Source of the DNA: Candidatus Latescibacterota bacterium
GTDB taxonomy: Bacteria > Latescibacterota > UBA2968 > UBA8231
Direction of reading: 5' to 3'
DNA: 64,000 nt
NCBI GenBank assembly: GCA_965261395.1
Contig: OZ253462.1
Location: 5,376,001 to 5,440,000, forward strand
Made by a program: the position numbers and the translations under genes
Part shown: piece by piece, positions 1 through 64,000 of the stretch
How the letters are laid out: each line of letters opens with the position of its first letter
How positions within the stretch are numbered: the first letter of the stretch is position 1
Notes under the pieces: model-generated
The model's input: the letters and a program-made list of their open reading frames with translations, nothing else
What the model was told of the DNA's origin: nothing
Database searches by the model: none

Positions 1-1314
1 GGCGAATTGCCCTCGGATCGCCGCAACCTAACGCAAGTCCGCCATTTCCAGGAGCGCTTCCCGCTGCGCAAGGTGCGCCACGTGCGGCTGCTCTTCCCCA
101 TGTCCGAGGGCTTCGAAGCCTTTAACGGCCGCATCGGCACCACGGCCGAGTGGCAGGTCTTCGGCGAGGGCCACCCGGCCGCGGTGATGGCGCGCTCGCC
201 GATTTACGACCTGGGCTCCATCCAGCATATTGCGGAAATAGGCTGGGCAATCGACGCACCGCCGCAGACGCGCGTCGAAATTCGCAGCCGCACCGGCAAC
301 CTCCTCGACAACCAGCACATCTTTTACGATAAAAACGGCAAGCAAGTCACCGAGAGGAAATACAACAAGCTGATCCCCAGCTTCAAAGGGGCCATCGACA
401 CCGTCCGCACCGCTGGAGCCGACTGGAGCAACTGGAGCCGGGCCTACGCGACCTCCGGACAGGTCTTCCTCTCCCCCGGCCCTCGGCGCTACGTGCAGTT
501 GGACATCCACTTCCTCTCCGAAGACCCTTTCGCCACCGCGACCTTAGACGATATCGTCCTCGAATTCGGCAACCCGCTGGCCCAACAGACGCGCGCCGAA
601 GTCTTTCCCATCGAGGTTTCCCCCGGCGAAATGAGCCAATTTACCTACTATCTTCGCTCCGACTTCGTCTCGTCCAGCCGGGGCTTTGATCAGATCCAAC
701 TGGCCTCCACCGCTGGGGCCACCTTCCGTGCGCTGCGGCTCGCCGGCGAGCCGGTCACCGCCCCGGTCGAAGAAACCGAAAATGGCTTTAAGATCCTCCT
801 CGCTGAGCCGGTGCGACGCTCGGCCCTAATCGAAATTGACTTCGAGAGCATCCTCTATCTCAACCAGACCCGCTTCGAAGCCTTTCTCTTCAACAGCACC
901 CTGTCAACTACCTCGCGTCAACAGGTTGACCCCGGCGACGCCGAGGCCGCCATTACCAGCGACCGGACCTTTGTCTCCTTGCCCACCGACGGGCGACTCT
1001 TTGCGGACTTCTCGCTATCGAACCGAGTACTGACTCCCAATGGCGACGGCATCTCAGACCAGTTGCAAATTGACCTCGACCTGTTCAAAATGCTCGACCC
1101 GCGACCGGTCATCATCGGCGTCTATAACTTAACTGGCCACCGGGTCGCCCTCATCAGCGACGCGGCCACCACGGCCGGTCACCAGACCTATCAATGGGAC
1201 GGCCGCGACAGCCAAGGCCGCACCGTTGCGCCCGGGATCTACATCCTCCGCGTCACGGCTGAAGGCGACGCGCTGACCCGCAGCGAGAACCGCCTGATCT
1301 CGGTAGTCTACTGA
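1..1314 (+). CDS. Secreted FlgD-Ig/CHU_C-like C-terminal domain protein (5'-truncated by window edge)
   Basis: Open from the window start. WSNWS...SPGPRRYVQ motif. C-terminal TPNGDG...WDGRD...PGIY...SVVY. Paralogous to the ORFs at 58403-64000. Confidence 0.8.
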   Translation, partial: GELPSDRRNLTQVRHFQERFPLRKVRHVRLLFPMSEGFEAFNGRIGTTAEWQVFGEGHPAAVMARSPIYDLGSIQHIAEIGWAIDAPPQTRVEIRSRTGNLLDNQHIFYDKNGKQVTERKYNKLIPSFKGAIDTVRTAGADWSNWSRAYATSGQVFLSPGPRRYVQLDIHFLSEDPFATATLDDIVLEFGNPLAQQTRAEVFPIEVSPGEMSQFTYYLRSDFVSSSRGFDQIQLASTAGATFRALRLAGEPVTAPVEETENGFKILLAEPVRRSALIEIDFESILYLNQTRFEAFLFNSTLSTTSRQQVDPGDAEAAITSDRTFVSLPTDGRLFADFSLSNRVLTPNGDGISDQLQIDLDLFKMLDPRPVIIGVYNLTGHRVALISDAATTAGHQTYQWDGRDSQGRTVAPGIYILRVTAEGDALTRSENRLISVVY

Positions 1315-1468
1315 TGGCATTTTATTTTTGACAACGCTCGATACTGCCTACCCCGGTCGCTGCGACTTCCTCAGGACGTTGAGGCTGACGCCTCCCTAGG
1401 TGCTGGGGACCCGACCCACAGAACGCCGTTTTGGCGCTCTAATCTCAAACCCACATAAGGAGACATTC

Positions 1469-2677
1469 ATGGCCAAGATCAAGGAAGTCCGCTGCATCCG
1501 CACCCGCCGAAACGGCACGTGGGTCATCGTCAAAATCATCACCGACCAGCCCGGCCTCTACGGCATCGGCTCGGCCAGCGAGCACAACCACGCCGCCACC
1601 GTCGCCACGGCCCTCGAAGAAAGCCTAGGACCGCTGCTGATTGGCCGCGAGGCCAGCCGCATCGAAGACATCTGGCAATGCGTGTACAACAGCGGCTACT
1701 GGCGCAGCGGCTCCATCCTCAACGCCGCGCTGGGCGGCATTGACATGGCCCTATGGGACATCAAGGGCAAAGAGGCCGGGATGCCCGTGTACGAACTGCT
1801 AGGCGGAGCCTGCCGCGCGGCGGTCCCCTGCTACGCCCACGCCGGCGGCGGCGACCACGAGGCGCTCGCCGATGACATCCAGCGCTACATCGACGAGGGC
1901 TGGCCGGTAATCCGCTGCCAGCTCGGCGGCTATGGCGGCGGCGGGTTCGTGGAAAACGCGATCAAGCCGCGCAATGCCTGGTCGGCGGCACCGGCCTTTG
2001 ACGACGAAGCCTATCTAGAGGCAATTCCCGCGATGTTCGAGTACTTGCGCAACAAGCTAGGTTTTGGCCCCAAGCTCACCCACGACGTCCACGAGCATCT
2101 CAAACCCCAAATCGCGGTGGCACTGGCCAAGCGGCTGGAGCCGTATCGGCTGTTTTTCCTCGAAGACGCGCTTGCGCCCGAGCAGATCGGCTGGTACCGG
2201 CTCATGCGCCAGCAATGCACCACGCCGCAGGCCATGGGTGAGCTATTCGTCAATGTTCACGAATACCTGCCGCTGATCAGCGAACGCCTCATCGACTACG
2301 TCCGCGTACGGGTAGCTAAAGGCGGCGGCATCACCCCCTGCCGCAAAATCGCCGCGCTCTGCGAGTTTTACGGAGTGCAGACGGCTTGGCAGGAAGGCGG
2401 AGACAACGATCCGGTCAACCAAGCGGCAGCCATGCATCTCGATATGTCGAGCTATAGCTTCGGGATTCAGGAGGAAAACGGTTTCAGTCCAGCAGAGCTA
2501 GAAGCGTTCCCCGGACACGCGACCATGAAAGGAGGGTACATGTATCCCAACGACCAGCCAGGGCTAGGGGTCGATATCGACGAGGAAAAGGCGAAGAATC
2601 TGTTGGTCGGGGATCAGGTGCGCGCCTTTTACGCAGCCGAGGACCGCCGGGCCGACGGGAGCGTGGTGCGGCCCTGA
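1469..2677 (+). CDS. Enolase-superfamily dehydratase (mandelate racemase / D-mannonate dehydratase-like)
   Basis: AAGGAG RBS before ATG 1469. GIDMALWDIKGK motif; metal-ligand motifs HDVHE, FLED, GE; C-terminal PGLGVD. Confidence 0.88.
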   Translation: MAKIKEVRCIRTRRNGTWVIVKIITDQPGLYGIGSASEHNHAATVATALEESLGPLLIGREASRIEDIWQCVYNSGYWRSGSILNAALGGIDMALWDIKGKEAGMPVYELLGGACRAAVPCYAHAGGGDHEALADDIQRYIDEGWPVIRCQLGGYGGGGFVENAIKPRNAWSAAPAFDDEAYLEAIPAMFEYLRNKLGFGPKLTHDVHEHLKPQIAVALAKRLEPYRLFFLEDALAPEQIGWYRLMRQQCTTPQAMGELFVNVHEYLPLISERLIDYVRVRVAKGGGITPCRKIAALCEFYGVQTAWQEGGDNDPVNQAAAMHLDMSSYSFGIQEENGFSPAELEAFPGHATMKGGYMYPNDQPGLGVDIDEEKAKNLLVGDQVRAFYAAEDRRADGSVVRP

Positions 2678-2707
2678 GTGGCGGGGCCTAGTGAAGTTCT
2701 CCTTTGC

Positions 2708-4360
2708 TCATCGGGCGATCAGCATCGTCACCCGCTGCGGCTCGGTTCCCAGCGGCAGTCTCCGGGCCCCGTGTGCATCTCGTAGCGTGAACGGGTGATG
2801 CATGAGGATGTCCTGCTTGCCGTCCTTGTTGAGGTCCACTAGCCAGGTGTGTTCCTCGTCGTTGGGCACGGCGACCGCAACGTCCTGAGGCCGCTGGGAA
2901 AACAGGTCCGGCCCCGACACGCCGACAAAGATGTCCAGGTGCCTCGGGTGCTGCCCGATGAGCAGGTCGGAGAGGCCGTCGCCGGTCACATCCCCGATGA
3001 GCAAAGTCGAGTTGAACGCGCGCGGCCAACTCTTTTGTGTCTTGCGGCGTTCGTGCGTCGCCCCTCGAAGCACGATGTCCAGTGGCACCCACCCCGGCTC
3101 CTTATGGCTGGGTACGCCGTCCAACGCGATTCTGCGGATGGCGTCGGGTGTGTCGGGATAGCGGCCCCCTTCCATGTGGTAGAACTCGAGATCCAGCCAG
3201 ATGTCATCGCCCATGAACCCCTTGATGCTCTTCCAGAGGCTGCCTTCGAGAAAGTCGAGATCAATGGTTGTCAACATAAGATCAACCTGGCCGTCGCGAT
3301 CAAAGTCGTGTCGGTCCATCCCGAGTTGGATGCTGCCATCAGACTGAAACGTGGCTCCGACCTCCGGCGCAAACGCGGTGCCGCCATCGGCTGTTGGCAT
3401 GCCGAAATGCACCTCGTAGGTGGAACGCTTGCTGGAAATGCTCCGGCCCTCCAGCGAGAAGACCACCAAGTCGGTGACGCCGTCGCCGTTCAGGTCGGTT
3501 AGCGAGTGCAGCACCTTCCCCGTCATATCTCCGGTAGCGAGCGAAGAGAGGTCGTCGGAGTCGAATGCTACATCGGTCGTGAAGGTCTCCGCCTCCGGGG
3601 CAAACAGCCCACGCTCGTCTTGGAGATGAACCTCGAAGTGGTCCTCCTTCCAGAACACTAGATCGCGGCGACCATCTCGGTTGTAGTCTATCTCGTGGAC
3701 ACGACTCTGAGACCAAGGATTGTATCTATAGCCATCGGCTCCGTAGATCCTACTCATGTCGGTGGAGGGGCCGATCTTCACGGGATCGGCGAACGCACCG
3801 TCGCTCATCTGGATGAACACCCAGAAGCCATCGACGTCCGGCACGACCAAGTCGTCGCGCCCGTCGCCGTTCACGTCCCGCGTAACATTTACATGGGGGA
3901 TTTCGCTGCTACGCGGCGGATTGAAGTTGGAAGTCGCCGCCACCAGCGTGCGTTCTGTCGCCGATTCGGGATCGAACCAGTTCAGGCGGCCGGACTCGTA
4001 CGCAATCAAGCGGTCGCGTCCGCCGATATTGGCCACATCGATGAACAATACTTCGGGACACAGCGTTGCGTCGAGTAGCGGTTCCCAAGTGCTGTCGCCG
4101 AACGCGTACACGCGCAAGCGGTGGTCGTCGTTTTCGTCGATGTTCACCACGGCCAGTTCGGCCATAGCACCACCGAGCAGGAACCCCGTCAAAACGGCCT
4201 GGCGTTCCGCCGAGCCGATGACGACCTCGTACTGCTCGAAAGTGAATTCCGCGGCGGCCGGCATCATCGGCTCAGCCCCAATAGCGACTTGTGCCTGAGT
4301 CGAGAAACTGAAGGTTACACTCAAAAAGATGCAGATCAGACGAGCAATCGAGCGTGTCAT
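2708..4360 (-). CDS. Secreted FG-GAP/VCBS repeat protein
   Basis: Signal peptide and repeated DxNGDGxxD motifs (DVNGDGRDD, DYNRDGRRD, DLNGDGVTD, DVTGDGLSD, DLNKDGKQD). Confidence 0.85.
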   Translation of the reverse strand: MTRSIARLICIFLSVTFSFSTQAQVAIGAEPMMPAAAEFTFEQYEVVIGSAERQAVLTGFLLGGAMAELAVVNIDENDDHRLRVYAFGDSTWEPLLDATLCPEVLFIDVANIGGRDRLIAYESGRLNWFDPESATERTLVAATSNFNPPRSSEIPHVNVTRDVNGDGRDDLVVPDVDGFWVFIQMSDGAFADPVKIGPSTDMSRIYGADGYRYNPWSQSRVHEIDYNRDGRRDLVFWKEDHFEVHLQDERGLFAPEAETFTTDVAFDSDDLSSLATGDMTGKVLHSLTDLNGDGVTDLVVFSLEGRSISSKRSTYEVHFGMPTADGGTAFAPEVGATFQSDGSIQLGMDRHDFDRDGQVDLMLTTIDLDFLEGSLWKSIKGFMGDDIWLDLEFYHMEGGRYPDTPDAIRRIALDGVPSHKEPGWVPLDIVLRGATHERRKTQKSWPRAFNSTLLIGDVTGDGLSDLLIGQHPRHLDIFVGVSGPDLFSQRPQDVAVAVPNDEEHTWLVDLNKDGKQDILMHHPFTLRDAHGARRLPLGTEPQRVTMLIAR

Positions 4361-4464
4361 TATTTCTGAATCGCGTCCCTTTCACGTTTCCTCGGATAGG
4401 ACCATCACTGGCGTCGCTTACTTTAACACCGTCGCCAGTGATATGCGTTACTCGTCAAGATGTC

Positions 4465-6948
4465 CTAGCGGATCAAGGCCATCCGCCCCACCGCAGTAAA
4501 ATCCGCTCCACCGCTGAGTCGGTACAAATAGACGCCGCTGGCGGCCGGCCGACCTTCGTCGTCGCGGCCGTTCCAAGGGGTGCGATACTGACCAGCCGTC
4601 AGCGTCTCTCCACTGTGCAGGGCGCGGACGCGGCGTCCCAGCACGTCGTACACCACGAGGCGCACCGGCGCGGTCCTCGCCACGTCAAAGGCGATGACCG
4701 TATTGGCGTTGAATGGATTGGGCCAGTTGCCGTGCAACCGAAACGCTTCGGGCACTCCTGCGGCCTGTTCGGCAATCGCCGTCTGAACCTGATTCGGAGC
4801 TCCCGGCGTAGGAGTATTTACGGTCTGAAAATCGCCCGTGATATCCGGCACGCGCGCCCAACTCGTCCCCTCATCGGCCTGTCCCTTTTCCCAGTCAATC
4901 TGAGCGACCAAGGTGCCGTCTGCCGTCCAGATGCCCAGCTCTTCGTCGCGGCCGAGGGCAAAGCCGGGCCACCCGTCTTTATCTAGCTGAATCTGTAGAA
5001 ACTCACCCGCCTCAATGACCGTGCCAGCCGGAAAGGAGATGCGCTTACTTTCGTCCGTCAGGTCGTCGGCCATCACAAAGTCCGCAAGATCTATCATCTC
5101 ATCCGAGGCATTGTAGAGTTCAAACCAATCGAGGGGATCGCCTTGGGCGGCGACCTCGTTGATAACCAGTCCAATCTCTGCCCCGGCTTCGTCGCCGTCT
5201 TCTGCTACCGTGTCCCCTCCTCCGCCAAAGCTGAATAAGGTGCCATAAAACCGGCCCGAAATTTTCGCGCCCGGCTCCGTGCTGGCCTCGCTGAATTCAA
5301 TCCCTCCCTTGGCAATTAGTTCAAACTGGTCCGGATCGCTATCAGGCGATGGCAACGACAAGCGGTAGCCACGGACTGCATTCATGTCGATGGGTAAGCT
5401 GGCACCGCTCACCACCCATTCCACCGGCAGCGAAGCGGTGATAATGTCGATGTTTTTTCCAAGGCTGATAATGGATAAAGACGCCCTGTCCTTGTCCGTG
5501 CGCCCTTCATCCTCTTCAAAGCCGGCTATGGCTCCCGAGAGCCCAAAGCCCTGCTCTTTTCCTCCTAGCTTGTACTCAGTGAACTCGACCGTCCCTTCCC
5601 CCAGCGGATTCTCGCTTGCACTCGATCCCCATGTCGTCTCAAAGTGCAGATCAAACACGCCCCTTTCCGGCCAGCAGATATCGGCTGCGGCCAGCGGCCA
5701 AGACCAAGTGGACGGCTCTGGATCGAGATCGGCCAAAATCACCGCGCGCCGCGCGCGGATGAACCGGCGCACCCGGTCTGCGTCGCGGGCGGCATCCGCG
5801 CGCCTTTTGGCCAGCGCGTGCTGCTGGACGATCGCCGCCATCTCGTCGGCGAGGTCGAGCAGTTCTTCTTCGTTCCAGACCGTGTCGAGCAGTTGCTTGA
5901 GGCGGGCTACATAGGCGGCTCGCATCGCGTCTTCGCGGTATAAACGGTGGGCAATGGCCCCGTGCGCCATGACCGCAGGCGGCGACACAAAGTCGTCAAA
6001 GGGGCCATCGGTCGAGGTAAAAACTTGATCTGCGCCCCAAGGCATGAACACAAAAGGTGCCTCCGGCTCGCGGTACACGTAGAAATTATTGCGGTTGCCG
6101 GCGTACCCATCCCAGTGCCCGATCAGCACTTCGACGGCCCAGAAGGTGAGGAAGCTGTCGAGGTCAATGGCAGCGGCGAGGGCTTCTAAGCCGGCCGGGG
6201 AGGGGTCTTGCAGCGCGGCGACGATCGCGTCGATATCCGACCAATCCGCTTCTGCCTCGTTGGTTTTCTTCTGCAAGGTGCCGCGCCATTCGGGCCGAAA
6301 ATCGCTGACGGTCCCCTCGTAAAAATTGCCGCTTGGATCGGAGAAATTGCGCTCTAAAAAGGCGGTTTTCATGCTCTCGACGTGTACGTACAAGCCCAAG
6401 TTTTCGCCGTTTACCGCAACGGTAGCAAAGTTGCAGCGCGGTGCTGGCAGACCGGCGGCAGCAAAGACGTGATAGGCCATACAGGTATTGAGCATCGACG
6501 GGTCCTGCTGAACATTATTCAGCGTCAGGCGCTTCATCGCATCGCCGAGGAGCTGACCGTCGATGAACTTGTCGAAGCGGACCTTGAGCGCGGGTTTCAC
6601 CTTACTCAGCGATCCGATGAACCCTTTCTTGCGGACGCCGACTTGGGTGTGGGTTTCGCCGTCCACGGTTACGGTCGCCTCGAACCAAGTGAAGACCTCA
6701 TCCGCGGGGCTGTCGAGGCAGTCGGCACCACCGAGTATATCCGCGAGAGTCCGCGTCTGGGCGCGCAGGCGATCCCAATCCTCGGGTGCCATCTCAATGC
6801 TCACGTCGAGCACGCGGTCGAGGGCGAAGTAGGGGTCGCTGGGATGGGACGTGTCCGCAGCCACTTGGCCAGATGTTGGATGGACGGCCAAGAGTAATGC
6901 CGCGAGCACTATATGCGCGACCGCAAGTACGCTCTGGTGGTTTTTCAT
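4465..6948 (-). CDS. CotH kinase-family protein with lamin-tail domain and FlgD-Ig/T9SS-like C-terminal domain
   Basis: GAGG RBS, start MKNHQ, signal peptide. CotH motifs VGVRKKG, HWDGY..NRNNFY, PWGAD. LTD motifs VINEV..DWFELYN..TPGAPN. C-terminal NWPNPFN...WNGRD...SGVY. Confidence 0.85.
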   Translation of the reverse strand: MKNHQSVLAVAHIVLAALLLAVHPTSGQVAADTSHPSDPYFALDRVLDVSIEMAPEDWDRLRAQTRTLADILGGADCLDSPADEVFTWFEATVTVDGETHTQVGVRKKGFIGSLSKVKPALKVRFDKFIDGQLLGDAMKRLTLNNVQQDPSMLNTCMAYHVFAAAGLPAPRCNFATVAVNGENLGLYVHVESMKTAFLERNFSDPSGNFYEGTVSDFRPEWRGTLQKKTNEAEADWSDIDAIVAALQDPSPAGLEALAAAIDLDSFLTFWAVEVLIGHWDGYAGNRNNFYVYREPEAPFVFMPWGADQVFTSTDGPFDDFVSPPAVMAHGAIAHRLYREDAMRAAYVARLKQLLDTVWNEEELLDLADEMAAIVQQHALAKRRADAARDADRVRRFIRARRAVILADLDPEPSTWSWPLAAADICWPERGVFDLHFETTWGSSASENPLGEGTVEFTEYKLGGKEQGFGLSGAIAGFEEDEGRTDKDRASLSIISLGKNIDIITASLPVEWVVSGASLPIDMNAVRGYRLSLPSPDSDPDQFELIAKGGIEFSEASTEPGAKISGRFYGTLFSFGGGGDTVAEDGDEAGAEIGLVINEVAAQGDPLDWFELYNASDEMIDLADFVMADDLTDESKRISFPAGTVIEAGEFLQIQLDKDGWPGFALGRDEELGIWTADGTLVAQIDWEKGQADEGTSWARVPDITGDFQTVNTPTPGAPNQVQTAIAEQAAGVPEAFRLHGNWPNPFNANTVIAFDVARTAPVRLVVYDVLGRRVRALHSGETLTAGQYRTPWNGRDDEGRPAASGVYLYRLSGGADFTAVGRMALIR

Positions 6949-7011
6949 TTGTTCCTCTTCGTTTAACTGGATAAAGTCGTCAAATACCGGCGTCGAAACC
7001 GCATTAAACAC

Positions 7012-8979
7012 TCAACCGTGCAGGATGGGATGGCCGTTGCCGGTAAAAAATACCACATCCACGAGGAAGGAAAGACCAACGCCGAGGAAGTAGCCGGCGA
7101 TTAGTCCGATGAAGAACGGCGCGGCTTTGCGGTATAGTTCGATGCCGCCAAAGCGCATAATCAGGCTCTTGGCCGCCCACGCCACAAAGATCGCCGGAGC
7201 TTGGTTGCGCACCATCCAGATCGCGGAGATGGCCAAGCCCACCGGGTGCAGGGGCCACCACGGAAAGCGATACTGCATAAATGTCAAAACTGACATCGCC
7301 GCCGCGCCGATGCCGAAGAAGCTGAGCTTTTGCGCGTGGAAATCGGCCGGGGCCTTGATCTTGGCCATCACATCGCCAAAGGCCATCACGCCAGCACCCG
7401 AGGAGACGCGGAAGATCCAAGAATTGAAGTTGGAAGCCCCCTGCTCGTAGGCCATGGAGATGAGATTGGTCAGCGAAACCGCAAAGGACAGCACCACGGC
7501 TAAGGCGATGGCCAAGACAAAGCCGCGGCGGGCAATGTGCAGGCTGTGCTGCAGCTTGGCAGCGTGCGCGGCCGAGGGCATGAAGATGGACTGCACATCG
7601 CCGAAAAAGGCATAGGTCAGCCCCAAGGCCGCCAAACCCGTCGGCGAAATGGCGCTGGTGCCCAGCGTCATCATGGTCATCGCCTGACTGACAACAGGCG
7701 TGGTCAGGTAGAACACGCCGGTCTGCACCACCAAGCGCGTAATACCCAAATAGGCGATGAGGACGCCAGCCAAAAAGAGCATGGCTACCGACCACTCCAT
7801 GCCAGCCTTGTGCAGCCAAATTAGCATGTAGAAGGTACCCAACAAGAGGCCCAGCACGGCGGCGCGATAGGACATCAACTCGCGGCGGTCATCAATCGGG
7901 TAGGCCGGATTCCACGCCTTGCGGAACACGTCCTTGAGGTGGTCGCGCGCCATCCACAACCCCCACAGCACCAGCACCACAAACGCCCCCCAACACTGCC
8001 AAGATGTCGAAGGCAGCCCCCAGACGAATTTATCCGCCTCGGTGACGCCGAGGCCAAAGCGATTGAACAAACCCTCTTCGAGCAGCGTCAGCAAAAAGAA
8101 GAACCAAATGCTGAAGGTCACATTGAGGTTGGCAAAGTACATGAAGCCAATGACCGGGAAGTAGAAGCGGATGTTAATGGTCGGAAAGCCGTGCGCGATT
8201 TGGATGGGATGGTGCCATTCGATCTTGGGAAAGAAGTGAAAGAAAAAGCCGACGATGTTCCATAAGACAATGCACAGCGGAATGGCCGCCCCTGCCCAGA
8301 AGACTTTGCTGTACATGACCGCTGGCAGTCGGCGGGAGCTATCGGCGTTGGCGACGAGGGCCTGGGGCACTTCCATTAGCGGGTAGGCCAACCGCTCGCG
8401 CTCGACCCACTGCTTGCGCAGGATGACCACTACACAGAAGCAGACTAGGTATAAAGTCCAGATAAAACTCAGCCACCAAAACAGCGGCATGGCCCAGGCG
8501 GCTAGCAAGGTGCCCCAGGGGGTGGGTTCGCCAAGAGGTAGCCCCTCGAAAAACCAAGTCATGGCCAAGCCGTCGTTGGACGGCAGCAGCCAAGCGGGCA
8601 GGTAGGGCAAAACGTACGTGCCCCACTGATTCTCCGCGGACGCAAAGTAATACGGCGTCGTCGGTATGGCTAGGAAGTAGCCGATGAGAAAAACCGGGAT
8701 GCCGGTGCAGACCAAGCCCATGACGACGACGGTGATCATCTCGGCGGGGCGCAGTGCCCAGTTCGCGTTGAGGGTCTTCAGCAGAGCATTGGCGAAGATG
8801 AGGCAGATAAAGAGAAACCCCACCCCAATCGGAAAGAACGACCACGTCATCTCAGACGAGCCAAACGTCCAGATCGAGTGCGGTGCTCCCAAGCTGATCA
8901 ACACCACCACGGCGCAGCCCACGAGCAAGGAGCGCACGGTGACGCCTGTGCCCTCTTGCTGTACCGGATGGGTTGCCAA
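7012..8979 (-). CDS. DUF6785/DUF6784-type polytopic membrane protein (putative peptide transporter-like), tandem copy 2
   Basis: 655 aa, many TM helices. RKQWVERERLAYP, FPWWPLHPVG and PFFIGL motifs. TTG start is uncertain. Confidence 0.8.
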   Translation of the reverse strand: MATHPVQQEGTGVTVRSLLVGCAVVVLISLGAPHSIWTFGSSEMTWSFFPIGVGFLFICLIFANALLKTLNANWALRPAEMITVVVMGLVCTGIPVFLIGYFLAIPTTPYYFASAENQWGTYVLPYLPAWLLPSNDGLAMTWFFEGLPLGEPTPWGTLLAAWAMPLFWWLSFIWTLYLVCFCVVVILRKQWVERERLAYPLMEVPQALVANADSSRRLPAVMYSKVFWAGAAIPLCIVLWNIVGFFFHFFPKIEWHHPIQIAHGFPTINIRFYFPVIGFMYFANLNVTFSIWFFFLLTLLEEGLFNRFGLGVTEADKFVWGLPSTSWQCWGAFVVLVLWGLWMARDHLKDVFRKAWNPAYPIDDRRELMSYRAAVLGLLLGTFYMLIWLHKAGMEWSVAMLFLAGVLIAYLGITRLVVQTGVFYLTTPVVSQAMTMMTLGTSAISPTGLAALGLTYAFFGDVQSIFMPSAAHAAKLQHSLHIARRGFVLAIALAVVLSFAVSLTNLISMAYEQGASNFNSWIFRVSSGAGVMAFGDVMAKIKAPADFHAQKLSFFGIGAAAMSVLTFMQYRFPWWPLHPVGLAISAIWMVRNQAPAIFVAWAAKSLIMRFGGIELYRKAAPFFIGLIAGYFLGVGLSFLVDVVFFTGNGHPILHG

Positions 8980-8986
8980 CGCGGCC

Positions 8987-10987
8987 TCAGCCGTGGAGGA
9001 TGGGGTGGCCGTTGCCGGGGAAGAAAATCATATCGACGATAAACGAGATCCCCACCCCGAAGAAGTGCCCGAGAATCAAGCCGATGAAAAACGGCGCAGC
9101 CTTGCGGTATAGTTCAATGCCGCCAAAGCGCATGATCAGACTCTTGGCCGCCCAAGACACAAAGATCGCCGGAGCTTGGTTGCGCACCATCCAGATCGCG
9201 GAGATGGCCAAGCCCACCGGGTGCAGCGGCCACCACGGGAAGCGATACTGCATAAACGTCAAAACCGCCATCGCCGCCGCGCCGATGCCAAAGAAGCCGA
9301 GTTTTTGTGCGTGGAAATCGGCCGGGGTTTTTATTTTGCTCATTGCGTCGTCAAAGGAGCGCACCCCCGCGCCCGAGGAGACGCGGAAAAACCAAGAGTT
9401 GAAGTTGGAGGCCCCCTGCTCGTAGGCCATGGCAATGACGTACACAATGGCGGCGATAAAGCCGACCAATAGCGCCAGCGCAATGGCCAAACACAGGCCG
9501 CGGCGGCTCATGCGCATGGCGTCGTGCAGCCGGGTGGCATGGGCGGCCGACGTCATAAAAATCGACTGCACATCGCTGAAGAACCCATAACTCATCCCCA
9601 AGGCCGCCAAGCCCGTCGGCGAAATCGCACTCGTGCCAAAGGTCATCATGGTCATGGCTTGGCTGACCACGGGCGTGGTCAGGTAAAAGACGCCGGCCTG
9701 CACCACCAAGCGGGTGATGCCCAAGTAGGCGATGAGCACGCCGCCCAAGAAAAACGCCGCCACCGGCAATTCCATGCCAGCCTTGTTGAGCCACGCCAGC
9801 ATATAGACGACCCCGACCAACAGGCCGACGACCGCGCTGCGATAGGACATCAGCTCGCGGCTGTCGTCAACCGGATAGGCGGGATTCCAGGCTTTGCGCG
9901 CCACGTCTTTTAGGTGATCGCGCGCCATCCACAGCCCCCACAGCACCAGCACCACAAACGCCCCCCAACACTGCCAAGACGTCGATGGCAAGCCCCACAC
10001 GAAGTTGTCGGCCTCCGTAACGCCAACGCCAAAGCGGTTAAACAGGCCCTCTTCGAGCAGCAGCAGCAAAAAGAAAAACCAGATGCTGAAGGTGACGTTG
10101 AGGTTGGCGAAATACATGAAGCCGACGACCGGGAAGTAGAAGCGGATGTTGATCGTGGGAAAGCCGTGCGCGATTTGGATGGGATGGTGCCATTCGATCT
10201 TGGGAAAGAAGTGGAAGAAAAAGCCGACGATGTTCCACAAGACGATGCACAAGGGGATCGCCGCCCCCATCCAAAAGACCTTGTTGCGCAAGACGGCCGG
10301 CACGCGCGCAGGGCCATCGGCGTCCGCCACGAGGGCTTGCGGCACCTCCATCAGCGGATAGGCCAGCCGCTCGCGCTCGACCCACTGCTTGCGCAATATG
10401 ACGACGAGGCAAAAACAGACCGCGTACAAAGTCCAGATAAAGCTCAGCCACCAAAACAGCGGCATGGCCCACGCATCGAGCAGCGTGCCCCAAGGCATCG
10501 GCTCACCGAGGGGCAGCCCCTCGAAAAACCAAGTCATGGCCAAGCCGTCGTTGCTCGGCAAAAGCCACGCCGGCAGGTGGGGCAAGACGTATGTGCCCCA
10601 CTGGTTTTCAGCGGAGGCAAAGTAATAGGGCGTGGTGGGGATCGACAGCACGTAGCCCATCATAAAGATGGGAATGCCGGTCGTCACCAAGCCCATGACG
10701 ACAACCGTGATCATCTCGGCCGGCCGCAAGGCCCAGCCGGGATTGATCGTCTTGAGCAGGATGTTGAGCAGGATGAGGCAGCAGAACGAGAAGCCGACGG
10801 CAATCGGAAAAAACGACCACGTGATTTCGGACGACCCCAAGACCCAAATGGCGTAGGGCGCGCCCAAACACACCACGAGGACTTGGATGACGCCGAGCAC
10901 CAAGGAGCGGAGCGTGAGGCCGCTGGCCGCGCCTTGGCTAGTGCTCGTTTCTCGATGTGTAGGGGCCGCAGTCGGCGACGTCATCAA
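8987..10987 (-). CDS. DUF6785/DUF6784-type polytopic membrane protein, tandem copy 1
   Basis: 666 aa with the same motifs; highly similar to 7012-8979 along its whole length. Confidence 0.8.
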   Translation of the reverse strand: MMTSPTAAPTHRETSTSQGAASGLTLRSLVLGVIQVLVVCLGAPYAIWVLGSSEITWSFFPIAVGFSFCCLILLNILLKTINPGWALRPAEMITVVVMGLVTTGIPIFMMGYVLSIPTTPYYFASAENQWGTYVLPHLPAWLLPSNDGLAMTWFFEGLPLGEPMPWGTLLDAWAMPLFWWLSFIWTLYAVCFCLVVILRKQWVERERLAYPLMEVPQALVADADGPARVPAVLRNKVFWMGAAIPLCIVLWNIVGFFFHFFPKIEWHHPIQIAHGFPTINIRFYFPVVGFMYFANLNVTFSIWFFFLLLLLEEGLFNRFGVGVTEADNFVWGLPSTSWQCWGAFVVLVLWGLWMARDHLKDVARKAWNPAYPVDDSRELMSYRSAVVGLLVGVVYMLAWLNKAGMELPVAAFFLGGVLIAYLGITRLVVQAGVFYLTTPVVSQAMTMMTFGTSAISPTGLAALGMSYGFFSDVQSIFMTSAAHATRLHDAMRMSRRGLCLAIALALLVGFIAAIVYVIAMAYEQGASNFNSWFFRVSSGAGVRSFDDAMSKIKTPADFHAQKLGFFGIGAAAMAVLTFMQYRFPWWPLHPVGLAISAIWMVRNQAPAIFVSWAAKSLIMRFGGIELYRKAAPFFIGLILGHFFGVGISFIVDMIFFPGNGHPILHG

Positions 10988-11068
10988 AAGCCAGCTTCAG
11001 AGGCGATTCTAGCGGGATTCAACGCGGACAATATGGTTTCAAGACACCGCAGCCGCAATCCTGCCGCG

Positions 11069-12676
11069 CTAGTCCCCATCTAGCCCGGCGGCGTGGCGGC
11101 CTGCAGCCGGATCGCCAGCCGCGTAGTACGTGCCCGCGTCGGCCCACAGCATGACCGGGGTGGCGATGGGGCCGTTGCGGGCCTCGACTTGGTGGCCGCG
11201 CCGCGCTAGTTCGTCCCGGACATTCGCATCGACGGCCGAGCTGATGGCCAGCGAGCCAGCCTGGATGAACGTCTGCTCGCGCACCGGATTGGGGTCAAAC
11301 GAGTCCTCGTGATGGTCCGTGGCAAAGCGCGGCGCAACGACCGCTTCGGCCGGCTGCATCCCAAACTCCACAAAGTCGAGCAACAGGTTCAAGGTGGCCT
11401 GATCTTGCAGATCGCCGCCAGCCACGCTGATGGCCAACACGGGTGCACCGTCTTTGAGCACCATTGTGGGGGTCAGGGTGATGCGGGGCCGCTTGCCCGG
11501 CGCAATGCAGTTGGGGTGTCCGGGGGTCGTGTTGAGGCTGCGCAGGCGGTTGCCATACGAGACGCCCGTGCTGCCGGTGCCGCCGGCGTGATAGACATTC
11601 GCGCTCGGCGTGGCCGAGACGACCATGCCCCAGCGATCGGCTACCACGCACGTGGTCGTGCCGCCGACTCCGGGCCGGAACGCGCCGCCCTCCTGCACTG
11701 CCTTCATGCCGAGCGGATCACCAGGGCGGGCGTCCAGCGCAGCTTGCCCCATGTCGATCAGGGGCTGCCGGAGCTGGGTATATTCGTCGGACAGCAAGGC
11801 GTTCATGGGCACATCCACGAACAGGGGGTCGCCGTAGTGCGCGTCGCGGTCGGCCATGGCCAGCTTGATGGCTTCGACGACCGCGTGGACGTAGTCGGCC
11901 GAGCACTGCCCCATACCTTTGAGATCAAACCCTTCGAGCAGGCGCAGGGCTTGACACAGATAAGGGCCTTGAGTCCACGGGCCGCATTTGTACACTTGGT
12001 AGCCCCGATAATCGACTGCCACCGGCTCTTCGATCAAAGTCCTATGAGCGGCCAGATCCGCGCGGCGCAAAAACCCGCCCTGCTCCACGTAGAACGCCTC
12101 CAAGTCTTCGGCTATATCGCCGTGCTCGGCGCGGCGGCCATAGAAGTGATCGCAGGCTGCTTGCAGCTTCTCTTGGCGATCGCCGGTGGCGCGGTGCTCC
12201 TCCTCCACCATGCGCCGCAGCGTCTGCGCCAAGTCGGGGTGCCACGCTTCCTCTCCTTCGTCGAGCAGGGCCAAGGTCGGCGCAACAATCGCGGCAAAGC
12301 TCTGCGTGCCGTAGTGCTGCAAGAGGGTAATACACAAATCCACGACCGACGGCACCGGAGCCATCTTGATGTCGCGGTCTGGGATGCCGTGCTCCATGTA
12401 CCAAGCAATAGCTTCCGGCGACAGCGGCGCGCGCCCCTGGCCGGACAGCGACTTGACCGCTTTCCCGTCCCAGACGAGCACCGGCACTTCCCCGCCGATG
12501 GAGCAGGCCCCGTGATCGGTGACGTTGAGCGCGAGAATCGCGCCGGCCGCGGCATCGGCCGCATTGCCGCCCGCGCCGAGAATTTCAATGCCAGCGGCTA
12601 CAGCTCCAGCACCGCCGGCCGCAATGACGCCGGTTTTGCTCTCGGCCTGCCAGCCGATCTGATCTACCCTACTCAT
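11069..12676 (-). CDS. Gamma-glutamyltransferase family protein
   Basis: AAAGGAG RBS before ATG 12676. GGNAADAA, AMADRDAHYGDP, Thr nucleophile GGTTTCVVAD, PGKRPRITLTP. Confidence 0.88.
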   Translation of the reverse strand: MSRVDQIGWQAESKTGVIAAGGAGAVAAGIEILGAGGNAADAAAGAILALNVTDHGACSIGGEVPVLVWDGKAVKSLSGQGRAPLSPEAIAWYMEHGIPDRDIKMAPVPSVVDLCITLLQHYGTQSFAAIVAPTLALLDEGEEAWHPDLAQTLRRMVEEEHRATGDRQEKLQAACDHFYGRRAEHGDIAEDLEAFYVEQGGFLRRADLAAHRTLIEEPVAVDYRGYQVYKCGPWTQGPYLCQALRLLEGFDLKGMGQCSADYVHAVVEAIKLAMADRDAHYGDPLFVDVPMNALLSDEYTQLRQPLIDMGQAALDARPGDPLGMKAVQEGGAFRPGVGGTTTCVVADRWGMVVSATPSANVYHAGGTGSTGVSYGNRLRSLNTTPGHPNCIAPGKRPRITLTPTMVLKDGAPVLAISVAGGDLQDQATLNLLLDFVEFGMQPAEAVVAPRFATDHHEDSFDPNPVREQTFIQAGSLAISSAVDANVRDELARRGHQVEARNGPIATPVMLWADAGTYYAAGDPAAGRHAAGLDGD

Positions 12677-12914
12677 GTGTTGCTCCTTTTCGAAAAGAAG
12701 ATGTGCCGCGCTCAATTATAATCGTCGGGTCCGGCACTAGGCCGAAAGTCGAGAGGTCTTCGCCCTCTATATGCAGCGCGACCGCTTCGCGGAGGTTGGC
12801 CAAGGTTTCGTCCAAAGTGACGCCTTGCGTTACAACGGCTAGCTCGACGCACTCGGCAACGTAGTGGGTCTCGCCCGATCTGATGAAGGCTTTGATCGTG
12901 TGTTGCAGGTTCAT
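12669..12914 (-). CDS. HicB-like antitoxin, probably C-terminally truncated, no HicA partner
   Basis: GAAAGGAG RBS. YVAECVEL..VTQGVTLDETLANLREAVALHIEG is the HicB N-terminal fold. The C-terminus reads through the GGT leader. Confidence 0.7.
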   Translation of the reverse strand: MNLQHTIKAFIRSGETHYVAECVELAVVTQGVTLDETLANLREAVALHIEGEDLSTFGLVPDPTIIIERGTSSFRKGATHE

Positions 12915-13050
12915 TTGACTCCTTTCCGAGTGAGCACCGCGCTCAATATCGCCTTGTAAGAGCGGTCTGTCGAGTCTAGTGATGGAGGGACGCTCCCCTT
13001 CCACGTGGAGCGGGCCAATATCCAGGCTTCAAATAAGAGAAAATTCGATT

Positions 13051-13260
13051 ATGTCTCAACATCCCGTTATATTTATAGGTTCGCTACGGTGCCGCGCCGC
13101 AGTGCTGTCCGTTGCCTTTCTCGACCGCCAGACAGAAAAAATCGGCGCGCTGGCAGCAAAAATCGAGGCCGCTACGAACGATCTGCAAGAGTACCGTTCC
13201 GTCCTCATCACCAACGCTGAGACCGGCAAAATTAACATGAGAGAGAACGCTGCTTTATGA
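13051..13260 (+). pseudogene. hsdS: C-terminal remnant of type I restriction-modification specificity subunit
   Basis: FLDRQTEKIGALAAKIEAATNDLQEYRSVLITNAETGKINMR matches the conserved terminal helix of HsdS. No TRD upstream. Stop overlaps the next ATG (ATGA). Confidence 0.65.
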
Positions 13261-13643
13261 ACATTGACTCTATATACTTCAAGGGATATAGCTGTTTCAA
13301 AAAGAAGTGGGCTGGCTTCGATACAATCAAGCCGATCAACGTCATCATTGGACGCAATAACTCCGGAAAATCCCATCTTTTGAACTTGGTTGAATCACTA
13401 TACGATGCCAGGCTATCCCACCATGAATGGCAGACTCAGTGCCACGGTGTGTTAGACGAGGAATCGCTAAAGAAAGTTTTTCCAGAAAGGCGAAGGGATA
13501 CAAGTCAAAACTTGAATGCAGCTCTCGTGTTCAGCGACGTACAGCCTTTAGTCGGCGAGAAGCTAATATGGGAAGTGGCCCCAAGCCGGTCCGAGTCGCC
13601 ACCGCATGGATACGGATTGCAGGTATCGAGTTTAAGGTTCCCA

Positions 13644-13793
13644 GCTTTCTCATCAGAACAATCAAGCAATATCCCTTTAGCAGTTGAGGAGATGCTGAAA
13701 AGCGCAACGCACCAGTTTAGCTACTCACCAGAACAATCAGGAAATATCCCCTCAGGGATTCATAACATGCTACGAGATACAACACACCAGTTT
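13644..13793 (+). repeat. Degenerate 75-bp (25-aa) tandem duplication inside the OLD ATPase
   Basis: CAGAACAATCA at 13654/13729 and CACCAGTTT at 13710/13785. Peptides SSEQSSNIP..EMLKSATHQF and SPEQSGNIP..NMLRDTTHQF. Confidence 0.8.
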
Positions 13794-13990
13794 CGTACGG
13801 CGTCATTCTGCAGACTCCTTGCGGACCGGGATATCGAGACTGAACTAGAAGATATAGAGATGGAACTTGGCCGAGACGGTCAAGGAGCTACAAATATAAT
13901 ACGTCGGCTCATTCTAACATCTGACGAGCGATTCTCAAGAGAAGTTATCCAAGAAGAACTTCTGGCCGCGCTGAATTTAATATTTGGAAG

Positions 13991-15175
13991 GGCTTTGGTG
14001 CATGAATTGGTGTTTTTTTCGGTTGATCGGTTGAATAAAAACAGGCTCCTCAGTAGATTGAGCACGACTTTCGCCAAAAAACCCATGCTTTCTCGTCCAA
14101 GGAACCTGTCATGGCCAACCTATCGTCTTGCCCCTCTTCCGTCAAGCCTGGTCGCTCGCCTCGCCGTCGCTCCAACGTCGTGTACCGGGTACGTAATTGG
14201 GCCGACTATGAGGCCGGGCTGCAACAGCGCGGTAGTCTGACGGTGTGGTTCACGCCCCAGGCCGTCGAAGCTTGGTATTATCAAGGGCCGCCTCAGCGGG
14301 GGGCGCAATATACCTTTTCGGAGGTCGCCATCCAAACGGCGTTGACGCTGCGTCTTTTGTATCACTTGCCCCTACGCCAAACCGAGGGGTTTGTCGCTTC
14401 GGTGTTGGCCCTGATGGGCTTGGATCTGCGGGTGCCCGATCACACGACCCTGTCGCGCCGTCAGGCGGGTTTAGCCGTGGCGTGGCCGCCCCAGCGGGGA
14501 GACCAACCGATGCACTTGGTGGTGGATTCGACCGGGCTGAAAGTGTATGGCGAAGGCGAATGGAAGGTGCGTCAGCACGGCTGGAGCAAGCGGCGCACGT
14601 GGCGCAAATTGCACCTCGGGGTTAATGAAGCCACCGGCGAGATCGTCGCGCAGACCTTGACGACGAATAGCCACGATGATGCGGGGCAGGTGGAGCCGTT
14701 GCTGGCACAGATCGAGGCCCCCGTGGAGGCGTTGGGCGGCGATGGGGCCTATGACAAACGCAAGGTGTTCAAGGCGTTGGCCGCGCCCGAGCAGGGGGCA
14801 CCTATTCATCCGATCATTCCGCCGCGCAAGGACGCCAAAATCGAGCAACATGGCAACACCAACGCCGAGCCGTTGCCCCGCGATGAGACGATTCGAGCCA
14901 TCCGCAAACGGGGCCGTCGAGGTTGGAAACACGAGAGCGGCTATCATCGACGCTCGGTAGCCGAAACGCAGATAGGCCGCTACAAACAGATACTTGGTGA
15001 CACCTTGCGCACCCGAACCCTAACCAACCAACAGACCGAAGCGCGGTTGGGCTGTGCCTTGCTCAACCGGATGCGGGCGTTGGCGAAACCTGAGTCCTAT
15101 CCGCTAACCAAAAAAGCGTAAATCACACGCGAAAGAAGCCAACACGGCCCCGACCGGTTTTCATGCAACAAAGCC
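13991..15175 (+). mobile_element. IS5-family (IS903-like) insertion sequence, 1185 bp
   Basis: IRL GGCTTTGGTGCATGAA; IRR reverse complement GGCTTTGTTGCATGAA (15/16). 9-bp target duplication ATTTGGAAG at 13982-13990 and 15176-15184. Confidence 0.95.
14111..15121 (+). CDS. IS5-family DDE transposase
   Basis: NWADYEAGL, PDHTTLSRR, VDSTGLK, RRTWRKLH, GDGAYD, GYHRRSVAE. Confidence 0.95.
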   Translation: MANLSSCPSSVKPGRSPRRRSNVVYRVRNWADYEAGLQQRGSLTVWFTPQAVEAWYYQGPPQRGAQYTFSEVAIQTALTLRLLYHLPLRQTEGFVASVLALMGLDLRVPDHTTLSRRQAGLAVAWPPQRGDQPMHLVVDSTGLKVYGEGEWKVRQHGWSKRRTWRKLHLGVNEATGEIVAQTLTTNSHDDAGQVEPLLAQIEAPVEALGGDGAYDKRKVFKALAAPEQGAPIHPIIPPRKDAKIEQHGNTNAEPLPRDETIRAIRKRGRRGWKHESGYHRRSVAETQIGRYKQILGDTLRTRTLTNQQTEARLGCALLNRMRALAKPESYPLTKKA

Positions 15176-16357
15176 ATTTGGAAGTGATGGCCAGTTTTCA
15201 AATATCCAAGTACAAGTTCACGATGATAGGGCAGACAAACTAAAGGGCCATTGGGAGGTCTGTCTTCACGAAAAGAAAAAGGGTTGGGTTCCCCTCAGCA
15301 AATCGGGAAGCGGCTTGAAAACCATTATTCTGGTTCTACTTAATCTACTGGTCATTCCCAAAATTGAGAATAAGGAGAAATCTCAGTTCATATTCGCTTT
15401 TGAGGAACTTGAAAACAACCTCCATCCGGCCCTCTTACGGAGGTTATTCAAGTATCTTGAGGACTACGCAGTCAACAAAAAAGCGACGATCTTCCTGACG
15501 ACCCATTCGAGCATCGCCCTCGACTTTTTCGGTGTATCTGATAATGCCCAGATTATCCATGTGTCCCACGATGGCGAGTCCGCCCATACGACAACCGTCC
15601 CCACTCATTTTGGCCATCTCAGGATAATCTCCGAACTGGGATCAAGACCGTCAGATTTGCTCCAAGCGAATGGACTCATTTGGGTAGAAGGCCCTACTGA
15701 CCGCATTTATCTCAACCATTGGATTGAGCTTTACACTCAGGACCGTCCTCAAGGCAGCCTTCGAGAAGGTCGCGATTATCAGTGCGTATTTTACGGCGGT
15801 GCGCTACTAGCAAAAGTCCAGTTCACGTCGCCCGAAGACGAGACCGCAGAACTCGCCAACCTGTTCCGAATCAATCCCAATTTCTTCGTCGTGTGTGACG
15901 GCGATAGAGAGACCGAGGATTCTGACCTAAAGCCGAGAGTGAAGAGAATTCGCGAGGAAGTCGAAAAGATAGATGACGAGCGCATTTGGATCACTGACGC
16001 CAAGGAAATTGAGAACTACCTTCCTGGTTCTGTCCTCTCAGAGGTCACAGGATTCCCATCGTTGCCAGATCCCGGACAATATGAAAGTTGGTCGTCATAT
16101 ACCGAAAATCATGTTCAGGGAAAGAGCATAGACAAGGTGGACTTAGCCATTTCGAGCACCCAGACCCAGTATATGACAAAGGAAGTAATGGAGAAGCGAT
16201 TCGATTGGACGGAACAGATGGAACAGATCATCAAGCACATTGGCAGGTGGAACGAAAATGGCTCCCCGGAAGGACCGTAACCGGCAAGACATTGAGCAAC
16301 AATGGGGGAAATTTCAGCAGAGACGTCAGCAATGCTAAATCGAGGCGACGCTCCTTG

Positions 16358-16909
16358 CTAGAAAATCTCGTTTAAGCCAACGGAGAAACCTGTGAGTGTG
16401 GACGAGGTCATCGTTTGCCCCTCGCCGTAGATGGCCTCCACCTCGAAGGCACCTTCGCCGAGCCGCAGCACCGTCACCGTCCGGGCGTCCGAATCGACTA
16501 GCCAGTATTCCTTCACGCCATACTTGGCGTACAGGGCGCGTTTGAGCGTCCGGTCCCGCCCGGCAGTGGAGGGGGACAGGATCTCGACGACCAAATCCGG
16601 TGCACCGAGGACATTTGCGCCGCCGAGCAGCAGGTGCGCTCGCTCATTGGAGACGAACAATAGGTCCGGCTGTACCACATCCGTATTCGACAGCACCACG
16701 TCGCAGGGCGCGTGGAAGACCTCGCCTAAACCCCTCTCCTGTACGAAGCCATGGAGCAACGCTCCTAGCCGGATGCCAATTCTCTGGTGCTCTAGGTTGG
16801 GCACCGGGACCATAATCAACTCTCCGTCCAATAACTCGTAGCGCTTGTCCTCGGGGGTATGTTGGTAGTCCTCATAGGTGAACTTGACGGCTGGGTTGGG
16901 GCTGAGCAT
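16358..16909 (-). CDS. Uma2 family (DUF820) PD-(D/E)xK endonuclease
   Basis: YELLDGEL, VQPDLLFV, PDLVVEILSPST, GVKEYWLVD; AGGAGG RBS. Confidence 0.9.
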   Translation of the reverse strand: MLSPNPAVKFTYEDYQHTPEDKRYELLDGELIMVPVPNLEHQRIGIRLGALLHGFVQERGLGEVFHAPCDVVLSNTDVVQPDLLFVSNERAHLLLGGANVLGAPDLVVEILSPSTAGRDRTLKRALYAKYGVKEYWLVDSDARTVTVLRLGEGAFEVEAIYGEGQTMTSSTLTGFSVGLNEIF

Positions 16910-16994
16910 ATCGCCCTCCTCTCATCGCTGGATGTGCGGTTTACGGACGCCTAAATATCGGTCAACCAGCTACCAATAATCTAACCACCCCGCC

Positions 16995-17062
16995 CTACTC
17001 TGCGAGCCGCCCAAGATCATCCGGCCCCACGTGTTGTCGTCGTCGCCATTGCCGTAGATCAT
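16995..17062 (-). repeat. Orphan duplicate of the 3' tail of the 17655-18470 gene
   Basis: 17011-17062 matches 17693-17744 at 51/52 nt, and 16995-17014 matches 17655-17674 at 18/20 including the TAG. A 22-bp internal deletion lies between CCAA microhomologies. Confidence 0.92.
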
Positions 17063-17105
17063 GAGCAAGTTCGTCTTTTGCATTTTACACCTGAATGAGG
17101 GTGAT

Positions 17106-17642
17106 TCACTGCATCAATCGGTCAACCTGAGCCAAAATTTCATCGGCTGCCGGCCGGTCGGAGATGCTTCTCCCTACGTATTGCCATTCGATGTCGCCCC
17201 CAGGCGAGACGATGACCGCGGACGGCGTCGCAACGCCGTCACGCAGCAGGTTGTAAACTCCGTAGCCTTTGGCTACCTCGGCGTCCTTGTCTGACAGAAT
17301 GGCGAATTCAGCGCCGGTGAGCTCCGCCATTTTCAGCGCGTCGGCGATGTCATCAGTGCTGATCGCCGCAAGCGACACATTGCGCTTTAGAAACTCAGGA
17401 TACAACTCTACCAACTCACCTAGTTGGCTCCTACAGACACTTCAGAAGAATCCTCTGTAGAACAGCAGTACCGCCGCCGTGCGGTTGTCGAGTAAGTCGG
17501 ACAGGGAAACAGAAGTCCCATCCGCCGCCGGTAAGGTGAACGCAGGCGCTCGACCTCCCGAGGAGACCGGATTGGAGTTGCAGCCGACGAGGGCCATGAG
17601 GGTCGCTATTGCCAAGGGCAGCAGCACTGCTCTATGGTGCAT
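17106..17642 (-). CDS. AhpC/TSA (peroxiredoxin-like) lipoprotein, predicted selenoprotein with UxxC
   Basis: Two track ORFs are in frame across the TGA at 17442-17444: FYRGFF-U-SV-C-RSQL. Hairpin GCCAACT-AGGTG-AGTTGGT lies just 3' of the UGA. Lipobox LVGC; thioredoxin-fold APAFTL and LSD motifs. Confidence 0.82.
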
Positions 17643-17654
17643 TTTCTTTCTCCT

Positions 17655-18470
17655 CTACTCGGCGAGTCGCCCAATCGGCGTCCGCGGGCCGACCAAGATC
17701 ATCCGGCCCCACGTGTTGTCGTCGTCGCCGTTGCCGTAGATCATAAAGTGGCCGCCGTACGCGCCGCCGTCCGGGTCGGTATGGACGATTTCCATGCTGT
17801 ATTCGTCGCCTACTTGCGGCGGCTGCCAACGGGGGTCGCTCTGGCCAAACGTCGGAGCCATCTCGACGCGGGCTTCGATGATGAAATCGGCCGCGCTCCG
17901 GCCCCAAGGATCCATGCGCACCACGTAGTCGCAAGCGGCTTCGGGGATCGGTTCTTCAATGTAGCTCTGGCCAGGTGCGCCGTGCCGCCACCAAGCGTTT
18001 TGCGGGGTGCGCTGTGGGTCGGCGACAAAGCAGAAGGCATTGTCGCCTTGGCCGAAGCGCTCGTTGGCCCGGTCGCGCGGGCCTTCCATAAACCAGCAAA
18101 TCGCATCCTTAAAATACCAACGCTTGTCCGCCGGATCGGGGTCGTCGAGGTCGTTGACGTTGTCCCAGACCTCGGCCCCGAAGTAAAAGTTGTGCGCGTC
18201 CCAAGCAATGTAGTAGCGGGCGCTCAAGTCGTCTTCGAGGTGCGGCTCATTGCCGTGGTCGGTGAGGCGATTGCGCGCGCCGCGATCGAGGCGGTAGAAG
18301 CCAGCCTCGCTGATGCGGCGCATGTCCCAGACTCCGTCGTTGTGAGCGCGGTCCTTCCACTCGGCGAGGTCGCCGTCAATGGTCGGGGCCGTCTCCAACA
18401 GGGGGGCGTTGATGTTCATGTCCGCGCACGCGGCAGAGGCGGCGAGCAAAATCGCGCACAAGGGCAGCAT
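17655..18470 (-). CDS. Secreted CBM9/DOMON-like sugar-binding protein
   Basis: Signal peptide MLPLCAILLAASAACA. PTIDGDLAEW and AWDAHNFYFGAEVWD resemble CBM9_1. Confidence 0.65.
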   Translation of the reverse strand: MLPLCAILLAASAACADMNINAPLLETAPTIDGDLAEWKDRAHNDGVWDMRRISEAGFYRLDRGARNRLTDHGNEPHLEDDLSARYYIAWDAHNFYFGAEVWDNVNDLDDPDPADKRWYFKDAICWFMEGPRDRANERFGQGDNAFCFVADPQRTPQNAWWRHGAPGQSYIEEPIPEAACDYVVRMDPWGRSAADFIIEARVEMAPTFGQSDPRWQPPQVGDEYSMEIVHTDPDGGAYGGHFMIYGNGDDDNTWGRMILVGPRTPIGRLAE

Positions 18471-18481
18471 AGATTTTCTCC

Positions 18482-19228
18482 TCAGCGGTAGTCTTCGGCT
18501 CGGTCCGCGGGCACAAAGCCCACCGTCTGGCGAGCGTGCTCCAAGTCGCGGTAGCCCCATTTGTTGTCCGAGTTGACGAAGAAGATGTCGAAGGGCAAGT
18601 CGAGAGGGGCGGCAAGGCACTTTTCGATCATCTGCACGGCGTCGCGCTGGCTGCACCAGACGCAGTATTCGCGGGAATGGGTTGGGCGGTTCTCCGGGTT
18701 GACGCGGCCAAAGCGCAGGCAGAGGACAGACATGCCGTAGGCCGAGGCGTATTCGCGTCCCAGCTCTTCGCCCCAGACCTTGCTGGCCGCGTACAGACCC
18801 GTTGGCCGCAGGGGTGATTGCGCCGTCAGCATTGACCACGTAGCCGGCACTTGGTCGTATTCCCCGGCCAAAAGCTCCTTGTATGGCGAGAGCGCGGTGT
18901 ATCCACCCATGACCGACCCACTGCTGGCAAAGAGGACGCGGCGCACTCCGGCCTCGCGGGCCGCGGCGAAAACATTGCCGGTACCCTGCAAGTTGGCACG
19001 GAAAATCGCCGGCAGGTCATTGGCGATGTGCGCGGCGAGATGGACGACCGCATCGATCCCGGCAAAGGCCGGCCGGATGGCGTCGAGATCGGCGATGTCG
19101 GCCTGGTGGCAGTCGATGTGCGGGAGCGGGCGGCGGTTGAGGGCGCGCAAGTTATAGTGCTTGCGCAGGCTGGCGCACGCGGCCGTGCCGATCAGACCTG
19201 TGGCACCCGTGATGAGGACGTTTTGCAT
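18482..19228 (-). CDS. NAD-dependent epimerase/dehydratase (uronate dehydrogenase-like extended SDR)
   Basis: ITGATGLIG, VVHLAA, FASS, YAASK. Confidence 0.88.
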   Translation of the reverse strand: MQNVLITGATGLIGTAACASLRKHYNLRALNRRPLPHIDCHQADIADLDAIRPAFAGIDAVVHLAAHIANDLPAIFRANLQGTGNVFAAAREAGVRRVLFASSGSVMGGYTALSPYKELLAGEYDQVPATWSMLTAQSPLRPTGLYAASKVWGEELGREYASAYGMSVLCLRFGRVNPENRPTHSREYCVWCSQRDAVQMIEKCLAAPLDLPFDIFFVNSDNKWGYRDLEHARQTVGFVPADRAEDYR

Positions 19229-19377
19229 GGCGTGTCCGAACAGTTATGAGGTTCCACTAAGTAAGGAATTGCGGACGCGGTGTCCAGCAGAGCAGATTGT
19301 CGGCAAAGAGCGGTTTGGCTAATATAGACGGCGCGAAATGCACTGGAGCAATTTGCGGATTCTATGCGGCTATATCC

Positions 19378-20640
19378 TTGAAAAAAATACTAGTTCCACT
19401 GTTCATAAGTCTAATCGCCTGCGGAGGCGACGACCGCCCGCGCCCCGGCGAGCCGACCTCGGTAGTGTTGTGGGAATTCGGCGGGGTGCCGGGCCTGCGC
19501 GAATGGGTGCAGCAGGCCGTGGCCGACTTCAACGCCTCCCGCAGCGACATCCAAATCGAGCTGGAATTCCGCGACTGGGCGACGCAACGCGAGAGTCTGA
19601 TTAGCACCACCATCGTCGGCGATGGGCCGGATATCGTGCGGGTGCATCACAAGTACTCGGTGGAGTTCGGCGAGTTGGGGGGATTGTACGCGCTGGAGAA
19701 CTTCCCCGATTTCCCCCAAGTCAAGGAGCGCATCCTCGACAATGTTTGGGAACTGGTCGAATACGACGGCAAGCACTACGGCCTGCCGGTGACCATGCTG
19801 CCCTTCGTGCTGGCGGTCAACACCGACATTATGGCGCGGATGGGACTCGAAGTTCCCAAGACCTGGGATGAGATGCTGGCGCTCGGCCCGCAATTCGCGG
19901 GCACGGGAATCGAGCCTTTTACCATACCTGGGGGCCTCAATCTGGACACGGCCTACCGCTTCTTGCCGCTGCTGTACAAAGCGGGTGGGCGCGTCTTTAA
20001 CGACGATTGGTCGGCCGCGGCCTTTAACGGACCAGCCGGGCAAGCGGCGTTGGAGTTTTTGATAGAAATGAAGAACAAAGGCTATTTGCCCGCCGCCAGT
20101 GCTGCCTACGCTTTTGACGAGAATGCCGCGCACTGGTCAACGGGCAGGGCGGCGCTGTCGATTGAGGGGCCGTGGTGGCAGGATATCGTCCACGGCAACT
20201 ACGACTTCGATCTGAACAATCTGGCGCTGGCGCAGATTCCCACGCCCACCGAGCACCTCGGGCCGCGCGAATCGCGGACCTTGCTCGACGTAATTATGAT
20301 TGCCATAACGGGCTATACCAAGGTTCCCAATGAAGCTTGGGAAGTGATCAAGGCGCTGAATTTGGACCATCCGGTCTGGCGCAACCCCAACCCGACCATG
20401 GGCGGCATTCCCACGCTGAAGGCGGCCTATGTCGAAGGCGTGCAATCCGATTACATCGACCTAGACCAACTCGCCATAGCTGGGGCCAATGGGCTGGGCT
20501 GGCCGGGGCATCCGGCGGTCACCCAAATCCAGCGGCACATTGCCGACGCGGTCAATACGGCGCTGACCGGCACGCTAAGCCCCAAGGAGGCGCTGGACTT
20601 TGCCGCCGAAGAAGTAAACGAGGTGTTGAGTGATTACTAA
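19378..20640 (+). CDS. Carbohydrate ABC transporter (CUT1) substrate-binding lipoprotein
   Basis: Probable TTG start, lipobox LIAC. GPDIV, YDGKHYGLP, VPKTWDE, SPKEALD. Confidence 0.85.
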   Translation: MKKILVPLFISLIACGGDDRPRPGEPTSVVLWEFGGVPGLREWVQQAVADFNASRSDIQIELEFRDWATQRESLISTTIVGDGPDIVRVHHKYSVEFGELGGLYALENFPDFPQVKERILDNVWELVEYDGKHYGLPVTMLPFVLAVNTDIMARMGLEVPKTWDEMLALGPQFAGTGIEPFTIPGGLNLDTAYRFLPLLYKAGGRVFNDDWSAAAFNGPAGQAALEFLIEMKNKGYLPAASAAYAFDENAAHWSTGRAALSIEGPWWQDIVHGNYDFDLNNLALAQIPTPTEHLGPRESRTLLDVIMIAITGYTKVPNEAWEVIKALNLDHPVWRNPNPTMGGIPTLKAAYVEGVQSDYIDLDQLAIAGANGLGWPGHPAVTQIQRHIADAVNTALTGTLSPKEALDFAAEEVNEVLSDY

Positions 20641-21535
20641 AGGCGCGCTGCGCAAAAATCTGACGCCGTACTATTTTTTGTTGCCGGCGATTCTGGTCTT
20701 GGCGGTCGTCATCCTCTATCCGGTGTTCAGCAACCTGATCATGAGCTTGTACAAGGTGAAGCTCTTCCGCGGGGCTGGCGACGAGTTCATCGGCCTGACT
20801 CACTACGCCAAGCTCTTCGGCAGCCGCACCTTTGTCAACAGCATCTGGAGTTCGGTGCGCTTTACGCTTTACTCGCTGCCGGTGGCCTTCGTCTTGGGCT
20901 TGGGGATGGCGTTGATCTTCAACGAGATCCGCAAGTATCGGCCGGTCTTTACCGGCTTTCTGCTCATCCCCTGGGCCATCGCCCCGGTGGTGACCGGCTA
21001 TATGTGGCGCTGGCTCTTCCACGATAGCTTCGGCCTCGTCAATCATACGCTCCTGAGCCTCGGCTTCATCGACGCCAATGTCCCCTGGCTAGCGCAGCCA
21101 GACACAGCTATCGGCGCGGTGGTGGTGGCCAATGTCTGGCGCTTCATGCCCTATATCACCATCATGCTGCTGGCCGGTCTGCAGGGCGTATCCTCCGAGC
21201 TGTACGAGGCCGCGCACGTCGATGGAGCCAATGTGTTCGAGCGCTTCTTCCACGTGACGCTGCCGCAGCTCAAACACGTGATCGGGGTGGTCTTCCTCTT
21301 CGCCACGATCTGGATGGTCAACGACTTCGCGCTGATCTTCATTATGACCGAGGGAGGCCCGGCCAAGGCCACGCAGGTGGTGCCGATTACAGTGTATCGC
21401 ATCGCCTTCGAGCACCTGCGGCTCGGCAAGGGCGCGGCCGCGGCACTCATTCTGCTGCTCTTTTTGCTATCGTTGAGCATCGTCTTCATCCGCATGCTCT
21501 TCCGCGAGGAGAGGAGAAGCGGGGATGCGAATTAA
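20630..21535 (+). CDS. Carbohydrate ABC transporter permease
   Basis: EAA loop ELYEAAHVDGAN; about 6 TM helices. Confidence 0.92.
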   Translation: MITKGALRKNLTPYYFLLPAILVLAVVILYPVFSNLIMSLYKVKLFRGAGDEFIGLTHYAKLFGSRTFVNSIWSSVRFTLYSLPVAFVLGLGMALIFNEIRKYRPVFTGFLLIPWAIAPVVTGYMWRWLFHDSFGLVNHTLLSLGFIDANVPWLAQPDTAIGAVVVANVWRFMPYITIMLLAGLQGVSSELYEAAHVDGANVFERFFHVTLPQLKHVIGVVFLFATIWMVNDFALIFIMTEGGPAKATQVVPITVYRIAFEHLRLGKGAAAALILLLFLLSLSIVFIRMLFREERRSGDAN

Positions 21536-22364
21536 GACCCAAGAAAAAGTCCGCGCCTATCTCGCCTACGGCTTGGGATCGGTCTTTGTGCTCGCGCTGG
21601 TGATGCCGCTGATATGGGTGGTCACGACTTCGGTGCGTCCCCTGTCCGAGATGACGCAGACGCCGCCTTTGGTCTTTCCGCGCTCGGTCACTTTCAGCGC
21701 ATACGTCGATATGTGGGACACCGGGCCGTTTGGGAAGTACTTTGCCAACAGCATGGTGATTTCCCTTTCGACGGCCCTGATTGCCCTCGCGTTTAGCATC
21801 TGCGCGGCGTATGCCTTTGCCCGCTTTCGCTTTCGCGGCAATACCTTGTTGCTGATGGTAGTGGTGATGTCGCAAATGCTGCCTGGTTCTTCGATTCTCA
21901 TCCCGCTCTTTCAGGTGATTCGCTCGTTCGGCTTGCTCGACACGCATGTGGGCATGGTGCTGATCTACACGGGCTTTGCCATCCCCTTTTGCACCTGGCT
22001 GCTCAACGGCTATTTCCGCGCCATCCCCACCGACCTAGAGCAGGCCGCGCTCATCGACGGCTGCAATCGCCTTCAGCTACTCTACCGAATCATCTTGCCA
22101 TTGGCCGCACCAGCGATTGTGGCAGTGGGGACCTTTGCGTTTTTGCTTTCGTGGAATGAATTCTTGTTCGCTTTTGTGTTTACCAAATCGCAGGCCCTGA
22201 CCATTCCGGTGGGGCTACGCGCCGCGTTTTTGGGGCAATACGTCAACAAATACGACCAGCTATTCGCCGCGTCGCTGATTTTTAGCCTGCCGCCAATCGC
22301 GCTCTTTGTGGGGTTGCAGCGGTATTTTGTCCAGGGATTAACGGCTGGTGCCGTGAAGGGATAA
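21525..22364 (+). CDS. Carbohydrate ABC transporter permease
   Basis: DLEQAALIDGC, WNEFLFA, terminal GLTAGAVKG. Confidence 0.92.
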   Translation: MRIKTQEKVRAYLAYGLGSVFVLALVMPLIWVVTTSVRPLSEMTQTPPLVFPRSVTFSAYVDMWDTGPFGKYFANSMVISLSTALIALAFSICAAYAFARFRFRGNTLLLMVVVMSQMLPGSSILIPLFQVIRSFGLLDTHVGMVLIYTGFAIPFCTWLLNGYFRAIPTDLEQAALIDGCNRLQLLYRIILPLAAPAIVAVGTFAFLLSWNEFLFAFVFTKSQALTIPVGLRAAFLGQYVNKYDQLFAASLIFSLPPIALFVGLQRYFVQGLTAGAVKG

Positions 22365-22376
22365 GGAGTCCTCGCG

Positions 22377-23954
22377 ATGCGTTTTTTCAACACCAGCGGT
22401 CCGGTGGTGGCCGAGGATCACTACCGTATCCCGCCCTTGGAGCGACTGAACCTCGCCGCGGTGCGCCGGTTCATCCGCGACAAACGCTACTTCGTCCTGC
22501 ACGCGCCGCGGCAGACGGGCAAGACCTCGGCCCTGCTGGCGCTGCGCGATCTGCTCAACGCCGAAGGGGCCTATCGCTGCGTGTACGTCAACGTGGAAGG
22601 CGGGCAGGCCGGGCGCGAAGATGTGGAACAGGTAATACGCACCGTTTTGGGAGCGTTGGCGTCTCGGGCGAGCTGGACGCTGGACGACGATTTCTTGGAT
22701 GCGATTTGGCCCGACCTCTTGACCAAATACGGTCCGCACGCGGCTCTGCAAGAGGCATTGACGCGCTGGTCCAAGGCTGATCCCAAGCCCTTCGTGCTGC
22801 TGATCGACGAAATAGATTCCTTGATCGGCGATTCTTTGCTGTCGGTGCTGCGGCAGTTGCGGGCCGGCTACGATTTGCGACCAGCGGGTTTTCCGCAGAG
22901 CGTGGTGCTGTGCGGGGTGCGCGATGTGCGCGATTACCGCATTCAATCGACGGCGGAGAATGCGCTTATCGCCGGCGGTAGTGCGTTCAATATCAAAGCG
23001 CGCTCGTTGCGTCTGGGCGACTTTTCGCGGGCGGAGGTGCTGGCGCTATTGGGTCAGCACACCGAGGAGACGGGGCAGATATTCACCGCCGAGGCGCTGG
23101 ACGCGGTTTGGACGCAGACCCAAGGACAGCCGTGGCTAGTCAACGCGCTGGCCGACGAAGCCTGCTTCTATGGCGAATTTGCCGAGGCGTGGCATCGTCC
23201 GGTAGCCGCCGAAGCCATCCGCGCCGCGCAAGAGCAACTCATCCTGCGGCGCGAGACGCATCTGGATCAGTTGGCCGACAAGCTCCAAGAGGAGCGGGTG
23301 CGGCGGGTGGTCGAGCCGCTGTTGAGCGGCGGCGAAGCGCGCGCTATGCCCTCCGACGACTTGACCTATCTCCGCGATCTGGGGCTGATCAGTGCAGATG
23401 ATCCGGCTCGTATTGCCAACCCCATTTACCGCGAGGTTATTCCGCGGGAACTCACCTATACCACCCAAGCGATGTTGGCGCAAGAAACGGCGTGGTATGT
23501 GGGGGACGATGGAGACCTACACGTCGGCAAACTACTAACCGCGTTCCAAGCGTTCTTCCGCGAGCACTCCGAGCACTGGGTCGAGCGGTTCGAGTACAAG
23601 GAAGCGGGGCCACAGTTGCTGTTGCAGGCATTTTTGCAGCGCATCGTCAACAGCGGCGGTCGCATCGAGCGCGAATACGGCCTCGGTCGGATGCGGACGG
23701 ATTTGCTGATTGTGTGGCCGCAGGGCGAACAGACGCGCCAGTTCGTCGTCGAGTGCAAGGTGCTGCACAAGAGCTTGAAGCAGACCATCGCCGAGGGGTT
23801 GGAGCAGACGGCGGAGTACATGGATCGCTGCGCGGCCGAGGCGGGTCATCTGGTGATTTTCGACCGGCGCGAAGGGCGGCGTTGGGCGGACAAGGTGTTC
23901 CACCGCCGCCGGACCGCGGACCGCGGGGTCGAGATCGATATTTGGGGAATGTGA
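22377..23954 (+). CDS. AAA+ ATPase with C-terminal PD-(D/E)xK nuclease-like domain
   Basis: FFNTSGP, Walker A APRQTGKT, Walker B LLIDEID, TQGQPWL, C-terminal REY..GRMRTDL...VECK. Confidence 0.85.
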   Translation: MRFFNTSGPVVAEDHYRIPPLERLNLAAVRRFIRDKRYFVLHAPRQTGKTSALLALRDLLNAEGAYRCVYVNVEGGQAGREDVEQVIRTVLGALASRASWTLDDDFLDAIWPDLLTKYGPHAALQEALTRWSKADPKPFVLLIDEIDSLIGDSLLSVLRQLRAGYDLRPAGFPQSVVLCGVRDVRDYRIQSTAENALIAGGSAFNIKARSLRLGDFSRAEVLALLGQHTEETGQIFTAEALDAVWTQTQGQPWLVNALADEACFYGEFAEAWHRPVAAEAIRAAQEQLILRRETHLDQLADKLQEERVRRVVEPLLSGGEARAMPSDDLTYLRDLGLISADDPARIANPIYREVIPRELTYTTQAMLAQETAWYVGDDGDLHVGKLLTAFQAFFREHSEHWVERFEYKEAGPQLLLQAFLQRIVNSGGRIEREYGLGRMRTDLLIVWPQGEQTRQFVVECKVLHKSLKQTIAEGLEQTAEYMDRCAAEAGHLVIFDRREGRRWADKVFHRRRTADRGVEIDIWGM

Positions 23955-23977
23955 CCGTAAGGAAAGGAACGCGACCT

Positions 23978-24958
23978 ATGAAAAAAACATGGCTGCTGAG
24001 CCTGCTGCTAATCGCCTGCGGACAGCCGGACGACGCGCCCGACAAACTCAAGATCGGCTACGTGATCAACTTCATGTCGCACGAGTGGTATCAAAACATC
24101 AGCAAGTCGGCGACAGCGCGGGCAGCCGAGTTGGGTGTCGAGCTGATCGTCGCCGATGCCAACCTCGACGTGGCAGCGCAAATCTCCAAGGCCGAAAACC
24201 TGCTCGCCCAAGGGGTCGAGGTGCTGATTTTGTCGCCGGTGGATGCCAAGGCGATGGGGCCGATAGTGCGGCAGGCCAAGGCCGCGGGTGCCAAGGTGAT
24301 TACCGAATCCAACCCCGTGCCAGAGGCCGACAGCTACGTGGGAATCGACAACTACGCCAGCGGGGTCAAGGCCGGTGAGTGGTTTGCCGAGTACGCCCAA
24401 GCCAAGGGGATCGATCCCAAAATCCTCACCGTCGGTTTCCCCAACTTCGAGGATTGCCGGCAGCGGGTCGATGGTTTTAAGGACGCGCTCGCGGCCTCGG
24501 GTCTGACCTATACAATCGTCCAAGAAGTCGATGGGCAGGGCCTCAAAGAAAAGGCGTTCAAGGTGGCGCAGGACGCGCTGACAGCCAACCCGCAGATCAA
24601 CGTGATCTACGGCATCAACGACGATTCGACGACCGGCGGCATGGCGGCCTATAAAGCTGCGGGTCTCGACGAAGCAGCGCTGACGGCGATCGGCTTTGGC
24701 TTCGAGGGCACCGTGGGACAGACGGCCCTGACTGGCGACACGCCCTACGCGGCGGCCCTGGCAATGTTTCCCAACTTCGTCGGCGCATCGCTGATTGACG
24801 CAGCCGTGCAGTTGAGCGAAGGCAAATCGTTGCCCGACCACTACGAGACGCCGACCATCGTCGTCACCCGCGACAATCTCAGCCGCTTCTACGACATAAG
24901 CACCGAGCCGCCCTTCGCCCTCAAGGTGGATGCGGTGCGGGCCTTGATGTCGCAATGA
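23978..24958 (+). CDS. Monosaccharide ABC transporter (RbsB-like) substrate-binding lipoprotein
   Basis: GGAAAGGA RBS, lipobox LIAC. VGIDNY, QRVDGF, GINDD. Confidence 0.88.
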   Translation: MKKTWLLSLLLIACGQPDDAPDKLKIGYVINFMSHEWYQNISKSATARAAELGVELIVADANLDVAAQISKAENLLAQGVEVLILSPVDAKAMGPIVRQAKAAGAKVITESNPVPEADSYVGIDNYASGVKAGEWFAEYAQAKGIDPKILTVGFPNFEDCRQRVDGFKDALAASGLTYTIVQEVDGQGLKEKAFKVAQDALTANPQINVIYGINDDSTTGGMAAYKAAGLDEAALTAIGFGFEGTVGQTALTGDTPYAAALAMFPNFVGASLIDAAVQLSEGKSLPDHYETPTIVVTRDNLSRFYDISTEPPFALKVDAVRALMSQ

Positions 24959-25926
24959 GTCGCTTTCTTGCGCGAGTACTCCACAGCGAGCAGGCCGGGC
25001 TGTTGCTGGCGTTGGTCTTGCTCTGCGTGGGGATTTCGCTTTTGACGCCGGTCTTCTTTACCGCCGTCAATATCAAGAACGTGCTGCGCGACGCCTCGCT
25101 GGTGGCCATCGCCGGGATCGGCATGGTGATGATCATCCTGCTCGGCGAGATCGACCTGAGCGTCGGCTCGACCCAAGCCGTGGCCGGGATCATCGCCGTA
25201 GCTGTGCTCAATCAGTTTGAGAGCGTGACGCTGGCGCTGGGGGCCGCACTGGTTGCCGGGGCGCTCGTCGGCCTGTGCAACGGACTGTTGGTCACCAAGG
25301 CCGGCATCAACTCCCTGATCGCCACCTTGGGTATGATGGCGATTTTGCGCGGCTCGGCCATGGTCAGTACCCAAGCGGTATCGATCCAAGGCAAAGTAGA
25401 AGGCTTCGTCGAAGTGGGGACCGGATACTTGGGGCCGATCCCGATCCCGGTACTGGTGACCTTTGTCCTCTTCGGGTTGTTTTACTACGTCCTGCACCAC
25501 ACCATCCTCGGCCGCTACATCTACGCCATCGGCGGCAATATCCAAGCGGCGCGGCTGGCGGGCTTGGCCGTTGATCGCACGCGCGTCTTGGTCTTTGTGC
25601 TCGGCGGGGTGCTAGCGGCCTTGAGCGCCTTTATCTTGGCCTCGCGCCTCAACTCCGGGCAGCCGAATGCCGGCCTAGGGTTTGAGTTGCAGGTGATCGC
25701 CGCGGTGATCTTGGGCGGCATCAGCCTGACGGGCGGCGTGGGTACGCTCGGCGGTGCTTTTATCGGCATCCTGATTCTGACGGTGCTCTCCAACGGCTTG
25801 GTGCTTTTGAACGTGTCGTCCTTCTACCACGATATTGCGCGCGGCGCGGTAATTATTCTCGCCGTGTATCTGGACACCCGGCGCAAGCAGAGCCTCCTGC
25901 GACGGCTACTCGCCCCCCCAACATGA
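24955..25926 (+). CDS. Monosaccharide ABC transporter permease (RbsC-like)
   Basis: GEIDLSVGS, GRYIYAIGGN..AARLAG, ELQVIAAVILGG. Confidence 0.92.
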   Translation: MSRFLARVLHSEQAGLLLALVLLCVGISLLTPVFFTAVNIKNVLRDASLVAIAGIGMVMIILLGEIDLSVGSTQAVAGIIAVAVLNQFESVTLALGAALVAGALVGLCNGLLVTKAGINSLIATLGMMAILRGSAMVSTQAVSIQGKVEGFVEVGTGYLGPIPIPVLVTFVLFGLFYYVLHHTILGRYIYAIGGNIQAARLAGLAVDRTRVLVFVLGGVLAALSAFILASRLNSGQPNAGLGFELQVIAAVILGGISLTGGVGTLGGAFIGILILTVLSNGLVLLNVSSFYHDIARGAVIILAVYLDTRRKQSLLRRLLAPPT

Positions 25927-27413
25927 CGCCGCTGCTTTCCCTAGAGGATATCCACAAGCGCTTCCCCGGCGTCTATGCGCTCAAGGGCGTTGATTTCGCG
26001 GTACTGCCAGGGGAAGTCCACGCGCTGGTCGGCGAAAACGGCGCGGGCAAGAGCACCTTGATCAAAATTGCGGCCGGCGTGTATAGCCGCGACCAAGGCC
26101 GCTACCAGATCGCAGGCCGCCCCGTAGATATCCGCCATCCGCGCCAAGCCCTGGACCACGGGCTGGCGGTCGTTTACCAAGAGTTAGAGTTAGTCCCTTC
26201 GCTGTCGGTGGCTGAGAATTTGTTCTTCGGCCGCCTGCCGCACGGGCGCGGTGGGCGCGTCCACTGGAACTCGCTCTACGCTGCGTCTGCAACGCTATTG
26301 GCCGAGGTCGGGCTATCGGTTGACCCGCAGACCAAGGTCGGCCATCTCGGCGTAGCCGCGCAGCAATTGGTCGAGATCGCGCGGGCGCTGGCGTGCGACG
26401 CCCAAGTAATCGTCATGGACGAGCCAACCTCGGCGCTGAGTACGCGCGAGATCGACAAACTCTTTGCGCTCATCGCCCGGCTCAAGGCGCGAGGCGTGGG
26501 CGTGGTCTATGTATCGCACAAGCTCGCCGAGGTCATGGCGCTGGCCGACCGGGTGACGGTCTTGCGCGACGGAGAGCGCGTCGCCTGCGAGCAAGCCGCC
26601 GACCTCGACGAAGAGCGGCTGATCGCGCTGATGGTGGGGCGGGCATTGGGCCAAGGTTTTCCCGCAGCCGATCGCACGCCGGGGCCGTGTGCACTGGAAG
26701 TGGATGGGCTGACCACGGACCGGGTGCGGGACATTTCCTTCCGGGTCTGCGCTGGGGAAATCGTCGGCTTCTCCGGACTGATGGGCGCGGGGCGGACGGA
26801 ACTAGCACGGGCCGTGATGGGCGTGGATCGCCGCCGCGCGGGAACTGTCACCCTCGGCGGGGTCGCCGTGCCAGCGAACGCACCGCCGAGGGCGCGTACC
26901 CTCGGATTGGGACTAGTACCGGAGGATCGCCGGGCCGACGGCCTGTTCGCCCAGCAAAGCGTGCGCGCAAACGCGAGCGTCGCGGCCTTAGAGCAGTTTT
27001 GCCGCGCCGGGCACGTGCAGGTAGGAGCGGAGCGGCAGCAAGTCGGCGCACTCGTCGCACGCCTGCGCCTGCGTCCCCCCGACCAAGAGCAGACCATCGC
27101 TCGGCTCAGTGGCGGCAATCAGCAAAAGGTGCTGCTGGCCCGCTGGCTGCTGAAGGAAAATTTGCAGGTGCTGCTCGTCGATGAGCCGACCCGGGGGATC
27201 GATGTCGGCGCCAAGGCCGAGATCTATCAATTGCTGGACGAACTGGCGCGCCAAGGGCTGGCAATCGTGGTCCTCTCGTCGGAAATGCCCGAAATTCTGG
27301 GACTGTGCGACCGAGTGTACGTGATGCGCGAGGGACGGATTGCCGCCGAATACGCACGGGCCGAGGCCACGCCGGAAAAACTTTTGGCCAGCGCCCTACC
27401 CAGCGCCAGCTAA
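25923..27413 (+). CDS. Monosaccharide ABC transporter ATP-binding protein (RbsA-like)
   Basis: GENGAGKST, MDEPTS, LSGGNQQK, DEPTRGIDVGAK. Confidence 0.95.
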   Translation: MTPLLSLEDIHKRFPGVYALKGVDFAVLPGEVHALVGENGAGKSTLIKIAAGVYSRDQGRYQIAGRPVDIRHPRQALDHGLAVVYQELELVPSLSVAENLFFGRLPHGRGGRVHWNSLYAASATLLAEVGLSVDPQTKVGHLGVAAQQLVEIARALACDAQVIVMDEPTSALSTREIDKLFALIARLKARGVGVVYVSHKLAEVMALADRVTVLRDGERVACEQAADLDEERLIALMVGRALGQGFPAADRTPGPCALEVDGLTTDRVRDISFRVCAGEIVGFSGLMGAGRTELARAVMGVDRRRAGTVTLGGVAVPANAPPRARTLGLGLVPEDRRADGLFAQQSVRANASVAALEQFCRAGHVQVGAERQQVGALVARLRLRPPDQEQTIARLSGGNQQKVLLARWLLKENLQVLLVDEPTRGIDVGAKAEIYQLLDELARQGLAIVVLSSEMPEILGLCDRVYVMREGRIAAEYARAEATPEKLLASALPSAS

Positions 27414-27443
27414 AGCCATTCATCCCCATCAAAGAGGTGCAAC

Positions 27444-28472
27444 GTGAAAATCCTCATCACCGGCGGCACCGGCCGCGTCGGAGCCAATTTGGCGCAAGCC
27501 CTGCTCGACAAAGGGCACGAGATCCGCTCGTTTGTCTATCCCGGCGACCAAAGCCGCGCCCACAAGCTCGACGGCTTTGACCGCGTCGAGACCATCGAAG
27601 GCGATTTGCGCAATTTCGCCGACGTGCGCCGCGCGGTCGAGGGAGTCGATGCGGTGTACCACATCGCCGCGGCCTTTGCCGGCCCCTTCGACAACCGCGA
27701 ATACCTCGAAATCAACGGCATGGGCACCATCAACGTGCTGGAGTCCATCCGCGAGCTAGCGCCCAATCTGCACCGCTTGGTCTATGCTTCCACTGAGGCG
27801 ATCTACTGGGACAATCCCTACAACGGCCGCTGCTTTGAAGAGCCAATCCGCGAAGATCAGGTCGCCCGCTACCAGACGATGCCCTACTTCCTGACCAAGT
27901 GGATCGGTGAAGAGCTAGTGATGAGCTATCACCGCCAGTACGGGTTGCCGGCCGCGACCACGCGCTTTGCCACGATTATTGAGCCGGGGGAATTCCTCGA
28001 CGAAAATGGCTTGCCGCACCTGTTTTTGTTGGGGCCGGTTTACGAGCGGTTCAAGGACCAAGAGGGGGCCGAGGAGCTCAAGGCGCTGTGGACGGGCGAG
28101 GAGCAGTTCTTGCTATCGCGGAATCCAGACGGGCGACCCTATCGGCAGGCGTTTGCCGACGTACGCGACATCGTCCAAGGGCTGGTACTGGCGCTGGAGC
28201 GGGACGAGGCCGTGGGCGAGGTATTCAACTTGGGCGGGGCCGCGCTGTTCGACTGGGGTACAGCCGTCCCCTATCTCGCCGAGCGCTTCGGGCTGGGGTT
28301 CGTCGAGGCGCGGCGGCCGGATTGGAACTACTTCGAGTTAGATTTGACCAACATCAAGGAAAAATTGGGGTTTGAACCCAAGCACGACTTGGCGAGCATA
28401 CTCGATGCGGCTGAGGCCATGCGGCGCGGCGAGGACGTGGGGATTATCCCGACGGGGGTGCGCTTTGGATAG
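27444..28472 (+). CDS. NAD-dependent epimerase/dehydratase
   Basis: ITGGTGRVG, YHIAA, YFLTK, DVRD. Confidence 0.88.
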   Translation: MKILITGGTGRVGANLAQALLDKGHEIRSFVYPGDQSRAHKLDGFDRVETIEGDLRNFADVRRAVEGVDAVYHIAAAFAGPFDNREYLEINGMGTINVLESIRELAPNLHRLVYASTEAIYWDNPYNGRCFEEPIREDQVARYQTMPYFLTKWIGEELVMSYHRQYGLPAATTRFATIIEPGEFLDENGLPHLFLLGPVYERFKDQEGAEELKALWTGEEQFLLSRNPDGRPYRQAFADVRDIVQGLVLALERDEAVGEVFNLGGAALFDWGTAVPYLAERFGLGFVEARRPDWNYFELDLTNIKEKLGFEPKHDLASILDAAEAMRRGEDVGIIPTGVRFG

Positions 28473-28511
28473 GCGTAGTGTCGCACCGGAATTTCCTGTT
28501 GTGAGGAGAAC

Positions 28512-30128
28512 ATGATCGAAGGACACCAAGTACTAGCCGACGGCGGCGCGGTGGCCGCCCAGCAACCAGCCGCGGCGCGCATTGGCGCGCAGATATTGTC
28601 CCAAGGCGGCAACGCCATGGATGCGGCCGCGGCCACCAGCCTGGCCTGCTGCATGTTGGCACCCCAATCCAACGGCATCGGCGGCTATATGTCGGCCGCG
28701 GTTGTTTTGGAAGGTTCCACCGGCCGCGTCTGGTCGCTCGACGCCAATGCCGTAGCTCCAGCCACTGCCCACGAGTACATGTACGATATTCTACCAGCCC
28801 GCCGCGACAATAAGGACCTCAACGAAAAGGAATACGCCTGTAGCGTGCGCGACGATGCCAACGTGTACGGCCCCCAGTCCGTAGCCGTCCCCGGCCAAAT
28901 GGCTGGCATGGGCTTTTTGCACGAGCGCTGGGGGCAGTTGCCTTGGGCCGCGATTGTCGCTCCGGCCCAAGGGCTGCTCGCCGACGGCTTCCCCTACGGC
29001 CCGGCCCTAGCCAGTACCATTCGCAGCCAAGCAGCCATTCTGCGCCGCTTCCCCGCGACGTTTAGCCACCTCGCGCCGCAAGGCGAGTTGCCCAGCCCCG
29101 ACGACATTTGGCATCGCCCCGATATGGAGCGCACCCTAGCGCGTTTGGCCCGAGCCGGCTGGCGCGACTTTTACCACGGCGAATTGGGCCGCACCATCGG
29201 CGATTATGTCCAAGCCAGCGGCGGTGCTCTCACTCGCGAGGATATGGCCGCTTTTGCGCCGCGCCTGACCGAGCCGTACCAAATCACCTACCGCGACGTG
29301 CCAGTGTACGGGCCGATTTTGCCCAACGGCTGCCTCTCCGCCCTCCAGATTCTGCACATGCTGGAATGCTTGCCCGTGGTGCCCGACGACCAAGCCCTGT
29401 ACTGGCACCAGCTAGCCGAAGTCGTCAAACAAGCCTGGCGCGACCGCCTGCGCTACGTCGGCGACCCCGATTTTGTCGATGTGCCGGTGGAGCGCTTGCT
29501 GAGCAAGGACTATGCGGCCGGTCGCGTCGAGGCCCTGCGGCAATTCCCCGAGCGGGTTGATCAGCAAGTGTACGAAGCCTCGGGTCCGGCCGTGGCCGAA
29601 ACTTTGCACGTATCGGCTGCGGACGCCGAGGGCAATCTCGTCGGCATTACCATCACCCAAGGCGGGGCCTTTGGCTCTTGTCTCACCGTGCCGGGCACGG
29701 GCATCATTCTGGGCCACGGCATGTGCCGTTTGGACCCCCGCCCCGGCCGGGCCAATTCCGTGGCCGCGCACAAGCGTCCGCTCAACAACGTAGTCCCCAT
29801 GATTTTGCGCCTGCCCCAACGCGACGTGGCCATCGGTCTGCCCGGCGGTCGCCGCATCATCAGCGTCGGTGCCCAACTGGGACAGCGCATTATCGACTTC
29901 AACGCCACCGCCTTGGGAGCGGCCACAGCCCCCCGACTCAACGCCGAAGCGCAGGAGCCTCTCGAACTAAAGCGCGGCATCGACCCGGCGATTGTGCAAG
30001 CCCTGAAAGAAATGGGCCACCGGGTGCTGGTACGAGAAGCGGTGGCCGGAGGGGCGCACGGAGCCGAAGTACTCAAAAGCGAGGGCAAAGTGCGCGCCGG
30101 GGGCAATGGTTGGGCCGCGGGCGTATAG
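28512..30128 (+). CDS. Gamma-glutamyltransferase family protein
   Basis: GAGGAG RBS. GGNAMDAAAA, VAVPG, RDRLRYVGDPDF, ETLHVSAAD, KRPL. Confidence 0.88.
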   Translation: MIEGHQVLADGGAVAAQQPAAARIGAQILSQGGNAMDAAAATSLACCMLAPQSNGIGGYMSAAVVLEGSTGRVWSLDANAVAPATAHEYMYDILPARRDNKDLNEKEYACSVRDDANVYGPQSVAVPGQMAGMGFLHERWGQLPWAAIVAPAQGLLADGFPYGPALASTIRSQAAILRRFPATFSHLAPQGELPSPDDIWHRPDMERTLARLARAGWRDFYHGELGRTIGDYVQASGGALTREDMAAFAPRLTEPYQITYRDVPVYGPILPNGCLSALQILHMLECLPVVPDDQALYWHQLAEVVKQAWRDRLRYVGDPDFVDVPVERLLSKDYAAGRVEALRQFPERVDQQVYEASGPAVAETLHVSAADAEGNLVGITITQGGAFGSCLTVPGTGIILGHGMCRLDPRPGRANSVAAHKRPLNNVVPMILRLPQRDVAIGLPGGRRIISVGAQLGQRIIDFNATALGAATAPRLNAEAQEPLELKRGIDPAIVQALKEMGHRVLVREAVAGGAHGAEVLKSEGKVRAGGNGWAAGV

Positions 30129-30136
30129 ACCTTCTT

Positions 30137-30181
30137 AGGGTGATTATCACCCTTGACGTGGGTGATAATCACCCATACCAT
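30137..30181 (+). promoter_or_regulatory. Sigma70-type promoter overlapped by two palindromic operator-like sites
   Basis: -35 TTGACG at 30153-30158, 17-nt spacer, -10 TACCAT at 30176-30181. Palindromes AGGGTGAT-T-ATCACCCT (30137-30153) and TGGGTGAT-A-ATCACCCA (30159-30175). Confidence 0.75.
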
Positions 30182-30187
30182 GGGTAT

Positions 30188-31417
30188 ATGAACACGAATC
30201 GACTGCTGCCTCGATTTGCTTCCGCGAGCGTGGAGCGGGCGCTGAGGGTTATGCCCGTGACTGTTCTCACTGGCGCACGACAGACCGGCAAGAGCACTCT
30301 CGCCCGGATGCATCCCATTGGGGCAGATCGATCTTACTTCACCCTAGACGATTACGGCGTCCTCGAGCAAGCCCAACGCGAACCGGATGCTCTTGCTGCT
30401 CGGGCCGTGCAGATCACGCTTGATGAGGTGCAGCGGGTGCCGCATGTGCTGCTCGCCATCAAGCGCCTCGTTGACGAAGATCGAGTTGCCGGTCGTTTCC
30501 TCCTGACTGGGTCGGCGAATCTGCTGCTTATGAAGGAAGTGGGAGAAACGCTGGCTGGTCGTGCTAGCTACTTGACGCTCTGGCCCATGACCCGTCGCGA
30601 GCAACGCGGATTGGCTAGGCCTGGTCTGTGGACAGAACTTGTAGATGCGCCTCCTACTGCATGGCGGGATGTGCTGCTCGCGGAACCAGCCGAAGCAGAG
30701 CCGTGGATGGCCCTTGCTCGACGCGGAGGTTATCCCGTCCCGGCCCATGAGTTGATGGACGATGACGACCGGCGGCTCTGGTTCGAAGGCTACGCAGCTA
30801 CCTACTTGGAGCGGGATATCCCGCGTCTATCTGCCATTGAGGGCATCACTGATCTGCGGAGATTGATAACGGCAGCCTGTCTGCGCGTTGGAGGGCTATT
30901 AAATCAATCAGACCTAGCCCGGGATGTACATCTTGCCCCCTCCACAGTGCAGCGGTATCTCAACTTGCTAGAAGTGTCATTCCAGCTCGTGCGACTGCCA
31001 TCCTATTCTGTCAACAGGACGAAACGGCTGGTCAAGTCATCCAAACTCTACTGGAGCGATACCGGGTTGGCTTTGCACTTAGCGGGCGAGGCGCATCCTC
31101 GCGGCGCGCACCTAGAGAACATAGTGCTCTGCGATCTGCTCGCTTGGGCGGGTACTCGCATCGAAAGAACGGAGATTCTCTTTTGGCGGACTACAAAGGG
31201 TGCCAAGGTCGATTTCGTCATTGAAACGGGCCGGCGTCTGCTGCCCGTGGAAGTGAAGGCCGCCGCGAGCGTTCATCCCGGGGATGTGCGACATCTGCAT
31301 ACGTTCCTAGATGAGTACTCCGATATGGCGCAGCGTGGAATCGTTCTCTACGATGGCGAAGAGACATTCTGGCTCACCGACCGCGTACTCGCCGCACCGT
31401 GGTGGCGCGTCATTTGA
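30188..31417 (+). CDS. AAA_14 ATPase with wHTH and DUF4143 domain
   Basis: Start MNTNR; no RBS. GARQTGKST, LDEVQ, LTGS, GGYP, HTH-like SDLARDVHLAPSTVQRYL, KLYWSDTG, VDFV..PVEVK. Confidence 0.88.
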   Translation: MNTNRLLPRFASASVERALRVMPVTVLTGARQTGKSTLARMHPIGADRSYFTLDDYGVLEQAQREPDALAARAVQITLDEVQRVPHVLLAIKRLVDEDRVAGRFLLTGSANLLLMKEVGETLAGRASYLTLWPMTRREQRGLARPGLWTELVDAPPTAWRDVLLAEPAEAEPWMALARRGGYPVPAHELMDDDDRRLWFEGYAATYLERDIPRLSAIEGITDLRRLITAACLRVGGLLNQSDLARDVHLAPSTVQRYLNLLEVSFQLVRLPSYSVNRTKRLVKSSKLYWSDTGLALHLAGEAHPRGAHLENIVLCDLLAWAGTRIERTEILFWRTTKGAKVDFVIETGRRLLPVEVKAAASVHPGDVRHLHTFLDEYSDMAQRGIVLYDGEETFWLTDRVLAAPWWRVI

Positions 31418-31448
31418 AGCTACTACCTAAATACAACGAAGAACAAAA

Positions 31449-32579
31449 ATGAAAATTACTGACTTGCAGGTAATGCGGATGGGATCGGAAGGTGGGAATA
31501 ATTGGACGTTTGTGAAAATTGAGACAGACGCCGGTATTCACGGGCTAGGCGAAGCCAGTTTGCAGTTTAAAGACGACGGATTGATGGGCGAGTTTGCGGC
31601 GTTTAAGCGCTTTCTGCTAGGCAAAAATCCGTTTGAGATCGAGCGGATCTGGACTTCGCTGTATCGTCGGGTGACGTGGTCGGGTGGCCCGGTGACGACG
31701 AGTGCGATCAGTGCAATTGATCTGGCGTTATGGGACATTAAAGGCAAAGCACTGGGCGTCCCCGTATATGAATTGTTAGGTGGAAAATCGCACGATAAAA
31801 TTCGCATGTACGCCAATGGCTGGCCGCGAAAGGACAACACACCTGAAGGGATTGCCGAGGGCGTAAAACGAGTAGTAGATCAAGGCTATGAGGCGTTGAA
31901 GTTCTACCCCTTTAACGGCGTACAGGTGGCAAAGATTGATCGGATTCAGCACGGCGTCGCCTTGGTGGAAGCGGCGCGCGAAGCGGCGGGGTCGCAAATT
32001 GAAATCGGGATTGACATTCGCGCGCGATTGAATATATGGAGCGCCCGACGAGTAGCCCAAGAATTGGAGCCCTATAACATTGCGTGGATGGAAGAGCCGA
32101 TTTTGTGGGATAATCCAGAAGCACTGGCGCAATTTGCCCACGAGGTGAATGTGCCCATTGCGACGGGTGAGCAATTGTACACTCGCTGGGATTTTCGTGC
32201 GCTGTTGGAATTGAATGCGGTCGGGATCATTCAGCCGGATATTTGTCATGCAGGCGGCATCACTGAACTGAAGAAAATTGCCGCAATGGCTGAAACTTAT
32301 TACGTGACGGTCGCCCCGCACAATTCCAATGGGCCGATCTCAACAATCGCCAGCTTGCATTTGGATATGTGTATTCACAACAGTTTGATGCAGGAAATTT
32401 TTGTGTCGTCTATTGATCTGTACAACGAGGTCCTTACGCAACCTATCGAAGTGATCGATGGACATTGCGTGCCACCTGAAGGGCCGGGTTGGGGCGTAGA
32501 GTTGCGCGAGGATGTTATGGAGCAACATCCGCCGAAGTCGTTTACGCCTGTTGAGTCTGAACCGTATGTGGAATTTTAA
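31449..32579 (+). CDS. Galactonate dehydratase-like enolase-superfamily enzyme
   Basis: SAIDLALWDIKGK, YANGW, MEEP, ATGE, QPD, APHN. Lower GC than its neighbours. Confidence 0.85.
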   Translation: MKITDLQVMRMGSEGGNNWTFVKIETDAGIHGLGEASLQFKDDGLMGEFAAFKRFLLGKNPFEIERIWTSLYRRVTWSGGPVTTSAISAIDLALWDIKGKALGVPVYELLGGKSHDKIRMYANGWPRKDNTPEGIAEGVKRVVDQGYEALKFYPFNGVQVAKIDRIQHGVALVEAAREAAGSQIEIGIDIRARLNIWSARRVAQELEPYNIAWMEEPILWDNPEALAQFAHEVNVPIATGEQLYTRWDFRALLELNAVGIIQPDICHAGGITELKKIAAMAETYYVTVAPHNSNGPISTIASLHLDMCIHNSLMQEIFVSSIDLYNEVLTQPIEVIDGHCVPPEGPGWGVELREDVMEQHPPKSFTPVESEPYVEF

Positions 32580-32603
32580 GGCGCGGGTGTTCTATGAGGA
32601 TTA

Positions 32604-32624
32604 GGGATTATACCGACGGGGGTG
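32604..32624 (+). repeat. Orphan duplicate of the 3' tail of the 27444-28472 epimerase
   Basis: GGGATTATACCGACGGGGGTG versus GGGATTATCCCGACGGGGGTG at 28440-28460 (20/21; both encode GIIPTGV). Confidence 0.8.
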
Positions 32625-32664
32625 ATTCGTGAAAGCGTAGGAAAAATCGACAAAAAGCTAACGG

Positions 32665-32708
32665 CCGGCCTCCGCGTCGTCACACATGACGCGGAGGCCG
32701 GTTTATTG
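32665..32708. terminator. Intrinsic terminator-like hairpin between convergent genes
   Basis: Perfect 14-bp stem CCGGCCTCCGCGTC/GACGCGGAGGCCGG, 9-nt loop, followed by TTTATTGTT. Confidence 0.75.
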
Positions 32709-33057
32709 TTACCGTGAATCGCGCTTGAATTGCACGTACGCGGGCTGCTCGGCAGCTTCCGCCTTATCAGCGGCTTGGCCAAAAGCATCCATGATTTCTT
32801 CGTAATCCGAGCCATAAGACACAGTGACAACCGACGCGGAATCCACAGCCGCTGAGGACATGTCGTCAGCGGCACACGTCACTATTACCGTCATAGGCGT
32901 GTATATGCCCGAAGTCAAAGCTCCTACAAGCCCGTTCAAAAAGCTCTGCTGCGTCTCGACCCTAGCTACGCCATTTTCGCACTCGCTTTGCGCTTCGACC
33001 ACCGACGGCGGCACGAGGCCAGCTATCCAGCTATGCTTCCACATCTCCACCGTCTTA

Positions 33058-34143
33058 TTGACCTCTGCATTTTTAAAGGAATAGTTTATATTCATTTATA
33101 TGAGACCTAAAGGTAGTGCCGATCGGCTGGAATATCGTCGTCAATGGGCGGCTCAGTTGCTTGATGCCGGCAAAGGCGTCAACGAAGTAGCTCGTCTGGT
33201 CCAAGTCTCCCCTTCCTCGGTGTCTCGTTGGAAGTCGATGAAAGCGCAAGCCGGCGAGGCGGGACTCAAAGCCAAACCGCATCCGGGTCGGGGCTGTCAG
33301 TTGAGTCCCCAAGACAAGGATCAGTTGAAACAGCTTCTACTCCAAGGTCCCCAGGCGGCTGGCTTTGATAGCGCGCTGTGGACCTGTCGGCGTGTCGCGC
33401 AGGTGATGGCCCAAACGTTTGGGGTGTCCTATCATCCCGATCACGTGGGTCGTCTGCTGCATGGGTTGGGTTTTTCATGCCAGTATCCCCAGCACCGGGC
33501 GCGCGAACGGGAGGAGGAGGCCATCCGCCAATGGCGCTTAGTGGAGTGGCCGCGGATTAAAAAAAAGCCCGGCACCAGGGGGCGACCATCGCCTTGATGG
33601 ATCAGAGCGGCTTCATGCTGCAACCCACCCGTCGTAGGACGTGGGCTTTGTCGGGTCACACGCCCATACACAAGGTGTGGGATCGCCACGATCGCTTGTC
33701 GGTTCAGGCCGCCGTTACCTTGCCGCCTCGGCGCCAGCGGTTGGGCGTTTATTTCCGAATGTATGAGCATAATATCGACCGGCAGGATGTGGTATCCTTT
33801 GTCGGTCATCTGCTGCGTATGATACGACGCAAGGTCGTGCTCATTTTGGATCGGTGGAGTGTCCATCGCGCCGCGGTGGCGGTATTGCACAAAAGGTATC
33901 CGGATCGACTCACCATCGAATGGTTGCCCGCCTATGCACCCGAATTGAATCCGGCTGAACAGGTCTGGAATCATACTAAGTATGGCGATCTAGCCAACTT
34001 CATTCCAGACCACATCGACGACGTAGCAGATGCGGTCTGCATGTCAATCACCGCCCAGCATCACGATAACGACCTGATTCGAGGCTTCTTCAAGTATGCA
34101 CAACTTAAACTGTAAAACATTCCTTTATATTTGCAGGACTCAA
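33058..34143 (+). mobile_element. IS630-family insertion sequence, 1086 bp
   Basis: TA duplication at 33056-33057 and 34144-34145. Imperfect 25-bp IRs TTGACCTCTGCATTTTTAAAGGAAT and reverse-complement TTGAGTCCTGCAAATATAAAGGAAT. Confidence 0.92.
33100..34115 (+). CDS. IS630 transposase in two ORFs joined by a probable -1 frameshift
   Basis: orfA HTH/winged-helix 33100-33597. orfB DDE (DQSG, LDRWSVH, LPAYAPELNPAE.VW) in the -1 frame. A8 slippery run at 33559-33566. Confidence 0.88.
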
Positions 34144-34450
34144 TAGGCCCCGGGGCAAGCCCAGTATCAATGGTCGCGTGATAACATCCGGCCAGAAGAA
34201 ACAGGCTGAAAAAGACTACTACGAGAAAACTCCCCTGCAAACGCTTGATCATTTTAACCCCCTTGGGTTGACAAAAAATTACCGGCCTCTAGGCCGCGAG
34301 TGGGATAGGATAGGCAAAGTGCCAAGGCTACTCAAGTAGGGACAAGGCCTAGGTGGTTGTCCCCTGTTTGGACAGGTATAGGGGGCGGCCCCTCGTAGTT
34401 GGTCTAGACGCCCGCGCCGGTTGATTACCTCACGCCCTGCTTGGCCAGTC

Positions 34451-36082
34451 CTAACGGAGCCAATCCTCCCATCGACGTGCCAGATCCATTCGCGCATCGC
34501 GAAGCGCGTCCGAGTAATACCGAACTCCGTGCAGGTCAGGGTACTTTAACGACAGGCGATGTCCTGTTATTGCTTCCAATGTATCTCTTCGGGCCGCGAA
34601 GAGGCCTATTCGATCCATGCGGGCGTCCCCTTCGAGACCGGAGACGATTGCTTCGGCGAAACGAGGATGAGCCATTCTGCTGGCAAGGTGCAAGGATACA
34701 TAACGGACATCCAAGCTCGTGTCGCTGAAAAGGGTGCGAAGAGATGCGCTGCACTCAGACCACAAATCTGGACAATTTTGCAGCAGGTATACCGCCGCCG
34801 AACGGACAATTGGCGAAACGTCCCGACACGCTTCCTCGATGTAGTCCGAGTTTACATCGGACGTTTTGCTTGCTAGGGCACATACGGTAGCGGCACGAAC
34901 CTCAGGTTCCGGATGGATTAAACACTTGCTGATTGGTTTCACAGCCGCGTCCGGGAGTGCATCACCAACAAAAGAGAGGATGACATCCTTTACCTGCTCA
35001 GAATCGCCGGCACTAAGTCGATCCATCCGGTATTCGACCGAACTTTTCCGCCACGCTGACCAGGTTTGGTAGGGGCTCGTTACCGGCTCGGGTGGATGCT
35101 CCGCCGCTTCCATCGCCAAAGCACCTTCGACTGAAACCAGACCGGCGCGCAGGTCCGACCACTGTGGACGCTTCAGCGCCGAAGCGATAAGGGCCGTTTT
35201 CATTTTTAGGGCGGTCCAACTCGGATGCGCCTGCCACACACAGGCAGCGGCTCCAAGAACAATCGGCCCCGAGAACGATGTCCCAATGTTGCGAGCATAG
35301 CGACGTGGGAGATCGTCTGTCTTACCGTAAAAGTGGTTTTCGATCTCTTCGTCGGTTCCGTAGGGAAGGACGATGTTTTCCGCCGGTGCCAGAATCTCCG
35401 GAATCCATTTCCCTTCGAAGGTCGTTCCTCGGCTCCCTAAAAACATGTCGGCCCGGTCCAGGTCCCCGTCCGGAGAAATCGCGATCCCTCCGACGGAAAG
35501 GACCGACGGAGCCGCGGGTTCGGTAAGCCCAGCAGTCCGGTCGGAGGTATTCCCCGACCCTGCCATCACGAGCACGCCTGCGGCCGCTATTTCTTCACAC
35601 AAGATGCGTGTCGAGTCCGTTTGCCAGGGCAGAAGGCTCGAGTCGATCCCAAGTTTTTCTGCTGACAATACACCTCGTATCTCATACTTGCTCCAGTTGT
35701 CCCGAACCCATTCCAGCGCCTTAAGATGTGCTTCATATCGCCTTTCAGGATCCTGACTCTGGCCGGGGAAGTATTCGGCGACGAGAAAGAGATCGGCTTC
35801 CGGTGCGATCCCCCGATATAGACCTTGCGATTCGGCACCTGATCCAGCAGCCGCGCTCGCGGCCCACAGCCCATGCGCGCCTCCTTTCCATGGTCCAAGC
35901 TCCGCTTCGAACACCTTGGGCTGCGGTTCGGACTCCATCACCATTACTTTGTAAGTTGTACGTTGTTCGTTGGTGGTGATATCGGGATGGCTTGGGAAAT
36001 CCCCATCGACAACAGCAATACGAACACCTTTCCCCGTAAGTTCATCAGGCACACTCAGGAAGTCGCGCAACGTCGGCCACAT
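34451..36082 (-). CDS. S8 (subtilisin-like) serine peptidase with C-terminal HEAT repeats
   Basis: GGAGG RBS before ATG 36082. Triad in VVDGD, AHG and GTSFS; oxyanion SGN. HEAT-like PEVRAATVCAL, PIVRSAAV, LDVRYVSL. No signal peptide. Confidence 0.8.
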   Translation of the reverse strand: MWPTLRDFLSVPDELTGKGVRIAVVDGDFPSHPDITTNEQRTTYKVMVMESEPQPKVFEAELGPWKGGAHGLWAASAAAGSGAESQGLYRGIAPEADLFLVAEYFPGQSQDPERRYEAHLKALEWVRDNWSKYEIRGVLSAEKLGIDSSLLPWQTDSTRILCEEIAAAGVLVMAGSGNTSDRTAGLTEPAAPSVLSVGGIAISPDGDLDRADMFLGSRGTTFEGKWIPEILAPAENIVLPYGTDEEIENHFYGKTDDLPRRYARNIGTSFSGPIVLGAAACVWQAHPSWTALKMKTALIASALKRPQWSDLRAGLVSVEGALAMEAAEHPPEPVTSPYQTWSAWRKSSVEYRMDRLSAGDSEQVKDVILSFVGDALPDAAVKPISKCLIHPEPEVRAATVCALASKTSDVNSDYIEEACRDVSPIVRSAAVYLLQNCPDLWSECSASLRTLFSDTSLDVRYVSLHLASRMAHPRFAEAIVSGLEGDARMDRIGLFAARRDTLEAITGHRLSLKYPDLHGVRYYSDALRDARMDLARRWEDWLR

Positions 36083-36113
36083 ATTCCCTCCTATGGAGTT
36101 TTGAGAAGCGTTC

Positions 36114-38261
36114 TTAGACGAGCTGCTCATGGGGCTGCGCCTCGGCCACATGACAATTGAACCAATCCAGAACGCGCCGATACAGATCATCGAGAGCATC
36201 GCGGGACCAAGCAGATGTGCCATGGTGCTCGTCCTTGTACAGCCGTAGCTCGACGCGCTTACCAAGCCGGCGCAGGGCGACGAACGTATCTTCGGCCTGA
36301 TTGGAACCGGCCTGATCCCCTGTACCACACACAACCAATAGTGGAGTAGACACTCGATCTAGGTAGAAGAAGGGTGAGTTCTCGATGTACGCGGCCCGAT
36401 TCTCCCACGGCGAGCCGCCGAGACGGGCCTGTCCCGTTTCGCACCATCCTATATGGTGGATGTAGAAGCTCGTCATATTCACACCCCAAGGGGCAATAGC
36501 CAGTGCAGCTCGGAATCTGTCGGTCTGCGCGATCAGCGCCACAGTGCTATATCCGCCATAACTCGTGCCCATTAGCCCCACGCGGTTGCCATCGGCCAGA
36601 CCGAGTTCGACCGCTCGATCCACAGCGGCGAGTACCGGGTCCACAAGACCGATCATCGGGTCTTTCTCTCCCAGCGGCACCTCCGGGAACAACACCGCGT
36701 AACCGGCGCTGCACAGGAGCTGTGGCTCGATAGCCTGTGGCCCTTGGAGGCTAAAGCGATTGATCGTCCCCACACCTCGGTACCCCCCATACACACTGAC
36801 GATCATTGGATACGGCGGCTGCGTCTCAGGAGGAAGCAACATCACTCCCCGGCACTGTATGCCGGCTGCTTCGAAGTCGATCAGTTCACTGCGGCCGAGC
36901 TTGGATACCTGAACTTCAGGAGCTAGGCAAAATAGCCAGTCATGGCTTCCAGCCTCTATGCACAACACAGAGGGTGGACGCTTTGCCTCCTCCACCATCA
37001 GGTAGTAGCGCCCGGAGGAATCATCCACCTCCATGCACCAAATTTGACCCGTGCACGTGCCTGGGATATCTGCTACGTGCTTCAGCCCTCCGTCCTGGCC
37101 TAGATGGGCGACCTGCCCGCTCAGGTCGGACCGATTCTGCAGCACGACGGGCAGGTCCCCGTCCTGCGTCAATTGAATGGTGGATGCAGTCGGTCGTGCG
37201 ATCCAATGGCGCATAACCCACTCTTTTGGAATCGATGCGCAGCGGTGACGGCCGGATTCCAGATCGAATTGCCACCAGGCCTTCCTACCGAGTGAGTACA
37301 GCTTTGAACTATCCGCACTCCATCGCGGCGTGTCGTATTTAAGCAAAAGGTCGAACTCCGACCCCGGAGTCAGATTTACAGGCTCTGCAGAACCATCGGC
37401 CGCGACGACGAACAGCTCGTCGGGCTGCCCTCTACCGGAGGAGGTGTACGCAACACTCGCTGAATCCGGGGACCACGCGTAGTTGATTCCGAAGGCGCTG
37501 GCGATGTTCACGACGAGCACCCTTTCCACGCCGGTCTCAATATCCACGGTGAAAAGCTCGAACAGGGAGTACTGCAAGTTCGTTACATATTCGACGTGGC
37601 GCGTACAGGCCACATGCCGGCCATCGGGCGCAATGCGCCATTGGCTGGAGGCCCATTGTTCTAGCAGCCTCTTGACGGACCCAGTCGAGAGGCTGACATG
37701 GCCCAACTCACACTGCCACCAACTCGATAGAGCCGGCTCGACCTCCGTGGTTGCGTCGGGATCGTTGGATCTGACGTCGATCTCTGGCACGGGGCCGTGC
37801 GCATCTTCCCGATAGTCGCGATCAGCAGGCCAGAGGGGCACTACGATCCCCTTTCCATCGGGCGTCCACACTGGCAGATCAAAACCAAAGCGGACTAGAA
37901 CAGGCGCATTCCGCAGCAACTCAACCTCCCCCGTACCAACTTCCCACAGCCCCAGACATGCCACTCCTTCGTGCCACACGCAGGCCACCAGCCTGTCACC
38001 CGCTGGCGACCACTGAGCCCCCCAGCTTACACTGCCTTCGGGAAAAGGCCGCATCGACTCCCCGGTGGCTGTATCCACGACAACCACCGAACTGCCGGCC
38101 ATTTCCATAGGCACACCCCACTCGTCGAATCTCGGTCCTCGTGCACCTTCGGTACGTCTTTGTACGCCGAGCGCGAGCCGCCGTCCATCCGGGGACAGGT
38201 GAAAGGGCATCCGCCCGGTGGGTTTGGGCAGATCGATGAGAGAGGCGATGGTATTCTCCAT
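36114..38261 (-). CDS. S9 family (prolyl oligopeptidase / acylaminoacyl peptidase-like) peptidase
   Basis: GGAGG RBS before ATG 38261. WSPD propeller repeats, GTSYGG nucleophile, GTGD, EHH. Confidence 0.88.
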   Translation of the reverse strand: MENTIASLIDLPKPTGRMPFHLSPDGRRLALGVQRRTEGARGPRFDEWGVPMEMAGSSVVVVDTATGESMRPFPEGSVSWGAQWSPAGDRLVACVWHEGVACLGLWEVGTGEVELLRNAPVLVRFGFDLPVWTPDGKGIVVPLWPADRDYREDAHGPVPEIDVRSNDPDATTEVEPALSSWWQCELGHVSLSTGSVKRLLEQWASSQWRIAPDGRHVACTRHVEYVTNLQYSLFELFTVDIETGVERVLVVNIASAFGINYAWSPDSASVAYTSSGRGQPDELFVVAADGSAEPVNLTPGSEFDLLLKYDTPRWSADSSKLYSLGRKAWWQFDLESGRHRCASIPKEWVMRHWIARPTASTIQLTQDGDLPVVLQNRSDLSGQVAHLGQDGGLKHVADIPGTCTGQIWCMEVDDSSGRYYLMVEEAKRPPSVLCIEAGSHDWLFCLAPEVQVSKLGRSELIDFEAAGIQCRGVMLLPPETQPPYPMIVSVYGGYRGVGTINRFSLQGPQAIEPQLLCSAGYAVLFPEVPLGEKDPMIGLVDPVLAAVDRAVELGLADGNRVGLMGTSYGGYSTVALIAQTDRFRAALAIAPWGVNMTSFYIHHIGWCETGQARLGGSPWENRAAYIENSPFFYLDRVSTPLLVVCGTGDQAGSNQAEDTFVALRRLGKRVELRLYKDEHHGTSAWSRDALDDLYRRVLDWFNCHVAEAQPHEQLV

Positions 38262-38453
38262 GGATTCCCTCCATTGTGGGGAAAAATGGCTGCGATTCTG
38301 CGGTCTTTGGATGGCGGATTTGCGCGTTGACAAAGAGTACTGGAGGGTATTACTATTGTCAATATAAAAATGCCGTATCTATATGTTTATATTGATGATA
38401 TGATATATTACATTTGACAGCATTCAGCCGATTGTTTATATTTCATGTACAAG

Positions 38454-38504
38454 AAAAAGATGGGGGCCGCTTACGTGAGCAGCCCCCATCTTTTTGTTTT
38501 TTTT
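38454..38504. terminator. Bidirectional intrinsic terminator
   Basis: Stem AAAAAGATGGGGGC/GCCCCCATCTTTTT with A and T tracts on both sides. Confidence 0.85.
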
Positions 38505-38510
38505 ACGCTT

Positions 38511-38561
38511 TCAGAATTGAGCGGATTGTAGGCGCGTGGAATCTGTGCTCAAATTTCCCAT
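38511..38561 (-). CDS. Putative 16-aa small ORF MGNLSTDSTRLQSAQF
   Basis: GGAG 7 nt upstream of the ATG; stop followed closely by the 38454 terminator. No family recognised. Confidence 0.3.
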   Translation of the reverse strand: MGNLSTDSTRLQSAQF

Positions 38562-38634
38562 AGGTAATCTCCATTTTCGGGATTAGAAAGTTTTTTTTAT
38601 TAGTTCTCTCTTAAAAAAGGGTTCGTCCGCTCCC

Positions 38635-38952
38635 GTGGAACATGGTAGCGACAACTCCCGCGATAAGGTGCCCACGGAGCTAATCCTCCCCAAGGGTCTC
38701 GACGCCGATTGGGCGTCTTTTTTGCAGGCTCGACTCGCAGGAGCCGAGGCGCACCACTGCGCCCAAGAGCCGTGGAGCAGTTGGATCCGATCCCGTCTCG
38801 CAGAGTTCGCCGAACCTCCTTTTCCCCACGTCTTCCTGCACGCCGACTTGACGGAGGATCACTTTCTGCTCACCAAGCGCGAAGACGGTTCCTGGTTCGT
38901 CTCCGGGATCATCGACTTTGGCGATGCCCGCATCGGTCATCCATTCTACGGG
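38635..38952 (+). pseudogene. Fragment of aminoglycoside phosphotransferase (APH)-like kinase
   Basis: HADLTEDHFL (Brenner-type motif) and IIDFGDA are present. N-lobe is absent and recognisable sequence ends near GHPFY. Confidence 0.6.
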
Positions 38953-39025
38953 AACAGATGTCCGGCTGGGCGATCTACCCCACCGTACGTCCTAGGACGC
39001 CTGTTCGTTTTTTGCTGCGTCACAA

Positions 39026-39454
39026 TTAGAGCAACTCGACCTTTTGTACACTACACATATGGCCGAAATCAATGCTATTGAATGTGAGCATTGCGTCTAT
39101 ACGGACATTGGTATCAGCAAGGATAGCGCAGAGAACAGCATCTACGAGACTCATAGCATTGCGTCGCGCTTTGGCCTGTGCAAACACATCTTCATACGCA
39201 TCGAGGCGATAGGGGGAATCATCTAGCAACACTGTATCATGGGCGCGAAGAATACTCTCGAACCGCACAATCATCTCTGGCCTTCGAATAAACCGCGTGT
39301 TGATAGTCTCGTACAGGATTGGCCACGGAATGACAACCGAGAGAGCTTCCAGCCAGTCTTGTTTTTCGCAGGCATCGGCATGATGCTGATCGCGTGGTTC
39401 GAAGAGCGCAAAGAAGAAACCCGAGTCCACTAAAAGCGTATTATTCCTGATCAT
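39026..39454 (-). CDS. PIN-domain (VapC-like) ribonuclease
   Basis: LLVDSGFFFAL, RDQHH, ILYE, SLVD, LTFN..DF. Start overlaps the upstream gene. Confidence 0.82.
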   Translation of the reverse strand: MIRNNTLLVDSGFFFALFEPRDQHHADACEKQDWLEALSVVIPWPILYETINTRFIRRPEMIVRFESILRAHDTVLLDDSPYRLDAYEDVFAQAKARRNAMSLVDAVLCAILADTNVRIDAMLTFNSIDFGHMCSVQKVELL

Positions 39455-39758
39455 CGCTGTCGGCCTCGTGCGTGCCGAAACCATCCCAAGGGGCGCTCTT
39501 GCGTCCGCCAATTATGAATCGGCCTCTCATTTTCTTGTCGTCTCTATAAATAATGTATATCCGCGCACGCTTGTTCAGCGAGACCGCGTCCTCTATCTCG
39601 GCCTTGAGCGACTCAAGCAAGTCTCCATCATAGGAAAACGAGAAATATGCCACGCTATTGCCGCATTCCTTTGCATTGTGATCATCGAGCCAAGCGTACA
39701 GGCTTTCGTAATCGCCTGTCACACCGAGGTCATAAGACATCCAAACAGTTCTCTTCAT
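39441..39758 (-). CDS. 105-aa hypothetical protein with Cas2/VapD-like N-terminal motif
   Basis: MKRTVWMSYDLG...YESLYAWL...ECGNSVA resembles the beta1-YDL / helix / 'Q.SV' pattern of ferredoxin-fold Cas2/VapD proteins. The fold call is tentative. Confidence 0.6.
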   Translation of the reverse strand: MKRTVWMSYDLGVTGDYESLYAWLDDHNAKECGNSVAYFSFSYDGDLLESLKAEIEDAVSLNKRARIYIIYRDDKKMRGRFIIGGRKSAPWDGFGTHEADSDDQE

Positions 39759-39783
39759 TTGCTCATTCTTTTCGCATAGGGAC

Positions 39784-40749
39784 TTACGTTTTCGCCGCCA
39801 TAATCTCGGCCGCCTCAATCTGATCCACTAGCGCGATCGAGTGGATCACGTCGCGGATGTCGGTGATCGGCTGCCGATTTTCAACCACGCAATCGACGAA
39901 GTGCTCGTGCATGGTCAAGACCCCCTCGTAGCGAGGCACGTCGTCTTCGGGCACGTCGTCGATTTCCCAGCCGCCGAGGGTGCGGACTTGGCTGTCCTCG
40001 TGGATTTCGATTTCATTGGGAATTTTCATGTAACAGCCAATGCCCACGCCGTGTAGCTCCGAGCGCAGCACCCGTCCGCCAGAGGCGCGGTTGCCGAACA
40101 TCACGCCGGTCGAGCGGTTGTCAAAGCGCACCAGCGCAGTGTAGTGGTCGAAGCCCTCACCGCCGAATTTGTCCTGATAGGCGGTAACTTCCACCGGCTC
40201 GCCACCGGCCATGTAGCGCAGCAGATCGACGATGTGGACCAGGTCGTTCCACAAGGTGGTGGTGAACTCGTCAGCGCGCTGCGGAAGCTGTTTGTTGAAG
40301 GTCGTCGTCGCCAGCGACACCGGGCCTTTGGCCGCAACCAGGCGCATGGCCTCGCGGGTGACAGCGGTATAGCGGCGTTGGAGACCGACCATCACCCAGA
40401 CGCCGTGGCGCTCGGCAGCCTCTAAAATCGCCCGGGTCTCGTCGCTGTTGGCCCCGGGCGGCTTTTCGATAAACAGGTGCTTGCCCGCGGCGATGCAGTC
40501 GAGGGCCGGCTGCAGGAGCCACTTCTCGTTCATCACGCAATAGACGATGTCCGGGTCGATCTCGTCGAGCATGGCGCGGTGGTCTTGGTACGTGCGCGTA
40601 AAGCCATACTTTGCGACCACTTGCTTGAGACGCTCCTCGTCCAACTCGCAAACCGCAGCCATCTCCACCCGGTCGGCGAGGCGATGGATCGATGGGTAGT
40701 GGGCGCTCTGGCCGCGGCCCCCCGCGCCGATAAATCCCGCTTTAAGCAT
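39784..40749 (-). CDS. Gfo/Idh/MocA oxidoreductase
   Basis: GFIGAGGRG, GKHLFIEKP, GLQRRY, VHIVDL. Confidence 0.9.
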   Translation of the reverse strand: MLKAGFIGAGGRGQSAHYPSIHRLADRVEMAAVCELDEERLKQVVAKYGFTRTYQDHRAMLDEIDPDIVYCVMNEKWLLQPALDCIAAGKHLFIEKPPGANSDETRAILEAAERHGVWVMVGLQRRYTAVTREAMRLVAAKGPVSLATTTFNKQLPQRADEFTTTLWNDLVHIVDLLRYMAGGEPVEVTAYQDKFGGEGFDHYTALVRFDNRSTGVMFGNRASGGRVLRSELHGVGIGCYMKIPNEIEIHEDSQVRTLGGWEIDDVPEDDVPRYEGVLTMHEHFVDCVVENRQPITDIRDVIHSIALVDQIEAAEIMAAKT

Positions 40750-41581
40750 GATCTTCCCCTTTCTGGCACAAAGCCGTAAAAAAGCGTACATCAATCCGCG
40801 CCAAGTCGATGACGCTTTCCACCGGCTCGCCGCTGTACTCGCTGTGGAAGCTGACCGGGCCGGCAAAGTCCAGCCGCTTCAAGGTCGCGATCACCGCAGG
40901 CCAATCGACAAAGCCCTGCCCCATCCGCACGACGCCACTGCCGGGTGCGCCCTGCTGGGTAATGCTCAAAGACCGCTGGCGGGCCAGATCCTTAAACGCG
41001 ACCAGACACAAGTGCGAGCGTACGATGTCGAGGGCCATAGCAATCGGCTCGCCGCACAGCGCCAAGTGCCCGGGGTCGGCGAAGACGCCCACGTATTGCG
41101 GGTCGCAATCCTTGACGATATTCATGGCGGCGCAGGCATTGAGGCCCATAGACGCGCCCGAATGATTGTGGATGGCGGTTTTGACGCCGTATTTTTCCGA
41201 CAGCGCTTGAAAGCCCTGCATAAAACCCCGCACCTCGTCTAACTGCGTCCAGTAAGCCACATCCGGCTCCCAGTGCCAATAGCCGAGCTTGACGTGGGCT
41301 ACGCCGGCTGCACCCAAGGCCGCGTAATACCTTTCCGCGTAGTCGAGGTCCGGGCGGTTGAAGTCACCCGGAGCCGTGACCAAGGGGATGCAAAGACCGG
41401 CGTCTGCAAAGTGGCGCGCAGCCTCCGGCAGGGCCGTGGCCACATTGTCGGGGTTGACCGGGTAGCCGTCGCGCACACACAGATCGGCTCCCTGCACACC
41501 CATGGCCTGCAAGGCGTCGATGATTTGCGGGACATCGAGGCCCTCTAAATGTTTAGTAAATGCGATATACGTCAGATCCAC
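40742..41581 (-). CDS. Sugar phosphate isomerase/epimerase (AP-endonuclease-2 TIM barrel)
   Basis: AAGGAG RBS, GTG start. IHNHSG, DPGH, AFKD, GQGFVDW, SFHSE. Confidence 0.85.
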   Translation of the reverse strand: MDLTYIAFTKHLEGLDVPQIIDALQAMGVQGADLCVRDGYPVNPDNVATALPEAARHFADAGLCIPLVTAPGDFNRPDLDYAERYYAALGAAGVAHVKLGYWHWEPDVAYWTQLDEVRGFMQGFQALSEKYGVKTAIHNHSGASMGLNACAAMNIVKDCDPQYVGVFADPGHLALCGEPIAMALDIVRSHLCLVAFKDLARQRSLSITQQGAPGSGVVRMGQGFVDWPAVIATLKRLDFAGPVSFHSEYSGEPVESVIDLARIDVRFFTALCQKGEDHA

Positions 41582-41678
41582 GATGCGTGCTCCTTTCTCT
41601 ATATTTGTTTGACAAAGCGTGGTAAGGGTATCAAAATATCGGCTACATGCCAACGAATTAAACGGAGCAAGTCGAATT

Positions 41679-42611
41679 ATGGAAGCAATCAAAATGAATC
41701 CCAGCCCGGCGATTGAGGTCCCCAAGCCGCTCACCGCCGCCCAAGTGCAGTCCTTTATCGACGACGGCTATCTCGTCGTGCCGGGCCTGATGGAAGACGC
41801 CGAACTCGCCGAACTCAAACGCGACCTCGTGGACGTGGCGCGCGGCCGCTACGAGTGCGACAACATCGAGCCGGTCGATCCCACCCTCAGCGACCAAGCG
41901 GTGCTGGAAAGCATCCTCTGCATCCACCAGCCGCACTACGTCAGTCCAGTGATCGAAAGGTACGTCCGCCACCCCAAGATATGCGGTGCCCTGAGCCAGA
42001 TCACGGCCGCGCACCTGCCCTTTTGGGACGGCAGCGTCAAGTGCATGCAGTCCATGTACTTCGTCAAGCCGCCCAACTTCCAGGGGCAGGCTTGGCACCA
42101 AGACGAAATCTACATCCCCACGCGGGATCGCTCGCTGATCGGCGCGTGGACCGCCGTGGACGACGCCACCGTAGAAAACGGCTGCCTGTACGTCATTCCG
42201 GGGTCGCACCGGCCCGGCTACCTCTACCCGCAGCGGCCCCACGAAAACCCGGACGAGTTCGACTTCGCGCCCGAGAGCTACGGCTTTGACGAGAGCGTCG
42301 AGATTCCGGTTGAAGTGGAGGCCGGTGCCCTCGTGTTCTTCAACGGCTACCTCCTCCACCACTCGTACAAAAACCGCGGCGACACCTATCGCCGCGTCTT
42401 GGTCAACCACTACTGCAACTCTTGGAGCCTGTTGCCCTGGAGCCTTGAAGAGGGCGAGTCACCGGCCAAGGCCGATCGGCGCAACATCGTGCCTGTGGCC
42501 GGCATCGACCCCTATGCCTGGAAGGGCTATAAAACGCCAGCCAAGTCCGTGGGGCTGCGGCACTGCAAGGCCATCGACGAGGTCAACGCCGCCCACGAGG
42601 AGCACGCATGA
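41679..42611 (+). CDS. Phytanoyl-CoA dioxygenase (PhyH) family Fe/2OG oxygenase
   Basis: FIDDGYLVV, WHQD, DDATVENGCL..IPGSH, LHHS..N...RR. Confidence 0.9.
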   Translation: MEAIKMNPSPAIEVPKPLTAAQVQSFIDDGYLVVPGLMEDAELAELKRDLVDVARGRYECDNIEPVDPTLSDQAVLESILCIHQPHYVSPVIERYVRHPKICGALSQITAAHLPFWDGSVKCMQSMYFVKPPNFQGQAWHQDEIYIPTRDRSLIGAWTAVDDATVENGCLYVIPGSHRPGYLYPQRPHENPDEFDFAPESYGFDESVEIPVEVEAGALVFFNGYLLHHSYKNRGDTYRRVLVNHYCNSWSLLPWSLEEGESPAKADRRNIVPVAGIDPYAWKGYKTPAKSVGLRHCKAIDEVNAAHEEHA

Positions 42612-42682
42612 AAATCGGCTACTCTACTTGGGGGATGGAGAAGATGTCCGGCACCCCGACCAGCATCCGACCAAACGAGTAG
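42608..42682 (+). pseudogene. N-terminal stub of a probable sugar phosphate isomerase/epimerase
   Basis: GAGGAG RBS and ATGA overlap with the PhyH stop. MKIGYSTWGM resembles TIM-barrel isomerase N-termini. Stops after 24 codons. Confidence 0.45.
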
Positions 42683-42686
42683 GTTG

Positions 42687-43892
42687 ATGTTCGATACTAG
42701 GGATCAGATTCTGAACCAACTCCGCGCCGGTGAAGACGGCCGCGCCGAGTTCAAAGAAGTGCGCTTCGGGGATCGAGGCGTGCTAGCCCCCAATACTCAA
42801 GAACTGGCCGGCGAACTCGTTGCGTTTGCCAACGCCGCAGGCGGCGGCGTATTCCTTGGCGTTGACGATTCGGGTGCCGTGCGCGGAATTCCGCTGGAGC
42901 AAGTAGATATGGTCGAGCACTGGTTGCTCAACGTCGCGACCCACAACTGCGATCCACCGATCCGGCTCGTCATCCGCAAAGCACTGCTGCCGGGTGCTGA
43001 AGGAGCCGAGGAGCGCGTTCTTCTGGCGGAGGTGCCGCGTGGTCTGTATGTACACCGCACATCAGGCGGGCGTTACTATACACGAATCGGGTCCACCAAA
43101 CAGGATCTCACGCCCCCGGAACTCGCCCGGCTTTTCCAACAGCGAGGCCGCGAGTACGTGTTTGACGAGCAGCCCGTACTCGCCGCAACAGTAGAAGACC
43201 TCAACCGCAATCGACTCGAAGCATTTTTCGGACGCTCGCCGACCATCCCTTGGCTCGACTTACTGCGCAACACTCGGGTGATATTTCAAGATGAGGACGG
43301 GATGGACCGGCCGACCGTCGCCGGCTTGCTGGTCTTCGCGACCGAGCCGACCGAGTTCTTGGCATCTGGGGCCATTGAAGCCGCGTGCTACCGTGGAACT
43401 CGTTTGTCCTCGGACGATCTGATCCACGCCGAGCGGCTCGCCGGCCCGGTGTCCGATCAGATCGACGCCGGAATCGCCTTCGTCGCCCGTTTCATGCAAA
43501 CAGGAGACTCCCTCCAGTACGATATCGATGTCGTTGACGAGGCCATCGTCAACGCGGTTGCCCACCGCGACTACGCCATTGCCGGGTCGAAAATCCGCCT
43601 GTTCCTGTTCGCCGACCGGCTGGAGTTGTACAGCCCCGGCAAATTGCCCAACACCATCACGATCGACGATATGGCCTACCGCACGTTCACCCGCAATCAG
43701 CTCTTGGTCAACTTCCTGTCGAGGATTCGCAGCAAGCGCACCGGTCAGGTATTCCTCGAATCGCGTGGCGAAGGTGTGCGGAAGATTCTGGAGGATGGCG
43801 AAGCGCACTCGGGCCGACACCCAAAGTATGAGCTATTCGGCGATGAGCTTCGATTGACGTTGTGGGCCAAGGGCGCGCCAGCGGCCGACTGA
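42687..43892 (+). CDS. Schlafen/AlbA_2 + HATPase_c_4 protein, lacking a C-terminal HTH
   Basis: GEDGRAEFKE, VAFANAAGG.VFLGVDD, YYTRIGS; EAIVNAVAHRDY, DRLELYSPG, ESRGEGV. Confidence 0.85.
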   Translation: MFDTRDQILNQLRAGEDGRAEFKEVRFGDRGVLAPNTQELAGELVAFANAAGGGVFLGVDDSGAVRGIPLEQVDMVEHWLLNVATHNCDPPIRLVIRKALLPGAEGAEERVLLAEVPRGLYVHRTSGGRYYTRIGSTKQDLTPPELARLFQQRGREYVFDEQPVLAATVEDLNRNRLEAFFGRSPTIPWLDLLRNTRVIFQDEDGMDRPTVAGLLVFATEPTEFLASGAIEAACYRGTRLSSDDLIHAERLAGPVSDQIDAGIAFVARFMQTGDSLQYDIDVVDEAIVNAVAHRDYAIAGSKIRLFLFADRLELYSPGKLPNTITIDDMAYRTFTRNQLLVNFLSRIRSKRTGQVFLESRGEGVRKILEDGEAHSGRHPKYELFGDELRLTLWAKGAPAAD

Positions 43893-43958
43893 TCTTCTGG
43901 TGCCGACCGAGGGATCCGAAAGATATCCTGTTGCAATGGCGTGCCGATTGAGGCACTA

Positions 43959-45995
43959 CTATCGGCTTTGGCCAGCACCGCCGCGCTTATTCCGTCGTGC
44001 CCTTAGGCGATGCCTGCGGTGGCGATAGTTGGCCAAATCCTTGGCGAAACTCGACTCATCAGGTAGTAACTCCTGAGCCTTTTGAAAGGCGGACTCCACT
44101 TCACTACTGGAGGCATGGAGCCAGTCGAGGGTGCGGGCAAGTTCGCGCCACGCCCAAGCATGGCGATCGGGAGAGGCGTCTATCTGAATTATGCGCTCCA
44201 GCAATTCCCGGGCTTCGATGAGAAGACGCCGGTTCACTCCCTGCCACGATGGCTTTCTTTTTTTTTTGACCTGTTGCGCCAGTTCCATTTTAGTCTGAGC
44301 AAATTCAAGAAGCGCACGAGAATCACCCAATACCACATCGCCCGCTTGCTCGAAATAAAGATGCGCGGCCTGCGGACCGCGCAAACGGCGCGCCAGAATG
44401 GCCGTGGCGATGGCGTCCTGCGCTGAGACGACTTCGGACAGACCGCTGAGCAGACGCCGTGCATCGTCTTCTCTCCCATCCGTCAGAAGCGTCTCTATCA
44501 GCGTATTCGCTACGTTAGCGATAGCAATCCGTGGCCCTCGCTCACGGAATCTGGCAAACACGGCTTCAGCATCTTCCAATTGGCCTTGAGCCGCATATAG
44601 GCGAATCATCTCGATCGCCAGAACCGCGGACTCTTCGTTTGCCTCCCAAGCTCTCTGCACTCGCTCGAAAGCCTCTCTCGTACTCCCAACGGTGCTGAGA
44701 TAGGCTGCATCCTGTATGGCTGAAACAGCGGCGTACTCTGGATGAGCTGGTAGTGTTGCCCGGAAATAGGTTCGACTGGCATCAAAATCGAACTTTGGGG
44801 TCGGTGATCCGTTTTGCTTCATCGCGTCGTAGATTTGCGGCAAGCCCGTCAGGCGTCCCTCTGCAAGTTTGAGTTCCTTGAGGAACTCACCGATTCGCCG
44901 GTTGCGGGCTGGAACGGGCGGTACGGAGCCGCCCGGCGCTAGATGGTTCTCGTCAATACCGGAAACCGGGCCGGGATAGCTGATCACCTCAATACGGTCA
45001 GGATAGAGATACACCTTGGTCGGCTCGACGATGTCCCTATCATAACCTCGATGATAGACGGCGTTGACGAGCGCCTCCCGCAAGGCGATTTGTGGATAGC
45101 TGACCCATCCCCGCACTTGGCTGCGATCGCGCTCCTTCTGTAGGTGGGCGTGGAAAAAGCTCTCTAGGTAGTTCAGGCAGCCTCTCACCTGATCAGCAAG
45201 CGGGCCGCGAAAGAAACGCTCGGCCTGCACGCTCCCTGCACGACCCCCTGCAAACTGGACCACTTCGATTTTTGCACCGGCGAACCAACGCTCAGGATCT
45301 TCAGAAAAGAACAGCAAGGCGACGTTGCGAGGTGCCTCGTGGTCATTGACGGCTTTGGTTAGACGCATTCTCCGGTAGATTTCGAGGGAGTCCAGTTGAT
45401 GGTTGGGGCTGATGAGGCCACTTCCCACGTCGTGCAAGTGCTCCCGCACTTTGCCTTCGCGCAGATCCTCAACTTGCGCATCCAATGCCAGCCGATCATC
45501 CCAGGGAACACGGGCTGTTTGTTCAAGGAGCATTCCCAATTGGCCGCTCTTTTCGGCATCAACGGTAGCAGCTCCCACCCGTATCCAATACTTCCAGTTT
45601 CCCTCCGCATCCGGTGCGCGGTGCGGTCGGTTTTCGCTCGCCGGTACCCATACGACGAGGATGTGACGATCCTCTACCAATTCGGGAGAAAATATGGGGT
45701 CGTAAGATGGGTTCATGGCCTTGCATCGGCCACGCAGCCAGTTCTCCGCCCGCTCCATATCTTCGGCTCCAAGTCCGGCAGGTGGCAGAACAGCTCGACC
45801 ATCCTGTTCGGCGACACCGAGGACGACATAACCACCGTTCAGATTCTGGTGGTCGTTTGCGAACGCGCAAACGGTTTTTAGGACCTGGCTTCCCGTGGTT
45901 CGCTCATTCCAGCTTGCCTTGAACTCCACACGGGCCGATTCCACGGAGCGTTGGTGCAGAAGGTCATCGAGGTTGACGGAAAGGATGGTACTCAT
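43959..45995 (-). CDS. Schlafen/AlbA_2 + HATPase_c_4 protein with TPR-like C-terminus
   Basis: ESARVEFKA, CAFAND..GGYVVLGV; REALVNAVYHRGY, PDRIEVISYPG, RNRRIGEFLKEL; helical-repeat C-terminal third. Confidence 0.85.
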   Translation of the reverse strand: MSTILSVNLDDLLHQRSVESARVEFKASWNERTTGSQVLKTVCAFANDHQNLNGGYVVLGVAEQDGRAVLPPAGLGAEDMERAENWLRGRCKAMNPSYDPIFSPELVEDRHILVVWVPASENRPHRAPDAEGNWKYWIRVGAATVDAEKSGQLGMLLEQTARVPWDDRLALDAQVEDLREGKVREHLHDVGSGLISPNHQLDSLEIYRRMRLTKAVNDHEAPRNVALLFFSEDPERWFAGAKIEVVQFAGGRAGSVQAERFFRGPLADQVRGCLNYLESFFHAHLQKERDRSQVRGWVSYPQIALREALVNAVYHRGYDRDIVEPTKVYLYPDRIEVISYPGPVSGIDENHLAPGGSVPPVPARNRRIGEFLKELKLAEGRLTGLPQIYDAMKQNGSPTPKFDFDASRTYFRATLPAHPEYAAVSAIQDAAYLSTVGSTREAFERVQRAWEANEESAVLAIEMIRLYAAQGQLEDAEAVFARFRERGPRIAIANVANTLIETLLTDGREDDARRLLSGLSEVVSAQDAIATAILARRLRGPQAAHLYFEQAGDVVLGDSRALLEFAQTKMELAQQVKKKRKPSWQGVNRRLLIEARELLERIIQIDASPDRHAWAWRELARTLDWLHASSSEVESAFQKAQELLPDESSFAKDLANYRHRRHRLRARRNKRGGAGQSR

Positions 45996-46229
45996 TGAGA
46001 AGACATCCCTTTACGCGGGTTGGCGTCGCTATACATTTGTATAAAAAGATAATATGTCAGCGTCTAAGAGGCGCAAGTTTGACGACATAGCCCCTAGGAA
46101 TCTTGTACTATGTCAAGAATACAAAGCATTATACATAAAAGCTAAAAAGATAAATCAACTAAGGACCATTATTTATTGAAGTTTTTGCTTGGCCTATACC
46201 ATGATACCTCTTATTAAGAGTTTTAATTA

Positions 46230-49200
46230 ATGGCCCTGAACCCCATCGCCTACACTGAAAACGTCCTCAAGAGCTTCCTGCGCTACCAACTCACCGCGTA
46301 CCCTTTCGCGGATCAGCACCTACACGAGCAGATGCGCGAGCTTCTCTCTTTGAACAAAACTCGCCAATCGCCTCTCTTCAAAGGCCCCTACATCAGTCTT
46401 TCTCGCCCATTTCGACAAGGAGCGCCGATAGACGATCTCATCGGCGCAGGGTTGCTGCATCCGCATCTGCGCGAACGCATTCTGCGGGAAATCACCCATC
46501 TGTACAGCCACCAAGAGGCGGCGATTCGCTCCGTCGAAAGCGGTGGAGCGACGCTGGTTTCCACCGGCACCGGCTCCGGTAAGACGGAGTGCTTTCTCTA
46601 CCCCATTGTCAGCAAGTGTCTGCATTTGCGCGACGAAGGCGCGCCATCGGGCATCGCCGCGATCATAGTCTATCCGATGAATGCGCTGGCAGAAGATCAG
46701 TTAATGAGGCTCCGGTCGTTACTGGCAGGCACAGGCATCACGTTTGGGATGTATGTGGGCAAAACGCCGGAGTGGGAGAAGGATGTGGCCGGAGTGCGAC
46801 TGTCGGCGGGAGCGTCTCGGGCAGACTACGAAGCGCGGCTGGAACGCATCCGGGGCGAAGGCAGCGGCGAAACCGTCTATCCGGCGGAAGAGGTTTGTTC
46901 ACGCGAGGTGATGCGTACGCCCGGGCGGCAACCGCGCATTCTGCTTACCAACGTCAAGCAGTTGGAACTGTTGCTCACCCGGCAAACGGACGTGGAATTG
47001 TTCGCGGGGGCGCAGTTGCACCATCTGGTATTCGACGAAGCCCATACCTTCACCGGCGCGCTGGGCGCGGAGACAGCCTGCCTGATCCGCCGTCTGCGTG
47101 CGTTTTGCGGGCAGGGTACGGACGATACCGCCTGCATCGCCACATCGGCCACCATCGTCGATGTTCTGCGACCCGAAGCGGCGATAAACTTTGCTGCACG
47201 CTTCTTCGGTGTCGCGGAAGAAGCCGTAACAACGGTAGACGAAAACTACGAGAAGGAAGTGTGGGATGGCGTGCGTACGCTTCCCGCGCCACCGGCCGGG
47301 GATGCCGCCGAGCTGCTGGACCGCTGCGTTCAAGCAGTCGATGACGAGAAAGATCCAAACTCAGCCGTGCGCGCTGCCTATCGCGCTCTCGCCGGAGAAG
47401 ACTTGGGTGCCGGCAAGTGGCCGGAGGCACTGCACGAGGCCCTTTCCCGCAATGAGCTGGTGTACCTACTAAACGAAGAGTTGGCGTCCCCGAAAGCCCT
47501 CGACGCGCTTCCGGTAGCATTGCAGGAACGCATTGGGCGCACCGTCGCGGAAGCGGAAATCCTCGCCTGGCTGGCGCTTGGTGCCGCTGCCCGACGAGAC
47601 GGACGGCCCCTGTTGCGCCCGGTGGTACATGCGTTCGTTCGCGGAATCAGCGGCGCGGTGGTGACTTTTCCTGAAGACTGTGAAGGGCCAAAATTGTGGC
47701 TAGCGGCGGAGGATGAATGCGAACCGACGGCCTCACATGCCCACTTTCCCGTAACCACCTGCACGACCTGCGGGCAACACTACTTTGTCACTTTCCTCAA
47801 GGATTTCTCTTTTACCGGCAAAGAGCCTAGCGGCGGCGAAGCGGGGCCGGACGGCCCATATTGGCCACCTCTGGAAGAACCACACGGCGGCAAACGCGTA
47901 GTGCTGGTAGACAGGCTCATTGGCAGCAGCGACGATGATGATGATGGGCCAATCGAACGTACCGCCGCGTTGCATTTTTGCCGCTCTTGCGGTGCCGCCC
48001 ATCCCGATGACTTCTCGTACTGCCGCGCCTGCGGAGTGCCTGCAGGTGCAGTAGAACTTCATGCGGTGCGCTCGAACAACAAGAACTATCCCGGTTATAT
48101 CACTAGCTGTTTGTCCTGCGGTGCACAGGGACGGACCGGCATTCAGTACCGCGAACCGGCTCGACCCGTGCGAGCCATCAATGTCGCCGATGTCCATGTG
48201 CTGACACAGGACATGGTGCATCACTCGGAGCGTCCCCGGTTGCTCGTGTTCTGTGACAACCGCCAAGACGCCGCGTTTCAGGCCGGCTGGATGAAGGATC
48301 ATGCACGGCGTTTCCGGCTGCGGGCGCTGATGGCGGAAGGCATACAAGAGACCCCTCGCTCCATTGGCGACCTGACGGCTTTTCTGGATGCAACACTAGA
48401 GCAGGACGAGGCACTGTCCCGGGCACTGATCCCAGAGGTCTGGCAAGTTGCGCGGAAAGAAGGCCCAGGTGGGCAGCACGCCCAAGAACGCCGCAAGTTT
48501 CTGCGCATCCAGGTATTGCGCGAGGTGACGCTGTCATCCCGGCAGGCACTGGGCTTGGAGCCTTGGGGACGCCTGAAGGTGGACTACTACGGCTTGGACG
48601 CCTCGTTGCCGTGGATTCAGGAACTTGCCCATCGGTTGGCATTGCCGCCGGATGAACTGTGCGAGGGCGTCGCCGTAGCGCTCGACTACCTGCGCCGCAA
48701 ACGCGTCCTGTACGACCCGGAGCAGCCAATTTTCACGCGCTACTGGCAAGATGGCGACCGGGAGATACAACAAGGCTACCTGCCGGACTTCTACAACCCC
48801 GTCGCTACCAAGCTGCAACGCAGTGCCTTCGATAAGCAGCAGTTGGTGACACAATGGCTAAGCAATGGCGGCGACACCACCATGAGACAAATGGCGCGTA
48901 AATGGGGTGCTGAGGCCGAGGCCATTCCGGCGTTGCTTACTGGCCTGTTCGAGTTCCTCGTCGAACAGAAGCTGTTGACGCCAGTAACGCTTAAAGGATC
49001 GAGGGGCCGTGCGGTGCCGGGTGCCAGTGAGGTGTACCAAGTCAACGCCGATCTGCTGCGCCTGAGCCCCAACAAGGGCGCGTGGCGGTGCGAACGCTGT
49101 CGGCGAACTACCACGCGCCGCCCTCCCGGTGATCGCTGTCCGGCATGGCGTTGCTATGGGGTACTGGCCTGGATTGCCGAGGACGAGGACGACTACAACT

Positions 49201-51614
49201 TGCAGCTCCTCGATGGTGCCTACGCCATGCTGCGCCCGGAGGAACACACGGCCATGGTGCCGGCTGAGACGCGCGAACGCCTCGAAAATCTGTTTAAGGG
49301 CGAGTCCGATGCGGTCAACTGTTTCGTGTGTACACCGACGCTGGAACTCGGCATCGACATCGGTCAACTCGACTCAGTGTTAATGCGCAACGTGCCGCCG
49401 TTGCCGGCCAACTACTGGCAGAGAGCAGGCCGCGCTGGGCGTCGTCATCGCATGGCCGTGGACATCGCCTATTGCCGCCCGGTATCCCACGACCGCGCCT
49501 ATTTTGCGGAGCCACTAAAATTGCTCGCTGGGCGCATCGATCCGCCGGCCTTCAACCTGCGCAACAACGTCATGGTCGCCAAGCACGTTCACGCCACGGT
49601 GATCACGCGGTTGCACCAATGCGCACACACACCAGCCGACCACGCTGTGCTTGCCGCCTGTCTACCGCGCCGGGTGTCTGCGTATCTGTTCGAGAACAGC
49701 GAGATTCGCACCGCGCCATTCGATTTGAGTGGATTGCGCGACCTCATCGACCGCCATGCGGACGATCTCGTAGCCTATGTGGTAGATGTCTTCCATGAAA
49801 GCTGGCCGGATGCGGATGCAGATGCCACCACGCCGGAGGTGCTTGAGGCCTATGTCAAAACATTTGTAGACGGACTGGAAGAAGTGATAAAGCGGCTTAA
49901 GCGGCGTCTCGATTGGGGCATGGGTCAGATCAGGCGTCTGAACGAAACCCGCGAACGGCAAGGCACGCTCAGACCGGGAGACGACGTACTATTCCGCCGT
50001 TGCGATAATCTAGTGCGACGCCTCAAAGGCACCGCTAGCCCCACGCGGCGCGAAGCCGAAGGCCACGACGGTTTCAACACCTTTAGCGTGCTCGCCGCAG
50101 AAGGCTTCCTGTCTGGCTATGGTTTGGAAACCGGCTCGGTAATGGGATGGGCCGAGATTCCTTTCTGGCGCACCGGTGCCATGGACTTTGTGCTGCCGAG
50201 ACCGCCAGCTACGGCGCTGCGCGAATATGTGCCGGGCAATCTCATCTACGCCAACGGACACCGTTTCGTAGCACGGCGCTTCCATCGCAACATTGATGAG
50301 GAACGTTCGGAGACACCGGTTTACGCAGTCTCCGTGGAACGCCAAGCAGTAAAGTCCAGCGACATGGGCGCGGGACTGAGCGCGCAAACGCTGCGCGCCA
50401 TCGCCGTATGTGATACAGACCTAATTCACACTTCGCACATCTCCGACGAAGAAGAACTGCGTTTTCAGATGGGCGTGGCCACGTATGGGCTGGAATTGGA
50501 TCAGCATAGCGGGGGACGTGCATTCCGATGGGGCGCACGCCCCGTCCACCTGCGTCGGGGCGTGCGCTTTCGGCTCCTGAACGTTGGTGCCTCACGCACG
50601 GTTCAGCGGGGCGAACTTGGCTACCCAGTGTGTACGGTGTGCGGCCAGAGCGTCTCGCCACTATCGTCGGAACGCCAGCTTCAACACTTCCGCGCCTTCC
50701 ACGCCGAACACTGCCATCAGGAGCCGACGTCCATCGGCTTCTACGCCGACGTGACAGCGGATGTGCTGTCGCTGCCCAATTGCGAAAACGCCGTCACTGC
50801 GTATAGCGTGATGGAAGCGTTGCGCTCTGCCGCCGCTCGGGTACTCGACATGCACCTAGAGGATTTGCAGATCCTCGTTATCGGACGCACCGAACGTGAC
50901 GATGTCGATGCCCTGCTATGGGATCCTATGCCCGGCGGTTCCGGTTTGCTGGATCGCCTGTGCGAACGCTTCGCCGACGTGGTGGAGATCGCACGGGAAG
51001 TGGTCAACGACTGCCCCTCGGAGTGTGAGAGTTCCTGCATCGACTGCCTACAGACCTTCCGCAACGCGTACTACCACACACGTCTAGATCGTCATTTGGC
51101 CGGCAAGCGTATTGACACATGGGGCCTCCATCTGGCATTCGACCACGACATACCGCCCCTACAGCCTCCCACTCCGCCTGCCAAAGATGCGGTCCCGGTC
51201 AATGACGCGGAAACGCGCCTACGCCACCTGTTGCTGGCAGCAGGATTCCCGGAAGGCAGCCGCAACGAACAGATACGCCTAGATCGCGTACTCGGCACGA
51301 CGACCCCGGATGTCATATACCGCGCCGCCGACTCCGATGAAGACGAAGCTATATGCATTTATCTTGATGGCCTGAGCCGCCATCTGCACGGCAACCCAGA
51401 AACCGCCGAGCACGACCGCGCTATCCGCTCTTGGCTCCGCAACCACGGCCGTGAGGTCATCGAAATTGCCGCCACCGACCTGCACGACCAAGCAGCAATG
51501 ACCCATCACTTCCGCCGACTTGCCAACTACTTGGGTGACAGGAAACTCAGACAGCACATACGCGAGAACCAAGACTGGTTTTTGCCCTCTGATGCTGAAA
51601 TCCCTAGCGTATGA
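46230..51614 (+). CDS. Large SF2 DEAH helicase with Zn fingers, DUF1998 and C-terminal nuclease-like domain (DruE-like architecture)
   Basis: TGTGSGKT, YPMNALAEDQ, DEAH, SAT, TLELGIDIG, QRAGRAGR. Several CxxC pairs; DUF1998-like C..C.SSCIDC; terminal TTPD...IYLDG..H. Confidence 0.85.
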   Translation: MALNPIAYTENVLKSFLRYQLTAYPFADQHLHEQMRELLSLNKTRQSPLFKGPYISLSRPFRQGAPIDDLIGAGLLHPHLRERILREITHLYSHQEAAIRSVESGGATLVSTGTGSGKTECFLYPIVSKCLHLRDEGAPSGIAAIIVYPMNALAEDQLMRLRSLLAGTGITFGMYVGKTPEWEKDVAGVRLSAGASRADYEARLERIRGEGSGETVYPAEEVCSREVMRTPGRQPRILLTNVKQLELLLTRQTDVELFAGAQLHHLVFDEAHTFTGALGAETACLIRRLRAFCGQGTDDTACIATSATIVDVLRPEAAINFAARFFGVAEEAVTTVDENYEKEVWDGVRTLPAPPAGDAAELLDRCVQAVDDEKDPNSAVRAAYRALAGEDLGAGKWPEALHEALSRNELVYLLNEELASPKALDALPVALQERIGRTVAEAEILAWLALGAAARRDGRPLLRPVVHAFVRGISGAVVTFPEDCEGPKLWLAAEDECEPTASHAHFPVTTCTTCGQHYFVTFLKDFSFTGKEPSGGEAGPDGPYWPPLEEPHGGKRVVLVDRLIGSSDDDDDGPIERTAALHFCRSCGAAHPDDFSYCRACGVPAGAVELHAVRSNNKNYPGYITSCLSCGAQGRTGIQYREPARPVRAINVADVHVLTQDMVHHSERPRLLVFCDNRQDAAFQAGWMKDHARRFRLRALMAEGIQETPRSIGDLTAFLDATLEQDEALSRALIPEVWQVARKEGPGGQHAQERRKFLRIQVLREVTLSSRQALGLEPWGRLKVDYYGLDASLPWIQELAHRLALPPDELCEGVAVALDYLRRKRVLYDPEQPIFTRYWQDGDREIQQGYLPDFYNPVATKLQRSAFDKQQLVTQWLSNGGDTTMRQMARKWGAEAEAIPALLTGLFEFLVEQKLLTPVTLKGSRGRAVPGASEVYQVNADLLRLSPNKGAWRCERCRRTTTRRPPGDRCPAWRCYGVLAWIAEDEDDYNLQLLDGAYAMLRPEEHTAMVPAETRERLENLFKGESDAVNCFVCTPTLELGIDIGQLDSVLMRNVPPLPANYWQRAGRAGRRHRMAVDIAYCRPVSHDRAYFAEPLKLLAGRIDPPAFNLRNNVMVAKHVHATVITRLHQCAHTPADHAVLAACLPRRVSAYLFENSEIRTAPFDLSGLRDLIDRHADDLVAYVVDVFHESWPDADADATTPEVLEAYVKTFVDGLEEVIKRLKRRLDWGMGQIRRLNETRERQGTLRPGDDVLFRRCDNLVRRLKGTASPTRREAEGHDGFNTFSVLAAEGFLSGYGLETGSVMGWAEIPFWRTGAMDFVLPRPPATALREYVPGNLIYANGHRFVARRFHRNIDEERSETPVYAVSVERQAVKSSDMGAGLSAQTLRAIAVCDTDLIHTSHISDEEELRFQMGVATYGLELDQHSGGRAFRWGARPVHLRRGVRFRLLNVGASRTVQRGELGYPVCTVCGQSVSPLSSERQLQHFRAFHAEHCHQEPTSIGFYADVTADVLSLPNCENAVTAYSVMEALRSAAARVLDMHLEDLQILVIGRTERDDVDALLWDPMPGGSGLLDRLCERFADVVEIAREVVNDCPSECESSCIDCLQTFRNAYYHTRLDRHLAGKRIDTWGLHLAFDHDIPPLQPPTPPAKDAVPVNDAETRLRHLLLAAGFPEGSRNEQIRLDRVLGTTTPDVIYRAADSDEDEAICIYLDGLSRHLHGNPETAEHDRAIRSWLRNHGREVIEIAATDLHDQAAMTHHFRRLANYLGDRKLRQHIRENQDWFLPSDAEIPSV

Positions 51615-51714
51615 CGAAATGATTCACACCCTAAGAAAAGCGACAGCTATGAAAAAGAGCCGATTGGCATCAGTAGGTGACGAGGTCAACGCCGCCCGCG
51701 ACAATCCCTAACCT

Positions 51715-53631
51715 TTGACCGCCGCGACAAACAGCCCCAGCGGATTGACCCTCCGCTCCTTCGGCATCGGCTTGCTGCTGGCCTTTGGGGTCGGCGCGGT
51801 GGTTCCCTTCCTCGGCCTCTACGTACAAGGCTCGAATTCCGGGGCGTACTTCACCAGCCAGATCGCCCATCTCCTCCTCTTCCTGCTCATTTTGGTCGTC
51901 AACGCAAGCCTCGGCTCCATCCGCCGGTCTTGGGTCCTCCAGCGCGGCGAGCTAGTCGTCATTTTTATTATGACCAGCTTGGCCAACTCGGTCCCCGGGC
52001 TGCTTAGCTACTGGGTGCCGCTGGCGTCAAGTCCGTTTTACTATGCCAGCCCTGAGAACAACTGGGGCGAACTGATCCTGCCCTATATCCCCACCTGGCT
52101 GGTACCCCACGACCTAGAGGCCATTCGCGCTTTCTTTGAGGGCAACGAAGGACAGTCGAGCGCGGTCCCCTGGCAGGTGTGGCTCACGCCGCTGTTGAGC
52201 TGGTTGCCGCTAGTCGTCGCGCTGCACGTGGCCACCTTGTGCCTGATGGTCGTCGTGCGCCGGCACTGGGTTGAAAACGAGCGGCTCGTCTATCCGGTGA
52301 TGCAGCTCCCCCTCGCCATGGTGCAGGACGACGAGCGCGGCTCGCAAATCAAGCCCTTCTTCCGCAACGGAGTCATGTGGATCGGCTTTGCCGTGCCCGT
52401 GATCACCGGGACGGTCATCGGCCTGCACGCCTATTTCCCGTTCCTGCCGACGATTGACCTTTTTGTCCCCTTTCCGCTCTTCAGCTCCCGCCTGAGCTTC
52501 GCCACCTTGGGCTTCTTCTTTTTGATCCAGCGCGAAGTGACCTTTGGCCTGTGGCTGTTCACCTTGCTCAACAACCTGCAAGAGACCATCTACCGCTCCA
52601 TCGGCTGGGGCATCGAACAGGAGCCGGCCATCAGCGTGTGGAGCTACGGCCTGCCCAGCTTGGTCCACCAAGGCATGGGCGCGATGATCGTCCTCGTGTT
52701 GGGCGGGCTATGGGTCGGGCGCGAACACATCGGCAACGTCTTCCGCAAGGCCCTGCGCGGCGCGCCGGACATCGACGACAGCGACGAGATCCTCTCGTAT
52801 CGAAGCGCGGTCTTGGGCCTTATTGGCAGCGTGGGGGTCATGGCCGGCTGGCTATGGCTCCTCGGCATCCCACTGCTGGGCATCGCAACCCTCTTGTTCT
52901 TCATGTTCATAGTGTACATGGCCCTCACGCGAGTGGTGGCCGAGGGCGGCGTGGCGGTCATCTACGCCCCGCTGGTGGCTCCGGACGCGGCCGTCTCGGC
53001 CATCGGCACCTCCTTCTTCGGGGTCGGCTTGGTCGGGCTAGCCTTCACGCGGGTCTTTGCCAACGATCTGCTCAATTTCGCCATGCCCCACGTGGCCAAC
53101 AGCCTGAAGCTGAGCGGGCAAATCGAGGGGCGGCGGCGCTACCTGTTTTGGGGCATGCTGCTGGCCCTGTTGGCGGGCCTTGGCGGCGCGCTGTGGATGC
53201 TGATGCACCTCGCCTACACGTACGGGGCGATCAACTTGCGGCCACCCAATTTTATCTGGCTACCCAACTACGTGTACGACTATACGGCCACACAGATGGG
53301 CAGTCCCTCGCCGCCCAACTGGCTGGGGTGGTTCCACACCGGCGTTGGCGGCGGGGTGATGGGGCTGTTGATGCTGGCGCGCCGCTACTGGATCTGGTGG
53401 CCCTTGCATCCGATTGGCTTCCCGATCAGCTCGACCTTTCACTGGATGGCCTTCAACGCCTTTTTGGCTTGGCTCATCAAAGGGCCGATCCTGCACTACG
53501 GCGGCGTCCATCTCTACCGCCAAGTGCGGCCGTTTTTCTTGGGGATGATCCTCGGGCACTTTGCGATCTTCGGCATCTTCTGGATCATCGACACCCTCAC
53601 GGGCATGGTCGGCAACGGTCTGTTTGTCTGA
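51715..53631 (+). CDS. DUF6785/DUF6784-type polytopic membrane protein (distant paralog)
   Basis: RRHWVENERLVYP, WWPLHPIG, PFFLGMILG; many TM helices; TTG start. Confidence 0.8.
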   Translation: MTAATNSPSGLTLRSFGIGLLLAFGVGAVVPFLGLYVQGSNSGAYFTSQIAHLLLFLLILVVNASLGSIRRSWVLQRGELVVIFIMTSLANSVPGLLSYWVPLASSPFYYASPENNWGELILPYIPTWLVPHDLEAIRAFFEGNEGQSSAVPWQVWLTPLLSWLPLVVALHVATLCLMVVVRRHWVENERLVYPVMQLPLAMVQDDERGSQIKPFFRNGVMWIGFAVPVITGTVIGLHAYFPFLPTIDLFVPFPLFSSRLSFATLGFFFLIQREVTFGLWLFTLLNNLQETIYRSIGWGIEQEPAISVWSYGLPSLVHQGMGAMIVLVLGGLWVGREHIGNVFRKALRGAPDIDDSDEILSYRSAVLGLIGSVGVMAGWLWLLGIPLLGIATLLFFMFIVYMALTRVVAEGGVAVIYAPLVAPDAAVSAIGTSFFGVGLVGLAFTRVFANDLLNFAMPHVANSLKLSGQIEGRRRYLFWGMLLALLAGLGGALWMLMHLAYTYGAINLRPPNFIWLPNYVYDYTATQMGSPSPPNWLGWFHTGVGGGVMGLLMLARRYWIWWPLHPIGFPISSTFHWMAFNAFLAWLIKGPILHYGGVHLYRQVRPFFLGMILGHFAIFGIFWIIDTLTGMVGNGLFV

Positions 53632-53643
53632 GGAGCGGTGAAG

Positions 53644-54978
53644 ATGCGATGGACAATCGGGCTGCTCGTCGCCGGCCTCGCCGGCTGCGCCGAAAATCAC
53701 AGCACGACCCAAGCGCACTTGGCCGAGTGCGCGCAGCAGAGCGAGCAAAAGCAGTATCTCCAAGCCATCGCCGCCTGCCAACGCGCACTCGCGGCTGAGT
53801 CGAGTCTCGTAGAGGCACGGCTACTCATTGGAGGTATGCTCCTCAAGCACGGCCAATTCGACCGCGCCATTGCGCACTATCAGCAGGTCCTCCAAAACCA
53901 CCCGGAGCACTCCGGTGCCTACGAGGCGCTGGGGGATGCCTATGCACGGTTGCGGCGCAACGACGAAGCGACCGCGGCCTACCAGCGAGCGATGGCCCAA
54001 GCGGCCGACCAAGCCGCGCTCTACCGCAAGCTAGCCCTCATCTACGGCGACCAAAACCGCTATGCGGCCGCGGTGGCCGCGCTGCAACAGGCGCAGACCC
54101 TCGCTCCCCAACACGCGCGCACTTATTACAACCTCGGCATGCTCTATCAGCGGCAGGCCCAGTACGCAGCCGCGCAGACCCAGCTAGAACGGGCAGTGGA
54201 ACTGAATCCGGCTTACGGCGACGCGTACTATCAGCTAGGGCAGATACACAGCCGCTTGGGTCGCGACGCAGAGGCCGAAACGAGCCTGCGCGCAGCCTTG
54301 GAGCACCAGAGCGAGTACGCGGCCCAAGCACTATCCGCCCTCGGGGCGGTTTTGCTGCGCCAAGGGCGCGACGAAGAGGCCGAAAAGGTGCTGTTGCAAG
54401 CAGTGCAAGCCGATCCGCTTGAGCCGGAAGCCCTGCACCGGCTGGGGACGCTCTACCGACAGGGCGCGCGACCGGAAATGGGGGAAAAGCTGCTGGCGGC
54501 CTTTGAGCGCGTGCGGCCTTACAGCGAGCAGATCGCGCACTACCGCCACTTGCTGCGGCGCTATCGAGAAGACGCGGACGCCCACTACAACCTCGGGGTC
54601 CTGTACGGGCGGCTGGGCTATCCCGAAGCCGCGGCCGAGCAATATCGCCGCGCCCTCGCCATCAATCCGGCCGACTTGGGTGCGCGCAACAACCTCGCCA
54701 ACAATTTGCTGAATCGCGGGCAAGCCGAGGCGGCCATTGGCGAATACGAGCGGGTCTTGGCCCTATCGCCGCGCAACACCAGAGCGTACAACAACCTCGG
54801 CACGGCCTATATGGAACTGGGTAATTTGGAGATGGCCACGCAGATTTTGCACAAGGCCGCACGCGCGGATACGGCTTATGCGGATCCCCACTACAACCTG
54901 AGTCAGATTTACTTCATGCAGGGGCGTCGAGCCGAGGGCGAGGCCGAGTTGGCGATCTACGAGAGGCTGCGCCCCTAG
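53644..54978 (+). CDS. Tetratricopeptide-repeat lipoprotein
   Basis: AGGAG RBS, lipobox LAGC, more than 10 TPR motifs (YYNLG, HYNLG, YNNLG). Confidence 0.88.
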   Translation: MRWTIGLLVAGLAGCAENHSTTQAHLAECAQQSEQKQYLQAIAACQRALAAESSLVEARLLIGGMLLKHGQFDRAIAHYQQVLQNHPEHSGAYEALGDAYARLRRNDEATAAYQRAMAQAADQAALYRKLALIYGDQNRYAAAVAALQQAQTLAPQHARTYYNLGMLYQRQAQYAAAQTQLERAVELNPAYGDAYYQLGQIHSRLGRDAEAETSLRAALEHQSEYAAQALSALGAVLLRQGRDEEAEKVLLQAVQADPLEPEALHRLGTLYRQGARPEMGEKLLAAFERVRPYSEQIAHYRHLLRRYREDADAHYNLGVLYGRLGYPEAAAEQYRRALAINPADLGARNNLANNLLNRGQAEAAIGEYERVLALSPRNTRAYNNLGTAYMELGNLEMATQILHKAARADTAYADPHYNLSQIYFMQGRRAEGEAELAIYERLRP

Positions 54979-55730
54979 GGCATCGTCACTGGGCGCGGAG
55001 CCTTGGCCATGTAGAGCGCGCGGTCGAAGCGATAGGCAATATCCACGGTCTCGATCGGCTCGTTGCGGTAGTCAAAGCGCAAGCTCACGTCCTCGATCCG
55101 CACCTCCAACGCGGCCACGTCGTGGTGCAGGGGCGGAAACGCAATGTACCCGCTGTATTCCTGGCCGCTGAACACGTATTCTTCCCGCTTGTACAAGGTT
55201 CTCTGTAGGATGTCCACGCGCTCTTGATACGAGAGATAGAGGTTGCCGGCGTTGGCCCACGAGTACGGCAAGTAGTATTCGACCATAGCCGCATACTGCA
55301 GCGAGTTATAGGTGCGTCCGTTGTCGGCGACCAAGGAGATGTTGACCGGGTCCATCAGCACCTTGGGGAACTCGTAGTTTTTGACCGTCAGGTTAAAAAC
55401 CTCAAAGCGCTTGGTCGCCCAATCCTGCTCGGGCGGGGTCCAATCCCCATAGGTGTACGGGTTGAGGTTGCTGGCGTAGGGATTCTGGTAAAATCCTTCC
55501 TTGGTGGACGAATAAGCCGCCAGTTGGCGATTGAGAAACTCGTCGCTCAAGGGGCGTAGCTCAATCTCCAAGCGACCCTGCGAAAAGGTGATGCTGCGGT
55601 CGTCGCCCACGGCGAATTGCTCGCTGTGCTGCTCAGGTCTGGGCAGGATCGGCCCGGCGAAATGCCGCAGGCCAAACTGGGCACAGCCGACGAGCGCGAC
55701 GAGCGCGAATACGAGGCTAGCTTTCTGCAT
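54975..55730 (-). CDS. Hypothetical lipoprotein
   Basis: GGAGG RBS, lipobox LVGC, NPYTYGDW motif. Last gene of the minus-strand operon. Confidence 0.75.
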   Translation of the reverse strand: MQKASLVFALVALVGCAQFGLRHFAGPILPRPEQHSEQFAVGDDRSITFSQGRLEIELRPLSDEFLNRQLAAYSSTKEGFYQNPYASNLNPYTYGDWTPPEQDWATKRFEVFNLTVKNYEFPKVLMDPVNISLVADNGRTYNSLQYAAMVEYYLPYSWANAGNLYLSYQERVDILQRTLYKREEYVFSGQEYSGYIAFPPLHHDVAALEVRIEDVSLRFDYRNEPIETVDIAYRFDRALYMAKAPRPVTMP

Positions 55731-55743
55731 CAGATCCCTCCCC

Positions 55744-58380
55744 TTACAGCTCGCCGGTGGCGGCGAAGACCCGCATGAAGGCGATGGTTTCCATCAGGGG
55801 GTCATCCGCGTTCTTGAATTTCTTGCGCTCGCGCTTGAACCCGGCGTTCAGGGTGATATTGTAGCCTATATAGGCCGAAGTATTGGAGACTAAAACGGCC
55901 CAGACGAAGTTGTCGAAGTCGCCTTCCTCGCCGGCCTGCACGGTCTCTTTGGCGTTGTCGAACTTGCTAAACTCAACCCCGAAATCCACCCACGTCCTGT
56001 CCAACAGACTGTAGCGGGCGAGGAGGAAGACGGTCCCCTCGTGGTCCCGCGACGTTCGCAGATCGAGATCTGAGTGTCCGCGATTGCGGAACGTGCTCTT
56101 GAACTTGGGCGACAAGGTCAGGGCGGTGCTGAGCGGATATTGGTAGTCGAACTTGTTAATCACTCCCAAGAAAGAACGATCGGCCTTCAGCTCGGCTTGC
56201 TTGCCCTGCTGGAAGTAGCGCTCGTACTTCAGCTTGGAGGTGAAGTGAAAATGGGCGATGGCGTTGTATTTTACAGAGGCGTAGAAGCTGTTGATGAAGG
56301 TGTCCTGCGCGTCGAGGGGGTCGTTGAAGGGCACCATGCCATCCGGGTCGGTCCAGACGATTCGGTCGTCAAAGATATTGTCCCGCACCTGCTTACCGAG
56401 CTCAAAGACGGCGATTTGCAGCCCGGGATAATCCCACTCCGAAGTCAGCAGCGCGTAGGTCGCGTGATTCTCGCGGCCGCTGCTGATTTGGCGCTGCCGC
56501 AAGCGCCCAACCGTCAGGTTGGTGCCCTCGCGAAAGGCCACTCCACCGTACACATTGTAGCCCGAGCGGTCGCGCTCATAGGGCAGGTCGGCTTGTAGGT
56601 CGTCCTCAAAGCGGTCGGTGATGGTGTTGTTGTTCACGTCCATGCCGAAGAGAAACTCCGGCGAATCGACCCGGTAACGCAAAAACGCCTCGACGTAGTC
56701 GGGCTTGTCGTTCTTATTTTGGTTGAAGTCCGGGATGAAGTCGTTGTTCTCGTCGAGTCCGGGAAAGACCTCGCGGTCGCCGCCAGAAGTCGAAGCCAAT
56801 TGGGCGAACAGCACGTTAGCACCGCCTTGGTCCGAGCGCAGCCAGTCCGGGGTCTGGTCTTGATCGTCGTTGTCATCGACGAACTCAAAGAGGTGGCGGA
56901 AGGGCTGGTCGTAGCTGATGTTGCCAGAGCCGTCGGCCATGTACGCGGTCGTGCTGTACTCTGGATCGAGATAGAAGGTTTCGCCGTAGCCGAAGAAGGG
57001 GTAGCTGACGTACGAGGCCGTCAGGTAAAATGCCTCGGAAGTTTTTTCGGTGGCCGGCAGCTTGCGGAAGTTCTGGTTGGGAAAGCGCTGGAAGCGCCGG
57101 TTGATCGCGTACTCAGTGCTGAGGTCAAACCCCTTGATATCTGTGACGTTGAAATCCACACCCAAAATCTCGTTGGCCGTCGGCAGCCCGTACTCAAAGC
57201 GGAGAAAGTGCTGGTTCGACCCGTCGGTGATGTTGTTCTCGGCGTGGGCCACGGGCAGAAAGATGGGGCCGCCGAGGCTGGTGACTTGCTTGTTGGACGC
57301 GACCTCGACCCGGTAGTCGTTGGCCAAGATCAACTCGAACTCCAGCTTCTCAGCGTCCCGATACGTCGGGGTGGTCTCGGTCAGCTCGAAGTCGTTGCGA
57401 ATGTCGTAGGTCAACAAAATCGCGTCCGTCCCCTTGGCCTTGAGGACCCCGTCCTCTTGCACGCCGCCCTCCACGAGGGGGACAATCTTGTTCTGCACCT
57501 CCCCGTCGATCAGGATGCGCTCGAGAAAGAGCACGGCCCCTTCTTCCGGCGATTCGGGTGAGTCGTCCGAGATGCGAATGACCACTTCTTCTACATTGCC
57601 CTGATTCTGCGGGCGAGTCAGGACGCCCTTGAGCGAGTTGTCGTCCAAGCTCAGCTCGGAATCAGCGTGGTGCGCGTTGACCCAAGTGATGCCCACCTTG
57701 CCGAAGTCGCCCACTTGCGCCACGCCCCGGCCCCCAAGGACCCGGGTGGAGTTCAGGGCCGTGTTGGCGCTGGAAAGCTGGGTTCTGGCGAGGCTACCCG
57801 GAGCGCTGACCCGCGACCCCAAGAAGGTCGCGGCGTACTTGTCGGACAGGAAGTCCCACTGAATGCCGTTGAAGGCGGGCTTGGAAAAGGTCATCGGCGT
57901 CAAGGTCGTGCGGATCGCGTCGCCGAGGGTGACGGCCGTGTGGAATTGTCCTTTGCTCGCCGAAGAGACGATGACGTTGCTAAACCAAGAATTGAAGCGC
58001 GGACTCTTAAAAAGCGAAGAGCCAAAAGAGCGCGGATTGGTCTCGGTCCAGTCGTAGATCTCCCAGCCGCGGGCGATGTAGTTGCCCAACGGGTCGTAGA
58101 GGCGCTCGCCGTTGAGCAGGGTTCCGACGTAGCGCTGGTAGGCTTCGCGGGCGTAGTTGCTGTACTCCCAGCCGCGCCAGCGGTACTCGTAGTACAAGTT
58201 CTGCGGCAGGTACCACTTGCGGATCGCCGGGGCCAAGGCTCCGGGATGGATGCGAGCGCCGACGATCCCAGGTTCGGAAATCTCGCGGTAGGGATTCGGC
58301 AATTGAGCCTCTGCCGCTGTCCCACAGGCCACACTGCCCACCAGCAGCCAAGCGATTCGCTCCAGTCCCTTCTTATACAT
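55744..58380 (-). CDS. 878-aa exported protein, putative outer-membrane beta-rich protein with Ca-binding-like DxD/N repeats
   Basis: Signal peptide. DDNDDQD, DENND, DFNQN and DVNNN motifs. Amphipathic aromatic beta-strand pattern in the C-terminal third. Confidence 0.7.
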   Translation of the reverse strand: MYKKGLERIAWLLVGSVACGTAAEAQLPNPYREISEPGIVGARIHPGALAPAIRKWYLPQNLYYEYRWRGWEYSNYAREAYQRYVGTLLNGERLYDPLGNYIARGWEIYDWTETNPRSFGSSLFKSPRFNSWFSNVIVSSASKGQFHTAVTLGDAIRTTLTPMTFSKPAFNGIQWDFLSDKYAATFLGSRVSAPGSLARTQLSSANTALNSTRVLGGRGVAQVGDFGKVGITWVNAHHADSELSLDDNSLKGVLTRPQNQGNVEEVVIRISDDSPESPEEGAVLFLERILIDGEVQNKIVPLVEGGVQEDGVLKAKGTDAILLTYDIRNDFELTETTPTYRDAEKLEFELILANDYRVEVASNKQVTSLGGPIFLPVAHAENNITDGSNQHFLRFEYGLPTANEILGVDFNVTDIKGFDLSTEYAINRRFQRFPNQNFRKLPATEKTSEAFYLTASYVSYPFFGYGETFYLDPEYSTTAYMADGSGNISYDQPFRHLFEFVDDNDDQDQTPDWLRSDQGGANVLFAQLASTSGGDREVFPGLDENNDFIPDFNQNKNDKPDYVEAFLRYRVDSPEFLFGMDVNNNTITDRFEDDLQADLPYERDRSGYNVYGGVAFREGTNLTVGRLRQRQISSGRENHATYALLTSEWDYPGLQIAVFELGKQVRDNIFDDRIVWTDPDGMVPFNDPLDAQDTFINSFYASVKYNAIAHFHFTSKLKYERYFQQGKQAELKADRSFLGVINKFDYQYPLSTALTLSPKFKSTFRNRGHSDLDLRTSRDHEGTVFLLARYSLLDRTWVDFGVEFSKFDNAKETVQAGEEGDFDNFVWAVLVSNTSAYIGYNITLNAGFKRERKKFKNADDPLMETIAFMRVFAATGEL

Positions 58381-58402
58381 CTCAATCCTCTCGATTGGGC
58401 AC

Positions 58403-60724
58403 TCAGTAGGCGAGGCCGATAGTCCGGGTTATTTGCTGTTCGTCGGACTGGGTTTGCAGGCGAATTCGGCACAGGTACAGTCCGGGAGCTGCCCGGCCCT
58501 GGGCGCCATCCGCGCCCGACCAAGTATAGACGTAGTAGCCATCCGGCCCGCGGTCGCCCGCCAACTTTTGCACCAACCGCCCGTCCAGGCTGTACAGGGC
58601 GACCTCGGGCACCACATCCACATTGAGGACCTGAAAGCGGATCTGGGCTTGGTCGCCGATCGCGTCCCCGTTGGGGGTGGCGATCCGGGGGTGGATCGAA
58701 ACATTGTCGAGCAAGCGAGCCGGGACGGCGGGGAAAAATACATGGGTCGCCCGGGGCGTGTGCGCCGCTGGGGTCACCTCCTGCCAGAGGCCCGGTCGCG
58801 CCGATTCGCCAATGAACGCATTGAAGCGCGTGGGGTTGCGGTCTATCTGTGTGCGCAACCGCACCTCCACGGTGTCCGCGGGCTGCTCTATGGCTTGGGG
58901 AAGCTGAATCACCAACGAGTCCCTAGTAATGAGTTCGATTTGCGCTGCAACTTCTGCGCCGCTCACTGTAACTTGCAGTTGGTCGGCGTGGGATGGGGTG
59001 GTAAAGAGTAGCCGATCGAAGCGAGCCGGATCCGTGAAGTCGCCCCATATCTTGTAGGTAAAGGTCTCGGGCGTCCCCGGCTGGGCCGTCTTGGGGTGGA
59101 TTTCGCCCTCGGCCCCGCGCAGTACGGCGTCGGTGAAGTTCACGTCTAGCCGGCGCATCGTCGGCGCAACTTCGGGCCGGTCGGAGCGCAGGGTCAGCTT
59201 GATTTGCAAGAATCGCCGCGGGCTGGGTGAGAGGAACTGGCCCAGCTCTCGGTAGGGCGCGCTCCACGGGCTCCAGTCGGCACCGGCGACGACGAGGGTA
59301 TCCGTATCGCCGCGTAGGAACTTGTTGAGGTCTTCGTACTCGGCCTTACCTGCCAGCGGCGACCCATCCAATTTGTAGTAGAGGACCTCCTCGGTCAGCT
59401 CGTACCCGGTGCGGGTGACGACCTCTACTTGGGTGCCTTCCGGCGTGGCGGCGTCCCAGAAGATGCCTTGGATCTGCTTGGCACGTAGGTCGCCAGCAAA
59501 AGCGCCGAGGTCGATGAAGTCGGATTCTAGCTCCACTTCGGCGAAGTGCCCGGTGGGGACGACCATCAGCTCGGCCATGTCCCCGTTTGCACCCACGTAA
59601 ATGGCGGCGAGGTAGCGAATCGCCTGGGGCTGGGCCATGATGTACTGGAAGTCGCTGTCGGAAGACCGGTCGTTGTCGTCGTATAGCTGGTCGAAATCGA
59701 GGTCGCCCGTCAGGGTCAGGCTGCCGTCTGAAGCCAAGAGCCGATGGTCGTTGACGCGGGCATACGACACCCCGTACCCCGAGTCGGCCAAGCCCGTGGT
59801 GTTGGCACCGATCTGGAGAATGCGATCAACCCACACGAAGGTACCCATGTCCAAGATCCACACCGTCGGGTCCTCCGCGTCGCCGTGTACGGCCCAAGAG
59901 GTATTAAAATCGCCGTCGATCAGGTCTGTGCCACGGCCCGTCTTGTCGAGGAGGCTGCCGCCGCGAGCGAGCGAACCCAAGGCCACATTGCTGCCAAAGG
60001 TATAGGCTTCCAATTCGGCCAAGGCCGCGTCCTCGCTCTTGCTGTCCATCTTGATGCGGATGTATTGCAGCGTGCGGTAGGTCGGGTCGAATACTTGGAT
60101 ATCGGTCGCATCTTGGAACAGAACCCTGGTGCTGATGTCGGGCAGGGGCGCGAGATCGTATTCGACCGCGGTTTGGTCGTTAAAGCGGGTGGTGCCCCCG
60201 AGGATTTCGTAGTGGAAGAGGTTGGCCTGAAAGGAACGCCGCTGCCCGTCCGAGCCCATGACGCGAAACTCCCTGAGCGGCCGGCCACCTGCGGCGTCTG
60301 GAAATACCAAGCGGATGCGGGTGACCGGGACGGCGCGGCCCAAGTCGAGCTCGATCCACCAATCGTCCAAGTCCGCGGCCGGGTCGGGTTTCCAATAGGT
60401 CGCCGGGTCCCCGTCGGCGATGTTATCGGCCCTGAATTGGGCACCGGGCGCGGTTGAGCCGACCCGCCAGATGCCGCCCTGAATCTCCTCGGCGTTGGCC
60501 AGCTTGTGGGTGAATTGTCCGGCGTCGAGTGCGGCGTTGATGTCGTTGGCAAACTTCGCCGGGACAAAAGAACCATCCGCACTAAATTCAATGGTGCCAG
60601 GGGGAATTTTCCACTCTTCCCACTGCGCCTGCTGCTCGACTCGGTACACTTGCGACTCTTGGCCTCCAACCGACCCCAAGCCGGCGAGGACGAGGCCGCA
60701 AGCATACGTTGCAATGCGCTTCAT
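58403..60724 (-). CDS. Secreted discoidin-like + FlgD-Ig/CHU_C-tailed protein
   Basis: Start MKRIAT, signal peptide. DGDPATYW, WIELDLG, WSPWS..SPSPRRFLQ, TPNGD, terminal GLAY. Confidence 0.8.
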   Translation of the reverse strand: MKRIATYACGLVLAGLGSVGGQESQVYRVEQQAQWEEWKIPPGTIEFSADGSFVPAKFANDINAALDAGQFTHKLANAEEIQGGIWRVGSTAPGAQFRADNIADGDPATYWKPDPAADLDDWWIELDLGRAVPVTRIRLVFPDAAGGRPLREFRVMGSDGQRRSFQANLFHYEILGGTTRFNDQTAVEYDLAPLPDISTRVLFQDATDIQVFDPTYRTLQYIRIKMDSKSEDAALAELEAYTFGSNVALGSLARGGSLLDKTGRGTDLIDGDFNTSWAVHGDAEDPTVWILDMGTFVWVDRILQIGANTTGLADSGYGVSYARVNDHRLLASDGSLTLTGDLDFDQLYDDNDRSSDSDFQYIMAQPQAIRYLAAIYVGANGDMAELMVVPTGHFAEVELESDFIDLGAFAGDLRAKQIQGIFWDAATPEGTQVEVVTRTGYELTEEVLYYKLDGSPLAGKAEYEDLNKFLRGDTDTLVVAGADWSPWSAPYRELGQFLSPSPRRFLQIKLTLRSDRPEVAPTMRRLDVNFTDAVLRGAEGEIHPKTAQPGTPETFTYKIWGDFTDPARFDRLLFTTPSHADQLQVTVSGAEVAAQIELITRDSLVIQLPQAIEQPADTVEVRLRTQIDRNPTRFNAFIGESARPGLWQEVTPAAHTPRATHVFFPAVPARLLDNVSIHPRIATPNGDAIGDQAQIRFQVLNVDVVPEVALYSLDGRLVQKLAGDRGPDGYYVYTWSGADGAQGRAAPGLYLCRIRLQTQSDEQQITRTIGLAY

Positions 60725-60735
60725 AGACCCTCGCT

Positions 60736-62817
60736 TTAGTAGGCCACGGCAATGGGCACAGTCGTGGCAAACCGACCCCGGCCGCTGTCGATGGCGACTT
60801 GACACAAGTACAAGCCCGGTGCTAACAAGCGGCCGCCCTCGTCGCGGACGTCCCATTCTATAGGCGGGTTGGTACCCGCTTTCTGATCCGTCGCCAGCAG
60901 GCGGCGCACCGGCGCGCCCGCTAGGGTGTAGAAAGCTACCTCCACCTCGGCGTTGAGCACCCCAAAGAGCGCATAGCGAATGTGCAGACGGTCGTTGTTG
61001 CCATCGCCATTCGGCGTCAGAATCCGGGGCTGGATGTGCAGGTCGCCTATGGATTGAGCAATGTCGCTCGTGGCCACGATCTGGAGCTGATCCGTGTGGA
61101 TGCGGTCGGTGGCATTGCCCGCCTTGACGAACTGGCGTGCATGGCTTGCCGCGCGGTTAAAAACCGCCCCTTGTAGCTGCGCGGAGATCGTATAGAGTGC
61201 GGTGCGCAAGCCAATGTGCAGTTCCGCATCCGTTGCAATCGGCTGGGGCAAATGCAGGGTCAGGCCGGTCTCATCGAACACGACGGCGTCGCGCTCCAGC
61301 GCGATGGTCTCTGGGGGGCTGCCGATGGCCAAGCCCAAAAACTCCGGTTGCGAAGGGGTCTGGACGCGCACGGCGTCAAAGCCTGCACCGGACCGGTCGC
61401 CAAACTCGGCGCGAATGGCGTAGGTCAGGTCAACCGGCGCGCCAATGGGCACTTCTGTCAGCGAAGCCGCGAGGGAATCATCGACCACGCCGACCTCGCC
61501 GACGAGGTCGGGCACGAGCAGGGGCAGCAGCTCTAGGCGCAGCGAATCGAGCCGCGCGACATCGGTTGGCCGGCGCGATGTCATTTCGACTAGCACCTGA
61601 AAGTAGCGACCGTGGTCGAGGCTGAGTGGCGCTCCCGGCGCGCGAACCGGACTCGACCACGGAGTCCACCGCTCGCGGTCTTCGGCCAAAGGGCCTTGCC
61701 AGCCGACGAAGACCGGGTCGTAAGGCCCTTGGCGTTTCTTGAGGGTCCGCCAAGTGGCGAAGTCCACTTCGTCTAGTTCGCCTTGGTCGTTGTATGTAAA
61801 AAACAGGCGCGGATCGTCCGTGCTGCCAGTCTTGATGCGCACCCGCACCTCGGCGTCGGCGTCTGGAGCTGCGACGAGCGCACCCTCTTGCCAGCGCTGA
61901 TTTGCGCCCCATTGCCCCCCCTGCCGACGCCACTTGCTGACGGCCATCGACACTTGGCCCAAGATGGCCGGCTGCCCCAGATCCACGACCTTGGACTCGT
62001 AGCGGGACTCCGCGGCAAAACCCCGGCCGTATAGCTCAAACTCAGCATAGGCCAGCTTGGCAATGGTCAGCACGCCTTCGGCTTGGTCGAAAAAGGGGCC
62101 TTGGCCGTTGTCGGGGAAACTCCGCCAGCGCACGTAGCGGAAGTACTGCAAGGGAAAGGTGATCTCAATAGGCGCGACGAGGTTGCCCTCTATGCGGCCG
62201 AGGACCTTGTCCAAGGGGACGTAGCGAGTATTGTAGGTGAACTGGCCTTTGTCCTCCGTGGGGATTTGCTCGCCGAGCAAGCTGGCGGAAAGCTCGCCCT
62301 GCCGCGGCACGTAATTTTCCCAAGGTTCACCAAATAGATCCGTGGCCTCGGATGGAGGCAAGCGGAGGACAAATCGCTCTAGCGGCAGCGGCGCGCCTGG
62401 GTCAATGGTGTAGAATTCGTTGGAGGTTTTATTGCCGCCGGGGCCGAAATTGGTCACCCACTGGAAGGTGTTGATATCGCCGTCAACATAGCGTAAAAAG
62501 GGCATCATCACTCCGGGATGCCCCAAGTTGCCCAAGCCCCGCCACAACCGGGGCATGCCATTGACCCACAGTGGATTGGGCGGGTCGCGCCAGCGTTCAA
62601 AGGGGAACTGGGTAAAGATGCTGGGCAAAATATTGACGTCCGGCCGCAATTCCCGCGGCTGCAATGCACCCGGTACGCAGGCATCGTCGGCGAGGACTTT
62701 GAGTTGCGCCCATTCTTCCCAAGATTGACCACCCTGCCCACCAAAAGCCCACTCCTGTCCCCGCGCTGGAATCGACCCCACCAGCAAGGACAAGAGTACT
62801 ATACCCAGAAGCTGCAT
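60736..62817 (-). CDS. Secreted FlgD-Ig/CHU_C-tailed protein
   Basis: Signal peptide. WTPWS..RYFQ, TPNGDG, WDVRD..PGLY, terminal AVAY. Confidence 0.8.
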   Translation of the reverse strand: MQLLGIVLLSLLVGSIPARGQEWAFGGQGGQSWEEWAQLKVLADDACVPGALQPRELRPDVNILPSIFTQFPFERWRDPPNPLWVNGMPRLWRGLGNLGHPGVMMPFLRYVDGDINTFQWVTNFGPGGNKTSNEFYTIDPGAPLPLERFVLRLPPSEATDLFGEPWENYVPRQGELSASLLGEQIPTEDKGQFTYNTRYVPLDKVLGRIEGNLVAPIEITFPLQYFRYVRWRSFPDNGQGPFFDQAEGVLTIAKLAYAEFELYGRGFAAESRYESKVVDLGQPAILGQVSMAVSKWRRQGGQWGANQRWQEGALVAAPDADAEVRVRIKTGSTDDPRLFFTYNDQGELDEVDFATWRTLKKRQGPYDPVFVGWQGPLAEDRERWTPWSSPVRAPGAPLSLDHGRYFQVLVEMTSRRPTDVARLDSLRLELLPLLVPDLVGEVGVVDDSLAASLTEVPIGAPVDLTYAIRAEFGDRSGAGFDAVRVQTPSQPEFLGLAIGSPPETIALERDAVVFDETGLTLHLPQPIATDAELHIGLRTALYTISAQLQGAVFNRAASHARQFVKAGNATDRIHTDQLQIVATSDIAQSIGDLHIQPRILTPNGDGNNDRLHIRYALFGVLNAEVEVAFYTLAGAPVRRLLATDQKAGTNPPIEWDVRDEGGRLLAPGLYLCQVAIDSGRGRFATTVPIAVAY

Positions 62818-62832
62818 GGCATTCGACCTTGG

Positions 62833-64000
62833 TTAATAGACGACTGCAATCGCGCGCGTATGGGCGAAGTCCTGCACATTGCCTTCCACCGCAACCCGGA
62901 GCAAATAGATGCCGACCGGGACGACTTGCCCCGCATGATCCCGGCCATCCCACCTTTCGCTGTACACCCCTCGGCCGCGGACCGCGCTAACGGCGTACAC
63001 GCGCTGGCCCGCGAGGGAAAAAATCTCTACCCGGTGGGGCAGTTGCTCGAGAATTTGGAGGACGTCGTAGCGGATTTCGACCTCGTCGTTAATGCCGTCG
63101 CCGTTGGGTGAGACCACCGATGGATAGACCGCTAGAAAGGGCAGGATGGTGCTCCGCGACTCCGCCGAGGTCAGGACTTGGAGCTTGTCGGTGGTCACCT
63201 GCTGGCTGGCGTTGTCCGGTAGCACCGGCTGGGGGAGTTCCTCGCTCTCGGTATCGAAGACCTCGCCGTGAAAAAAGGTCGATTGCACCAATAGCTGGGC
63301 ATTGAAGACCACCCGCAGCGAGGTCGTGGAGTCAACCCGATGCCCAGGAAAAAACAGCGTCAGGGCCTTTGCTTCTTCCCGCACGCTATCTGGGACCACA
63401 GTGGTCAAGGCGTCTTCGCTGGGGCCAATGAAAAGCTCGGTGAACTGCGGCTGCGTCGGAGTCGAAATCCGCAAGGCGTCAAACCCCACATCCCCACCAG
63501 TGACCGCGGCGCGCACGTCGTAGACAAAGGGCGAGGGAACCCCTACGGGTACGACGGCAAAACCGCTGCTGGGGTCGGGGTCACCCAACAGGGATATTTC
63601 GCCCACCAAGCCCTGCGCGAGGGGAGCGGCGATTTCGATCCCGAGGTCCTCGACGCGGATCCCATCGAGGATCGACCTGCTCTCCATGACGACCCGGAAC
63701 TGCACGTAACGTCGCGGGCTGGGCAGGACAACCTTGTGCCCCGATTCAGTAAATGGGGCCGACCAGCGGCTCCAATTGATCTGGTCGTCCTCAAAGCCGG
63801 CTTGATCGTCTTTGGATAGCGCGTTGTACTCTTCCTCGGTGACGGGTGTCTGTTCATCGAGGTAGCGATTGGTGACCTCGTAGAAGGTCAACGGGGTGTC
63901 GTCCAGCCCAGACCGCATCTGAATGGTTGCCGAGGCCATGGCCGCGGGTTCTTCCACCAAGCTATCGCCGACGACGCGGACTTTTGCAGCGCCGAAGTTC
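62833..64000 (-). CDS. Secreted FlgD-Ig/CHU_C-tailed protein (5' part beyond window)
   Basis: WSRWS..PSPRRYVQ, SPNGDG, WDGRD..GIY, terminal AVVY. Confidence 0.78.
   Translation of the reverse strand, partial: NFGAAKVRVVGDSLVEEPAAMASATIQMRSGLDDTPLTFYEVTNRYLDEQTPVTEEEYNALSKDDQAGFEDDQINWSRWSAPFTESGHKVVLPSPRRYVQFRVVMESRSILDGIRVEDLGIEIAAPLAQGLVGEISLLGDPDPSSGFAVVPVGVPSPFVYDVRAAVTGGDVGFDALRISTPTQPQFTELFIGPSEDALTTVVPDSVREEAKALTLFFPGHRVDSTTSLRVVFNAQLLVQSTFFHGEVFDTESEELPQPVLPDNASQQVTTDKLQVLTSAESRSTILPFLAVYPSVVSPNGDGINDEVEIRYDVLQILEQLPHRVEIFSLAGQRVYAVSAVRGRGVYSERWDGRDHAGQVVPVGIYLLRVAVEGNVQDFAHTRAIAVVY

Follow-up and report, generated by a model that had tools for sequence, protein, structure and literature searches.

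Two displaced gene tails in the window

The window analysed here is a stretch of 64,000 nucleotides from the genome of a Latescibacterota bacterium, in which several conserved genes are followed by accessory genes and then by what resembles a second copy of the gene's own end. Four such cases, three of gene tails and one of a leader, had been put forward in a preliminary description made from the sequence alone. Two of them (pairs 1 and 3) are true displaced gene tails, another (pair 4) is an 11-nt repeat around a 220-bp insert, and the remaining one (pair 2) is at chance level. The four repeats have no sequence in common, as had been said. It had also been stated that no integrase, attC site or tRNA is visible: integrases and tRNAs are indeed absent, and the span does hold two IS elements that went unmentioned.

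The anchor of pair 1, gene X (17655..18839, minus strand; 394 aa, with a weak CBM9-like match), is kept at 86-93% nucleotide identity in 29 of 30 genomes of the same genus. Its functional 90-nt tail, which we name T1 (17655..17744, minus strand; MIYGNGDDDNTWGRMILVGPRTPIGRLAE-stop), is followed by a lipoprotein-type AhpC/TSA-like gene of 178 aa (prx; 17106..17642, minus strand) that starts 14 nt past the X stop codon, and beyond this first cargo lies T2 (16995..17062, minus strand), an orphan, 68-nt copy of the X tail. Of 68 aligned bases, 65 are the same in T2 and T1, and T2 has lost 22 nt internally, in a deletion with TTGG on its flanks; a repeat search recovers the pair (family D4) as 64 nt at 94% identity. 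All three substitutions are synonymous in frame, as claimed (AAC/AAT, CGA/CGG and GCC/GCA). Downstream of T2 we find the same spacer and Uma2-family nuclease gene (16358..16909, minus strand; PADLOC candidate PDC-S03) as behind the intact X tail in 10 relatives. Uma2 is the resident downstream neighbour (the ‘class II’ haplotype), and its position directly behind the X tail in those 10 genomes describes the empty allele. At the joint itself, the sequence that follows prx (common to G009) shares a 3-nt microhomology, ATG, with a Met codon of the X tail; this looks like an illegitimate join. A tail-like remnant also follows prx in both G010 and G022, prx and Uma2 come in opposite orders in different genome classes, and T1 and T2 differ less from each other than either does from G009 or G010. 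The prx gene contains an in-frame TGA (FYRGFF-U-SVC); its product is a probable selenoprotein, because the TGA and the hairpin sequence are conserved. The fold stability of the SECIS-like hairpin is no better than that of shuffles (z = 0.01).

The anchor of pair 3 encodes a phytanoyl-CoA dioxygenase family protein of 330 aa (PhyH; 41619..42611, plus strand). A core copy of the repeat lies within the PhyH tail (42576..42598, plus strand), and homology of this region with nine relatives ends exactly at 42598. The next base begins a 9.1-kb cargo. Its left end (42599..42682, plus strand) comprises a ‘type A’ PhyH end (EEHA-stop) and a 24-codon stub of a xylose-isomerase-like TIM-barrel gene (MKIGYSTWGM...); there follow a Schlafen/AlbA_2 and HATPase_c_4 gene (Schlafen 1; 42684..43892, plus strand), a second gene of this kind with an added TPR domain (43959..45995, minus strand), and a gene for a 1794-aa DEAD/Helicase_C/MZB helicase that is DruE-like (46230..51614, plus strand; PADLOC E = 9e-106). 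At the right end, a 10-codon stub (MKKSRLASVG) of a GFO/IDH/MocA gene (51649..51678, plus strand) is fused to the orphan PhyH tail (51679..51711, plus strand), which consists of the second core copy and an in-frame ‘type B’ end (DEVNAARDNP-stop). This joint, too, looks like an illegitimate one. Across the repeat (D16; 42576-42598/51679-51701), 22 of 23 bases match, 19 of them as an exact run. The DUF6785/DUF6784 gene that comes next (51715..53631, plus strand) is the native PhyH neighbour in relatives with an empty site.

Those empty alleles (G011, G020 and G004) have an intact PhyH gene that ends in the type B tail; type B stands beside DUF6785, and the type A end is found beside other neighbours in G022, G012 and G009. 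At pairs 1 and 3, the orphan tail is a true relic of the gene upstream, as had been proposed, and the empty configuration that had been predicted is present in genomes of the same genus, with its joints exactly at the repeats. G022 has the same MocA stub|core joint, followed by the type A end, the TIM-barrel stub and Schlafen 1, and it has this joint behind a deacetylase gene, where the MocA gene normally begins. Both 23-nt cores in the window carry AAC at a codon for which all aligned relatives have CGC or CAC; either the two PhyH copies are both derived from the resident, or they have been homogenised. Diverged relatives of the cargo, with alternative joints, occur in X4, one of the small-share runs labelled sponge, coral or marine metagenome.

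Other repeats and cassettes

Pair 4 is an exact direct repeat of 11 nt (12706-12716 and 12937-12947; 12706..12947, minus strand) that bounds a 220-bp hicB-like segment (12717-12936). A repeat of that length is in itself expected by chance in 64 kb; the pair nevertheless bounds a real 220-bp indel, because five relatives (G022, G010, G011, G012 and G001) join 12716 exactly to 12937 through one repeat copy. A longer, hicA-hicB-like form occupies this site in G009 and G013.

Pair 2 (28440..28460, plus strand; partner 32604-32624, 20 of 21 bases), which had been taken for a copied epimerase tail, is not supported as a displaced tail. None of 10 relatives has an empty allele; the epimerase, GGT and MR_MLE genes are syntenic in all 10, and the supposed cargo is conserved. 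Four relatives retain the downstream copy, which agrees with the epimerase tail of the same genome at no more than 14-16 of 21 bases, and the score of 18 is reached by 17 of 5226 gene tails compared with a random 15-kb window. As to an ancient relic, the deeper in-genus species G014, G015, G016 and G023 have GGT-like and MR_MLE-like matches (65-69% identity) on different contigs, which speaks neither for nor against it.

The two IS elements are an IS5-like one (13988..15175, plus strand), which splits a GajA/AriA-like AAA_15 gene and stands outside the tail mechanism, and an IS630-like one (33058..34143, plus strand), the site of which is empty in the relatives compared. Two further cassettes, with an AAA_22 gene (22369-23983) and a DUF4143 ATPase gene (30186-31411), are flanked by no repeat of more than 6 nt; the scar is not carried by every cassette in the window.

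Orphan tails across the genome

A genome-wide scan for orphan tails, of the kind suggested in the preliminary description, was strongly positive and far above its controls. We compared the last 100 nt of each ORF with the 15 kb downstream and upstream, and kept targets outside any ORF and with at most two copies: 76 two-copy orphan tails lie downstream of their own gene as against 14 upstream. With 150-nt queries, the corresponding numbers are 71 versus 7 for tails and 21 versus 25 for gene heads, and with 400-nt queries they are 49 versus 6 and 18 versus 21; unlike tails, heads have no downstream bias. The homology ends at a median of +1 nt relative to the stop codon (within 30 nt of it at 52 of the 76 loci). 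Spacing between the orphan tail and the next gene equals native spacing (medians of 36 nt and 25 nt, with many -4/-1 overlaps).

Orphan tails have a median length of about 98 nt, and their median identity of about 90% is similar to between-species divergence. Repeat length ranges from 11 to >300 nt, and at several loci the copies are near-identical (129 nt at 99% at locus L051, 156 nt at 97%, 50 nt at 100%). Third codon positions account for 53% of the mismatches between tail copies over the genome (215/405), only moderately above the share of ~45% that neutral decay of one copy would give by our own, uncalibrated estimate. Of the substitutions genome-wide, which run in all directions, 67% are transitions. 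Not all of the 76 are cassettes, some being left over from tandem paralogues (BlaR1 at L055; MacB-type genes at L060 and L069). ORFs with an orphan tail make up about 1.4% in the present genome (G000), G022 and G036, versus 2 of 327 in G049, one of the two being at chance score; this baseline covers these four genomes.

The anchors are ordinary metabolic genes (PhyH, GFO/IDH/MocA, TIM-barrel, acetate kinase), with the gene for the CBM9-like protein and others besides. Cargos hold one to three genes, with a median size of 2.8 kb, and are mostly concerned with defence (DruE-like helicase, Septu, restriction-modification (R-M), SoFic, Mrr); Tiamat-like and non-defence genes also occur. R-M cargo is found at L058, L068 and possibly L065, and neither R nor M genes are present in the window cargos. 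IS-type ORFs occur in 2 of 20 annotated cargos. On the anchor's strand lie 119 of 197 cargo ORFs. The suggestion that insertion places cargo under host operon transcription is not supported as a general pattern: 62% of first cargo ORFs are co-directional, versus 68% for all neighbouring genes.

None of the 76 cargos overlaps a tyrosine or serine recombinase match; the whole genome contains four tyrosine and no serine recombinase matches, none of them near cargo. Across the 76 loci, none of the four boundaries has a motif or a conserved position (maximum 0.15 bit). A site-specific integrative element was rejected on these grounds (no integrase in cargo, no conserved core), as was an integron or CALIN (no recombinase near cargos, no shared boundary motif). 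A diversity-generating arrangement (DGR; VR/TR) was also rejected, because no locus has adenine-specific mismatches; annotated cargos contain no RT. Prophages, ICEs and genomic islands can integrate at a gene's 3' end and supply a new end in its place, and the resulting order of intact gene, element and displaced original end as a direct repeat is like the one described here; such elements are unlike our loci in that the latter have small cargos and neither an integrase nor a conserved core. The genome encodes ComEC and two RecA copies, and Ku is absent.

Two haplotypes in series

DNA behind many conserved genes is hypervariable in this lineage, with species differing in their cassettes, most of which serve defence. 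At all six loci studied, two downstream haplotypes that other species have one at a time stand in series in G000; anchor identity from one haplotype to the other is 86-96%, and the DNA downstream is unrelated. Besides the loci in the window, empty alleles were found for L051 (at least 12 genomes), L070 (G007 and G043) and L062 (G021). The last 22 nt of the acetate kinase gene are linked to a Septu cassette in G001, G012, G018 and G046, and homology with 16 other genomes stops at -22. Judged by such sequence comparisons, the new gene end belongs to the incoming block, both for the type A end of PhyH and for acetate kinase with Septu; gene end and cargo come together from an alternative haplotype known from other species.

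At L051 relatives are single-copy, and G005 keeps the order anchor-Mrr-anchor-head, that is, a head fragment of a second anchor behind Mrr; the L051 form of G000 recurs in G002. With identical ends (2540 and 3793-3796), the Mrr cassette precedes the anchor in G012, G041 and G013 and follows it in G000, G002 and G005. Cassette order is circularly permuted between relatives at three loci.

Origin of the displaced tails

We hypothesize that the displaced tails are scars of additive haplotype stacking, in which DNA of co-resident relatives is connected by one homology-anchored and one illegitimate join, or by a template switch, and selection in a compact genome filters the products; we give this explanation about an even chance of being correct. 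DNA from a co-resident relative would pair with the resident chromosome through a conserved gene, which acts as the homologous anchor. The non-homologous far end would then be joined illegitimately at a microhomology, either by homology-facilitated illegitimate recombination (HFIR) or by a template switch during replication, and this join would fall short of the resident stop codon by a few tens to hundreds of bases. The resulting order is that seen at these loci: an intact gene with the donor end, the donor cassette, the stranded resident tail, and the resident downstream genes. A cassette is added and the resident one is retained. In a compact genome, the survivors would be those that keep a complete upstream gene and the native junction before the downstream gene, and from such selection it would follow that tails and not heads are duplicated and that the homology ends at the stop codon. 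Ordinary homologous recombination in the genes on either side may then carry the composite to further relatives, and recombination between the two tail copies may remove it again. In favour of stacking are the empty alleles, the paired haplotypes, the gene ends that belong to the incoming block, the illegitimate look of the joints, the polarity and spacing of the orphan tails over the genome, the synonymous and third-position mismatches, and the lack of recombinases and boundary motifs; related strains with other PhyH-locus arrangements occur in the same sequencing runs, and ComEC is encoded.

HFIR, one of two readings offered in the preliminary description, is still the best fit. It was reportedly described by de Vries and Wackernagel in 2002, by Prudhomme et al. 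in 2002 and by Meier and Wackernagel in 2003. Our loci are like it in their one-sided homologous anchor within a conserved gene, unrelated sequence beyond the anchor, a related-strain donor and the lack of a dedicated enzyme. HFIR would also leave a few bases of microhomology at the far end, and the joint of pair 1 shows 3 nt of it (ATG). They are unlike it in that the resident tail is duplicated: laboratory HFIR is reported mostly to delete recipient DNA, which we count against stacking. Other observations also count against it. The L051 repeats at 99% and the arrangement in G005 fit in-situ duplication better than a diverged donor allele; AAC is common to both PhyH cores and unlike the relatives; and the circular permutations hint at a circular or tandem intermediate. 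A switch in SNP density had been anticipated within the anchor gene, and none is seen in PhyH: G022 is the nearest relative throughout 2.8 kb, at 93-98%. The unchanged nearest relative counts against stacking as well, although the result is uninformative because G022 itself shares part of the cargo.

A strict insertion with long target duplication would account for several of these observations. In that case incoming DNA, or a double-strand break due to a defence nuclease, would open the resident chromosome with widely staggered ends, or replication would re-enter upstream. The resident tail, or the whole gene, would then flank the insert in two copies, the redundant one of which would later decay until a short tail is left. 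Insertion of R-M systems with long target duplication is said to have been reported by Nobusato et al. in 2000. The near-identical repeats speak for such a process, as do the single-copy relatives of L051 with the head fragment behind Mrr in G005, the G000-specific variant in both PhyH cores, and the closeness of T1 to T2 relative to G009 or G010. Furuta, Abe & Kobayashi 2010 (PMC2853133) describe R-M inserts without mobility genes, flanked by long direct repeats of variable length (criterion >30 bp) that are single-copy in a related genome; according to the Figure 3 legend, some of these overlap a gene's 3' end, and the mechanism is left unexplained there. Our loci are similar in their mobility-free inserts (0 of 76 cargos with a recombinase match), variable repeats and R-M cargo at L058, L068 and possibly L065, as well as in related genomes that have one copy and no insert (PhyH, L051, L070, L062). 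Repeats exceed 30 bp at pair 1 (64-90 nt) and at most loci of the genome, and are shorter at pair 3 (23 nt) and pair 4 (11 nt).

Differences lie in the wider cargo (Septu, DruE-like helicase, SoFic, Tiamat-like, Mrr and non-defence genes) and in the occurrence of about 70 loci in one genome, with polarity to gene tails. If the repeats were equal copies of a target, L051 and the common AAC of PhyH would fit, but the PhyH ends beyond the core differ and the acetate kinase end is cassette-linked: at these two loci the new gene end is a donor allele and not a target copy. Where the repeat stops before the stop codon, the last codons are a known alternative allele and not random insert (PhyH type A in three other contexts; acetate kinase-Septu in four genomes). 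The median identity, which resembles between-species divergence, and the third-position excess also argue against copying in place, and we consider long target duplication possible but unlikely.

Might the cassette propagate itself as a circle? Recombination between the two tails would free one tail with the cargo, and a RecA-mediated single crossover at the homologous tail, or at another short homology, of a new host would regenerate the repeats, as an integrase-free analogue of an integron cassette. The joint in G022 (MocA stub | core | type A end, TIM-barrel stub and Schlafen 1) is the one to be expected from this, and the Mrr cassette on either side of its anchor, the swapped order of prx and Uma2, and the two RecA copies are consistent with it. 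The same permutations are, however, explained by tandem duplication followed by deletion. The joint 51678->42599, the circular or tandem form of the 9.1-kb cargo, is absent among the joints listed for four runs, which consist of contigs in which rare forms are invisible; RecA exchange usually takes more than the 11-23 nt of such repeats; and every cassette is bound to its own anchor gene, so that tail homology cannot carry it to new loci. We regard this route as distinctly unlikely. A broader form of the idea treats gene tails as general landing pads in a cassette system that is spread over the genome and has no integrase: defence cassettes would pass through circular or tandem intermediates, re-enter behind conserved genes and regenerate the tail repeat each time, such that the whole chromosome of these sponge-associated Latescibacterota would resemble a dispersed integron, with housekeeping recombination or an unrecognised trans-acting factor to drive it. 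This we offer as a speculation of low probability.

A dedicated enzyme acting in trans (a recombinase, a transposase-like protein or a nuclease) that recognises gene ends could explain the strong polarity towards tails, the sharp clustering of homology ends at the stop codon, and the rate of orphan tails in G000, G022 and G036 compared with G049. We think it very improbable, given 76 loci with neither a boundary motif nor a conserved position, repeats that share no sequence and vary so widely in length, recombinase matches that are few and distant from cargo, stubs of unrelated neighbouring genes at the joints, and two window cassettes whose flanking repeats do not exceed 6 nt. The same absence of a motif at four boundaries, the range of repeat lengths and the existence of published precedents weigh against the ‘undescribed dedicated pathway’ that had been raised for this DNA. 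Finally, a strain-chimeric join of two haplotypes during assembly of this metagenome-derived genome is extremely improbable: the runs that hold the window do also hold related strains with other PhyH-locus arrangements at lower depth, hence mixed haplotypes, but both junctions of the 9.1-kb cargo are bridged by window-identical contigs from two studies (X15 records 12 and 14; X16 record 22), one run of which may itself be the assembly source, the relic joints recur in independently assembled genomes (stub|core in G022, the remnant behind prx in G010 and G022, the L051 form in G002), and the orphan tails have substitutions and deletions of their own.

Relation to known systems and meaning

The phenomenon that we attribute to additive haplotype stacking has published precedents (PMC2853133, PMC5361080), the closest being long target duplication, tail displacement at Rhs and T6SS loci, and HFIR. 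For T6SS effector-immunity loci, Kirchberger et al. 2017 (PMC5361080) describe how a new 3' module displaces the old 3' end as an orphan, with no integrase, and HFIR is proposed; they cite Jackson et al. 2009 for Rhs C-terminal displacement and orphan arrays. Our loci are like these systems, and like CDI, in that a new 3' module arrives next to a conserved 5' part and the former 3' end is moved further downstream. They are unlike them in that the cargo consists of separate genes and not toxin tips, and the displaced piece, of 20-300 nt, has no function of its own. We rejected membership of the Rhs/CDI/T6SS group, the anchors here (PhyH, CBM9-like, GFO/IDH/MocA, TIM-barrel, acetate kinase and others) not being polymorphic toxins.

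Many hotspots of horizontally acquired genes, defence islands included, have no mobile-element machinery. Oliveira et al. 2017 (PMC5635113) hold that MGE-free variable hotspots diversify by recombination in flanking core genes, and Johnson et al. 2023 (PMC10250203) can be grouped with them. The spots described here are likewise rich in defence genes, variable, located between conserved genes, free of integrases and turned over by housekeeping recombination. The difference is that double homologous recombination replaces and leaves no scar: the accepted double-crossover model (PMC5635113) covers replacement and not the addition of new cassettes, whereas each displaced tail is a physical trace left by an addition, and such traces are present at dozens of loci in a genus of which about 30 genomes, most of them closed, can be compared. 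With co-resident relatives in the same samples and the genomes of the genus at hand, the question of long target duplication (PMC2853133) becomes tractable by comparative reconstruction. A gene tail repeated within 15 kb downstream, outside any ORF, also provides a simple signature for recently gained defence cassettes.

Two alternative gene contexts in series at gene X and PhyH

The genome that holds the window (G000) is a single contig of 6.55 Mb, of which the window, at about 60% G+C, occupies bases 5376001-5440000. A protein search led to close relatives among public MAGs titled Candidatus Latescibacterota bacterium, and the comparison set comprises thirty further species from this genus, many of them one contig. 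Two full-length RecA matches occur in G000 (C1:61827-62603 and C1:1783324-1784094) and also in G067, G068 and G071 of the same family; in other families of the phylum the count is one.

The preliminary description placed four accessory blocks between two copies of a host gene end, and at gene X (394 aa; 17655-18839, minus strand) this is borne out by a repeat of 64 nt at 94% identity. A 68-nt copy of the last 90 nt of the gene (17655-17744) lies 592 nt downstream (16995-17062); 65/68 of its bases are identical, and it has a 22-nt deletion between two TTGG; all three substitutions (AAC/AAT, CGA/CGG, GCC/GCA) are synonymous. A peroxiredoxin-like gene directly follows X in 11 genomes; in 10, the X tail leads into the spacer and Uma2 gene that stand behind the window's orphan tail (the stranded second copy), and the peroxiredoxin-like gene lies beyond Uma2. 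The window has both contexts in series: X, peroxiredoxin-like gene, orphan tail, Uma2. The joint reads ...CTTGCTCATG followed by ATCTACGGC; its left part is common to G009, and an ATG is present in both partners. The AhpC/TSA-like cargo gene itself (17106-17642, minus strand) is probably a selenoprotein, judging from an in-frame TGA at codon 67 (motif FYRGFF-U-SVC). The 10 relatives having the gene keep this TGA, and with it a hairpin, CCAACU-AGGUG-AGUUGG, 15 nt downstream; the genome also encodes tRNA-SeC (871108-871206) and a SelB match above cut-off. In stability the hairpin does not exceed shuffled sequence.

The repeat at the end of PhyH (41619-42611, plus strand) is also real: 42576-42594 recurs at 51679-51697 with 19 exact bases (22/23 over the whole core), and the downstream copy still translates as DEVNAARDNP-stop. 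In G011, G020 and G004, window position 42598 continues without a break at 51679, the 23-nt core being common to both sides; their PhyH has a type B end (..DKP-stop) with the DUF6785 gene immediately after, and therefore the piece stranded in the window is the ancestral PhyH end. Lodged exactly between the window's two cores are 9.1 kb of DNA, which open with a type A end (EEHA-stop), unlike the ancestral one, that is also found in G022, G012 and G009 ahead of other genes. A 24-codon TIM-barrel stub, two Schlafen/AlbA_2 genes and a DruE-like helicase of 1794 aa follow, and at the right a GFO/IDH/MocA gene reduced to its first 10 codons is fused to the orphan tail; a full MocA gene comes after PhyH in G012, G009, G001 and G002. 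Homology to relatives stops at 42598 (nine genomes) or at 42613-42615 (six genomes). G022 has the same stub-core joint and then the type A end, TIM stub and first Schlafen gene, an order that is a circular permutation of the window's cargo. Behind the locus lies a DUF6785/DUF6784 gene (51715-53631), the third copy in the window: two tandem membrane-protein paralogues occupy 7011-10987, 1975 nt apart and 78-87% identical in the two 300-nt stretches reported.

Other insertions in the window

The remaining two repeats fared differently. That at 28440-28460/32604-32624 matches at 20/21 bases, and every further test of it as a cassette boundary failed: the supposed cargo (GGT, MR_MLE) is syntenic in 10/10 relatives compared, the downstream copy, where kept, agrees with the same relatives' epimerase tails at only 14-16/21 bases, and its score of 18 is equalled by 17/5226 tails against random windows. 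As a displaced tail it lacks support. The repeat at 12937-12947/12706-12716 is 11 nt exact, trivial on length alone, but it bounds a true 220-bp hicB-like indel, because five relatives keep one copy of it, at which 12716 meets 12937; G009 and G013 have a longer hicA/hicB-like form between similar 11-13-nt repeats.

Two IS elements in the span were absent from the preliminary description. An IS5-like element (13988-15175), whose site is empty in G010, G011 and G009, splits a GajA/AriA-like AAA_15 ATPase gene (13257-14240 and 15315-16280; span 13257-16280). An IS630-like element (33058-34143; HTH and DDE_3 ORFs) adjoins a Bor-like lipoprotein gene (32709-33095); G022, G010, G011, G020 and G001 have 33057 joined to 34144 without it. 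Two single-gene cassettes, an AAA_22 ATPase (22369-23983) and a DUF4143/AAA_14 ATPase (30186-31411; PADLOC candidate PDC-S01), are present or absent among relatives. Each fits exactly into the gap from one gene's stop codon to the ribosome-binding site that follows, and any repeats at its flanks are at most 6 nt long.

Orphan tails across the genome

We compared the last 100 nt of each of 5254 greedily called ORFs with the 15 kb downstream and the 15 kb upstream; a random window served as one control and the other strand of the downstream stretch as a second. At a score of at least 17, with the copy outside any same-strand ORF, 102 tails matched downstream and 24 upstream, or 76 and 14 once multicopy sequences were removed; random windows gave 18 matches and the opposite strand 20. 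The recurrence proposed from the window thus holds genome-wide. It is specific to tails: queries of 150 nt gave 71 downstream and 7 upstream (gene heads, 21 and 25), and queries of 400 nt gave 49 and 6 (heads, 18 and 21). Some of the 76 are tandem-paralogue remnants rather than cassettes (loci L055, L060 and L069), and 76 is therefore an upper bound.

At these 76 loci homology ends a median of +1 from the stop codon (52/76 within 30 nt) and its upstream extent has a median of 98 nt (interquartile range 54-152). Tail and orphan are mostly 80% to 97% identical (range 69-100%); mismatches fall 106/84/215 on codon positions 1/2/3, 67% of them transitions, with no adenine bias. The gap from orphan tail to next gene is that of native spacing (median 36 vs 25 nt), and overlaps of 4 or 1 nt are frequent. 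Cargo, the DNA between both copies, is 2.8 kb long at the median, with a G+C of 56.6% (genome, 59.3%), and its genes are co-oriented with the anchor no more than ordinary neighbours are. As proposed, it is free of integrases: the genome's four tyrosine recombinase matches overlap 0/76 cargos, and serine recombinases have no matches in the whole genome. One cargo is close to a tRNA, and no position at any of the four boundaries exceeds 0.15 bit of information.

Anchors at the 20 best-scoring loci, which we annotated, are ordinary enzymes and transporters: GFO/IDH/MocA (4), PhyH (2), a TIM-barrel protein, acetate kinase and aminotransferase (one each), and others. Cargo of 9 of the 14 loci scanned with PADLOC, drawn from these 20, has defence matches: Mrr-type PDC-S02 with caspase, Dsr1-like SIR2 beside an RmuC-type gene, type I R-M, a Tiamat-like gene, SoFic, an RmrA-like gene, PD-Lambda-5-like with methylase, type II R-M, and Septu PtuAB.

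Empty alleles, which the preliminary description would have relatives carry, exist here as at PhyH. At least 12 genomes have an empty L051 site with its 129-nt repeat once; the Mrr cassette is on the opposite side of the anchor in G012, G041 and G013, and G005 has anchor, Mrr and anchor head. At L070, homology breaks off in 16 genomes at position -22 relative to the stop codon of acetate kinase, the exact repeat boundary; four have the Septu cargo together with G000's gene end, and G007 and G043 are empty. The cassette haplotype stands alone in 11 genomes at L062 and in 5 at L054, the flank haplotype in G021 and G012, respectively, and G000 has both in series. Two alternative haplotypes are stacked in this way at 6/6 loci with true tails. 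At L068 and L051 (G000:C1:2184934-2192930), one GFO/IDH/MocA gene has an orphan tail on either side, one from each of its two neighbours (convergent or co-directional). A defence cassette precedes each of these tails, type II R-M in one case and Mrr with caspase in the other.

Origin of the stacked haplotypes

The data show an arrangement of gene, new end, cargo, old tail and native neighbour, in that order, along with empty alleles, tail polarity and an absence of recombinases and motifs. We give about an even chance to a process of haplotype stacking, in which homologous exchange within a gene shared by donor and resident would be combined with an illegitimate join or template switch a little upstream of the resident gene's stop codon, and selection would retain products whose upstream gene is complete and whose native junction to the downstream gene is undamaged. 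The switch inside the anchor gene that might have been expected did not appear: no change of nearest relative was seen along PhyH, which we count in favour of the rivals to stacking. Of these, a long target duplication made in situ is unlikely, if the least so; it is favoured by near-identical repeats and the L051 forms, and also by the AAC of both window PhyH cores (CGC or CAC in relatives shown), which fits a circular or tandem intermediate too. The permuted cassette orders fit such an intermediate as well; a RecA-driven circular cassette we consider somewhat more doubtful still, and a dedicated enzyme very improbable. That assembly created these joints is scarcely credible: Logan contigs identical to the window, from runs of two studies, cross both PhyH-cargo junctions, and the same runs hold other arrangements at lower depth (42614 to 51740; 43871 to 51746, the G022 form), which together argue against misassembly and for related strains sharing samples. 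Several related strains or species do co-occur in these samples. Across 40001-54000, runs X15, X16, X1 and X4 also contain joints 43160 to 46230 and 43880 to 46229, below the depth of the window form.

Spread and precedents

Applied to 800 kb each of G022 and of G036, a member of a different family in the class, the same scan found 8 and 9 orphan tails downstream and none and 2 upstream, respectively; 400 kb of G049, from a different class, gave 2 downstream, of which one scored at chance level, and 1 upstream. Three papers describe R-M systems lacking mobility genes that were inserted between long direct repeats of variable length, some of them overlapping gene 3' ends, by a mechanism there called unknown (Furuta, Abe and Kobayashi, PMC2853133); homology-facilitated illegitimate recombination, proposed for the displacement of T6SS effector ends, with a Rhs C-terminal displacement model cited (Kirchberger et al., PMC5361080); and hotspots, half of them without mobile elements, for which double crossover in flanking core genes is proposed (Oliveira et al., PMC5635113). 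The present case is of the same kind as these phenomena, and so not categorically new. From the precedents it differs in scale (about 1.4% of ORFs in G000, G022 and G036), in its broad cargo and tail polarity, and in direct evidence from two loci that the gene has its new end from a donor allele.
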